A DNA stretch of 64,000 nucleotides from an uncultured bacterium (GTDB taxonomy: Bacteria > Babelota > Babeliae > Babelales > Vermiphilaceae), in assembly GCA_963701085.1 (NCBI GenBank), contig OY969561.1, positions 384,001-448,000 on the forward strand. Reading direction: 5' to 3'. Below the pieces are notes generated by a model, which worked only from the letters and a program-made list of their open reading frames with translations, was not told where the DNA came from and ran no database searches. The translations under genes were made by a program, and so were the position numbers. This document shows, piece by piece, positions 1 to 64,000 of this stretch; position 1 is the stretch's first letter; every line of letters starts with the position of its first letter.

Positions 1-90
1 GAAAATAATAAAAAGATGAAGAAAATTATTAATAATCTTATGGCTCGTATTCAGAAGTTAGAAGCACATATTCCTTCGATACATTTTTGA
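1..90 (+). CDS. 3' end of a probable further fibre paralog (F0, partial), C-terminal coiled coil
   Basis: Frame 1 reads ENNKKMKKIINNLMARIQKLEAHIPSIHF*, resembling the C-termini of the array genes (F2 ends [16 protein letters not shown]). The stop codon lies inside the REP-like element. Only 29 codons are visible. Confidence 0.6.
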   Translation, partial: ENNKKMKKIINNLMARIQKLEAHIPSIHF

Positions 91-205
91 AGACAAAAAC
101 ACTCAGGATGAGCGGCGCTTCGATATGCCTGGCACTCTAGAATCCTAGGTTTCTTTGGTCATCCTGAGTGTTCTTCGAGCTTTGCGAAGAAGAATGTATC
201 GAAGG
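73..205. repeat. REP/MITE-like structured palindromic element, copy 1
   Basis: Terminal inverted repeat CCTTCGATACATT / AATGTATCGAAGG, inner stem AACACTCAGGATGA / TCATCCTGAGTGTT and two side hairpins. Homologous to 63614-63727. Lies between convergent genes. Confidence 0.85.
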
Positions 206-219
206 GCTGATAATGGATA

Positions 220-1251
220 TTATGTTAAAAGAGAAATAAGCGGAGCTTTATTACTGTGGAACTTAGTTCCACCGCAATAAAATCTGTTGCCGCACAGCAT
301 TGGCACAAAATAATGTCCCTTTTTTGTTGGTACAACGATTTTTTTAGTAATTTTGGTGAGGTAGTCATAAGAATATGGTTCAAGAGTAAAATCAATATTT
401 TTTGCGCAATCAACAAAATAAATTTTATTCTTATTAACTCGTGGCAACAAGGGCAAAATGGATTCATAAAGCCGTTGCTCGCCTTCTAATAATAAGTTGG
501 TCGGAACAGAAAAAGAAAAAAGAAGGTTTTTGCACCACACATCACCCTTTTTTATAATCTGATGATACGAAAACGGTGTTGTTGAACTCTCACTATCTAT
601 TTTTTGTGCATGTTCAAGAACAAATCCTTGCGTTGCTGAAAGCATTGTTAAAAAAATGATTGGTGTATTGCCAAAATTAGTAACTGATGTTGCATCGCTA
701 TGATGATAGGTACATTGCATAATGTGATAGCTCGCTCCATTGTTAGTTGTGCACCGCTCAATATAAAACAGTTGATCATCAATTTTTTGTGGATACAGAT
801 AATCACTCCCCTTGTGCCATGCTAATATTTCTAGCGTACCATCAACATGCAATTCAAATAGTGCAAAATTATCATTATAGTACGCGCTGCAGTAACATGT
901 CTGTTCATTAATCCATTGTAGACCATTAATGCCAAACAAAGGCTCATCAAAATCAATTGCTTTGGGTGAACGTTTTTCGAATGATTTTATGCGCAAGCGG
1001 CCATTATCAATAAAACTGAATCCTGCATTATTAGGTAATAATTGTAACCCTGCCGGGTTAAAAACCGACCATAACATTTGTTCTGTTTGATTGGTTTGTG
1101 TGTTCCATTCAAGTAATTCTATGTTTGTTGGAGAGTGCTGATGAATGTATAAAACCGTTGAACCATTGCCAAGAGATGCAACAGGATAACAATATTCAGT
1201 TGCAGGCCTTATTTGTGTATAAAAAAATAAAAAACAATAAAGCAATCGCAT
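220..1251 (-). CDS. Hypothetical exported protein, possibly a TolB-like beta-propeller
   Basis: 343-aa ORF with a hydrophobic N-terminus, AAGGA upstream of the ATG, and a beta-strand-rich sequence. The fold is a guess. Confidence 0.7.
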   Translation of the reverse strand: MRLLYCFLFFYTQIRPATEYCYPVASLGNGSTVLYIHQHSPTNIELLEWNTQTNQTEQMLWSVFNPAGLQLLPNNAGFSFIDNGRLRIKSFEKRSPKAIDFDEPLFGINGLQWINEQTCYCSAYYNDNFALFELHVDGTLEILAWHKGSDYLYPQKIDDQLFYIERCTTNNGASYHIMQCTYHHSDATSVTNFGNTPIIFLTMLSATQGFVLEHAQKIDSESSTTPFSYHQIIKKGDVWCKNLLFSFSVPTNLLLEGEQRLYESILPLLPRVNKNKIYFVDCAKNIDFTLEPYSYDYLTKITKKIVVPTKKGHYFVPMLCGNRFYCGGTKFHSNKAPLISLLT

Positions 1252-1309
1252 ACATATTCCTTTGCAATGATTAATTTAAAAGATATGCGCTTTGCACAAT
1301 AAACACAAC

Positions 1310-1342
1310 AAAAAGAGCTCCGCATCATTGCGGAGCTCTTTT
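1310..1342 (-). terminator. Intrinsic terminator after F1
   Basis: AAAAAGAGCTCCGCA-TCAT-TGCGGAGCTCTTTT, a perfect stem with A/T tracts about 20 bp after the F1 stop. Confidence 0.85.
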
Positions 1343-1361
1343 ATAGATGCTGTTTCTTATA

Positions 1362-3977
1362 TTATGAACGCGCTTCTAAGACTGCTACACGTGCAGCAAG
1401 TTTTTTAAGCTCATTCAATAATAATACTGGAAGTACTTGATATTGAACGGAGAATGGTTGACCATCTGCCTCGTAAACAACAATACCAGGCATTACTTGA
1501 TCAACTTCTTCAGCAACTAAACCATACTGTTTTGTTTCTGTTGCATCGTTATTATATACAAATGTTACAGGATTAAGTTGATAAATCATTTCTGAATCAG
1601 TAGCCATTGACTCAATGTCATGTTTGAATCTTCTAGAAGAGGTCTGTGTTCCGAGCTGTCCACTTGGGACAACTTGAACTGTAAGGTTGCCAACAAGACC
1701 TTGGTTTGCACCATAAATACCCTGGATGAAGCATGCTGTTTGTGATGTTCCAATTCGTATATGATCACTTTCAGCTCCGGTAGCTGGGCTCGCATTAATA
1801 TAAATATCATTGTTACCTGTGGTGAGTCCGGAAGCTGCACTGACACCAATCGCAATATTACCGCTTCCTGTTGTAGCGCCAAAAAGTGCACTATCACCAA
1901 CTGCTGTATTATTGAGACCTGTTGTATTACTGATCATAGTCTGATAACCAAGTGCTGTATTACCAAAACCTGTTGTGTTTGCGGCAAGTGATCCAAAACC
2001 AGCTGCTGTATTATTGGCACCTGCAGTGTTAGCTACAAGTGAATTGAAACCAAGTGCAGTATTGGATACACCTATTGTGTTTACGGCAAGTGCACTGGTA
2101 CCAAGTGCAGTATTAGATGTACCTACTGTGTTTGCGGCAAGTGCACTGGTACCAACTGCAGTATTACCATCGACTGTGTTTGCGGCAAGTGCACTGGCAC
2201 CAACTGCAGTATTATTAACACCTACTGAGTTTAGTACAAGTGCATTGAAACCAACTGCAGTATTAGCATCGCCTGTTGTGTTTAATGAAAGTGCTTGGAA
2301 ACCTACAGCCGTGTTTGTAGAGCCTATTGTGTTTAATTCAAGTGCATTGAAACCAACTGCAGTATTACTACCACCTGTTGTATTACTTACTAATGCCTGA
2401 TAACCAACTGCAGTATTGTTACCTGCTTGATCATTTGCTAATGCATGATAACCAAACGCACTATCATTACTTACTGCTGCACTATTGAGCATTGCACCAA
2501 CTCCAACAGCAGTGTTGAAAGTACCTGTTGCGTTTGATAGAAGAGCATTAGAACCAACCGCAGTATTATTAATACCGATTGTGTTCGATAGTAGCGAGTG
2601 GTATCCAATTGCAGTATTATCGGTACCTGTTGTATTTAGGGCAAGAGCAGAACAACCAACCGCCACATTATCAAACCCTGTTGTATTGTTCTGAAGAGAT
2701 ACCGCACCAACGGCAGTATTACAATTAGCTATGTTTAATAGAAGAGCATTAGAACCAACTGCAGTATTATTAATACCGGTTGTATTTGATACTAGCGCGT
2801 GGTATCCAATTGCAGTATTCTCGCTACCTGTTATATTTGCATTAAGGGTTCCACAGCCAACCGCCACATTATGTATCCCTGTTGTATTGCTTGCAAGAGA
2901 TATTGCACCAATCGCAACATTACAACTACCTATTGTGTTTGCAGTAAGTGCTTGTTGACCAACGGCAGTATTATTGATACCTGTTGTGTTTGCATCAAGT
3001 GCTTGCTGACCAACGGCAGTATTATTCATACCTATTGTATTTGCACTAAGTGCATCAACACCGACAGCAGTATTATTGATACCTGCTGTGTTTGCACCAA
3101 GTGCATCAACACCAAAACCACTATTAGAAGTACCAGTCATGGTAAAATTACCAGCATTATCACCAACAAATGTATTCTCTCCTAAAACGCCTGGATAGTT
3201 ATGGATGAAAGGAATACCATTTTTAATGATGTTGCCAATTGCTGGGCTGATTGAATCATTCATAGAAATATTACAACCAACAGTTAAATCACATCCAATT
3301 ATTTCGTCACCTACTGACAACGTTCCATCAATCTCAACATTTTTATGGAAATGTACATTGCCATGAAAACTCACAAAATGCTCAAATTTTACTTTATCAT
3401 CAAATTTTACTTCATCTTTGAAAGTTACATCTTCGTAAAATTTAGTTCTTCCATGTACATTCATTCTTTCATTGACAACTAACAATCTCAAGCCAGAACG
3501 TGTTGTATCAACTTCTGTTGCGTTAACTTGATCTCTAGCAAATGATAATAGTTCAGCATCAAGGCTTAATTTATCCTCAACAACTTGTTCAATAATGTTG
3601 TTTAAAGATCTAGAAAGGTCTGCAGCTTTATCAGCATCAAGATTAGCAGCATGTTTTTTGAGGGTCATTTCCGCTTGTTCAAGAGCTTGTGCAACTGCAT
3701 CATAGTTACCTATTACAAATCCTTTTTCGATATGATTTGCTAATCCCCACACGGCAGAATCTTGGTTGTCTTCAAGTTTGCTTATTTCTGCTATAACATC
3801 TGCAATGTTACTCACTTCTCTGCCAACATAGACATAAGAGCGTTTTGGGTTATTAAAAATTTCTTGTAATTCAACTTCTGATAAATAAATTTGTGCTTCT
3901 TTTGGTTCGTTTGCGATCAGAGGCAGAGCGATTAGAAAAGTAAGGCAGAGCGCCTTTAAAGATAGTTGTTGCTTCAT
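1362..3977 (-). CDS. F1: exported tail-fibre-like protein with 17-aa NTAVG repeats and a C-terminal peptidase-S74-like chaperone
   Basis: Signal peptide MKQQLSLKALCLTFLIALPLIA, shared helical N-domain, hexapeptide-like F-x-x-x-V-x repeats, 17-aa repeats, then TSSRRFKHDI...YGLVAEEV and a coiled coil. ATG at 3977 follows AAAAGGA; the track starts at TTG 3980. Confidence 0.88.
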   Translation of the reverse strand: MKQQLSLKALCLTFLIALPLIANEPKEAQIYLSEVELQEIFNNPKRSYVYVGREVSNIADVIAEISKLEDNQDSAVWGLANHIEKGFVIGNYDAVAQALEQAEMTLKKHAANLDADKAADLSRSLNNIIEQVVEDKLSLDAELLSFARDQVNATEVDTTRSGLRLLVVNERMNVHGRTKFYEDVTFKDEVKFDDKVKFEHFVSFHGNVHFHKNVEIDGTLSVGDEIIGCDLTVGCNISMNDSISPAIGNIIKNGIPFIHNYPGVLGENTFVGDNAGNFTMTGTSNSGFGVDALGANTAGINNTAVGVDALSANTIGMNNTAVGQQALDANTTGINNTAVGQQALTANTIGSCNVAIGAISLASNTTGIHNVAVGCGTLNANITGSENTAIGYHALVSNTTGINNTAVGSNALLLNIANCNTAVGAVSLQNNTTGFDNVAVGCSALALNTTGTDNTAIGYHSLLSNTIGINNTAVGSNALLSNATGTFNTAVGVGAMLNSAAVSNDSAFGYHALANDQAGNNTAVGYQALVSNTTGGSNTAVGFNALELNTIGSTNTAVGFQALSLNTTGDANTAVGFNALVLNSVGVNNTAVGASALAANTVDGNTAVGTSALAANTVGTSNTALGTSALAVNTIGVSNTALGFNSLVANTAGANNTAAGFGSLAANTTGFGNTALGYQTMISNTTGLNNTAVGDSALFGATTGSGNIAIGVSAASGLTTGNNDIYINASPATGAESDHIRIGTSQTACFIQGIYGANQGLVGNLTVQVVPSGQLGTQTSSRRFKHDIESMATDSEMIYQLNPVTFVYNNDATETKQYGLVAEEVDQVMPGIVVYEADGQPFSVQYQVLPVLLLNELKKLAARVAVLEARS

Positions 3978-4140
3978 CAATCATCCTTTTAGTTAAAAAT
4001 AAAATATACTCTCAATATAAATTCATACTTTTTTGATAATTTGATTTTGATAACCCCTTCCCTGTGTTTGAAAATAAAACATACTTAATAACCATTGATA
4101 TCTTTCTTAACATTTTGAGTCATTAAAATCAAATCTATTC

Positions 4141-7100
4141 TTACGCTCTTACCTCCAGAGCCTGAATACGCTCCATAAGATTTTGTATTATTGCATCGCG
4201 CTGAGCATTATCATTTTTAAGGTCTTCAATAGTTACTTGTTGTTTTTTCATTTCATTTAATAATAATACCGGCAGAACATGATACAGAACCGTTTCTACT
4301 TCACCATCTTTATTTCTTGCTACAATTCCAGGGAATAGTTCATCAACTTCTTCTGCAATTAAACCATACTGTTTTGTTTCTGTTGCATCGCTATTATACA
4401 CAAATGTTACCGGACGCAAATCAAGAATGCGTGCTGATTCATCATTCATATCTTCAATGGCATGTTTTACTTTTCTCGTTGAAGCAGCAACACCAAGTTG
4501 ACCTGTGGCGCTAACAAGGACTCCGGCACCAGTAACGGTAACACCGGTAATATTAGCAATTCGCGTAAAACCAGTTTCACCTGCGGTAGCAGCGCTAAGA
4601 CCAATATAAATATTGTTGCTTCCTGTTGTAACCGTGCCACCTGCACCTGTGCCAATCGCAATATTACTACCGCCGGTTGTAACATTTAGAAGTGCATCTA
4701 CACCAACTGCAACATTGTTATTACCGAATGTGTTTGCAGCAAGAGCAAAGCTACCAACTGCAGTATTATCAGTACCTGTTGTGTTGAGAGTTAATGCATT
4801 ATAACCAATGGCGGTATGGTTACTTACTGAGGTGGTTGTATTGCTTACAGCAAGAGCGTTATAACCAATTGCGGTGTTATGAGTTCCAATAGTATTTGCT
4901 TTAAGAGCTTGATAACCAAGTGCAACGTTATTTGTTCCGGTTGTGTTTGCAGCTAATGCACTTGAACCGACAGCGGTATTAAAGCTTGTTCCCGTTGCAT
5001 TAGCAGCAAGAGCGTTATAACCGATTGCAGTATTATCAGTACCTGTTGTGTTTGCATTTAATGCATTGTAGCCAAGTGCTGTATTATTAATCCCTATTGT
5101 ATTGTGACTCAGAGCAGCACTACCAACTGCAGTATTATCGATACCTGTTGTGTTTGCATTTAATGCAAACCACCCAACAGCAGTACTATCAGTACCCACT
5201 GTGTTTGTAGCAAGTGCACCAGCACCAACTGCAGTATTATCAATACCGGTTGTGTTTGCCTGAAGTGCAGTTGAACCAACGGCAGTATTTGCATTCACTG
5301 TGTTAACTCCTAATGCATTATAACCAAGTGCAGTATTATTTATACCTGTTGCATTTGTAGTCAATGCACTATATCCAACACCAGTATTAAATATTCCAGT
5401 TGTGTTTGCAGCTAATGCACTTGAACCAACAGCGGTACTGCCACTCGTTCCTGTTGCGTTAGCAGCAAGAGCGTTATAACCAATTGCGGTATTATCAGTA
5501 CCTGTTGTACTCACAAGTAATGCATCATAACCAAGTGCGGTGTTGTGAATGCCAACGGTATTTGCAGCAAGTGCACTTTTACCAACAGCGGTATTATTTG
5601 TTCCGGTTGTGTTTGCCGCTAATGCACTTGAACCTACAGCGGTATTAAAGCTTGTTCCGGTTGCATTTGCAGCGAGTGCGTTATAACCAATTGCCGTATT
5701 ATCAGTGCCTGTTGTGCTCACCAGTAATGCATCATAACCAAGTGCGGTGTTATGAGTTCCAACAGTATTTGCAGCCAATGCACTATACCCAACAGCAACA
5801 TTATTATCTGCTGTATTACTAGCGAGAGATCCATATCCAACGCCAATATTATTGTTGCCAGCATTACCTGCTGATGCTCCGACTATAACATTAAAGTTTC
5901 CAATGTTACCTCCACCAGATGTTGAATCAGCACCAACAGACACATTACTACTTCCAGTAATACAGTTAATCAATGCACCAGATCCCAATGCTGTATTAAA
6001 AACACCTGTGGTATTATTTTGCATAGCAAACTCACCAACTGCAGTATTATCATTACCCGTAGTATTAGCAAGCAAAGCAGATCCACCAACAGCCACATTG
6101 TCAAATCCAACAGTATTAACATTTAAGGCAAAATTACCAACTCCTGTATTATCAGTACCTGTTGTATTTGTGGTAAGAACTTGATTGCCAACTGCTGTAT
6201 TACGGTTACCTGTTGTATTTACTTGTAACGCTTGATAACCAACAGCTGTATTAATGCCACCACTTACATCCTTTTGTAGAGCTTGATAGCCAATAGCAAC
6301 TTCAAAGTTTCCCCCAGTAGCATTCATCATTGCCTGATAACCAATTGCTATATTACTACCAAGGGTATCATTTTGCAGAGCTTGATAACCAATAGCAATA
6401 TCATTGGATACACCCGTAGTATTAACCATTGCCTGATACCCAATAGCTGTATTATCAGTACCGGTTGTGTTTGCAGCTAATGCACTTGAACCAACAGCTG
6501 TATTACCAGTACCGGTTACGTTTACAGCAAGTGCATTGTAACCGATTGCGGTATTATCAGTACCGGTTGTGTTGACCGCTAATACATTGTAGCCAACAGC
6601 AGTATTATCAACACCCGTTGTATTTGCAGCTAATGCTTTACTGCCCACAGCGGTATTAAAATTAGCACCTGCTGCATTCGCAGTTAATGCATGATACCCA
6701 ATTCCCGTGTTATCGGTACCCGTTGTCGTAAAGTTGCCGGCATTGATACCAACAAATGTATTGTCTGTTCCAAAATCATGAATAAATCTGTTTGAACCTT
6801 TTAGGATATTACCTGCAGTTGATGTACTTGGTTCAGTGCTTAGGATAAGATTTCCGCTATGAACGCCATCAGTCATACTGATAATTGAGGCAGCAAAGTT
6901 ACCTGATGAATCACGTTTTACCAATGTACTTGCCGTATTTAAGTTAGTTGCAGCATCAACAGTACCTGTTGCAGCCGCAACGTCAGCGGCAGTTTTACCA
7001 CCAACAAAACTAACAACTGTTGCACTTTGCGTACCGGTCACATCACCAGAAAGAGATCCACTAAAATTGGTTGCCGTTGTAGCAGTCGTTGCGTTACCGC

Positions 7101-7746
7101 TTAAGGCTGCAGTTATAGTGCCGGCAGCAAAATTGCCTGATCCATCACGAACAACAATATCACCTGCAATGTTGGAGCTGGAAATAGTTGCTAAATTTGC
7201 ATTAGCAATTGTCGCATTTGCTATGCTTGCTCCCGTAATTGTTGCTGCTGTTATATCAGCATTAACGATTAATGAACTTGATAATAATCCTGCTACGCTA
7301 TTGTGAACTACGCCTGCGGTACTGAATGCATCAATGGTAACACCAGAAGAACTGATATTCATACGCTCAACACCACTTGTATCGAACGATAATGTATTTG
7401 CAGTTGCAGCTGAAATACCAGTGTTAGTACTTCCGGTAAACTGAATTGATGGAGCAGCAGCAGTACCCGCTGGATGAGTTAATGTTCCGCTCATAGTATC
7501 ACCAGCCTTGAGAACGTTTAATGAAGCACTTCCGGTTACGTTACCAGTGACATTGCCAGTTAAGTTTGCAGTGATTGTGCCAGCAGAGAAATTACCTGAT
7601 GCATCACGTTTTACAATAGTACTTGCAGTGTTTGCATTTGTTGCAGCATTGGCAAGTACCGTAGCCGCAGCAACATTAGCTGCAGTTTGACCACCAACAG
7701 TACTGACAACTGTTGCTCCTTGTGTTCCCGTAACATCACCAACCAA
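4141..7746 (-). CDS. F2 C-terminal part (reconstructed gene 4141-13786, ~3,200 aa): fibre repeats, 17-aa repeats, S74-like domain
   Basis: Contains [13 protein letters not shown]...YGLIAEEV. Continues 7611-13556 across a 1-nt deletion near 7755 (ccaggaaatt versus paralogous ccagagaaatt, NFSGSL). Confidence 0.85.
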
Positions 7747-10700
7747 TGATCCAGGAAATTAGTTGCAGTTGTTGCATTACCACTCAATGCCGCTGTAATA
7801 GTGCCAGCAGAGAAATTACCTGATCCATCACGAACAACAATATCACCAGCAATATTTGAACTTGAAATGGTTGCTAAGTTTGCATTAGCAATTGTTGCGT
7901 TTGCTATGCTTGCGCCGGTAATTGTTGCTGCTGTTATATCAGCATTAACAATTAATGAACTTGATAAATTTCCTGATGCATCATTATGGACAACACCAGC
8001 AGCAGTAAATGCATCGATAGAAATAGCACCACCAGAAGCAATTTTCATGCGTTCCAAGGCATTGGTACTGAATGACAATGCACCAGTATTAGTTGATAAT
8101 CCAGCAGTTGTACTACCAGTAAAGGTGAGTGATGGTGCTGCGGTTGTTCCTGCTGGTAGCTGTAAGGTTCCCGTCATGATATCACCAGCTTTAAGTACGT
8201 TGAGCGATGCGCTTCCTGTAACATTACCAATAAGAGCAGCACTTATTGTACCCGCAGAGAAGTTACCGGATGAGTCGCGTTTTACAAGGGTACTTACGGT
8301 ATTAAGATTGGTTGCAGCATCAACAGTTGCCGTTGCAGCAGCAACATCGGTAGCAGTTTTTCCACCAACCAAACTAACAACGGTCGCGCTTTGTGTGCCA
8401 GTGACATCGCCAACCAATGATCCAGAGAAATTGGTAGCGTTTGTGGCAGTTGTTGCTGTTGTTGCGTTACCGCTTAAATTTGCCGTAATTGTACCTGCAG
8501 AAAAATTACCTGATCCATCACGAACGACAATATAATTTGCATTATTAGCGCTTGAAACAGTTGCTAAACTTCCATTGGTTATTGTACCAGCGGTGATATC
8601 AGCATTCACAATTAATGAACTTGATAGTAATCCTGCTGCGCTATTGTGAACCACGCCAGCGGTACTAAATGCATCAATGGTAACACCTGAAGAACTAACA
8701 TTCATAATTTCGATGCCGTTAGCATCGAATGAAAGTGTATTTGCAGTTGCGGCAGAAATACCAGTATTGGTACTTCCGGTAAATTGCAGTGATGGAGTAG
8801 CGGCGCTTTCTGCCGGGAGTACCAGAATTCCCGTCATAGTGCCACCGGCTAGAGGAAGATCAAGCGATGCGCCACCAGTAACGGTACCAGTTAAGTTTGC
8901 AGTGATAGTACCTGCAGAGAAGTTGCCTGATCCATCACGCTTAACTATGGTACTGACGGTATTAGCACTTGTTGCAGCATTGGCAAGCACGGTAGCAGCA
9001 GCAACATTACTTGCAGACTGTCCACCAACCAAACTAACAACGGTGGCCCCTTGCGTTCCGATGACATCACCAGAAAGAGATCCACTAAAATTGGTTGCCG
9101 TTGTAGCAGTCGTTGCATTACCACTTAAAGCTGCAGTAATGGTGCCAGCAGAGAAATTACCTGATCCATCACGGGCAACAATGGTGCTTGCAGTATTAGC
9201 ATCTGTTGCATTTGTTGAGAGCGATACATCATTTGTATCATTGGTAATAATTGTATAGGCATCACCTTCAAGAAGTGTTTTAAAATTAAGCGTTACACCT
9301 GTTTTTCCTTGATAAATAAGCCCCGTTCCTGTGCCAACATTTGCTCCCGTCGTTGTACTTGGCAAACTAAATTCTGCAAATGTTATAGTATTTGTACCAA
9401 TAATTGCCGCTGGCGTATTACATAACCAGCTTGATCCAGCATTTACAGAACCTGAAGTTATGAGAACATATGCCTCACCTGCTGGTGTACCAAGAGCCCA
9501 GTCCGTAGGGTATGTCCACGCACCAGTGGTGTTAGCAAGCCAAATGCCATTGTATATTTGATTTGTTTGACCAACAAGAAGAACACGATCACCTGTAGAA
9601 ACTACTACACTATCAATAGTTTGAGCTCCTGATGGTGGTGAGCCAATATCAGAAGTGGCAACAACGACTGCAGGAGTTTTCGCCACAAGTCCAGTGGATA
9701 CCGCTGCATCAACATAAGCTTTTGTTGCAGCATCAGTTGCATTAGTAACGGTGCCGGTAATGGTAATTTCATTCGCTGAAAAATTACCACTATTATTAAG
9801 CACTACAATAGATCCTGTTTGACCAGTACTTGAAATGGTTGCTAATTTTGCATTGCTTATTGTTGCGTTTGTAATATCACTATTAACAATTAATGAACTT
9901 GATATAAGACCTGAACTATTATTATGAAGAACACCAGCGGTACCAAATGGTGTAATGGTGAATGAATTACTAATTACTTCATCAGTAACACTTATTAAGC
10001 CAGCAGAAAAACCACCAGATGCAGTGCGTTTAACAATTGTACTGGCTGTATTAGCACTTGTTGCAGCATTAGCAAGTACGGTTGCAGCAGCAACAGCAGA
10101 TGCTGTTTGTCCACCAACAAGGCTGACAACTGTTGCTCCTTGAGTTCCGGTGACATCGCCAACTAATGATCCATTAAAATTGGTTGCCGTTGTAGCGGTT
10201 GTTGCATTACCACTTAAAGTCGCGGTGATGGTGCCAGCAGAAAAATTACCTGATCCATCACGTGCAACAATTGCATTTATTGTATTAGCACTTGTTGCGG
10301 TTGTTGCAGAATTTAATACTTTACCAGCGGTGCTAATTGGATTAAGTTTATTATCGGTGATTGCAGCAGATGCACTAATATCAGCATTAACAATTAATGA
10401 ACTTAATAAATTGCCTGATGTATCATTATGTACAATACCTGCAGTACCCGCTAAACCATCAATAGAAACAACACCAGCGGCACTTATTTTCATAGCTTCT
10501 GCTGCATTAGTGCTGAATGACAGTGCGCCAGCATTGGCGGATAATCCGGTCGTTGTACTTCCCGTAAACACGAGTGAAGGTAATGCAGTTGTGCCTGCTG
10601 GAAGTTGTAATGTTCCGGTCATAGTATCGCCAGCTTTTGCAACTTTGCTATTGATCTGTGTTTGCACTGCAGATGTTACACCTGATAAATAACTGAGCTC

Positions 10701-13556
10701 AGTGTTGGTAACAACACTTGAGATAAGTTCATTGGTACTTGGATCAGTTTCAACAACTCTCCCTGTTGTTAATGTGCCAACAATAAGATTGTTATCTGTT
10801 TTTAAAACACCTGCTGCGCTTCTATACAGATTGGTATCAGCATCAAAAACAATTTTAGTTCCTGCGGTTGGTAATTGTAAGAGGTTATTGACACCATCAA
10901 GTTGCATCACTGTATATTCTGAGATTGCTGATTGACCAACAACATCACTATTTTGGTAGCTGAATGAAAGTTGTGCGGTCGATGCATTTTTATTAATGTC
11001 CCACCCGCGTAGGGCAGAAGTTCCACCAACAGGAGAACCGGTATCAGAAACTAGGCGCACACCCGCAATTTTGGTGCGATCAGTTGTTACTGATGTAAGA
11101 TCAGTGTTATTAGGAGATAAAGAATATAACGATGTTGGACTACCATAAATATTTTCAAAACCAAGCCCTTCTGTTGAATATAGTGATGATTTATAGTTAA
11201 GTCCTGGATGATTTGTAGGACTAATAGCTACTTGAACTAAGCTGGTGTTTTTATTTGCTGTTGAACCAATAGTAAGAGCACCGTTATCATCAAGATCAAA
11301 AAATGCCAATTCAACATTAGTAGCATCATTAATACTAATGGTTGAGCTTGATGCAGTTGATGCATTAAAATGAAGCGTTGATGTACCTTCTTGTATGATA
11401 TCGTTGGTGCAATTACGAATAATAAGCCCCGATGCGGTAAGTGTTGTTGATGACGTATCTAATGAAGTACCAATCTGTATACCCGTGGTATAATTATGCA
11501 TAACGCCGCCAGTTATATTCACCGTGCCATTGCCGGAAGTTAATATACCTATACCTTCTGTCGAACCAATAACACTTGCTCCACTGAATTCACAACTAAT
11601 TATTTCAGCAACGGTTCCTGCACCACTCACTTGTATATCTATATCTGATGAGTTATTTGTTAATTCAAATGTACAACCAGAAAGCGTTAGATGTGATGCG
11701 CCATTTTGTACAATATCATATTCATTAAGCCTACAATTAACGCTATTGATAGTAACATTTGCATTGCTTGTTATAGTAGCACCCGTTGTGCATAAACCAA
11801 TGACGCCTCCCGTGAATACAACACTCGAAGCTGCTCCTGTTACGCTCATACCAGTATTTGCTGGTGGTCCTGTTATTACTGATGTACCAAAAATAGTACT
11901 ACTGTTACATTCAACGCGTGTGTTATTAATATCAAGTGCTGTGCCGTTATTAACAAAGAAACAGGTAGCAAAGCCATAAGATTGCGTTGCTCCTCCTGCA
12001 CAGCTTACGCCAACAAGAAAATTAAATACGCGAACATCATTTAATACGGTCAAAGTTCCCGCGGTCAGAGAAATACCTGTTGCCAATGGTGAAGATGATT
12101 GGAATGTTATGTCAGCAATGCGCACCGTATTGTTTATCACCAGAAGGTTGTTTGCCGGTGTATTGGGCATAATGAGTACGCTACTTGCCGATTCCCCTAC
12201 AATAGAAATTCCATCAGTTGTTATGGTGAGTGGAGCACTACTATTATCTTCGGTATAAATACCAGCGCTTATAACAATGCATACGGGATTAAAATCAGTT
12301 GCGAGCGAGTTTGCCACATTAATTGCTTTAGCAAGACTCGCGTACGGCGCATCAAATGAACCATTTCCCGTAACATCATTACCATATTTAGTAACATAAA
12401 TAGTTTCACTGGTTGCAGGAGGAACTGATCCTCCTGTGGTAACCCACTGTAAGTTAGTAGGAGCAATACTATTTGCTTGTAAATATTGAGAAGCTGTTGG
12501 CACTGTTGAGGGCAATGAAACGGTATAACTTACCGGAACAGACGCTGGTGCTTGAATACCAACATATCCTGGTCCTGGATCTAGAAATCGAAGAAATCCA
12601 TTAATAATTTCATCATTCACTGATAACGTGCTACTGACTGATTCATCGACAACTGATAGATTGATTACACATAAGCTAGCTATGCAATCTGCTACTGACA
12701 AGTTGGTAATTGTTGCATTCGTAATAATTGAATCAGTAGAAGAAAAGTTAGTTGCGGTTAATTGTGCAACAACTGAGGATACTGAACCAGTAGCACCCGT
12801 AGCGCCGATGGCACCAGTAGAACCAGTTACTCCCGTAGCACCTGTTGGGCCCGTTGCGCCAATTGTTCCTGCACCAGTGGCTCCTATAGCTCCCGTATTA
12901 CCCGTTGCACCAGTTACTCCTATCGTTCCCGCGCCAGTGGCACCAATAGCTCCTGTTGCGCCTGTACTACCAGTTGCACCTGTTGGACCTGTTGCCCCGG
13001 TTGTTCCACCACCAGATCCCCCTGGACCAGTAGCTCCGGTTGCACCCGTAGGCCCGGCAATGCCCGTTATGCCGATCACTGATCCACTAATTACTAAATC
13101 AACAACAGAAAGATTCTCAACGCATAAATTGTTTATGCAATCTTTTACAACTAAATCAGTTACCGAAAGAGTCTCTTTAACAGTAACACCCTTTTTAAAT
13201 TTTGCTGACTTGCCTACTTTTAATTTACCAAGAACATGTATTCCTTCTTTTGTTAATACATGTTTTTGAAATGTAGCTTTACCAAGAACATTAATATTTG
13301 CATCAATAACTTCCATTGGTTGTCGCATTAATGAGCCATTGGTAACATTATCTATTATTTCATCAAGATTTGTCGCTATTTTTTCTGCATATGCGGTATC
13401 AAGTTTGGCATAATTTTTTTGTAAAAAAGTTTCGGCATATTCAAGCGTTTCAATCACCGCATCATATTCCGCACAAGAAAATCCATTTTCAATATATTTG
13501 CGTAATTCATGCAATGGTGAATAATTATTTTCATCCAAATCACTCAACAAGAACAC
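7611..13556 (-). CDS. F2 central part: N-domain, collagen-like GXT run, beta-helix domain, tail-fibre domain
   Basis: Collagen-like [64 protein letters not shown] and [10 protein letters not shown] repeats. The frame aligns with the F6 N-terminus and stays open upstream to about 13652. Confidence 0.85.
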
Positions 13557-13591
13557 TATTTCTGCAATATTGCTCCACTCTTTGTTGAGAT

Positions 13592-13786
13592 CTATATATA
13601 CAACATCAGAGCTTTGGGCAATAATATCTGCTTCAATTGTTGAAATTTGTGCAAGTGATTTGTTGTGCTCATTGCAGACCTGTCCGCCATAGCTTCAGCG
13701 ACGGCGGATAATGGCAGCGGTGCAACTAACAGAGCAAAAGATAAAATAAAAGAACAATAACGGGATAAATGTTTTATATGTTTCAT
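13592..13786 (-). CDS. F2 N-terminal fragment (signal peptide), separated by two 1-nt insertions
   Basis: [26 protein letters not shown] is near-identical to the F6 N-terminus. Alignment with 45890-46020 shows extra bases near 13653 and 13670. Confidence 0.75.
13678..13708. repeat. Short palindrome inserted in-frame in F2
   Basis: ACCTGTCCGCCATAGCTTCAGCGACGGCGGA encodes [11 protein letters not shown] second copy is at 46014-46045, and it is absent from F7. Confidence 0.65.
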
Positions 13787-13829
13787 AAAAAAAGACCTTT
13801 TTTTAATACAATATTTTTGTTGTAACCAT

Positions 13830-13864
13830 AAAAAAAAGCCCCGCAGTTAAGCAAGGCTTTTTTT
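13830..13864 (-). terminator. Intrinsic terminator after F3
   Basis: Minus strand AAAAAAAGCCTTGC-TTAACT-GCGGGGCTTTTTTTT. The G.U pairs form only on the minus-strand RNA. Confidence 0.75.
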
Positions 13865-13886
13865 ATTATCGAATTATTATGCATTG

Positions 13887-16800
13887 TTATGCAGTTTCCA
13901 GCACTTTTATACGGTGAGTAAATTCTTGCAGCTGTGCTCGCAAACTATCAATTGCTTCATTCATTGTCTCAACCGTTATCGTAAGATTTTCAATGGTTGT
14001 TTGTTGTTTTTTCATTTCATTTAATAAAAGCACTGGCAACACATGATACAGAACTGTTTCTACTTCACCATCTTTATTTCTTGCTACAATGCCAGGAAAT
14101 AGTTCATCAACTTCTTCTGCAATTAAACCGTACTGTTTTGTTTCTGTTGCATCGCTATTATACACAAATGTCACGGGACGCAAATCAAGAATATGTGCTG
14201 ATTCATTATTCATATCTTGAATAGCATGCTTTACTTTTCTTGTTGAAGTGTTAACACCAAGTTGACCTGTGCCGGTAACAAGGACTGCGGGAACAGCACC
14301 AACGTTAACACCAGTAATGTTAGCAATTCGCGTAGTATTGCTTTCACCTGCGGTAGCAGCACTAAGACCAATATAAATATTACCACTTCCTGTGGTAACC
14401 GTTCCTCCTGCACTGAAACCAATTGCAATATTGTTGCCTCCTGTTGTAACGCTTAGAAGTGCGGAATTACCAACTGCCACATTATCAGCTGATGTGCTTG
14501 CCTGAAGTGCGTGAGCACCAATCGCCGTATTAGCTGCTCCCGTTGTATTCGCAAGTAATGCATCATAACCAACCGCCACATTACCATTCCCAGTTAGAAT
14601 TGCAGCCAATGTACTATATCCAACAGCTGTGTTATTTTGACCTATTGTGTTCACTGTTAATGCATTATAGCCAACAGCGGTGTTTCCATTGCCAGTTGTA
14701 TTTGCTGCAAGTGCACCTGAACCAACGGCAGTACTAAAGCTTGTTCCGGTTGCATTAGCAGCAAGAGCGTTATAACCGATTGCAGTATTATCAGTACCTG
14801 TTGTGTTTGCATTTAATGCATTGTAGCCAAGTGCTGTATTATTAATCCCTATTGTATTGTGACTCAGAGCAGCACTACCAACTGCAGTATTATCGATACC
14901 TGTTGTGTTTGCATTTAATGCAAACCACCCAACAGCAGTACTATCAGTACCCACTGTGTTTGTAGCAAGTGCACCAGCACCAACTGCAGTATTATCAATG
15001 CCGGTTGTGTTTGCCTGAAGTGCTGTTGAACCAACGGCAGTATTTGCATTCACTGTGTTAACTCCTAATGCATTATAACCAAGTGCAGTATTATTTATAC
15101 CTGTTGCATTTGTAGCCAATGCACTATATCCAACACCAGTATTAAATATTCCAGTTGTGTTTGCAGCTAACGCACTTGAACCAACAGCGGTACTGCCACT
15201 TGTTCCCGTTGCGTTTGCAGCAAGAGCGTTATAACCAATTGCGGTATTATCGGTACCTGTTGTGCTCACAAGTAATGCATCATAACCAAGTGCAGTATTG
15301 TGAATACCAACGGTATTTGCAGCCAATGCACTATATCCAACAGCAGCGTTATTTGTTCCGGTTGTATTTGCCGCTAATGCACTTGAACCCACAGCGGTAT
15401 TAAAGCTTGTTCCTGTTGCGTTAGCAGCAAGAGCGTTATAACCAATTGCGGTATTATCAGTACCTGTTGTACTTACAAGTAATGCATCATAGCCAAGTGC
15501 GGTGTTATGAGTTCCAACAGTATTTGCAGCGAGTGCACTTTTCCCAACAGCGGTGTTATTTGTTCCGGTTGTGTTTGCCGCCAATGCGCTACTTCCCATA
15601 GCAGTATTGTTACTTGTTCCCGTTGCGTTTGCAGCAAGAGCGTTATAACCAATTGCAGTATTATCAGTACCGGTTGTACTAACAGCCAATGCATTGTAGC
15701 CAAGCGCAGTGTTATCAACACCAACCGTGTTTGCAGCCAATGTACTTTTCCCTACAGCGGTATTAAAAGTTCCGGTAGTGTTTGCAGCCAATGCACTTGA
15801 ACCAACAGCAGTATTATTACTTGTTCCGGTTGCATTTGCAGCAAGAGCGTTATAGCCAATTGCAGTATTATCAGTGCCTGTTGTACTCACAAGTAATGCA
15901 TCATAACCAAGTGCGGTGTTATGATTTCCAACAGTATTTGCAGCTAATGAACTATATCCAACAGCGGTGTTATTTGTTCCGGTTGTGTTTACAGCTAATG
16001 CACTTGAACCAACAGCGGTATTAAAGCTTGTTCCGGTTGCATTTGCAGCGAGTGCGTTATAACCAATTGCAGTATTATCAGTACCGGTTGTGCTCACAGC
16101 CAATGCATTGTAGCCAAGTGCAGTGTTATCAACACCAACAGTGTTTGCTTTAAGAGCTTGATAACCAAGTGCAACGTTATTTGTTCCGGTTGTGTTTGCC
16201 GCTAATGCACTTGAACCAACAGCGGTATTAAAGCTTGTTCCGGTTGCATTTGCAGCGAGTGCGTTATAACCAATTGCAGTATTATCAGTACCTGTTGTAC
16301 TAACAGCCAATGCATTGTAGCCAAGTGCAGTATTATTAATACCAACAGTGTTTGCAGCAAGTGTACTATATCCAATAGCGGTGTTAAATGTCCCTGTACC
16401 ATTTGCCGTTAATGCACTAGCGCCAATACCAGTATTGGCACCTGAACCACTTGTAGTAAAGTTACCCGCACTAATCCCAACAAATGTGTTATTTGTTCCA
16501 AAATCATGAATAAACCTACTTGATCCTTTTAATATATTGCCCGTAGTTGATGTACTTGGTTCGGCACTTAGGATAAGATTTCCGCTATGAACACCATCAG
16601 TCATACTGATAATTGAGGCAGCAAAGTTTCCCGATGCATCGCGTTTTACAATAGTGCTTGCAGTGTTTGCATTTGTTGCAGCATTTGCAAGTAATGTTGC
16701 AGCAGCAACATTGGCAGCAGTTTGACCGCCAACAGAGCTTACTACCGTTGCTCCTTGTGTGCCCGTTACGTCGCCAACCAATGAACCAGAAAAACTTGTA

Positions 16801-17948
16801 GCGGTAGTAGCGGTTGTTGCATTACCGCTGAGTGCAGCGGTAATTGTGCCTGCAGAGAAGTTACCCGATGAATCACGAGCAACAATATAGCTTGCATTAT
16901 TAGCACTTGAAACAGTTGCTAAACTTGCATTAGTAATCGTACTTGCAGTGATGTCAGCATTAACAATTAATGAACTTGATAATAATCCTGCTGCACTATT
17001 GTGAACTACACCAGCGGTACTGAATGCATCAATAGTGACACCAGAAGAACTAATATTCATACGCTCAACACCACTTGTATCGAAAGATAGCGTGTTTGCC
17101 GTTGCCGCAGATAATCCAGTGTTGGTGCTGCCAGTGAATTGAATTGATGGAGCAGCTGCGGTTCCTGCTGGATGAGTAAGAGTTCCTGTCATAGTATCGC
17201 CAGCTTTGAGAACATTGAGCGATGCGCCACCAGTCACTGTGCCAGTTAAGTTTGCAGTAATAGTTCCGGCAGCAAAGTTACCTGATCCATCACGAGCAAC
17301 AATATAGCTTGCATTATTAGCACTCGAAACAGTTGCTAAGCTTGCATTAGTAATTGTCGAGGCAGTGATGTCAGCATTGACAATTAATGAGCTTGATACA
17401 TTTCCTGAACTATCATTGTGAAGAACGCCCGCTGTACTAAATGGACCAATTTGAAAACTTCCCATAATAATTTCATCATTAACTGATAGTAAACCATTAA
17501 CCACCGCAATATTTGTATACGGTCCCTTGAGTAATCCATTTAAAAATTTTTGAGCTATTACTTCAAGATCATCATAGAGTTGTTGTGCGTGTAATTGATC
17601 ACGATGTGAATAATTTTTTTGCAAAATTATTTCGGCATGATGAAGCGCTTGAGCAACTGCATCGTGTTCTGCCACCAAGAAACCATTTTCAATATGGGTC
17701 TTTAGTTGGTGCAGCGGTGAAGTGTTATCATCATCCAGGGAACTGACTGTTACAACAAAATCAACAATAGGAGAAAGTTCCTTACCAAGGTAAATAAAAG
17801 AATTTAAACAATAATAATCTAAAGAAAAATCTTCAAATTTCTCTATTGTTTCCATATCATGCGCAATTATTGATGCTTGCAGTGGTGCGATTAACAGGGA
17901 AAACGATAATAATAAGTTAAAGAAACGAGAATAACGTATACAGTTCAT
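13887..17948 (-). CDS. F3: exported tail-fibre-like protein, ~40 17-aa repeats, S74-like domain
   Basis: Intact 1353-aa ORF with signal peptide, divergent N-domain, [14 protein letters not shown]...YGLIAEEV and a terminal coiled coil. Confidence 0.9.
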   Translation of the reverse strand: MNCIRYSRFFNLLLSFSLLIAPLQASIIAHDMETIEKFEDFSLDYYCLNSFIYLGKELSPIVDFVVTVSSLDDDNTSPLHQLKTHIENGFLVAEHDAVAQALHHAEIILQKNYSHRDQLHAQQLYDDLEVIAQKFLNGLLKGPYTNIAVVNGLLSVNDEIIMGSFQIGPFSTAGVLHNDSSGNVSSSLIVNADITASTITNASLATVSSANNASYIVARDGSGNFAAGTITANLTGTVTGGASLNVLKAGDTMTGTLTHPAGTAAAPSIQFTGSTNTGLSAATANTLSFDTSGVERMNISSSGVTIDAFSTAGVVHNSAAGLLSSSLIVNADITASTITNASLATVSSANNASYIVARDSSGNFSAGTITAALSGNATTATTATSFSGSLVGDVTGTQGATVVSSVGGQTAANVAAATLLANAATNANTASTIVKRDASGNFAASIISMTDGVHSGNLILSAEPSTSTTGNILKGSSRFIHDFGTNNTFVGISAGNFTTSGSGANTGIGASALTANGTGTFNTAIGYSTLAANTVGINNTALGYNALAVSTTGTDNTAIGYNALAANATGTSFNTAVGSSALAANTTGTNNVALGYQALKANTVGVDNTALGYNALAVSTTGTDNTAIGYNALAANATGTSFNTAVGSSALAVNTTGTNNTAVGYSSLAANTVGNHNTALGYDALLVSTTGTDNTAIGYNALAANATGTSNNTAVGSSALAANTTGTFNTAVGKSTLAANTVGVDNTALGYNALAVSTTGTDNTAIGYNALAANATGTSNNTAMGSSALAANTTGTNNTAVGKSALAANTVGTHNTALGYDALLVSTTGTDNTAIGYNALAANATGTSFNTAVGSSALAANTTGTNNAAVGYSALAANTVGIHNTALGYDALLVSTTGTDNTAIGYNALAANATGTSGSTAVGSSALAANTTGIFNTGVGYSALATNATGINNTALGYNALGVNTVNANTAVGSTALQANTTGIDNTAVGAGALATNTVGTDSTAVGWFALNANTTGIDNTAVGSAALSHNTIGINNTALGYNALNANTTGTDNTAIGYNALAANATGTSFSTAVGSGALAANTTGNGNTAVGYNALTVNTIGQNNTAVGYSTLAAILTGNGNVAVGYDALLANTTGAANTAIGAHALQASTSADNVAVGNSALLSVTTGGNNIAIGFSAGGTVTTGSGNIYIGLSAATAGESNTTRIANITGVNVGAVPAVLVTGTGQLGVNTSTRKVKHAIQDMNNESAHILDLRPVTFVYNSDATETKQYGLIAEEVDELFPGIVARNKDGEVETVLYHVLPVLLLNEMKKQQTTIENLTITVETMNEAIDSLRAQLQEFTHRIKVLETA

Positions 17949-18005
17949 ATAAAATCCTTTATCAAAAAAAAAGAATGCGCATATAAGTAATTGAGTCTAA
18001 TACAA

Positions 18006-18041
18006 GCAAAAAGACCCTTGATCAATCAAGAGTCTTTTTGC
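18006..18041 (-). terminator. Intrinsic terminator after F4
   Basis: GCAAAAAGACCCTTGAT-CA-ATCAAGAGTCTTTTTGC, homologous to the hairpin at 28126-28174. Confidence 0.75.
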
Positions 18042-18073
18042 CTTTGTCTAAAAATATTTTTTATGTATTGTTT

Positions 18074-21000
18074 TTAACTAATCATTCGCGCCATAAAATT
18101 TTGTAGTTCTAATTTTAGGCTGTCGATTGCATTATTCATTGCTTCAACCGTTACATAGTGTTGTTTCATTTCTTCAATGGTTGCATGTTGTTTTTGTATT
18201 TCATTTAAGAGCAATGCTGGTAGCAAATGATAACGTACGGTTGATATTACGCCATCTTCATCCCTGGAGATTAATGTAGGGAATATTTCTTCAACTTCTT
18301 CAGCGATTAAACCGTACTGTTTTGTATCTGTTTCATCATTATTATACGCAAAGGTAACAGGACGAAGTTTAAATATTTCCGCTGAATCAGTGCCCATATC
18401 TTGTATATCATGCTTATATCTTCTTGATGACGTTGTAATACCAAGTTGGCCACTACCAGTAACAACAACAACATCGCCTGATACACCCACACCAGTAATA
18501 CCTGCAATAAAGCATTCTGTTTGTGACGTTCCAATACGTGTCGTAGTAGCCTCGGATGATGATCCAGCATTAGCATTAATATAAATATTGCCAGCACCTG
18601 TTGCAAGCGTTGCTCCCGCATTATAACCAATGATAATATTATTTGTACCTGTTGTAATCGCTACTCCAGCACCACTTCCAATAGCAGTATTTTCAATTCC
18701 AGTGCATACAGGCAATGCATTATAACCTACAGCGGTACAATCACTTCCTGTTGAGTTTGCATTAAGAGCTAGATAACCAACGGCAGTATTATCTACGGCA
18801 GTTGAAAGTGTTGCCAATGCCTTGCTTCCAATCGCAGTATTAAAGTTTCCGGTACCGAGCGTTAAGGCATTGTAACCCAGTGCTGTACAATCAGTACCCG
18901 TTGCATTAGTTAATAATGCTTGATAACCAACAGCAGTATTATCAGCACCCGTTGTATTTGCGGTTAATGTGTTATAGCCTAGTGCAGTATTATTGCCAGC
19001 TTTGTCATGGAACAATGCTTGATAGCCGAAGGCTGTGTCATTCGATACTCCTGCTGTGCAATTTCCCATTGCGAAGGTACCAACAGCAGTGTTGTTATTG
19101 CCGCTAACGATGCTACCTACTGCATTTTGACCAATTGCAATATTATCGGATCCTGTTACATTACTCTGCAAAGCACCACTACCGATTGCTATATTAGAAG
19201 AACCTGTTGTGTTAGCTAAAAGTGCCCCGTCACCAATTGCCGCATTATTGGAACCCGTTGTATTTGCAGCTAATGCACTAATACCAAGGGCAGTATTAGC
19301 AACACCAACCGTATTTACAGTTAAGGCATTATATCCAACAGCCGTGTTAGCTACACCTGTTGTATTTACCGCTAAAGCATTATAACCCATTGCGGTATTA
19401 AAGCCTCCTTGATCATTTTTCAATGCCTGATACCCAATAGCTGTATCATTACTTATTCCAGTGGTATTTGCCATTGCTTGGTAACCAACAGCAACATTCT
19501 TTGCACCAGTTGTATTTGCAGCTAATGCGCTACTTCCAACCGCGGTATTAAAACTTGTTCCTGTTGCGTTTGCAGCAAGAGCGTTATAACCAATTGCGGT
19601 ATTATCAGTACCGGTTGTGCTCACAGCCAATGCATTGTAGCCAAGTGCAGTGTTATCAACACCTGTTGTGTTTGCAGCTAATGTTTTACTACCGACAGCA
19701 GTATTAAAATTAGCACCTGCTGCATTCGCAGTTAATGCATGATACCCGATTCCCGTGTTATCGGTACCCGTTGTCGTAAAGTTGCCAGCATTGATACCAA
19801 CAAATGTATTATCTGTTCCAAAATCATGAATAAAGCTGCTTGAACCTTTTAGAATATTACCTGCGCTTGAAGTACTTGGTTCAGTGCTTAATATAAGATT
19901 GCCGCTATGAACACCATCAGTCATACTGATAATTGAGGCAGCAAAGTTACCTGATGCATCACGTTTTACCAATGTACTTGCCGTATCTAAATTAGTTGCA
20001 GCATCAACAGTACCTGTTGCAGCAGCAACATCGGCAGCAGTTTTTCCACCAACAAAGCTGACAACTGTTGCACCTTGAGTTCCTGTAACATCACCAACGA
20101 GTGATCCAGTAAAGCTAGCAGCGCTGCCGCTAACATTTCCTGTTACATTTCCCGTTAAACTTGCGGTGATTGTACCTGCAGAGAAATTACCAGAACCATC
20201 ACGCACAACAATATCGCCAGCAACATTAGAACTGGAAATGGTCGCCAAGTTTGCATTAGCAATTGTTGCAGACGCTATGCTTGCGCCAGTAATTGTCGCC
20301 GCGGTGATATCAGCATTTACAATTAATGAGCTTGTTATATTTCCTGAAGAATCATTATGAAGAACACCAGCTGTACCAAATGACGTAATAGCAAACGTAT
20401 TACTAATAACTTCATCAGTAACACTAATCAACCCTGCAGCAAAACTGCCTGATCCATCGCGCACAACAATATCGCCAGCAATATTAGTGTTTGAAATTGT
20501 TGCAAGTTTTGCATTGGTTATTGTCGAAGAAGTGATATCAGCATTAACAATTAATGAACTTGATAATAATCCCGCTGAACTACTATGAACTACACCGGTA
20601 CTCAGTGCATCAATAGTGACTCCACCTGTTGCACTGATATTTAGTCTTTCGACACCGTTGGTATCGAAAGATAGCGTGTTTGTTGTTGCTGCAGATATCC
20701 CCGTATTTGTGCTACCTGTAAATTGAATTGATGGAGCAGCGGCAGTTCCTGCTGGATGAGTAAGCGTTCCCGTCATGGTGTCACCGCTTTTCAGAACATT
20801 GAGTGATGCAGCTCCCGTTAAACTTGCAGTTATGGTTCCGGCTGAAAAATTACCTGATATATCACGAAGCACTATAGTGCTGGCAGTATTTGCAGATGTT
20901 GCCGTTGTAGCAGAGTTAGCAACTTTACCACTCGTACTAATTGTTGCTAATTTTGTATCAATGATTGCAGCTGTTGCACTAACATCAGCATCAACAATCA

Positions 21001-21268
21001 ATGAACTTGATAAATGACCAGAAGAATCATTATGAACAATGCCCGCGGTACCAGCCAAATCATCAATAGAAACAACACCACCAGAACTTATAGCCATAGC
21101 CTCTGCGCCATTGGTGATGAATGATAAAGATCCTGGATCACTTAAATTGCTACCATTACCTGCTGATAAACCACTGGTAGTGCTACCCGTGAATACCAGT
21201 GTTGGTGTTGTATCAGTTCCTGCTGGTAGTTGTAGTGTGCCTGTCATAGTGTCACCAGCTTTGAGCAC
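18074..21268 (-). CDS. F4 C-terminal part (reconstructed gene 18074-25320, ~2,410 aa): fibre repeats, 17-aa repeats, S74-like domain
   Basis: Contains TTSSRRYKHDIQDM...YGLIAEEV. An extra base near 21275 (taagatgatgc versus paralogous taagtgatgc) breaks the frame. Confidence 0.85.
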   Translation of the reverse strand: MLKAGDTMTGTLQLPAGTDTTPTLVFTGSTTSGLSAGNGSNLSDPGSLSFITNGAEAMAISSGGVVSIDDLAGTAGIVHNDSSGHLSSSLIVDADVSATAAIIDTKLATISTSGKVANSATTATSANTASTIVLRDISGNFSAGTITASLTGAASLNVLKSGDTMTGTLTHPAGTAAAPSIQFTGSTNTGISAATTNTLSFDTNGVERLNISATGGVTIDALSTGVVHSSSAGLLSSSLIVNADITSSTITNAKLATISNTNIAGDIVVRDGSGSFAAGLISVTDEVISNTFAITSFGTAGVLHNDSSGNITSSLIVNADITAATITGASIASATIANANLATISSSNVAGDIVVRDGSGNFSAGTITASLTGNVTGNVSGSAASFTGSLVGDVTGTQGATVVSFVGGKTAADVAAATGTVDAATNLDTASTLVKRDASGNFAASIISMTDGVHSGNLILSTEPSTSSAGNILKGSSSFIHDFGTDNTFVGINAGNFTTTGTDNTGIGYHALTANAAGANFNTAVGSKTLAANTTGVDNTALGYNALAVSTTGTDNTAIGYNALAANATGTSFNTAVGSSALAANTTGAKNVAVGYQAMANTTGISNDTAIGYQALKNDQGGFNTAMGYNALAVNTTGVANTAVGYNALTVNTVGVANTALGISALAANTTGSNNAAIGDGALLANTTGSSNIAIGSGALQSNVTGSDNIAIGQNAVGSIVSGNNNTAVGTFAMGNCTAGVSNDTAFGYQALFHDKAGNNTALGYNTLTANTTGADNTAVGYQALLTNATGTDCTALGYNALTLGTGNFNTAIGSKALATLSTAVDNTAVGYLALNANSTGSDCTAVGYNALPVCTGIENTAIGSGAGVAITTGTNNIIIGYNAGATLATGAGNIYINANAGSSSEATTTRIGTSQTECFIAGITGVGVSGDVVVVTGSGQLGITTSSRRYKHDIQDMGTDSAEIFKLRPVTFAYNNDETDTKQYGLIAEEVEEIFPTLISRDEDGVISTVRYHLLPALLLNEIQKQHATIEEMKQHYVTVEAMNNAIDSLKLELQNFMARMIS

Positions 21269-21269
21269 G

Positions 21270-21497
21270 TTAAGATGATGCAGCCCCGGTTAAACTTGCG
21301 GTAATGGTGCCGGCAGCAAAGTTACCCGATGAATCACGCAGCACTATAGTGCTTGCAGTATTAAGATTTGTTGCTGTTGTGGCAGAGTTGGCAACTTTAC
21401 CCGTAGTCATAATTGTTGCAAGTTTGGTATCAACTATTGCTGCAGCTGGATCCACATCAGCATTGACAATAAGATGATGTTGATAATAAACCTGCAT
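21270..21497 (-). CDS. F4 internal fragment between frameshifts
   Basis: [21 protein letters not shown]...[17 protein letters not shown] matches the repeat in F6. Bounded by the insertion near 21275 and a cluster of about four insertions at 21474-21517. Confidence 0.7.
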   Translation of the reverse strand: MQVYYQHHLIVNADVDPAAAIVDTKLATIMTTGKVANSATTATNLNTASTIVLRDSSGNFAAGTITASLTGAASS

Positions 21498-21504
21498 GAA
21501 CTCA

Positions 21505-24500
21505 TTATGAACTATCGCCGGTAGAGCTTAATCCATCAATGGTGACATTACCAGAGCCATCTATTTTCATACGCTCAACGCCAGCAGTATCAAATGAAAG
21601 CGTGTTAGCGGTGGCAGCAGAAAAACCAGTATTGGTGCTTCCAGTAAATTGAATTGAAGGTGCTGCTGCAATTCCAGCCGGATGGGTCAGTGTGCCCGTC
21701 ATGGTGTCGCCCGCTTTGAGAACGTTGAGCGAAGCAGCGCCGGTTAAACTTGCCGTAATTGTACCAGCAGAGAAATTACCTGAACTATCACGTGCAACAA
21801 TAGTGGATGCTGTATTGGCACTCGTTGCATTGGTGGAAAGTGATACATCATTTGCATCATTGGTGATAATTGTATAGGCATCACCTTCAAGAAGTGTTTT
21901 AAAATTAAGTGTTGTCCCTGTGTTACCTTGATAAATAAGACCTGTTCCTGAGCCAACATTTGCACCAGTGGTTTGACTTGGTAGTGAAAACTCTGCGAAT
22001 GTAATTGGATCTGTATCTATAATTGCCGTTGGTGTACTACACAGCCAGCTTGATCCTGCATAGATAGTTCCATCAAGAATAAGAACATACGCAGATCCGG
22101 CTTCAGTCCCGGTAGCAAAATCTGCTGGACGAGTCCATGCGCCACTTGCAACAACCCAGAGGCCATTTTGTATTGCACTTGTTTGTCCATTAAGAAGCAC
22201 ACGATTACTCGCCACCAATGATACGCCATCAATAGTTTGTAATCCCGTTAATGCTACGTTAGTAAGACTTATTACAATTGCTGGATTTTTTATAGTCAGA
22301 CCAAGTGATATTGCCGCATCAACATATGCTTTTGTTGCAGCATCGGTAGGATTTGTCGTAGTTCCTGCAAGAGTAATCATATTAGTAGCAAAATTGCCTG
22401 AGCCATCACGTACCACAATATTGCCTGGTGTATTAGTGCTCGAAATGTTAGCCAATTTATCATTAGTTATTGTGCTTGCAGTAATATCAGCATCAACTAT
22501 CAATGAACTTGATAGTAGTCCTGCTGAGCTACTATGAATTACCCCCACGCCAAATGCATCAATAGTAACATTACCAGAACCATCTATTTTCATACGCTCA
22601 ACGCCAGCAGTGTCAAAAGACAGCGTATTAGCGGTAGCAGCAGAAAAACCGGTATTGGTGCTGCCGGTGAATTGTATTGAAGGAGCAGCTGCTGTTCCCG
22701 CCGGATGAGTTAAGGTGCCGGTCATGGTATCGCCCGCTTTTGCAACTTTGCTATTAATTTGTGTTTGCACGGAAGATGTTGTACCAGATAAATAACCAAG
22801 TTCAGTACTCGTTGTAACGCTTGATGACAACTCATTGGTGCTTGGATCGGTAATGACCACTCTACCTGCAGTGAGTGTGCCAACAATAAAGTTGCTATCT
22901 GTTTTTAAAACACTTGCTGCGCTTCTATACAAGTTGGTATCAGTATCAAAAACAATTTTTGTGCCTGCAGTTGGTAAATTGACGAGATTATTAAATCCAT
23001 CCAATTGCATTACCGTATAATTTGATACCGCTGTTTGACCAGTAAGATCACTGTTTTGATAATTAAATGAGAGTGTAGCGGCAGAACCATTTTTGGTAAT
23101 ATCCCACCCGCGTAGTGCAGATGTTGTACCAACAGGAGAGCCAGTATCAGAAACTAAACGCAGCCCTGCGGTATCAGCTCTATTGGTGGTGATGGCAGCA
23201 ACTGTTGCATTCGCTTGTGATATAACAAAAGAACTTGATGGATTTGATAATGGATTTTTAAAACCTATCGCCTGGGTAGAATATAATGATGTTTTATATT
23301 GAATTGCAGGATTGTTTACTGTTCCTATTCCCGCTTCAATTAAGGTAGTATCTTGATCGGCAAAAGATCCAATAGTCAGCGCATCACCATTGTCTAAATC
23401 AAAAAATGCGAGCGTAACATTGGTTGAACTATTGATGCTCATTGCGCTGCTTGATGCAGTACTTGCATTGAGGTTAAGTGTTGTAGTGCCTTGTTGTAAA
23501 ATATTTGTTGTACAATTTTGAATAACAAGTCCTGATGCAAGAAGAACCGTTGAAGAGGTATCTGATGATCCCCCAACTTGTATACCAGTAACATAATCAT
23601 GCATAATACCACTGCTGATATTAACATAACCACCATTGGTAACAACAATACTGCTACCTTCAGCAACGCCAAGGCTATTATAACCATCAAATTCACAACC
23701 AATTATTTCAGCAATAGACCCTGCACCACTGACTTGTATATCAATATCGCTTGAACTATTTGTTAATTCAAAAGTACAGCCAGAAAGCGCCAGATGAGAT
23801 GAGCCTGCTTGAACAACGTCATAATCATTCATTCTAAAGGTAACGCTATTGATGGTTATTTGTGCATTATTAGACGTGCCACTAATACCAGCACCAGTAC
23901 TACATAAACTGATCACACCGCCTGTGTAAACACACGTAGCACCTGATCCGGTAACACTAAATGCAGTATTTGCGGCAGGACCAGTTGGTGATGATGTACC
24001 AAACATTGAACAGGTATTTAATTCAACACGCGTATTATCAACATTGAGTGATGTTCCGTTACCTACAAAAAGACAGGTATCAAAACCATAGCTTTGTGAG
24101 GTTCCTCCTGAACAATTGACACCAATTAAAAAATTAAATACGCGTACATTATTAAATACCGATAAACTTCCTGCCGTCATAGAAATACCGGTACCAGTCA
24201 GCGCAGAAGATTCAAAGGTAACGTCAGCAATACGAACAGTATGTTCAATTAAGAGAAGAGTATTTGCAGGAGTGTTTGGCATAATTACTGTGCTGCTTCC
24301 AGATGCACCCACAATAGAAATTCCTGCAACCGTAATAGCTAATGCACCAGAACTATTATCTTCTGTATATATTCCTGAACCTATAAAAATAGTAACCGGG
24401 TTGGATAATGATGAAATACCATTGGCTGTTTGGATTGCTTTAGCAAGACTTGCGTATGGCGAGTTAAATGAACCATCACCAGAAGTATCATTGCCATATT

Positions 24501-25320
24501 TGGTAACATAAATAGTTTCGCTTGAAGCAGGCGTTACCGATCCGCCTTCAGTAACCCATGCTAAATTGGTTGGTGTTGCGGTGCTTGCACGCAACACTTG
24601 ATTTGAAGTTGGTGCTACTGGTGGGAATGCTACGGTGTAGCTTGATGTAACAACAGAAGGTGCAGCAAGTCCTACATAGGCAGTAGCTGCGATATCTTCA
24701 AGATAAATGATGCCTTGTACAACGTGATCAGTTACTGAAATAGTTGGTGTTGTGATAGAACCCGTAACAACCGCGTCAGCGGCTGAAAGTAGACCTTGTA
24801 TTGTTGCTGTATAAGGAGGAGAGCGTGTCCCTTTTGTCTTATCATAAAGAGCATCTTTTTTTGCGTCTGCAGATTGTAATGCAGAGACATCAACGGTTAA
24901 TTCCCCGTTCATTACTTGGTTAATTGTCGTTTCAAGCTGAAGAAGAAGTTCATTTTTTTTGGCATTATTAAAACGCGTGCAATTGCGTTCTAAAAGTTTT
25001 TCCGCATGGTTGAGTGTTTCAAGAACAGCACTATATTCTGCAACAGCATATCCATGCTCAATATGTCTTTTGAGTTCATGCAGTAGCGAATCATTATCTT
25101 TATCCAATTCGCTTATGCGTGATACAAGCTCAGCAATGTTACTGAATTTTTTACCAAGAACGACATATGACTCATCCGAATGTTTTGTCATCATCTCTTT
25201 ATCATGGGCAGAGAGGGAGGAAATTAAATCATCCGCCATTGCCGCAAGAGGAAGTGGAGCAATTAATAACGTCAGCGATATCAATAGTGAAAAGAATCTC
25301 GACGTTTGAACATGCTTCAT
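21505..25320 (-). CDS. F4 N-terminal part: signal peptide, N-domain, beta-helix domain, tail-fibre domain
   Basis: [54 protein letters not shown] and [24 protein letters not shown]...GAWTRPADF. Confidence 0.85.
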   Translation of the reverse strand: MKHVQTSRFFSLLISLTLLIAPLPLAAMADDLISSLSAHDKEMMTKHSDESYVVLGKKFSNIAELVSRISELDKDNDSLLHELKRHIEHGYAVAEYSAVLETLNHAEKLLERNCTRFNNAKKNELLLQLETTINQVMNGELTVDVSALQSADAKKDALYDKTKGTRSPPYTATIQGLLSAADAVVTGSITTPTISVTDHVVQGIIYLEDIAATAYVGLAAPSVVTSSYTVAFPPVAPTSNQVLRASTATPTNLAWVTEGGSVTPASSETIYVTKYGNDTSGDGSFNSPYASLAKAIQTANGISSLSNPVTIFIGSGIYTEDNSSGALAITVAGISIVGASGSSTVIMPNTPANTLLLIEHTVRIADVTFESSALTGTGISMTAGSLSVFNNVRVFNFLIGVNCSGGTSQSYGFDTCLFVGNGTSLNVDNTRVELNTCSMFGTSSPTGPAANTAFSVTGSGATCVYTGGVISLCSTGAGISGTSNNAQITINSVTFRMNDYDVVQAGSSHLALSGCTFELTNSSSDIDIQVSGAGSIAEIIGCEFDGYNSLGVAEGSSIVVTNGGYVNISSGIMHDYVTGIQVGGSSDTSSTVLLASGLVIQNCTTNILQQGTTTLNLNASTASSSAMSINSSTNVTLAFFDLDNGDALTIGSFADQDTTLIEAGIGTVNNPAIQYKTSLYSTQAIGFKNPLSNPSSSFVISQANATVAAITTNRADTAGLRLVSDTGSPVGTTSALRGWDITKNGSAATLSFNYQNSDLTGQTAVSNYTVMQLDGFNNLVNLPTAGTKIVFDTDTNLYRSAASVLKTDSNFIVGTLTAGRVVITDPSTNELSSSVTTSTELGYLSGTTSSVQTQINSKVAKAGDTMTGTLTHPAGTAAAPSIQFTGSTNTGFSAATANTLSFDTAGVERMKIDGSGNVTIDAFGVGVIHSSSAGLLSSSLIVDADITASTITNDKLANISSTNTPGNIVVRDGSGNFATNMITLAGTTTNPTDAATKAYVDAAISLGLTIKNPAIVISLTNVALTGLQTIDGVSLVASNRVLLNGQTSAIQNGLWVVASGAWTRPADFATGTEAGSAYVLILDGTIYAGSSWLCSTPTAIIDTDPITFAEFSLPSQTTGANVGSGTGLIYQGNTGTTLNFKTLLEGDAYTIITNDANDVSLSTNATSANTASTIVARDSSGNFSAGTITASLTGAASLNVLKAGDTMTGTLTHPAGIAAAPSIQFTGSTNTGFSAATANTLSFDTAGVERMKIDGSGNVTIDGLSSTGDSS

Positions 25321-25390
25321 GAAACAACCTTTTTTTTTGAGGACTTTGAAAACATAGATAAGATAAAAAATACACTAAATCAATACAAAC

Positions 25391-25417
25391 AAAAAAACCC
25401 TTGCCTAAGCAATGGTT
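25391..25417 (-). terminator. Probable terminator overlapping the F5 stop codon
   Basis: Minus strand AACCATTGC-TTAG-GCAAGGGTTTTTTT, an imperfect stem followed by a U-tract. Confidence 0.55.
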
Positions 25418-28083
25418 CTATCACAATATTCTTGTAATTCTGCTCTAATCTGATTAATTGCGTTATTCATTTCTACAATGGTGGTTTGTTGTGTCTCAAT
25501 AATTTTTTGTTGTTTCTGTAGTTCATTCAACAGCAAAACTGGTAATAAGTTATAGCGAACGGTATATGGCAATCCATCTGCATCTTTTGATACAATTTCC
25601 GGAAGTAGCTCTTCTACTTCTTCGGCAATGAGACCAAATATTATATCTTCTGTGTCATCATTATTATAGATAAACGTCACTGGACGAAGTTTAAAAATGT
25701 TTTCTGAAATATCACCCATATCTTGTATATTATGTTTAAATCTTCGTGAAGACAATGCAATACCCAGTTGACCATTAGAATCAATAGTCACAACATTGCC
25801 TGATATGCCCACACCCGCAATTCCTGCAATAAAGCATTCTGATTGTGCAGTTCCAATGCGAGTAGTATTTGATTCAGAAGATGATCCAGCGCTCGCATTA
25901 AGATAAATATTATTATTACCTGTTGTGAGCCCTTGCGCTGCTTGATAACCAATTGCAATATTATTAGTTCCTGTTGTAATTGAGACTAAAGCATTTGTAC
26001 CAAAAGCACTGTTTTGTCCCGTTCCACTGGTTGTAAAGTTGCCCGCGTTAACACCAATAAATGTATTGTTAGTTCCATAATTACTAATAAACGCTAATCC
26101 GTTTTTAGTAATATTCCCTATTGTGGCACTCATTGAATTACTCAGTTGTATAGTGCCACTCATCACCGCATCAACAATGCTTATCGTCTGCGCTGCAAAA
26201 CTACCGGTATTATCACGTGCAACAATAGTAGTTGCCGTATTAGCACTTGTTGCATTGGTGGAGAGCGATACATCATTTACGTCATTGGTGATAATAGTGT
26301 AGGCATCACCTTCAAGTAATGTTTTAAAATTGATAAAATTAGCTGTTTTATCTCTAAAAATAAGACCTTGCCCTGTACCTACATTTGCACCAGTGGTTGT
26401 CTCAGCAAGAGTGAATAATGCAAAACCAATAGGATCTGTATCAATCACCGCACTGGGAGTATTGCAAAGCCAACTTGATCCCGCATTGACGGTACCTTCA
26501 AGAATGAGAACGTATGCTTCACCAGCAGTTGCCCCAGAAGCAAAATCTGCTGGACGTGACCATGCCCCAGCAGCAACAATCCACAAACCATTTTCAACCA
26601 GGTTTGTTTGTCCTGTCAGAAGAACACGGTTTGTTCCACTCGGAAATGTTACGCCATCAATAGTAGGAAATCCACTTAATGTTTCATTAGCTACACTCAC
26701 AACAACCGCAGGTGTTTTTGCAATAAGGGCTGTTACTGATGCATCAACATAAGCTTTAGTTGCTGCATCAGTTGGGTTGACGACGGTGCCGGTAATAGTA
26801 ATTTCATGTGCCCAAAAATCACCTAAACCATCAAGAACTACTATAGAACCCGGTGTGCCAGCACTTGAAATAGTTGCAAGCTTATCATTAGCGATAGTGC
26901 CTACCGTAATATCAGTATTCACCAGCAATGCGCTTGATAGGATACCTGAGGCATCATTGTGCACAAGCCCTGCTGGCTCAAGACTAGCAACAATAAGATT
27001 TGTTATGACCGCATCAGTAGAAGAAAAATCAGTTGTTGTTAAGTTTTCAACAACCGCATCTACAACAGAAACAGTACCGCTAATAGAAAGATTACCAATA
27101 GAAAGATTATCAATTGTGGCATCGTTGGCGGACAAACTATCTACGCATAAACTATCAATGCAACCAGCTATTGTTAAATCAGCAACAGAAAGATTTATTA
27201 TAATCGCATCAGTAGAAGAAAGATTAGTTGCTGTTACATTTGTTATGACCGCATCGTTAGCAGAGAGACTGTGGCCACCAACAAAAAGATCCGTTATGAC
27301 CGCATTAGTAACAGAAAGATTGTTCACGCATAAATTATTCATACAATCCTGTACTACTAAGTTTTCAATAACCGCATCAGTAATAGAAAGAGTGCCGTTA
27401 ATAGAAATATTATCTACGACGATATCAGTGGCTGACAAATTATTCACGCATAAATTATTCATGCAATCACTGACGATTAAATTTTCAACAACAGCATCTA
27501 CAGCAGAAAGAACACCCTTGATGGTGACGTTATTTTTAAATTTTGCTGATTTACCTACTTTCAATTTTCCCGCAATACTTATTCCTTGTTGTGTTTTTAT
27601 ATGTTGTGCAATTGTAGCCTTGCCAAGCACATCAATGTTGTCAACGATGACTAATGTTGGTCGTCGTATTAATGAGCCATTGATAACATTGTCTATTATT
27701 TCATTAAGATCAGCGGTTATTTTTTCTGCGTAAGTAGTATCTAAATGTGTATAATTTTTTTGTAAAATATTTTCGGCATATTCAAGCGTTGCAATTACCG
27801 CATCATATTCTGCGAAAGAAGATCCATTTTTAATATGTTTATGTAATTCATGGAGAATTGAATCATTTTTTTCATCCAAATCACTTAATTGAGAAATTAT
27901 TTCTGCAATATTACTCAGCTCTGTACCGAAATCTACGTATGAAGTGTCTTCATTGTGCGTAATGCTCTGTGCTTTCAGTGGTGACATGTTGGTGATTATT
28001 TCTTCTGCTAGCGCAGAGAGTTGTAGCGGTGCAGTTAATGAAGAAATGGCAATGAGTAAAGAAAAAAAGCGTACATTAAACAT
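25405..28083 (-). CDS. F5: exported tail-fibre-like protein with Cys-containing beta repeats and an S74-like domain
   Basis: Intact ORF with signal peptide, N-domain, [12 protein letters not shown] repeats, tail-fibre domain, only about three 17-aa repeats, and LSSRRFKHNIQDM...FGLIAEEV. ATG at 28083; the track starts at TTG 28086. Confidence 0.9.
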   Translation of the reverse strand: MFNVRFFSLLIAISSLTAPLQLSALAEEIITNMSPLKAQSITHNEDTSYVDFGTELSNIAEIISQLSDLDEKNDSILHELHKHIKNGSSFAEYDAVIATLEYAENILQKNYTHLDTTYAEKITADLNEIIDNVINGSLIRRPTLVIVDNIDVLGKATIAQHIKTQQGISIAGKLKVGKSAKFKNNVTIKGVLSAVDAVVENLIVSDCMNNLCVNNLSATDIVVDNISINGTLSITDAVIENLVVQDCMNNLCVNNLSVTNAVITDLFVGGHSLSANDAVITNVTATNLSSTDAIIINLSVADLTIAGCIDSLCVDSLSANDATIDNLSIGNLSISGTVSVVDAVVENLTTTDFSSTDAVITNLIVASLEPAGLVHNDASGILSSALLVNTDITVGTIANDKLATISSAGTPGSIVVLDGLGDFWAHEITITGTVVNPTDAATKAYVDASVTALIAKTPAVVVSVANETLSGFPTIDGVTFPSGTNRVLLTGQTNLVENGLWIVAAGAWSRPADFASGATAGEAYVLILEGTVNAGSSWLCNTPSAVIDTDPIGFALFTLAETTTGANVGTGQGLIFRDKTANFINFKTLLEGDAYTIITNDVNDVSLSTNATSANTATTIVARDNTGSFAAQTISIVDAVMSGTIQLSNSMSATIGNITKNGLAFISNYGTNNTFIGVNAGNFTTSGTGQNSAFGTNALVSITTGTNNIAIGYQAAQGLTTGNNNIYLNASAGSSSESNTTRIGTAQSECFIAGIAGVGISGNVVTIDSNGQLGIALSSRRFKHNIQDMGDISENIFKLRPVTFIYNNDDTEDIIFGLIAEEVEELLPEIVSKDADGLPYTVRYNLLPVLLLNELQKQQKIIETQQTTIVEMNNAINQIRAELQEYCDRTIA

Positions 28084-28125
28084 CAAGATCCTTTTTTAAA
28101 TCTTACAATACAATCGATTGAGTCT

Positions 28126-28174
28126 ATAAAAACAAAGAGACTCTTGCAAATTGCAAGAGTCTCTTTGTTTTTAT
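28126..28174 (-). terminator. Long hairpin terminator after F6
   Basis: ATAAAAACAAAGAGACTCTTGCAA-A-TTGCAAGAGTCTCTTTGTTTTTAT, 24-bp perfect arms. Confidence 0.85.
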
Positions 28175-28186
28175 GGTAAATTATTT

Positions 28187-31100
28187 TTACGCGTTGCTTT
28201 CCATTATTTTCATACGTTGAGCAAATTGTTGGATTTGATTCTGCAGTGATTTAATTGCTTGATTCATAGCTTCAACGGTGATAGTGAGATTTTCAATAGA
28301 TTGATCTTGCTTTGCAATAGTTTCTTGTTGTTGCTCAATAGCTACTTTCTGCTTTTTCACTTCATTTAATAACAAGACTGGCAGTACATGATATTGAACG
28401 GAATATGGCTGCTCATCTATATCTCTTACTACAAGGTTGGGGAATACTTCATCAACTTCTTCAGCAATAAGTCCATAAGTTATGCTTTCTGTTGCATCAT
28501 CATTATAAACAAAAGTAACTGGGTTAAGCATGAATATATTACCTGAAGCATCATTCATATCTTGTATATCATGCTTAAACCGTCTTGATGAAGAAACTGT
28601 AGCAAGTTGACCATTTGTACTATCAATTAAGGCAGTTAATACATGGCCAGGTGGTATCGTTACACCAACAATGCCCTGTATAAAGCATGCTGTTTGTGAA
28701 GTACCAATACGTGTGGTATTAGCTTCAGCTGCTGTAGCGCCATTGGCATTAATATAAATATTACCACTTCCTGTGGTGAGCGTACCACCTGCACCTTGGC
28801 CAATCGCAATGTTATTACTTCCTGTTGTAACCGCAGGAAATGTAGCATTACCAAGAGCTGTATTATTAATACCTGTTGTATTTGCACTAAGAGATGAAGT
28901 ACCAATTGCAGTATTACTGTTGCCTGTGGTATTTGCATTCAATGCAGAGCTGCCAACAGCAGTATTAGAGATACCAATTGTATTGTGACCCAGAGTAGCA
29001 CTACCAAGAGCAGTATTATTAATACCTGTTGTATTTACATTAAGTGCAAACCACCCAACAGCGGTATTACTTGTACCCACTGTATTTGTAGCAAGCGCAC
29101 CAGCACCAACTGCAGTATTATCAATACCGGTTGTGTTTGCCTGAAGTGCGGTTGAACCAACGGCGGTATTTGCATTCGCTGCACCGGTTGTAACAGCAAG
29201 CGCATTATAACCAAGTGCAGTGTTATTAATGCCTGTTGTATTTGCAGCCAATGCACTATATCCAACAGCAGTATTAAATGTCCCGGTTGTGTTTGCAGCT
29301 AATGCACTTGAACCAACAGCGGTACTGCCACTCGTTCCCGTTGCGTTAGCAGCAAGAGCGTTATAACCAATTGCGGTATTATCAGTACCTGTTGTGCTCA
29401 CAAGTAATGCATCATAACCAAGTGCGGTATTATGAGTTCCAACGGTATTTGCAGCAAGTGCACTTTTCCCTACAGCGGTGTTATTTGTTCCCGTTGTATT
29501 TGCCGCTAATGCGCTACTTCCCACGGCGGTATTGTTACTTGTTCCCGTTGCGTTAGCAGCAAGAGCGTTATAACCAATTGCGGTATTATCAGTACCTGTT
29601 GTACTAACAGCCAATGCATTGTAGCCAAGTGCAGTGTTATCAATACCAACAGTATTTGCAGCAAGTGTACTTTTCCCTACAGCGGTATTAAATGTTCCGG
29701 TAGTATTTGCCGCTAATGCGCTACTTCCCACAGCAGTATTGTTACTTGTCCCGGTTGCGTTTGCAGCAAGAGCATTATAACCAATTGCGGTATTATCAGT
29801 ACCTGTTGTGCTCACAAGTAATGCATCATAACCAAGTGCGGTGTTATGAATTCCAACAGTATTTGCAGCCAATGCACTATATCCAACAGCAGCATTATTT
29901 GTTCCGGTTGTGTTTGCAGCTAATGCACTTGAACCAACAGCGGTATTAAAGCTTGTTCCGGTTGCGTTTGCAGCAAGAGCATTATAACCAATTGCGGTAT
30001 TATCAGTACCTGTTGTGCTCACAAGTAATGCATCATAACCAAGTGCGGTGTTATGAGTTCCAACAGTATTTGCAGCCAATGCACTATACCCAACAGCAGC
30101 GTTATTTGTTCCGGTTGTGTTTGCCGCTAATGCACTACTTCCCACAGCGGTATTAAAGCTTGTTCCGGTTGCATTTGCAGCAAGAGCATTATAACCAATT
30201 GCGGTATTATCGGTACCGGTTGTGCTCACAAGTAATGCATCATAACCAAGTGCGGTGTTATGAATTCCAACAGTATTTGCAGCCAATGCACTATATCCAA
30301 CAGCAGCATTATTTGTTCCGGTTGTGTTTGCCGCTAATGCGCTACTTCCCACAGCGGTATTAAAGCTTGTTCCGGTTGCGTTTGCAGCAAGAGCGTTATA
30401 ACCGATTGCGGTATTATCAGTACCTGTCGTACTAACAGCCAATGCATTGTAGCCAAGTGCAGTGTTATCAATACCAACAGTATTTGCAGCCAATGTACTA
30501 TATCCAACAGCGGTGTTAAATGCCCCTGTACCATTTGCTGTTAATGCACTAACGCCAATACCTGTATTGGCACCTGAACCACTTGTAGTAAAGTTACCCG
30601 CACTGATCCCAACAAATGTGTTATTTGTTCCAAAATCATGAATAAATCTACTTGATCCTTTTAATATATTTCCTGCGGTTGAAGTACTTGGTTCAGTGCT
30701 TAATATAAGATTTCCACTATGAACACCATCAGTCATACTAATGACCTGTGCAGCAAAACTACCCGTACCATCACGCTTTACTACTGTATTTGCAGTATTA
30801 AGATTTGTTCCACCTACTGTTGAATCAACATATGCTTTGGTTGCAGCATCAGTAGCATTAGTTGTAGTGCCATTCAGGGTAACCATATTTGTTGCAAAAT
30901 TACCCGATGCATCGCGTTTTACAATAGTGCTTGCAGTATTAGCGTTTGTTGCAGCATTAGCAAGTACCGTAGCTGCAGCAACATTAGCTGCTGTTTGTCC
31001 ACCAACGGTAGCAACAACCGTTGCACCTTGTGTGCCGGTTACGTCGCCAGCCAATGATCCTGAAAAGCTTGTAGCTGTAGTTGCTGTTGTAGCGTTACCA

Positions 31101-32629
31101 CTTAAGGCTGCAGTTATTGTTCCAGCAGAGAAGTTGCCTGATGAATCACGTTTTACAATAGTACTTACGGTATTAACATTTGTTGCAGCATTTGCAGCGG
31201 TTGTTGCAGTTGCAACATTGGCTGCAGTTTGTCCGCCAACAGTGCTGACAACCGTTGCTCCTTGAGTACCGGTGACATCACCAACTAATGAGCCAGAGAA
31301 ATTGGTTGCGGTTGTTGCCGTTGTTGCATTACCACTGAGTGCAGCGGTTATGGTGCCCGCAGAGAAGTTATTAGAAGAATCACGTAATACAATAGTACTT
31401 GCAGTGTTCGCAGCTGTTGCAGTTGTTGCAGAATTTGCAACTTTGCCAGCTGTACTGATTGTTGCAAGTTTACTATCAACAATTGCAGCTGCAGGATCAA
31501 CATCGGCATTAACAATTAATGATGTTGATAATAATCCTGCAGCACTATTGTGCACTATGCCAACCGTACTAAGACCATTAATAGTAACCCCACCTGTTGC
31601 GCTAATATTCATACGCTCCACAGCATTGGTATCGAATGATAATGTATTAACTGTAGCTGCTGAAAGCCCTGTCGTGGTACTTCCGGTAAATCGTAGTGAA
31701 GGAAGAGCAGCGGTTCCTGCCGGTAATTGTAATGCTCCAGTCATAGTATCACCAGCTTTGAGTACGTTAAGTGATGCAGCGCCGGTTAAACTTGCCGTAA
31801 TTGTACCAGCAGAGAAGTTGCCTGATCCATCGCGCAATACAATGGTATTTATGGTATTAGCACTTGTTGCCGCATTAGCAAGCACTGTTGCAGCAGCAAC
31901 ACTGGCTGCAGTTTGTCCACCAACTGCACTGACGACCGTTGCTCCTTGCGTTCCTGTAACATCACCAACCAATGAACCAGAAAAGTTAGTTGCTGTAGTT
32001 GCCGTTGTAGCGTTACCACTTAAAGCTGCAGTAATGGTTCCTGCAGAGAAGTTACCTAAGCCATCACGCACAACAATATCACCCGCTATATTAGAACTTG
32101 AAATGGTTGCTAAGTTTGCATTGGCAATTGTTGCGTTTGCTATGCTTGCTCCCGTAATTGTTGCAGGAGTAATGTCAGCATTTACAATTAATGAGCTCGT
32201 TAATAATCCCGCTGCGCTATTGTGCACTACACCAGCGGTACTGAATGCATCAATGGTAACACCAGAAGAACTGATATTCATACGCTCAACACCACTTGTA
32301 TCGAAAGATAAAGTATTTGCAGTTGCAGCTGAAATACCAGTGTTGGTACTTCCGGTGAACTGAATTGATGGAGCAGCCGCAGTACCCGCTGGATGAGTTA
32401 ATGTTCCACTCATAGTATCACCAGCCTTGAGAACATTTAATGAAGCACTTCCGGTTACGTTACCAGTGACATTGCCAGTTAAGTTTGCAGTGATTGTGCC
32501 GGCAGAGAAATTACCTGATGCATCACGTTTTACAATAGTACTTGCAGTGTTTGCATTTGTTGCAGCATTGGCAAGTACCGTAGCAGCAGCAACATTAGCT
32601 GCTGTTTGCCCGCCAACAGTACTGACCAC
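28187..32629 (-). CDS. F6 C-terminal part (reconstructed gene 28187-46122, ~5,980 aa): fibre repeats, 17-aa repeats, S74-like domain
   Basis: Contains VSSSRRFKHDIQDM...YGLIAEEV. The frame is open upstream to 32971, where a T is missing (cttcacagt versus cttcatcagt near 33471). Confidence 0.85.
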   Translation of the reverse strand: MVSTVGGQTAANVAAATVLANAATNANTASTIVKRDASGNFSAGTITANLTGNVTGNVTGSASLNVLKAGDTMSGTLTHPAGTAAAPSIQFTGSTNTGISAATANTLSFDTSGVERMNISSSGVTIDAFSTAGVVHNSAAGLLTSSLIVNADITPATITGASIANATIANANLATISSSNIAGDIVVRDGLGNFSAGTITAALSGNATTATTATNFSGSLVGDVTGTQGATVVSAVGGQTAASVAAATVLANAATSANTINTIVLRDGSGNFSAGTITASLTGAASLNVLKAGDTMTGALQLPAGTAALPSLRFTGSTTTGLSAATVNTLSFDTNAVERMNISATGGVTINGLSTVGIVHNSAAGLLSTSLIVNADVDPAAAIVDSKLATISTAGKVANSATTATAANTASTIVLRDSSNNFSAGTITAALSGNATTATTATNFSGSLVGDVTGTQGATVVSTVGGQTAANVATATTAANAATNVNTVSTIVKRDSSGNFSAGTITAALSGNATTATTATSFSGSLAGDVTGTQGATVVATVGGQTAANVAAATVLANAATNANTASTIVKRDASGNFATNMVTLNGTTTNATDAATKAYVDSTVGGTNLNTANTVVKRDGTGSFAAQVISMTDGVHSGNLILSTEPSTSTAGNILKGSSRFIHDFGTNNTFVGISAGNFTTSGSGANTGIGVSALTANGTGAFNTAVGYSTLAANTVGIDNTALGYNALAVSTTGTDNTAIGYNALAANATGTSFNTAVGSSALAANTTGTNNAAVGYSALAANTVGIHNTALGYDALLVSTTGTDNTAIGYNALAANATGTSFNTAVGSSALAANTTGTNNAAVGYSALAANTVGTHNTALGYDALLVSTTGTDNTAIGYNALAANATGTSFNTAVGSSALAANTTGTNNAAVGYSALAANTVGIHNTALGYDALLVSTTGTDNTAIGYNALAANATGTSNNTAVGSSALAANTTGTFNTAVGKSTLAANTVGIDNTALGYNALAVSTTGTDNTAIGYNALAANATGTSNNTAVGSSALAANTTGTNNTAVGKSALAANTVGTHNTALGYDALLVSTTGTDNTAIGYNALAANATGTSGSTAVGSSALAANTTGTFNTAVGYSALAANTTGINNTALGYNALAVTTGAANANTAVGSTALQANTTGIDNTAVGAGALATNTVGTSNTAVGWFALNVNTTGINNTALGSATLGHNTIGISNTAVGSSALNANTTGNSNTAIGTSSLSANTTGINNTALGNATFPAVTTGSNNIAIGQGAGGTLTTGSGNIYINANGATAAEANTTRIGTSQTACFIQGIVGVTIPPGHVLTALIDSTNGQLATVSSSRRFKHDIQDMNDASGNIFMLNPVTFVYNDDATESITYGLIAEEVDEVFPNLVVRDIDEQPYSVQYHVLPVLLLNEVKKQKVAIEQQQETIAKQDQSIENLTITVEAMNQAIKSLQNQIQQFAQRMKIMESNA

Positions 32630-32964
32630 CGTTGCTCCTTGTGTACCCGTAACATCACCAACTAATGATCCAGAAAAGCTTGTAGCGGTAGTTGCCGTTG
32701 TTGCATTACCGCTGAGTGCAGCAGTAATAGTACCTGCAGAGAAGTTACCTGAGCCATCACGAACAACAATATCACCCGCAATATTTGAACTCGAAATAGT
32801 TGCTAAGTTTGCATTAGCAATTGTTGCGTTTGCTATGCTTGCGCCGGTAATTGTTGCCGCGGTGATATCAGCATTAACAATTAATGAACTTGATAATAAT
32901 CCTGCTGCGCTATTGTGAACAACGCCTGCGGTAGCAAATGGTGTAACGGTAAGTGTGCTACTTA

Positions 32965-46122
<13,158 letters not shown>

Positions 46123-46200
46123 AAAAAGACCTTTTTTTTAATACAATATTTCTGTTGAAACCATAAAAAAAATCCCCGCATTTAAGCAAGGCTTTTTTTT
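46123..46200 (-). promoter_or_regulatory. F6 5' leader, a duplicate of the F2 leader including the terminator-like hairpin
   Basis: Near-identical to 13787-13864. Contains a candidate TTGCTT-N18-TATGGT and an AAAAGGT RBS. Confidence 0.55.
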
Positions 46201-46314
46201 ATTTATATAAACAAACAAACTATTGCTTTAACAACAGGTATTTTGTTTGTCTTTATTGATAAGAAAAATATCTGAAACAAAACAATATCGTTTTTTCTCA
46301 AAAAAAGGAGTCTC

Positions 46315-47139
46315 ATGAAGCTTATTCATATGCCGCGCTTTTTTTCCCTTATTATATCCTTTGCCTTATTGGTGGGACCGCTGCCATTATCCGCCATACC
46401 ACAAGAAACCATTGCACAACTTTCAACAATTGAAGCTGATATTATTGATCAAAATACTGATATTGTATACATAGATCTTAGCAAAGAGCACAGCAACATT
46501 GCAGAAATAGTGTCTTTGTTGAGTGATTTGGATGAAAATAATTATTCACCATTGCATGAATTACGCAAGCACATTGAAGATGGATTTTCTTATGCAGAAT
46601 ATAATGCGGTCATTGAAACACTTGAATATGCCGAAACTTTTTTACAAAAAAATTATACCCATTTAGATGATGCATACGCAGAAAAAATAGCGGCTGATCT
46701 TGATGAAGTAATAGACAATGTTAGCAATGGTTCATTAACACGACAACCAACTCAAATCATTCGTACAAACATTAATGTTCTTGGTAAAGCTACATTTCAA
46801 AAACATGTATTAACAAAACAAGGAATACACGCACTTGGTGCATTAAAAGTTAGTAAATCAGCAAAATTTAAAAAAAATGTAAAAATTGATGGCACGCTTT
46901 CTGTAACTGATTTAGCGGTAGCTAGTTGCATGGATAATTTATGCGTAAATAATCTTTCTGTTGTTGATTTGGTAATTAGTGGATCTGTCACTGGCATAAC
47001 CGGCATTGCAGGTTCAACTGGTGCAACTGGTTCAACTGGTGCAACGGGACCTAGTGGTACAGGTACAATCGGCGCAACGGGCCCAAAGGTGCAACGGGTA
47101 GTACGGGAGCAACTGGTGCAATCGGAGCTACTGGTGTAG
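46315..47139 (+). CDS. F7 N-terminal part (reconstructed gene 46315-49579, ~1,090 aa): signal peptide, N-domain, start of collagen-like run
   Basis: AAAAAAGGAG RBS. The N-domain is near-identical to those of F2 and F6. A 1-nt deletion near 47087 (ggcccaaaggt versus ggc cca aca ggt) breaks the frame. Confidence 0.85.
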
Positions 47140-47162
47140 GAGCAACTGGCGTAACGGGTGCA

Positions 47163-48119
47163 ATGGGTAGTACGGGAGCAGCTGGTGCTATAGGTGCAAC
47201 TGGTAGTATGGGAGCAACTGGTGCAACCGGAGCTACTGGTGTAGGAACAACCGGCGCAGATGGTGCTACAGGTGCAACGGGTAGTACGGGAGCAACTGGT
47301 CTGACTGGTGCAACAGGAGCTACAGGTTCAGTGTCTTCAGTTGTTTCACAATTAACTGCAACCAATTTTTCTGCAACCGATGCAATTATAGGAAATCTTA
47401 CGGTAAGCAATTGCGTTTCAAATTTATGCGTAAGCAGTTTATCAGTTACCAATGAGGTAATTACGGGTGATTTTTCAGTAATTGAAATGACTATTACGGG
47501 TACCGTTACCAATCCAACCGATGCTGCAACAAAAGCATATGTTGATGCCGTAGCTGGCGCTGGCCTTATGCCAAAAACACCAGCAATTGTTATAAGTACA
47601 ACTGATATTGGATCTCCGCCAGCAGGCTTACAAACAATTGATGGTGTTACTCTTGTTGATGGTAATCGCGTACTTCTTAATGGACAAACAAATCCAGCAG
47701 AAAATGGTTTATGGGTTGCACATAGTGGCAATTGGACTCGCCCAGCAGATTTTGCTACGGGAAATCAAGCAGGTGAAGCATATGTTCTTATTCTGGAAGG
47801 AACTGTTTATACCGGTTCAAGTTGGTTGTGCAATACTCCCAATGCGGTGATTGATACCGATCCAATAATATTTACAGAATTTTCTCTTCCTACCAATATA
47901 GTAGGAGCAAACGTTGGTACCGGAACAGGTCAAATCTATCAAGGTAAAACAGGAAACACTCTTAATTTTAAAACGCTTCTTCAAGGTGATGCATATACAA
48001 TTATTACTAACGATGCAAATGACGTATCACTCTCAACAAATGCAACAAGTGCAAATACACCAACTACTATTGTTGCTCGTGATGCTTCAGGTAACTTTGC
48101 TGCACAAAAATCAGTATGA
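47163..48119 (+). CDS. F7 central part: collagen-like run and tail-fibre domain
   Basis: In frame from 47088. GAT repeats, [31 protein letters not shown]. One base is missing in the A5 run at 48106-48110. Confidence 0.8.
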
Positions 48120-49579
48120 CTGATGGTGTTCATAGCGGAAATCTTATCCTAAGCACTGAACCAAGTACATCTTCAGCAGGTAATATCTTAAAAGGTTCAA
48201 GCAGCTTTATTCATGATTTTGGAACGAATAATACATTTGTTGGGATTAGCGCGGGTAACTTTACTACAAGTGGTTCAGGTGCAAATACAGGTATTGGTGC
48301 TAATGCTTTAACAGCAAATGGTACCGGAACAAATAACACCGCTATTGGTTATAATGCATTACTTGTGAACGTAATTGGTTTTTCTAATACCGGAGTTGGT
48401 TATAATGCGCTTGCTGCAAACATAACGAATGGCAGTACCGCTGTTGGTGCACTTGCACTTCAGGCAAACACAACCGGAGTATTTAACACCGCTGTTGGAT
48501 ATAGTGCATTGGCGGTGAACGCAACAGGTGTCAATAATACTGCTATTGGTTATAATGCGCTTGCCAATACAACCGGCGGAGCGGGTGCAAATACCGCCGT
48601 TGGTTCAACTGCACTTCAGGCAAACACAACAGGTATTGATAATACTGCTCTTGGTGCTGGTGCACTTGCATTAAACACAGTGGGTGCTGATAATACTGCT
48701 GTTGGGTGGCTTGCACTTCAAGTAAACACAACAGGTATTAATAATACTGCAATTGGTAGTGCCGCTCTGGGTCACAATACAATTGGTATCTCGAATACTG
48801 CTGTTGGCTTCTCTGCACTGAATGCAAATACTACAGGCAACAGTAATACTGCAATTGGTACTTCATCTCTTGGTGCAAATACCACAGGTCAAAATAATAC
48901 TGCAGTTGGTGATCATGCACTCGCTCTTACTACAACAGGAACTGGCAATACCGCTATTGGTCAAGGCGCATTAGCGGTAAACACAACAGGAATTCAGAAT
49001 ACAGCTCTTGGTAATGGTACATTCGCTGCAGTTACAACAGGAGGTACTAATATTGCGATTGGCCACTTAGCAGGTGGTACACTCACCACAGGAAGTAGTA
49101 ATATTTATATTGGTGTGAGTATGAATGCTCAATCCGCAAGTGAAAGCAATATTACGCGAATTGCTAATATTAGCGGTGTTAACGTTGGTGCTGTTCCGGC
49201 AGTCCTTGTTACTGCAACAGGTCAACTTGGTGTTAATACTTCAACAAGAAAAGTAAAACATGCTATTGAAGATATGAATGATGAATCAGCACGCATTCTT
49301 GATTTGCGTCCGGTAACATTTGTGTATAATAGCGATGCAACAGAAACAAAACAGTACGGTTTAATTGCAGAAGAAGTTGATGCACTATTCCCTGGGATTG
49401 TAGCAAGAAATAAAGATGGTGAAGTAGAAACAGTTCTGTATCATGTATTGCCAGTGCTTTTATTAAATGAAATGCAAAAGCAATACAATGAATTACTTAA
49501 CCATAAAGCTCTTATTGCTCAACTTGAACAACAAGCACAAAATTTTGCTGAACGCCTTAATGCATTAGAAGTACATTAA
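48116..49579 (+). CDS. F7 C-terminal part: 17-aa repeats and S74-like domain
   Basis: [18 protein letters not shown] is internal sequence in the paralogs. Contains [14 protein letters not shown]...YGLIAEEV and a coiled coil. Confidence 0.85.
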
Positions 49580-49594
49580 TATAATTAAACTGCT

Positions 49595-49654
49595 TTATAC
49601 AACGAAATACCAGCTATCTGCTCAGATAGCTGGTATTTCGTTGTATAATTTTTT
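49595..49654. terminator. Perfect 26-bp inverted repeat between convergent genes, probable terminator
   Basis: TTATACAACGAAATACCAGCTATCTG-CT-CAGATAGCTGGTATTTCGTTGTATAA followed by T6. Confidence 0.85.
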
Positions 49655-49957
49655 CTAAACGCCATAATGCTCGTAAATGACTAAATTGTGATGTAAACAT
49701 GAATCATTAGGTGCTTGCTCTAACGCTTTAAGCACCGCTGCTTTACCTATTGCATACTCTCCCACATAGACAGCACATTGTCCTAAAATATCATAACGCA
49801 AATAATCATAGACTCTGTTTTCCACAAATAATCCATTATTTAATGGATATGGCAATTGAGCAGCACGTATTGCAAACAAATAAGCAATCTGATGTTGATT
49901 GTGACGAATGTAGTAGCACGCAATTCTAAAAAGTGGCTCTGCGCGAAACGGCAACAT
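49655..49957 (-). CDS. C-terminal TPR-like part of the glycosyltransferase (reconstructed gene 49655-50906)
   Basis: The frame continues upstream as HYTEEDAVDYYLKAYSMLPFRAEP to a frameshift near 50020. Confidence 0.75.
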   Translation of the reverse strand: MLPFRAEPLFRIACYYIRHNQHQIAYLFAIRAAQLPYPLNNGLFVENRVYDYLRYDILGQCAVYVGEYAIGKAAVLKALEQAPNDSCLHHNLVIYEHYGV

Positions 49958-50015
49958 GGAATAAGCCTTTAAATAATAATCAACCGCATCTTCCTCCGTA
50001 TAGTGCGAAACTACC

Positions 50016-50906
50016 TTACTTATTATATGACTCAGCTATAATATGCTCAATCGCACAACCTATTCGATACGCCGACAAATATTTTTCTTCACTTACTTCT
50101 CCCATCTCCAGTCTTTTTTGATAATAAAAAATAGCTTGTTCCCAATCATCCATAAATTGACATGTTTGCGCCAGATAAAACGATGTACGCATATTAGTTG
50201 GATCATCTTCTAAACTTTTTTTAAGCAATGCGTAATCACGAGCACAACGATCTTTTGATTTTTCTTGACCATACCGCTGTGGTTTATATTCAAAATAAAC
50301 AGAATCAGAAACAATGCCACTTGCACTATCAGGTATTGATTCATGAACAACGCCCTTATAGCGAACATTATAACCTTGCCGTATAAGTCGAGGTACATAA
50401 TTATTAATATTATCCTGAACCGTCAAAAGGTGCATCAAATAACAACTACCCGTACAATTTGGTGCGATATAATCTTTATGTATTTTACAAAAATCAATTA
50501 ACTCCGAAACATTGTGCGTATACCATTCAGCATCAAGCATTAACAAAAAACTGTTATTAACAAAAATCTGCTCTGCTAAATCCAATGCTCTATTACGCGA
50601 AGTTGCAAAATCTACGAATGGTTCTTCCATAATATATGCGTGCTTAAGATCATGATCATTAAAATATTCACGTATCACCTGTTGTGTTCCATCCGTTGAA
50701 CCAGTATCATACACCAAAAAACTCGTAAGTCCTGCATCAACAAAAGGCTTTAACGTAGGAATAATAACATCAGCTTCATTTTTAACCATGATAACAACGG
50801 TTAAAAGAAATTCATGTTCATCTTTAAAACAGGGATCATGTGCTGCTATACAGGGAAAAATGATAAAGAAACTACCTATGATAAAAAGAGAATTGAACCA
50901 TTTCAT
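50016..50906 (-). CDS. Glycosyltransferase family 2 with TPR repeats, N-terminal part
   Basis: VIMVKNEA, YDTGSTDGT, DFATSRNRAL, YKGVVHE and TPR-like FYLAQTC. ATG at 50906 follows AAGAGG, with a signal-peptide-like N-terminus; the track starts at 50963. Confidence 0.85.
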   Translation of the reverse strand: MKWFNSLFIIGSFFIIFPCIAAHDPCFKDEHEFLLTVVIMVKNEADVIIPTLKPFVDAGLTSFLVYDTGSTDGTQQVIREYFNDHDLKHAYIMEEPFVDFATSRNRALDLAEQIFVNNSFLLMLDAEWYTHNVSELIDFCKIHKDYIAPNCTGSCYLMHLLTVQDNINNYVPRLIRQGYNVRYKGVVHESIPDSASGIVSDSVYFEYKPQRYGQEKSKDRCARDYALLKKSLEDDPTNMRTSFYLAQTCQFMDDWEQAIFYYQKRLEMGEVSEEKYLSAYRIGCAIEHIIAESYNK

Positions 50907-50963
50907 GAAAAAAACCTCTTTTTTGTGAATAAAACAATAAAAGGAGGTTAGCAAAAAAGTCAT

Positions 50964-51002
50964 AAAAAAACCACCGCATTGATAATTAAATCAATGCGGT
51001 GG
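50964..51002 (-). terminator. Intrinsic terminator, minus strand
   Basis: CCACCGCATTGAT / ATCAATGCGGTGG 13-bp stem with U7 on the minus strand. Confidence 0.8.
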
Positions 51003-51064
51003 AAAAAAGGAGAGTAGTAATGAAGCCTAAGTTAAGTTTTGTTTATCTCTGTCAGCCATTATTA
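50964..51064 (-). ncRNA. Candidate ~100-nt small RNA with an anti-Shine-Dalgarno / anti-AUG tract
   Basis: TTGACT-N16-TATTCT (51098-51071) upstream, terminator downstream, and GCTTCATTACTACTCTCCTTTTTT inside. Prediction only. Confidence 0.35.
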
Positions 51065-51109
51065 ATATTAAGAATAACCATTATATTAGAAAAGTCAAAG
51101 CAAATTTAA
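51020..51109 (+). CDS. Candidate 29-aa hydrophobic peptide
   Basis: AAAAAAGGAG-N7-ATG; reads MKPKLSFVYLCQPLLILRITIILEKSKQI*. It may simply be the antisense of the candidate sRNA. Confidence 0.25.
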   Translation: MKPKLSFVYLCQPLLILRITIILEKSKQI

Positions 51110-51224
51110 TTAATTTATGTTGTTATCTTCAAAGAAAACAGATTTTATTCTCAATTAATATATATAAAAAAAACTATTCTGTCAAAAAAATCATCAAAAA
51201 CGGACTTAATACCGCCCAAACAAT

Positions 51225-52328
51225 TCACATAGAAATTATTTTATAATCAACAGATGAGGCAATTAAAGCGCTCTCCAGCGCACTATCGCGTCGAGGAGAG
51301 GTAAAAATGAGCTGACAATTAAGTTCAAAAAGGGCGGATAATAGGGCCTTGCCCCTTTCAATATCAAAATCAGTCATAAAATCATCCAAAAGAAAAATAA
51401 TAGGGCCATTTTTTTGGGCAAGTTGCTTAATCTGGGCTATTTTAACCAACAAAACAATCATTTTTTGCTGCCCGCGAGAGGCATAAGCCCGGGACTTTTT
51501 ACCTGCTAAAGTAATAGTAAAATCATCAACATGAGCGCCAAAAAGCGTTCTTTTAAACTGTGCTTCTAACCGCATGAGCTCTGTACTGTTTTTTTGCCAA
51601 AAGATATCAAAAGCGCAGTCGCTACCTTTTTTTGCATGATACACAAAAGAAAGAGATACATGTTCATCTATATACTGATGAAGCATTGTATTAACCTCTA
51701 TCTCAAGCCATGATAAAAGTTGTTTCCGCATCTCTTGTACCTGAGATGTATACTCCCACAGTTTTTTAGTCCAAATGAAATATTCTTCTTGATCTATATG
51801 GTTATGCTGCAACAAAGCATTACGATTTTCTAAAACAACTCGATATTCACGCATTTTAGTAATAAATGTTGCATCATTCAATAATAATGCTTGATCAACA
51901 AAAGACCTTCGCTCTTCAGGACCATCTTGTATAAGCTTAAGATCATCTTCTGTCAGACTAACAACACGATAATAAGATAAAAGATCCTTATAAGATACCG
52001 TTGTTTTATTATCAACTTTAACCAAACGTTTATTGTTTGCAAACCCTATTTGAATCGTATGATCAACAAAATTGTCTTGTAAGCCATCGCGAATCAAAAA
52101 TTTTACAAAAAATGAGTCTTTACCTAAAGCTATTAAATCACGAGAAAGATGCGTTCTGAATGAGCGCAAATAGCATCCATAATAAAGTGCTTCTAGCAAA
52201 GAAGTTTTACCTGTTCCATTAGGGCCACAAATCAAAACAATGCGACTATCAAGATCAATAGTAGTTTGGTCAAAACAGCGAAAATCTTTAAGATAAATAG
52301 TCGCCAACTGTAACTGTTTTAGCCCCAT
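51225..52328 (-). CDS. recF: DNA replication and repair protein RecF
   Basis: Walker A GPNGTGKTSLLEAL, RSFRT, GPEERRSFVD, ASRGQQK and LLDD; directly downstream of dnaN. Start placed at ATG 52328; the track uses TTG 52358. Confidence 0.95.
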   Translation of the reverse strand: MGLKQLQLATIYLKDFRCFDQTTIDLDSRIVLICGPNGTGKTSLLEALYYGCYLRSFRTHLSRDLIALGKDSFFVKFLIRDGLQDNFVDHTIQIGFANNKRLVKVDNKTTVSYKDLLSYYRVVSLTEDDLKLIQDGPEERRSFVDQALLLNDATFITKMREYRVVLENRNALLQHNHIDQEEYFIWTKKLWEYTSQVQEMRKQLLSWLEIEVNTMLHQYIDEHVSLSFVYHAKKGSDCAFDIFWQKNSTELMRLEAQFKRTLFGAHVDDFTITLAGKKSRAYASRGQQKMIVLLVKIAQIKQLAQKNGPIIFLLDDFMTDFDIERGKALLSALFELNCQLIFTSPRRDSALESALIASSVDYKIISM

Positions 52329-52397
52329 ACTGCACTTCGCTTCATATGGGGGCCCCAATAAAGAACAATAAATTTAGAAATAAAAAATTGGGTTAAC

Positions 52398-53531
52398 TTA
52401 TTCATGCGTTTGAGCTACTGGCATCACCAAATAAAACATAGTATATTCACTTCCTTCAGTTGTACTTTGGGCATCAAAAATAATAGGCTTTGCTTTACCC
52501 TGTAAATAAAACTGTATTTGCTCACCAGGAAATACCTGTAATCCATTGAGCAAATAGGGAGCATAAAAGCGAATATCACAGTCAGAACCAGTAAAATCAA
52601 AAAGTGGTACTTCTTCTTCTAATGTACCAACTTCCTTATTATGCAAGGAAACTTTCAACTTTTCTGAACCAAATGCAAATGATGTTGCAATAAATTGCCC
52701 TGAAAGAAGACATGATGATCGACGAAGTGTTTTAATAAAATGAGAACGTTCAACACGTGCCGGAACAAAATCTTTTTTATCCAAAATTCCTGAATAAGCA
52801 GGAAATCCATCAACCAATAATTTAGAAAAAAAATTAAATGATTCACCGGAAAACACAAGTTGATTCCCACATAAACCAAGAAAAATAGCGGCATCATTAC
52901 TGCTTTCTAAAATCTTTTTAACTTCAAAGACCGCTCTACGTGGCAACAGCCATTTACTTGATTCTTCTAATGTATAGGTAGGAGTTTGCACTTGAGCAAG
53001 ACAATGCCCATCACTCGCGGTCATTTTTAATTCTGAATCAGATATTTCAAGCAATAACCCATTTAAGGAAGAATTGGCATTGTTTTGTGGGATTAAAAAA
53101 GCAACTTTATTAAAAAGTTCAAGTAAAAATGGCGCACTCAATTGCATTAGATTTTCAATGCGCTCTGGAAATGGTGGAAAGTTTTGAGCATCTTGAATGT
53201 TTAACACAACATTAACAAGTCCTGCTTTTACTACCAAAGATGTGTCGTCTAAAATAAAAGTAATATCACCTTCCAGCTCTTTTACCAAATCAAAAAGACG
53301 ACGCCCTGAAACCAAAAACATACGCGGTTCATTTATATCGCATTCTTTGAGCGCATAACTTGCTTGCAAGCTAATTTCTAAATCAGTACTTTTTAAAACT
53401 AATTCTCTATGCCCTACATGAAACAAGATTGTTGTAGTAGCATCAAGTGTAGTACGTTTGGTGCAAATAGGTTGCATTGAAGATAAAATAGATAGCAATG
53501 GTTTTTGTTCTACGACAAATGTATTTTTCAT
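52398..53531 (-). CDS. dnaN: DNA polymerase III beta sliding clamp
   Basis: STDLEISL, LNGLLLE, ASDGHCLA, DGFPAY and terminal YLVMPV; 377 aa; adjacent to recF. Confidence 0.95.
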   Translation of the reverse strand: MKNTFVVEQKPLLSILSSMQPICTKRTTLDATTTILFHVGHRELVLKSTDLEISLQASYALKECDINEPRMFLVSGRRLFDLVKELEGDITFILDDTSLVVKAGLVNVVLNIQDAQNFPPFPERIENLMQLSAPFLLELFNKVAFLIPQNNANSSLNGLLLEISDSELKMTASDGHCLAQVQTPTYTLEESSKWLLPRRAVFEVKKILESSNDAAIFLGLCGNQLVFSGESFNFFSKLLVDGFPAYSGILDKKDFVPARVERSHFIKTLRRSSCLLSGQFIATSFAFGSEKLKVSLHNKEVGTLEEEVPLFDFTGSDCDIRFYAPYLLNGLQVFPGEQIQFYLQGKAKPIIFDAQSTTEGSEYTMFYLVMPVAQTHE

Positions 53532-53705
53532 TATAATCCTTATAAGATAGGCACTTTTTCCAGTATAACCTACGTTGAAAAAATAAAAAGCTTATGATTA
53601 CAAAATCATTAACCCAGCTGAATTTTATGTTCCCAGGCTTGACAGTTATTCCACATCTTCAATGGGGCCCCCAATGAAAACAAAGTGAAAATTGGGGTAA
53701 CAATC

Positions 53706-54608
53706 CTATGATCGAGGATGCTTTTTATCATATATTTTTCTCAATTGTGACGTTTCAACATGAGTATATACCTCTACCGTAGTAATCTCTTCATGTCCAA
53801 GTAAAACTTGTAATGAGCGCAAATCCACACCTTTTTCTAACATATGTGTTGCAAATGAGTGACGTAATTGATGGGGTGAAATCGCTCTCTTTATCCCAGT
53901 ATTCTCGCATATTTTTTTTAAAATTACCCAACATGATTGTCGTGAAATTGGTTTTACTTTTTTTCCGTAGTATATAGGAAATAAATAAACAGAATTTTTC
54001 GTAAAAGTAGAAATGGTAGATGTCTGCATCTGAATATAATTATTCAACAATGTCATAACTGATTGAGGCAATGGTATCATGCGTTGTTTCCCACCTTTTC
54101 CTTCAATGGAAATAAACCGTGTATCAAAATGAATATCTGATATTTTAATACCAACAAGCTCACTAACTCGCATTCCTGATCCATAGAGCAAATAGATCAT
54201 CATTGAATTTCGAATACCCAATGGTGATCTGTCTTTTTCTGAATAAACAAGAATGCGGGTAATTTCCTCTTGCGTAAGATAGGTAGGAAGACGTTTTTCA
54301 ATTTTTGGAATATGTAACTCTTTTGTATTGTTTTTAATATCAAAATGGCTACTAAGATACGAAAAAAAAGTCTTTAATGTTGATATTTTACGCGCAATAC
54401 TCCGCGCAGAAAGCTTAAGTCCATACAGGTGATGAACAAATTGCTTAAGTTCATCACCTGTAAGTTTTTCTAAAAAAATATTATTTTTTTCCAAAAACTC
54501 GATAAATTGATTTATATCTCTTTTATATGAAAAAAATGTGTTGGTTGAAACACGCTGCTCTGTGAGCAAATAAGCTTCAAACTTTGTCTGTATCTGCTTT
54601 GCATCCAT
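53706..54608 (-). CDS. xerD: Tyrosine recombinase, XerD type
   Basis: GMRVSEL, GKGGKQR, ISRQSCW, SPHQLRHSFATHML, LLGH, VYTHV and terminal HPRS. ATG 54608 follows AAGGA. Confidence 0.88.
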   Translation of the reverse strand: MDAKQIQTKFEAYLLTEQRVSTNTFFSYKRDINQFIEFLEKNNIFLEKLTGDELKQFVHHLYGLKLSARSIARKISTLKTFFSYLSSHFDIKNNTKELHIPKIEKRLPTYLTQEEITRILVYSEKDRSPLGIRNSMMIYLLYGSGMRVSELVGIKISDIHFDTRFISIEGKGGKQRMIPLPQSVMTLLNNYIQMQTSTISTFTKNSVYLFPIYYGKKVKPISRQSCWVILKKICENTGIKRAISPHQLRHSFATHMLEKGVDLRSLQVLLGHEEITTVEVYTHVETSQLRKIYDKKHPRS

Positions 54609-54632
54609 ACTCAATCCTTTTTTATATGAAAA

Positions 54633-56054
54633 TTAATATGAACGAGCAACGAGCACGTCAGTTTTACTTGCTTGCTTACAATTAAAACATGTCTCAAAGG
54701 TACGACCTTCAATAATACAACGAATACTTGCCTTATAATTTTTCAGCTCAGTTTCACATTCAGGTTTTTCACACCAACTAGTTTGATAAAATGTCCCATC
54801 ATTTTCTAATTTTGGTCCAAATTCAGCAAGACTATCACTTGAGTTACGCATGGCATCTACACGGGCTTGCGCTCGTTCAAACAACGTCGTTTGTATAGTT
54901 GTTAATAATGCGATAACTTCATGTGTAATATCTGATAATGGAATAAAGCGCTTACCAAGACCAATGCGGTCAACCACCACAGCCTGACTATTTTCTATAT
55001 CTTTTGGTCCGAGCTCAATACGCACAGGAACCCCTTTAAGTTCCCACTTAAAGAATTTTGACCCAGGAGTTTTTCCTTCTTCATCATCTATGATGACGCG
55101 CACGTCATCTTTTTTAAGATCTTCCAATATTGTTCGCGCTGCCGCAATAATAGTTGAATTATCAATGCCAGCCTTGAAAATAGGAATAATAACCACCTGA
55201 ATTGGTGCTATTTGAGGAGGAAGAACCAACCCTTTTTGATCGCCATGGGTCATTACAAGAGCGCCAATAAGGCGGGTCGTAACTGCCCAGCTCGTAAGAA
55301 ATGGATATGCTTCTTTGCCATCTCTATCTTGGAATTTCATATCAAATGCATGAGCAAAAGTTTGAGAAATTAAATGAGATGTGCCCATTTGTAATGCTTT
55401 TCCATCAGGCATTATGCCTTCTATGGTGGTTGTAATATCGGCTCCGGCAAATCTTTCTTGTGCTGTTTTTGATCCTGCAATAACAGGAACAGCCAAATAA
55501 TTCTGTACAAGTTTTACATATTCGGCAAGCATAGTATGCACTTCGGTCATAGCTTCGTCATGTGTTTCATGGGCGGTATGGCCTTCTTGCCAGAAAAATT
55601 CTGTTGTACGCAAAAAAGGACGCGAACGCATTTCCCAACGAACCACACTGCACCATTGATTAATTTTTAGCGGTAAATCGCGCCATGAATGTAGCCAACG
55701 AGCAAACATATAATGAATCATGGTTTCAGACGTTGGTCTAATTACCAAAGGCTCTTCCAGCTCTTTACCACCCGCATGGGTTACTACTGCCAACTCTGGT
55801 GCAAATCCAGCAACATGTTGCGCTTCACGTTTAAGAAATGATTCTGGAATAAGCAAAGGGAAAGAGGCATTTTGATGTCCGGTAGCTTTAATTCGTTCAT
55901 CAAGAACATTTACAATGCGCTCCCAAATAGCCCAACCGTAGGGACGGACAACCATGCACCCTTTAACTGGAGAATGGTCAACCAATTCAGCATCATAGAT
56001 AACTTCATTATACCAACCAGAGAAATCTTGATTTATATCAGGCAATTTTTTCAT
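54633..56054 (-). CDS. proS: Prolyl-tRNA synthetase, archaeal/eukaryal-like type
   Basis: DFSGWY, HVAGFAPE, RPTSET, RDLPLKINQW, PFLRTTEFFWQEGHT, LQMGTSH and C-terminal ARSY. Confidence 0.97.
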   Translation of the reverse strand: MKKLPDINQDFSGWYNEVIYDAELVDHSPVKGCMVVRPYGWAIWERIVNVLDERIKATGHQNASFPLLIPESFLKREAQHVAGFAPELAVVTHAGGKELEEPLVIRPTSETMIHYMFARWLHSWRDLPLKINQWCSVVRWEMRSRPFLRTTEFFWQEGHTAHETHDEAMTEVHTMLAEYVKLVQNYLAVPVIAGSKTAQERFAGADITTTIEGIMPDGKALQMGTSHLISQTFAHAFDMKFQDRDGKEAYPFLTSWAVTTRLIGALVMTHGDQKGLVLPPQIAPIQVVIIPIFKAGIDNSTIIAAARTILEDLKKDDVRVIIDDEEGKTPGSKFFKWELKGVPVRIELGPKDIENSQAVVVDRIGLGKRFIPLSDITHEVIALLTTIQTTLFERAQARVDAMRNSSDSLAEFGPKLENDGTFYQTSWCEKPECETELKNYKASIRCIIEGRTFETCFNCKQASKTDVLVARSY

Positions 56055-56199
56055 AAAAAAGCTCACTTAGCGGTTTAATATTTATTCATTTCATGGTAGA
56101 ATTATATTATATAGGCTAAGACCGGTAAAATCTACCATAGAAATATAAGCGTTTGGTAGCATGTTAAGGCTTATTGCTACAATTAAGGGGGTAATTTCC

Positions 56200-57069
56200 A
56201 TGAATATAAAAAATAATGTTCTTTTTCTTCTTGTGGTGACCTGTGCCTCAACAGACACTTTTGCCATACCTAAAACCATAACCCTATTTTCTCATGGCAT
56301 AGCCGATACATGGAAACAAGTTCATGGATACGTCAAATCATACAAAAAAAATGATACAATATATCGCAATGATCGCTATCTTGTGCATACACCTTTTGTA
56401 ACTTTTAACTATCCAGATGCAACAAATAAGTTCTATCGGGTCAATTATAATGAAACAAGCTTTGGGCAAGAAAATGAAATTGCTCGCCTTAATAAAGCTT
56501 ATGAAGCGGCAATGTCTCGCTATAAAAATTGTGGTATTATCTTGTGTGGACTATCGCGCGGTGCAGCCAACATATTAATTTTTTCAGGATTATACGAACT
56601 TACCAATGTAAAAGCTTTAGTGATTGAATCGCCTTATTTTACCATGGGAGAGGTTATCGAAAGTATAATGATTAAAAAAAATCTTACCTGGCTACCTCTT
56701 TCATATGGTGAAACACTCGCGGAATTTATTTTTAAACGATACACCCGCTATGGTTATAGCCCAGCAAATTGTATCGAAAACATCTCAAAAGAGATCCCTA
56801 TTTTCATCATTTGCTCCAAGCAAGACCGTCTTGTTCCCTTTTCAAGCTCAATTAATGTATACAAAAAATTAGTTGAATCTGGACATAAACATACCTATAT
56901 TTTTATTGCCGATCATGGAAGGCATGCCGCAATATTACAAGGACCCGATGGCGAACAATACCAATGGGTTGTTAATGCATTTTATAAGAAATATAATCTT
57001 CCCCATTGCGCTGCTAGCGCTGCAAAAGGAAAATCTCTTCTTGCTCTTTGTCAACCAAAAATTGACTAA
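56200..57069 (+). CDS. Exported alpha/beta hydrolase
   Basis: SHG oxyanion-like motif, GLSRG nucleophile elbow, D (QDRLVP) and H (HGRH). Signal peptide; ATG 56200 follows AAGGGGG; the track starts at 56161. Confidence 0.8.
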   Translation: MNIKNNVLFLLVVTCASTDTFAIPKTITLFSHGIADTWKQVHGYVKSYKKNDTIYRNDRYLVHTPFVTFNYPDATNKFYRVNYNETSFGQENEIARLNKAYEAAMSRYKNCGIILCGLSRGAANILIFSGLYELTNVKALVIESPYFTMGEVIESIMIKKNLTWLPLSYGETLAEFIFKRYTRYGYSPANCIENISKEIPIFIICSKQDRLVPFSSSINVYKKLVESGHKHTYIFIADHGRHAAILQGPDGEQYQWVVNAFYKKYNLPHCAASAAKGKSLLALCQPKID

Positions 57070-57220
57070 AAAAAACAATCTCTTTTCTCTCTGTTTTTTT
57101 AAAATTTTTCGACTTTAAAAAAAATATTTATTCATTCTGTTGATTTTACAAAGTAGTTTTTTGTACAATTGAAATTGAAGTAAGTATAGGGTTTTAGTCC
57201 AAACAAAAAAAGGAGTCGCT

Positions 57221-57673
57221 ATGGTAGTCAAGAAGGCGAAAAAAGCTGTAGCCAAAAAAGCTACTGCTAAACGTAAACCAGCTGTGAAAAAAGCTGCTGC
57301 TAAACGTAAACCAGCTGCTAAAAAAGCTGCTGCTAAACGTAAACCAGCTGCTAAAAAAGCTGCTGCTAAACGTAAACCAGCTGCTAAAAAAGCTGCCGCT
57401 AAACGTAAACCGGCTGCGAAAAAAGCTGCTGCTAAACGTAAACCAGCTAAAAAAGCTGCTGCTAAACGTCGTAAACCAGCTGCTAAAAAAGCTGCTGCTA
57501 AGCGCAAACCAGCTAAAAAAGCCGCTGCTAAACGTCGTAAACCAGCTGCTAAAAAAGCTGCTGCACATCACGCAGGACACGTTGCTCACGCTGGTGCAGA
57601 ACACGCAATGAAAAAACCTGCTAAACGTAGAATGACTGTAAGAAGATCTGTTGCGGCTAAAAAGCCTGAGTAA
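57221..57673 (+). CDS. Histone-H1-like Lys/Ala-rich DNA-binding protein
   Basis: Nine KRKPAAKKAAA-type repeats (57269-57565) and a strong AAAAGGAG RBS. Composition resembles chlamydial Hc2 and Pseudomonas AlgP. Confidence 0.85.
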   Translation: MVVKKAKKAVAKKATAKRKPAVKKAAAKRKPAAKKAAAKRKPAAKKAAAKRKPAAKKAAAKRKPAAKKAAAKRKPAKKAAAKRRKPAAKKAAAKRKPAKKAAAKRRKPAAKKAAAHHAGHVAHAGAEHAMKKPAKRRMTVRRSVAAKKPE

Positions 57674-57702
57674 TAGTTCTTTTTTATAGAATAATTCTTA
57701 AC

Positions 57703-57738
57703 AAAATAGGTCTTACCTTCCGGCAAGACCTATTTTTT
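57703..57738. terminator. Bidirectional terminator
   Basis: AAAATAGGTCTT...AAGACCTATTTTTT between convergent genes. Confidence 0.8.
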
Positions 57739-57755
57739 ATATTTTTGTGTATATT

Positions 57756-58232
57756 TTATGAAATTTGAAGTAATTCAACATCAAAAATAAGATTAGCGTT
57801 TGCTGGAATAACTGCTCCAGCACCACGTGCACCATATCCCAAGTTTGATGGAATAAAAAGGCGACGTTTTTCACCAATTTTCATGGTCATAACACCTTCA
57901 TCCCATCCTTGAATAACATGACCAATGCCGATATTAAAACTGAATGGTTTGCCACGATCAACACTGCTATCGAACTTTTTACCTGGCTCACCATTATTAT
58001 TCAGCCAACCAGTATAATGAACGGTTACTAATTTGCCAACGCTTGGATTGGCGCCTGATCCTTCCTGCAAAATCTCATATTCTAAACCAGAAGCGGTTCT
58101 TGTATGTGTCATCTTTCTATTTCCTGACTGTGCTGCTTTGTTATTATTATCATTGTTTTTGATGTTAGTACAACTTACCAGTACAACAGCCGTTGCTGCC
58201 ACCAATGAACAAACTACTACTAATTTCTTCAT
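57756..58232 (-). CDS. FKBP-type peptidyl-prolyl isomerase, predicted lipoprotein (Mip-like)
   Basis: TASGLEYE, VHYTG, FDSS, VIQGWDEG, LGYG and LIFDVEL; lipobox-like LVSC. Confidence 0.93.
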   Translation of the reverse strand: MKKLVVVCSLVAATAVVLVSCTNIKNNDNNNKAAQSGNRKMTHTRTASGLEYEILQEGSGANPSVGKLVTVHYTGWLNNNGEPGKKFDSSVDRGKPFSFNIGIGHVIQGWDEGVMTMKIGEKRRLFIPSNLGYGARGAGAVIPANANLIFDVELLQIS

Positions 58233-58335
58233 ATCTTCTCCTTTTAAAAAACTTAATTGTAGGTAATTATAACAGGAGTTTTGATAGATTCAAAGTCCAC
58301 GTTTTTTCCACCATTCATCAAAAAATTGCTGTATT

Positions 58336-58372
58336 AAGAAAATAAGGTCCTTCAAAAAGACCTTATTTTCTT
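58336..58372 (-). terminator. Terminator after the ankyrin gene
   Basis: AAGAAAATAAGGTC / GACCTTATTTTCTT stem. Confidence 0.7.
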
Positions 58373-58399
58373 TAATTAAAACTAATTTAACTATTTTTA

Positions 58400-58963
58400 C
58401 TATTTTTTAGCACCATGCTTAATGAGCAAATTAACTATTGCATTGTCTCCTTGTTTACGAGCTAACATTAATGGAGTCATTTCTTCACCAGGCTTACCTG
58501 CATCTGCCATAGCAGATGGCCATTCGTATGCTAAAGCATTAGGATTAGCGTTATATTTTTCAAGTAATGTCTTTACTGCTAAAGCATTTCCTTGTTTTAC
58601 TGCAACATAGAGTAATGGATAATCAAAGTTATAAGTTCTATACTCATTAACGTCAATAATCCCACGCATTGAATTAAGAATATTAAAAATTACTGGCCAA
58701 TTAACTATAATTGGATCTTCTATTAACATTTCTCTTCCTGGCTCACCTCCATATCTCCGTACTCCTTCTTCAATTGCAACATCAATCAGTTTGTACACGT
58801 CAGGACGTTCTAATTCTCTTTGGCGCTCAATTTTTTTCCATTGCACAGCTTCTATTTTTCTGGCTTGCTCTCCTGTTATTCCTCCTGGATATGCAACGTC
58901 CGCATTAATGCTTGCAACAGCACTAAACACTATCATTCCTGATAGTAAATGTAACTTCTTCAT
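58400..58963 (-). CDS. Exported ankyrin-repeat protein
   Basis: Signal peptide, PLLYVAVKQGNALAVKTLLEKYNANPN and TPLMLARKQGDNAIVNLLIKHGA. Confidence 0.88.
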   Translation of the reverse strand: MKKLHLLSGMIVFSAVASINADVAYPGGITGEQARKIEAVQWKKIERQRELERPDVYKLIDVAIEEGVRRYGGEPGREMLIEDPIIVNWPVIFNILNSMRGIIDVNEYRTYNFDYPLLYVAVKQGNALAVKTLLEKYNANPNALAYEWPSAMADAGKPGEEMTPLMLARKQGDNAIVNLLIKHGAKK

Positions 58964-59010
58964 AGAATTCTCCTCTTTTTGAACATTGAAGATATATTAT
59001 TACAATTATA

Positions 59011-59046
59011 ATAATAATTGACGGGGGGGGTAAAAAGCAATAGTCT
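59011..59046. promoter_or_regulatory. Overlapping divergent sigma70-like promoters with a G8 tract in both spacers
   Basis: Plus strand TTGACG-N17-TAGTCT; minus strand TTGCTT-N18-TATTAT; G8 at 59023-59030. Confidence 0.4.
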
Positions 59047-59305
59047 TATATATATTTTTATTTTTTTAATATTTTACAATAGTATTTAAGCTTGTTAAAT
59101 ATAATGGATTACACTTATTGATCGTTCTTTCAATGTCAAAAGGGTCACCCCAGCCTTTTACAAAAAAAAAGTAAAATAACGGTAACTAGCAACTTTTTAA
59201 ATTTAGACTACGCCTTTAATGCAAAATTATTGCTTCTGCAATATTACTTTTTATAGGCTAAAAAAAGTTTAAAATCCCAAACCAAATAATGGTATAAAGA
59301 TACGT

Positions 59306-60493
59306 ATGAAACTAAAATTTTTATTAAACATACTTATATTCTTGGTAGTTCAAACAAGCACCATGCAATCTACATTGACAATGGAAAATCAATCTCAATG
59401 CTATCAATGGGCGATTGTTGGCGCTGGATTGGCAGGAATTACTGCATTGGCAGTCTTAATTGATTCGGGAGTTGATCCTGCAACTATCGCTTGGATTGAC
59501 CCTGAATTTAATGTTGGTAGAGTTGGAAAATATTACCGCAATGTTCCGGGTAATATAGCAACAAGTCGTATGATATTATACGTAAATAATTGTCCTTATT
59601 TTAAAGAAATTGCTTCTGCTTCTATAGACGCACTTTATGCATATAATCCCGAAGAATACCCACCCTTATACATAATTGCTGATCCTTTAAAGGATTTAAC
59701 TACCTATTTGGCCAAAAAGGTTACACCAATAACAGACAGCATTACTTCACTTAATTATGATAATAACCATTGGGTTCTACAGGGCACTGATTACACAATA
59801 AATGCTCAAAAAGTTATTTTAGCCACTGGTGCGCATCCAAGACAACTCAATTATGATATATCAGAAATTCCTCTTGATGATGCAATCGACCAAAATAAAT
59901 TAGCAACATATGTATCTTCTCGTGATCGTGTCGCAGTTTTTGGTGGTATGCACTCAGCAATTCTTATTTTAAAATATTTATCTGAATCCTCAGTTAAACA
60001 AATTATAAATTTCTATATAGATCCCTATTTTTATGACGCACCAGGTTTAGAAGGTACCACGGCACTGTGGGCAAAAAATGTACTTGAACAAGATCCACCA
60101 GGCAATCTTATTCGCATATTGAATACACCTGAAAACAGAAAAACCTTGTTACCTCTGTGCACCAAAGCTATTTATGCAATTGGATATGAACCAAACCCAA
60201 TCCTTGTAAATGGATCATTAGATTTATCATTTGATGAAAACAGTGGCGTAATTGCGCAAGATTTATATGGAATTGGCATAGCTTTTCCACCTACAGGTAT
60301 TATTAATGGTCACAAAATAGCTAAAAATGGCCTCCATGCCTATCTTGGTTACGCAAAAAGAGTAATACCGCAATGGATAGCCAATGAAAGAGGTTATGAT
60401 AAGAATGCGATTGATGCTATAGACCCTTCTCTTCAAACTCAATTGGTTGTTTCTCATGAAAAAGATACAAACCAAGAATTACCATGGATATAG
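59306..60493 (+). CDS. FAD/NAD(P)-dependent oxidoreductase
   Basis: AIVGAGLAG dinucleotide fold, VILATGA, AVFGGMHSA, YAIGY and LYGIGIAFP. Confidence 0.88.
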   Translation: MKLKFLLNILIFLVVQTSTMQSTLTMENQSQCYQWAIVGAGLAGITALAVLIDSGVDPATIAWIDPEFNVGRVGKYYRNVPGNIATSRMILYVNNCPYFKEIASASIDALYAYNPEEYPPLYIIADPLKDLTTYLAKKVTPITDSITSLNYDNNHWVLQGTDYTINAQKVILATGAHPRQLNYDISEIPLDDAIDQNKLATYVSSRDRVAVFGGMHSAILILKYLSESSVKQIINFYIDPYFYDAPGLEGTTALWAKNVLEQDPPGNLIRILNTPENRKTLLPLCTKAIYAIGYEPNPILVNGSLDLSFDENSGVIAQDLYGIGIAFPPTGIINGHKIAKNGLHAYLGYAKRVIPQWIANERGYDKNAIDAIDPSLQTQLVVSHEKDTNQELPWI

Positions 60494-61370
60494 TTGCAAA
60501 GAAGTGCCACGTAACTTGCTCACCAAGAAAAACCCACCCAAGTAGTGCCGCAAATAATGGTGTCATGAAACCGGCAAATGATAAAAACGTTGGTGAATAG
60601 CGAGATAATAGATAGCCATATAAATTATAACAGATGATATTGGCGATAAGAATGAGCGCCATGCTATAGACCCCAAGCATTATTAAACTTTCACCAAATG
60701 TTCCGTAGTACGCAACCAATGTCTCACTGGTTACGGAAACATCTTTTATCATAGGCAACCCTTCTTTGCATAATGAAAGAATAAGAGCACAGATACCTCC
60801 TCCCAGCATTCCAATACCATTGATCATGATAAATGAGTATCCTTTATGAATAAGATCTTTCATTACTATCCAACCGTAAGCACTGGAGGTAACTGAGCCG
60901 ATCAAAGCCACTTCATAGCAGGAAAGAAAACCAACATGCCATGCAAAAGCTTCTAATGGCGTTTGTGCAATCAAAATAGGGATAAATGCCAAAAATCCTA
61001 TCGCAAGTCCGCATAGTTGACGATATGACAGTCGTTCTGCAAACAAAAAATAAGAAAAAAGAGCTGTAATAAACGGTGATAAATTATATAAAAGACATGC
61101 TTTTGCTGAAGTTACCTGCTCTAAAGCCCAAAACTCAAGGCAGTAGGAACAAAAAATATGAAATATGATAATAGAGAGAAAACTCGAATAATCTTTTGGG
61201 TTAATAGATAATCGCTTTTTTGCAAACATGGTGTAATACCAAAGCAGTAAACTGCCTCCAAGTATCATACGCACCCCGATGAACAAAAATGGCGGTACAT
61301 ATAACAGCGCCGCTTTACCAAGTGTAAAAGTACTCGCAAAAAGAAAATAAAGAAAAATAACAAGAACCAT
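60417..61370 (-). CDS. DMT/EamA-family transporter
   Basis: About ten hydrophobic segments in two repeats, with PFLFIGVR, LSPFITALFSYFLFAE and PLFAALLGWVFLGE. Confidence 0.9.
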   Translation of the reverse strand: MVLVIFLYFLFASTFTLGKAALLYVPPFLFIGVRMILGGSLLLWYYTMFAKKRLSINPKDYSSFLSIIIFHIFCSYCLEFWALEQVTSAKACLLYNLSPFITALFSYFLFAERLSYRQLCGLAIGFLAFIPILIAQTPLEAFAWHVGFLSCYEVALIGSVTSSAYGWIVMKDLIHKGYSFIMINGIGMLGGGICALILSLCKEGLPMIKDVSVTSETLVAYYGTFGESLIMLGVYSMALILIANIICYNLYGYLLSRYSPTFLSFAGFMTPLFAALLGWVFLGEQVTWHFFATISMVILGLYLFHEKQPIEFEEKGL

Positions 61371-61515
61371 AATTTTTATGCTCTTAAAGTATAAATAAAC
61401 AATTACTAAAACGGTGTTATTATATCACATCTGTTGCTTTTTTTAAATAAACTCTGCGATAGTGAATATGATTATGCGTATCTGTATTTAAAAAAACATA
61501 GTGAGAGAGAACGAT

Positions 61516-63612
61516 ATGAATAATTTAAAGAACATTTTTATAACGGCTATCTTGCTCAGTATTAGCCCAATTTTTAGCGCTCAAATAGCATATACGCAAG
61601 AGCCGACAACCATCACAGAACCACTTACAACAACTGATTCCATTGCAACTGCACCTCAAGACGAAGCTACTCCGATTACTTCCCCTGCTGCACAGGAGAA
61701 GGCTGTAATAGAAAAAACTGATCTCCAAAAGTGGAATGATCACCTGGATAAACTCAAAATTGCAACTGAACAATGGAATACCAACGATAATGTACCGCAA
61801 AGTGACTGGACAACAGAAGCAATTACCTATGCCAAAAATGCTCTTGAGTACGATAAAACAGTTGCTGAAACGTTAAAATCTGCTTTCTTTGATGCCATTA
61901 ATGCAAAAATTGATCTTGAAAAAGGAAAATTTAGTGAAAAAACATTTGCGTTAATTACTGAATTTAATGAAGCCATTGAGGCAAAATTAAAAGCAATGGA
62001 AGATGCTGCAGTAGCAAAAGAAGCGGCAAAAAAAGCTGTACTTGAAGAACCAAAACCTGAACCAGTTGTTGAACAAGCTCCAGCGCCAGTAGAAACGTCT
62101 CCTGCGCCAGCAGCTGAAGAAATAACTCAATCACAAACAACTGCATCAACAAACGAACCCTCTCAGGACCTGCGTACAGAATGGGATAACCAACTTTATA
62201 AAATAGAAACTGAAGGAACAACGCTGAGCGATACTCAAAAGTTGTTGGGCAAAGCATATGAACTAGCGAGACAATTACTATCATCACAACTAAGTTACCC
62301 AGAAAATCTACAATTTGATTTTGAGGATGCTCTTACTGAACGAGCTTTTAATAAACGAGGAAGATATCCCAATTTATTTACAATCAATTTTAGTGATGCA
62401 ATGGAAGTTTTTGCTGAAGCAACCGGTATTCCAATGCCAACATATGATCAACAAATTGATCAATTTGACCAAGAACAGCAACGCACAGCTGCAGAACGAC
62501 AAGAAGTAGCGAAAAAAGAAAGAGAAAAAGAATTAAAAATTATAGCAGGTTTACAAAAGGCAGATATAACAGAAAGTAAAATGCAAGAGCTTAATCGGTT
62601 ATTACAACAAAAAATAGCTGCTGCTGAACTGCAAACTCAGACTGAGGCAGCAAGAACTAAAGCTGAAACCGACGCAAAAATAGAACAACTGCGACAAGAA
62701 TTAAAAATAGCCAAAGCGCACAAGGCTCCTGAAGCTCCACAAGGCATATTGGGAACTGCTATCGGAGCTGTGAAAAATGTTGCAAGTGCCGCAAGCACAT
62801 GGTGGTACGGATCAAACACAGCTGAAGAGGATCAAAATCGACTGACAAAACTGAGAGAGATTCTTGCTGCTATGGCTTTAACAGATAAGGAAAAACAAAA
62901 AATAGAAATTGCTTGGAAAAATTTTATAGATAATTTACGTTCCGCTCCTCAATTATCGGATACAACTCATGCAGCATCCAATAACCAATGGATAATGACT
63001 ATAGGGCAGGCATTGGAAATTCTCATCACGCAGTACCATATACTATCACTGAAAGATGCTCGTGATATTATAGAAAATATTGTTCAGCCATCTGATAACC
63101 GCACCCAAATTATAAAAGAAATGAGAAGATACCTCAAAGAAAAAGAGCAAAAAAATATTTCTGAAAAGCAACAACAAAAAGCAGGCATTTTAAAAGAAGA
63201 GCAACAAAAAAGAGAAACAAAAGAACAAAAATTACGTGCGCAACAACGCATTAAAGATGAAGAAAGTCGTAGAGAACAAGAAAAACAAAAACACTTATCA
63301 GCTATTAATTCTTATAATCAAGAAGAAAAACAATGGCATATATTTCTTACTCAGTTAGCTCAGAATAAACATGCAACAGCTCAAGAAAATAAGGTATCTA
63401 CCACCGAGGCTATTAAAAAATCACAATCATTACTTAACCTTGCACATATCATTGCCCCAAAAGATAAAAAAAATAAATCTGCTTTAGCTCAAAAACTAAA
63501 ATCAGAATTTACGAACGCTCTTTTAAAGCAACAAGAAAGTAACGAACCTGCAATAAACGTTCATCAGAATATGGACCATTTTAATAACGCAATTAATAAA
63601 ATGATGGAATAA
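61516..63612 (+). CDS. Exported coiled-coil hypothetical protein
   Basis: Signal peptide MNNLKNIFITAILLSISPIFSA, Pro/Thr-rich linkers and E/K/Q-rich coiled coils. The track starts at GTG 61501. Confidence 0.8.
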   Translation: MNNLKNIFITAILLSISPIFSAQIAYTQEPTTITEPLTTTDSIATAPQDEATPITSPAAQEKAVIEKTDLQKWNDHLDKLKIATEQWNTNDNVPQSDWTTEAITYAKNALEYDKTVAETLKSAFFDAINAKIDLEKGKFSEKTFALITEFNEAIEAKLKAMEDAAVAKEAAKKAVLEEPKPEPVVEQAPAPVETSPAPAAEEITQSQTTASTNEPSQDLRTEWDNQLYKIETEGTTLSDTQKLLGKAYELARQLLSSQLSYPENLQFDFEDALTERAFNKRGRYPNLFTINFSDAMEVFAEATGIPMPTYDQQIDQFDQEQQRTAAERQEVAKKEREKELKIIAGLQKADITESKMQELNRLLQQKIAAAELQTQTEAARTKAETDAKIEQLRQELKIAKAHKAPEAPQGILGTAIGAVKNVASAASTWWYGSNTAEEDQNRLTKLREILAAMALTDKEKQKIEIAWKNFIDNLRSAPQLSDTTHAASNNQWIMTIGQALEILITQYHILSLKDARDIIENIVQPSDNRTQIIKEMRRYLKEKEQKNISEKQQQKAGILKEEQQKRETKEQKLRAQQRIKDEESRREQEKQKHLSAINSYNQEEKQWHIFLTQLAQNKHATAQENKVSTTEAIKKSQSLLNLAHIIAPKDKKNKSALAQKLKSEFTNALLKQQESNEPAINVHQNMDHFNNAINKMME

Positions 63613-63613
63613 C

Positions 63614-63727
63614 CCTTCGATACGTTTTTTAAGACAAAAACACTCAGGGCGAGCGGAAGAAATTTGCTTTCCCCCGATCGTCCTGAGTGTTCTTCGTAGC
63701 TTTTAGCGAAGAAGAATGTATCGAAGG
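63614..63727. repeat. REP/MITE-like structured palindromic element, copy 2
   Basis: CCTTCGATAC...CACTCAGGGCGA...TCGTCCTGAGTG...GTATCGAAGG; fills the whole gap between convergent stop codons. Confidence 0.85.
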
Positions 63728-63728
63728 A

Positions 63729-64000
63729 TTAATCATCTTCGCTACCAACCTGCAATTCATTATCAATAATCATAACCCGTTGAATTTTAAGCGCTTTACC
63801 GCTTTGTGTATCAATTTCTATCCATGCACCACTCATCACAATGGGAACGGCTGTATCGGGAACAAATTTTACCGGCAAAGCGGTGAGAAAATTATGAATA
63901 ATTGATTCTTTTTTCATACCAAGCATTGAATTGAATGATCCAGTCATACCAAGATCAGTAATATGCGCGGTTCCACCAGGCAGAATGCGTTCATCAGCGG
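63729..64000 (-). CDS. ymdB: YmdB/TIGR00282-family metallophosphoesterase, 3' part (partial)
   Basis: Minus strand from the window end reads ADERILPGGTAHITDLGMTGSFNSMLG, the family C-terminal motif. Confidence 0.85.
   Translation of the reverse strand, partial: ADERILPGGTAHITDLGMTGSFNSMLGMKKESIIHNFLTALPVKFVPDTAVPIVMSGAWIEIDTQSGKALKIQRVMIIDNELQVGSEDD

Follow-up and report, generated by a model that had tools for sequence, protein, structure and literature searches.

The window analyzed here, a stretch of 64,000 nucleotides (positions 384,001 to 448,000 of contig OY969561.1), carries part of what we consider, with a probability of roughly 60%, to be a multigene family on the chromosome of a Babeliales (Dependentiae) bacterium, inherited vertically and encoding exported homotrimeric fibres for host binding. 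A protist parasite with a small genome appears to devote ∼6% of its DNA to genes for predicted trimeric fibres resembling phage tail fibres. These fibres are probably the parasite's tools for gripping host cells, by analogy with what has been described for Bdellovibrio (Caulton et al., 2024; PMC10769870).

Size and distribution of the fibre family

The family comprises 15 genes, which cover ∼72 kb or 6.0% of the 1.2-Mb genome (a single contig, 92.6% complete). Pfam Peptidase_S74 was matched above its cut-off at 14 places genome-wide, giving 14 S74 fibre genes, and the 15th member is a non-S74 collagen gene at genome 249 kb, in which ∼615 residues of collagen are followed by a small C-terminal domain. 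Seven large paralogous genes were found at positions 1362–49579 of the window, and bases 1–90 hold the tail of an eighth (B4, starting at genome 380211), as an earlier note on this DNA had supposed (Table 1). The same note described a 48-kb array; the array is real, but it is larger than stated, continuing 12 kb leftward to genome 372141 (∼61 kb in total), with three further fibre genes outside it at genome 15–25 kb. The graded length of the fibres was also recognized correctly, ranging from 503 to ∼5,977 residues, and terminator-like hairpins with a U-run follow five of the seven window genes (z −3.0 to −7.4), in line with the view that most have a terminator of their own. No clear terminator hairpin was observed 3′ of g2 or in the folded stretch 3′ of g5. 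A single-copy ORF of 343 residues within the array had no match in Pfam, PHROG or NCBIfam; its ortholog in a relative (L003:19791-20336, 59% identity over 183 residues) lies at the edge of that relative's array. One RNA-library contig was identical to the window over 214 bases (32000–32213), which is a trace and not proof of transcription.

The bacterium had been suggested to be host-associated, which agrees with its host-dependent lineage: all ProRS relatives bearing a taxon name were Babeliales or Dependentiae. A profile of the N-terminal domain (N-domain) matched all 10 other genomes of the genus (3–13 matches each, with open frames of up to 7,403 residues) and, across the phylum, 32 of 261 genomes (E ≤ 0.001). 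Syntenic arrays, which the earlier note had proposed to look for, do occur, as the array of a relative MAG borders xerC-dnaN-recF in the same way as here.

Table 1 Features of the window (window positions unless marked genome)
Feature	Position	Strand	Remarks
B4, eighth family gene	1–90	+	Last 30 codons, predicted coiled-coil tail; whole gene genome 380211–384090
B4 Peptidase_S74 match	genome 383677–383862		Immediately left of window
B4 frame break	∼genome 382760–382890		One
343-residue ORF	220–1251	−	Within array, single-copy
Hairpin and U-run 3′ of g1	1306–1342	−	Terminator-like, z −4.55
g1	1362–3980	−	Frame intact, 871 residues from Met at 3977; leader, N-domain, 17-residue repeats, S74 (1479–1640), short predicted coiled coil
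g2	4141–∼13796	−	∼3,217 codons; collagen 12780–13073; one beta-helix module 10557–12596; S74 4321–4482
g2 frame breaks	∼13,680–13,700; ∼7,750		Two 1-nt insertions; 10-nt gap relative to g6
Hairpin 3′ of g3	∼13830–13863	−	Terminator-like, z −2.98
g3	13887–17948	−	Frame intact, 1,353 residues; 17-residue repeat, ∼44 copies; S74 14085–14246
Hairpin 3′ of g4	∼18005–18042	−	Terminator-like, z −4.03
g4	18074–25320	−	∼2,414 codons; one beta-helix module 22660–24717; knob domain; S74 18272–18430
g4 frame junctions	21268–21505		At least two
g5	25405–28083	−	Frame intact, 892 residues
g5 N-terminal parts	27394–28083	−	Leader ∼28012–28083; helical N-domain 27661–27948; trimer-forming stalk (modelled) 27394–27660
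g5 C-terminal parts	25408–26706	−	Knob domain 26395–26706; S74 25591–25752; predicted coiled coil 25408–25590
Hairpin 3′ of g6	∼28126–28174	−	Terminator-like, z −6.95
g6	28187–46122	−	Giant, ∼5,977 codons; collagen 45130–45468; S74 28430–28591
g6 beta-helix modules	42943–44985; 40225–42270; 36733–38778; 34027–36072	−	Four
g6 frame break	∼32,975		One 1-nt deletion
g7	46315–49579	+	∼1,087 codons, divergent from g6; S74 49241–49402
g7 frame junctions	∼47,100; ∼48,100		Inside collagen run 46993–47333; 1-nt deletion
Hairpin 3′ of g7	∼49595–49654	+	Terminator-like, z −7.43
Right flank	50016–54614	−	Housekeeping: family-2 glycosyltransferase, RecF-like ATPase, DnaN, XerC/D-type recombinase
XerC/D-type tyrosine recombinase	53706–54614		Beyond the 1–49579 covered by the earlier note

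Domain architecture of the fibres

All 13 N-termini examined genome-wide resembled Sec-type leaders (one to three K/R, a hydrophobic core of at least 12 residues and AxA-like sites), according to a heuristic based on charge, core and cleavage-like site rather than SignalP. The lipobox Cys was absent from all 13 of them, and no LPXTG or beta-barrel anchor was found in the fibre proteins. The following N-domain could be aligned among the paralogs and with the proteins of relatives. In the structure model it is small (∼95 residues) and mostly helical, with confident prediction at residues 50–140 (pLDDT 85–95); residues 53–141 had no convincing match among solved folds (best Z <6) and no recognisable anchoring fold, and no PHROG match was found over residues 1–210. 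When residues 46–230 were modelled in three copies, a homotrimer was obtained with a score of 0.92 (best control 0.00), at least 95% contact agreement among three runs and a partner pLDDT of 76–78. The modelled interface was confined to residues 142–230, with the helical N-domain lying outside it. When the tool was calibrated, its mark was reached by 20 of 30 solved pairs and by 1 of 23 single chains; these counts are only a rough guide to the trimer model since they come from two copies and other alignments.

The shafts are mosaics of variable modules spanned by PHROG matches to tail fibre, tail spike and virion-structural families. A 17-residue period gave the strongest autocorrelation peak (0.23–0.45) in eight of nine regions tested before the S74 domain, whereas the short region of g5 showed no clear period. 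Collagen G-X-Y runs also occur in the family. The long genes contain one to four copies each of a 680-residue module (six copies, 60–64% identity) modelled as a tailspike-like right-handed beta-helix. Residues 88–460 of this module matched the Vag8 passenger (7akv_G; Z 25.8, rmsd 3.9, 337 aligned), phi29 gp12 (3gq7_A; Z 23.7) and many phage tailspike depolymerases (Z 18–22), although the model was poor overall (mean pLDDT 49.9) and confident only at ∼residues 250–410. No catalytic residues were identified, and the module sequence had no match in Pfam or among PDB chains. Since the top match is the passenger of a bacterial autotransporter, the fold alone is no pointer to phage origin.

At the C-terminus, Peptidase_S74 was above the Pfam cut-off in all seven window genes, and an S74 domain followed by a predicted coiled coil ends every S74 member. 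Both Ser and Lys of an S-x4-K-H motif were retained in 14 of 14 S74 domains. A profile of these C-termini matched chaperone regions of known structure, namely those of the long tail fibre of phage S16 (6f45_A; E 9e-6) and of T5 pb1 (8hqz_d; E 3.5e-5). The layout read from the sequence in the earlier note (Sec-type signal peptide, shared N-domain, variable phage-fibre-like modules, S74-like domain with coiled coil) was borne out, with the leaders judged by the heuristic, and the trimeric assembly it proposed agrees with the trimer model of the stalk. The region directly before S74 was rather conserved among paralogs, unlike the diverse receptor-binding tips described for phage and Bdellovibrio fibres, and therefore the binding parts may lie elsewhere or not exist.

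Proposed mode of action and alternative explanations

On the basis of these features, the Sec-type leader would carry each chain over the inner membrane. The S74 domain would then act as an intramolecular chaperone that registers three chains, so that repeats, collagen and other shaft modules fold as a trimer, as the S74 family is described to do in phage K1F endosialidase, T5 pb1 and Bdellovibrio Bd3182; residue conservation suggests that the chaperone would then be removed by self-cleavage at the Ser of S-x4-K-H. More speculatively, three helical N-domains at the stalk base might hold the trimeric fibre at or near the cell surface, and export over the outer membrane might go through the secretin system of the genome, which holds two secretin matches. 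Fibres of ∼500 to ∼6,000 residues would bear knob domains together with between one and four tailspike-like beta-helix domains arranged in line, which, judging from phage tailspikes and the Bdellovibrio fibres, may bind and perhaps cut glycans of the protist host, leading to attachment or uptake.

It is also conceivable, though rather unlikely, that the fibres are exported and processed but released, to form a matrix or coat outside the cell or within the vacuole, or to act as soluble glycan-degrading enzymes instead of cell-bound adhesins. Release is suggested by the lack of a recognisable anchoring fold in an N-domain that lies outside the modelled trimer interface, by the missing lipobox, LPXTG and beta-barrel anchors and by the likeness of the beta-helix modules to depolymerases. 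However, an N-domain strictly conserved on otherwise mosaic proteins is the pattern expected of a common docking end, as has been argued for the Bdellovibrio fibres (PMC10769870). It seems very improbable that the genes provide the tail fibres for a cryptic prophage, a tailocin or an extracellular contractile injection system whose other genes lie elsewhere, or that a phage brought them in recently. S74 chaperones are typical of phage fibres and the shaft modules match phage families, but the genes have Sec leaders and housekeeping flanks, their GC content (0.37–0.44) is near that of the genome (0.37), the family recurs in all 10 other genomes of the genus, and a relative has its array in the same place beside xerC-dnaN-recF. 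No phage genes flank the array, capsid, tail and beta-barrel families were absent from 13 ORF pieces and the array flanks, and a genome-wide search with phage sheath and HK97 capsid profiles gave no match. Within the scope of these searches the earlier claim of no phage context is supported, also to the left of the window; its statement that integrase genes are missing is true of the array, and the tyrosine recombinase farther right looks housekeeping because it adjoins dnaN-recF and is kept there in a relative. Trimeric autotransporter adhesins (type Vc secretion) are hardly credible: the head repeats of such adhesins look similar to the 17-residue Gly/Asn/Ala repeats and one metagenome source labels a relative 'trimeric autotransporter adhesin', yet no YadA-type C-terminal anchor or autotransporter barrel was present in the 13 ORF pieces, and the C-termini of the S74 members consist of S74 and a predicted coiled coil.

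Another improbable explanation is that the array is largely decaying, with the broken genes being real pseudogenes of an old expansion and only short intact genes at work. Only g1, g3 and g5, which are among the shortest, are frame-intact in the window, and g2, g4, g6, g7 and B4 are broken. None of the breaks lies in a long homopolymer, and neither the indel cluster in g4 nor the gap of 10 nt in g2 looks like a simple sequencing error. On the other hand, fibre genes had 8 junctions in 68.8 kb (one per 8.6 kb), and conserved genes of this assembly had 23 junctions in 183.5 kb, in 14 genes (one per 8.0 kb), including two in the essential rpoC. This background rate was derived from a 400-kb sample of a genome of the same genus (G252) with 202 ORFs of at least 250 residues, 115 of which were kept and compared with G000. 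Because conserved genes break at the same rate, the breaks in g2, g4, g6 and g7 most probably arose during assembly rather than by decay. More errors are expected in longer genes, downstream of the breaks the open frames stay long and the S74 motifs intact, and relatives have uninterrupted frames of 3,924–7,403 residues. At most 0.18 of the sampled words occurred in any public read run, with no contig crossing the break.

Comparison with known systems

The predicted fibres share with phage S74 fibres (K1F endosialidase, T5 pb1, S16 long tail fibre) the S74 domain with its Ser/Lys pair, triple-helical repeat shafts and PHROG tail-fibre matches, and differ from them in having a Sec leader, no accompanying virion or tail genes, an N-terminal domain without PHROG match and apparently vertical, chromosomal inheritance in a genus. 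The beta-helix modules are modelled like tailspike depolymerases and phi29 gp12 (Z 18–24 over ∼300 residues), but up to four copies occur per chain and an enzymatic role is putative. YadA-type trimeric autotransporter adhesins are likewise long, repeat-rich trimeric fibres for adhesion (role and trimer putative here); they are anchored by a C-terminal beta-barrel, whereas the Babeliales proteins lack the barrel, end in a predicted chaperone that would be removed and have their conserved part at the N-terminus. G-X-Y runs are also found in collagen-like surface filaments (for example Bacillus BclA and Streptococcus Scl), but LPXTG is missing here and NCBIfam Scl models scored only 36–40 bits (cut-offs 325–400).

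The closest known system is the mosaic adhesive trimer (MAT) fibres of Bdellovibrio bacteriovorus, such as Bd3182, which are displayed on the surface and bind prey glycans (Caulton et al., 2024; PMC10769870), and the Babeliales family would work alike with a different N-domain. The earlier remark that S74 proteins are known in bacteria is true but understates this published system of the same design and role, and hence the fibre design is not new. Both families comprise many chromosomal genes (21 for MAT, 15 here), whose products have a signal peptide, a single conserved domain at the N-terminus and long mosaic trimeric shafts (predicted here), an S74 C-terminus is present in 13 of 21 MAT and 14 of 15 Babeliales members with other tips in the rest, and both bacteria must recognise and enter another cell. 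MAT fibres have been characterized experimentally, with cleavage, surface display and glycan binding demonstrated, whereas these properties are predicted for the Babeliales family. The MAT N-domain is described as ∼130 residues and beta-rich, compared with ∼95 mostly helical residues here, and the target is a bacterium instead of a protist host. In addition, the Babeliales genes are clustered in arrays, their chains reach ∼6,000 residues (∼1,000 in MAT) and repeat tailspike-like beta-helix modules in line, and their tips before S74 are rather conserved. The novelty lies in the scale of the family, in its distinct N-domain and in the tailspike-like modules placed in line.

Gene layout and size of the fibre family

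Large open reading frames (ORFs) occupy positions 1362-49579 of the window, nine on the minus strand and three on the plus strand, and three-frame translations combined with DNA alignments to paralogs resolve them into seven genes (g1 to g7, listed below). ORF calls, translations and paralog alignments agree on the seven paralogs and the tail of an eighth that the earlier note had described, and its proposal that most genes have their own terminator fits the strong hairpin and U-run found after five of the seven window genes.

Members of the fibre gene family in the window, with positions, strand and state of the reading frame
Feature	Position in window	Strand	Reading frame
End of eighth family gene	1-90		
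g1	1362-3980	-	uninterrupted
g2	4141-c.13796	-	two 1-nt insertions near 5' end; 10-nt gap near 7,750
g3	13887-17948	-	uninterrupted
g4	18074-25320	-	at least 2 frame junctions within 21268-21505
g5	25405-28083	-	uninterrupted
g6	28187-46122	-	one 1-nt deletion near 32,975
g7	46315-49579	+	junction within collagen run; 1-nt deletion near 48,100

The array is real, and the extent of 48 kb first assigned to it was too small. The genome holding the window (G000, with the window at C1:384001-448000), a single contig of 1,198,634 bp rated 92.6% complete, contains 14 matches to Peptidase_S74 (S74), the C-terminal intramolecular chaperone domain: seven in the window, four directly to its left (genome positions 372141-384090) and another three between 14987 and 25253. 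When searched with a profile built on the first 230 residues, the genome yielded the S74 genes and, in addition, a fifteenth gene at 249304-252369 on the minus strand (locus L027:304-3369). This gene encodes the leader and N-terminal domain of the family, then a G-X-Y stretch of about 615 residues (Pfam Collagen, E 5.7e-92), and ends in a C-terminal domain of about 90 residues that is not S74. In searches with its C-terminal 110 residues, collagen was the only Pfam family matched and PDB matches did not go below E 0.64; the tip may be BclA/C1q-like. Read through their breaks, the 14 S74 genes encode 503 to about 5,977 residues each (22,927 codons in total), and together the 15 genes take up 6.0% of the genome (about 71.8 kb).

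A collapsed repeat could in principle produce such an array. DNA identity between the window paralogs is mostly 65-80%, which rules this out and indicates that the array is old; stretches at least 90% identical occur only between B3 and B4, two family genes left of the window.

Leader, N-terminal domain and stalk

The n/h/c pattern of Sec leaders, without a lipobox, was present in all 13 N-termini examined, with a leader length of about 18-30 residues; these calls, which support the Sec-type signal peptide noticed earlier, are heuristic and were not made with SignalP. The leader is followed by the common N-terminal domain (N-domain) of about 95 residues, for which AlphaFold2 with a 17-row alignment gave a confident, mostly helical model (residues 50-140, pLDDT 85-95) composed of two short strands and predicted helices at 59-69, 76-85, 93-113 and 116-134. 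In a wide VIA-align search of solved PDB chains, the best matches over residues 41-144 were helical bundles at Z 5.4-6.0, which is below a meaningful level. A Foldseek comparison with viral models gave no match at E <= 0.001, and the domain had no PHROG match.

The monomer model of residues 141-230 formed a small beta-helix resembling bactofilin (2n3d, Z 8.8, rmsd 1.9, 78 residues aligned). This bactofilin-like reading was rejected, since a model with three copies turns the stretch into an inter-chain interface instead: residues 142-230 form the entire interface, and the helical domains lie outside it. The three-copy score was 0.92 in three runs as against 0.00 for the best of three controls. 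In the calibration of this score, which differs from the present modelling, the mark was reached by 20 out of 30 solved pairs and by 1 out of 23 single chains. The runs shared at least 95% of contacts, with partner pLDDT of 76-78. Thus, the start of the stalk is compatible with a trimer, and the three-copy model suggests a trimeric shaft whose base bears three small heads.

Mosaic shaft and chaperone domain

The shaft is a mosaic of collagen runs, Cys-containing short repeats and repeated fibre units with motifs such as G-V-V-H-N and R-D-x-S-G-N-F, and its modules are shuffled between paralogs. Pfam Collagen scores above its cut-off in g6 and g7. A knob domain in g5 (residues 461-564) matches the 'capsid decoration protein' PDB 9nx3_A at E 4e-11; it was also seen in g4, g6 and g7, with a 12-residue motif (letters not shown) and NGLW.

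A module of 680 residues has six copies that are 60-64% identical: four in g6, one in g2 and one in g4. At the sequence level it matched no PDB chain at E <= 1 and no Pfam family at E <= 10. Its model was poor overall (mean pLDDT 49.9) and confident only over approximately residues 250-410. Structure comparison of this model aligned residues 88-460 with right-handed parallel beta-helix proteins, for example the Vag8 passenger (7akv_G, Z 25.8), phi29 gp12 (Z 23.7) and, at Z 18-22 over about 300 aligned residues, the CBA120, HK620 and Klebsiella-phage tailspike depolymerases, alginate epimerases and lyases, and the adhesin PfbA. Ahead of the S74 domain, a 17-residue period was the top autocorrelation peak (0.23-0.45) in eight of the nine regions tested, the exception being the short region of g5, where autocorrelation gave no such period. 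The 17-residue repeats reported from the first inspection thus hold for most of the regions tested; g3 has about 44 copies, and the repeats match PHROG tail spike and virion proteins.

The S74-like domain noticed at that stage was identified at the C-terminus of all seven window genes by Pfam PF13884 (33.7-44.9 bits against a gathering cut-off of 22), and all 14 matches in the genome score above the cut-off. According to the paper on Bdellovibrio fibres (PMC10769870), the catalytic motif of S74 proteins is an SDxxxK-type Ser and Lys. All 14 C-termini carry S-x-x-x-x-K-H (for example, SSRRFKH and STRKVKH), with the Asp after the catalytic Ser replaced by S, T or A. A profile of the family C-termini matched the chaperone regions of the phage S16 fibre (6f45_A, E 9.2e-6) and of T5 pb1 (8hqz_d, E 3.5e-5), in an alignment that passes through the Ser-Lys motif. 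The heptad-like tail after S74 is predicted from its sequence to be a coiled coil. By analogy with K1F endosialidase, T5 pb1 and Bd3182, a Bdellovibrio fibre, we infer that the domain would trimerise and then cleave itself. As S74, collagen, the 17-residue period, leaders and terminators all withstood examination, the original observation is confirmed.

Frame breaks and the error rate of the assembly

The frame breaks in the fibre genes might reflect either gene decay or assembly error. An essential gene of the same genome is broken as well: the reading frame of rpoC (G000:C1:108675-112825) shifts twice, through single-base indels, an extra T near 110,160 and a second indel near 112,505, so that the gene lies in three frames. 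We measured the background in 400 kb of a genome of the same genus (G252), where 154 of 202 ORFs of at least 250 residues matched G000; removal of matches below 45% identity, fibre-array matches and duplicate loci left 115 genes (183.5 kb). Among these conserved genes, 14 contained a total of 23 frame junctions, that is, one per 8.0 kb, so an indel error is to be expected about every 8 kb of coding sequence in this assembly. Two genes with four junctions each may be real pseudogenes or repeats; leaving both out lowers the rate to about one per 12 kb. Across the 14 fibre genes with S74, 8 junctions were counted over 68.8 kb (one per 8.6 kb), and breaks in the fibre genes are thus at the background level of the assembly, at which long genes are expected to gather them. 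In addition, the pieces downstream of the breaks retain long open frames and intact S74 motifs, and frames in relatives run unbroken for 3,924 to 7,403 residues. The broken fibre genes are probably not dead. With breaks at the background error level, automatic annotation will miscall the largest genes as pseudogenes.

Public reads were also examined over positions 32000-34000 of the window, where no run contained more than 0.18 of the sampled words. Four sequencing runs (X1, X2, X4 and X19) yielded short contigs, some identical over 151-214 bases, none of which spans the break near 32,975. A contig from the metatranscriptome X19 is identical to g6 over 214 bases (32000-32213) and then runs into a different repeat copy; short contigs of full identity come likewise from X1 and X4, runs that bear the labels soil metagenome and freshwater metagenome. 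These contigs show low-depth presence only.

Genomic context and distribution in relatives

The array lies between housekeeping genes, with IleS, DnaB and RuvC on its left and a GT2 glycosyltransferase, RecF, DnaN, an XerC/D-type recombinase, ProRS, FKBP and an ankyrin protein on its right. Fibres with phage-like domains might belong to a prophage, a tailocin or a contractile injection system; this was rejected, as the flanks contain no linked virion or tail structural genes. Of the phage marker families, the search of the whole genome covered phage sheath (PF04984) and HK97 capsid (PF05065), and neither had a match. The absence of phage context claimed by the earlier note is thus borne out. 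Searches for outer-membrane export candidates covered secretins only, and PF00263 gave two matches about 4 kb apart (G000:C1:995062-1000107), in open frames of 242 and 443 residues.

Several other features of the window were observed. The family-2 glycosyltransferase (50016-50963, minus strand) adjoins g7, between the array and recF, and could modify the fibres. Inside the array, an ORF of 343 residues (220-1251, minus strand) without a family match has a 59%-identical ortholog at the array edge in a relative (L003:19791-20336) and is possibly a conserved fibre partner. An ORF of 703 residues (61501-63612, plus strand) had no Pfam match, AT skew climbs sharply over 60-64 kb (0.19-0.28), and neither Rfam nor tRNA scans gave a hit in the window.

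With regard to the organism, all ProRS relatives with a taxon name were 'Candidatus Babeliales bacterium' (76-80% identity, one 65%) or 'Candidatus Dependentiae bacterium' (65%), and one fibre homolog was also named Babeliales; these names support the phylum guessed initially. Of the 261 genomes of the phylum, the N-terminal profile matched at least 32 at E <= 0.001, including all 10 other genomes of the genus with at least 3-13 matches each, the phylum counts being lower bounds because 11 candidates per genome were scored. By our own reading of the table, the helical domain is covered at E <= 1e-9 in at least 19 of the 261 genomes, G000 included; weaker phylum matches touch stalk repeats only. 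The matches cluster in arrays, for example at 724-802 kb in G255 and 959-1007 kb in G253. A search with a 5-row alignment, whose pattern step reaches close relatives only, found four loci in two MAGs, and in a relative MAG the array starts directly after xerC-dnaN-recF, the same border as in the window. A syntenic array is therefore present in a relative. Among 1.84 billion sequence representatives, the profile matched 1,046 at E <= 0.001, of which 369 reached <= 1e-10 and 106 reached <= 1e-30, and nearly all of the 150 representatives listed have a match beginning at residue 1-40.

Proposed mechanism and significance

The mechanism to which we commit is that of exported homotrimeric fibres. 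By analogy with K1F endosialidase, T5 pb1 and Bd3182, S74 would register three chains, let the shaft fold and then remove itself. More speculatively, the conserved N-terminal end may dock the fibre to the cell, export may proceed via a secretin system, and the fibres may bind the host, with the shaft carrying glycan-binding or glycan-cutting modules for contact with a protist.

That 6% of a reduced 1.2-Mb genome is devoted to one exported fibre family suggests that the family is central to the biology of the organism. Dependentiae/Babeliales are widespread obligate parasites of protists, and we know of no established means by which they attach to and enter their hosts; the family provides concrete candidates for host-range determinants. 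A further reading, which we consider rather unlikely, is that the set forms a host-entry apparatus, a coat of trimers of graded length whose beta-helix domains would bind or cut protist glycans and trigger uptake. Scaled from the 550-angstrom model of Bd3182 (PMC10769870), the g6 fibre in such a coat would, by our own extrapolation, reach up to roughly 0.3-0.4 micrometre. If so, giant-virus fibrils and phage tailspikes would have a bacterial counterpart in this apparatus, host range would be set by gene-family content, and an envelope receptor would be docked by the helical N-domain as a module of a new type.

Comparison with known systems

We found no description of this family in print. In full-text searches, 'Dependentiae' and 'endosialidase' occurred together in no paper, and Dependentiae, Babeliales or Chromulinavorax were not linked with S74 or an intramolecular chaperone. 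The words 'fibre'/'fiber', 'collagen' and 'adhesin' are absent from the Chromulinavorax paper and the TM6 comparative paper. Judged by title or abstract, papers on the 'mosaic adhesive trimer' (MAT) all concern predatory bacteria, and the text-readable part of the supplementary text on MAT-like proteins in other bacteria (PMC10769870) contains no 'Dependentiae', 'Babel' or 'TM6'.

Two classes of surface adhesin were considered and set aside. Trimeric autotransporter adhesins are anchored by a C-terminal barrel, whereas the C-termini here are S74 followed by a predicted coiled coil; no YadA-type barrel family was found in 13 ORF pieces (Pfam E <= 0.01), and without a barrel anchor the proteins are not trimeric autotransporters. 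The collagen runs might also recall LPXTG collagen-like adhesins, but the NCBIfam models of Scl1 and Scl2, which have cut-offs of 400 and 325 bits, scored 39.6 and 35.8 and match the family only in the G-X-Y run.

The closest known system is the MAT superfamily of Bdellovibrio. As described in PMC10769870, all 21 of its genes encode a signal peptide, a beta-rich N-domain that is conserved and about 130 residues long, and a mosaic fibre that forms a trimer, with S74 tips in 13 and other tips in eight; these fibres are displayed on the cell surface, where one of them binds glycans of the prey. The present family is similar in having a leader, a mosaic shaft modelled as trimeric (0.92 for residues 142-230) and 14 S74 tips plus one non-S74 tip. 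In contrast, its N-domain of about 95 residues is mostly helical, as compared with the published description of the MAT domain, and being shorter and helical it keeps us from filing the family as a MAT member, though the two domains may be remotely homologous. The family is a real, well-defined feature, distinctive in its share of a reduced genome, its distinct N-domain, its giant chains with up to four tailspike-like domains and its protist-parasite host. It carries the MAT idea, that of assembling fibre repertoires out of phage parts, beyond a bacterial predator to a parasite of eukaryotes, and would add to it a new N-terminal domain and chains in which, as the models suggest, as many as four such domains follow one another.
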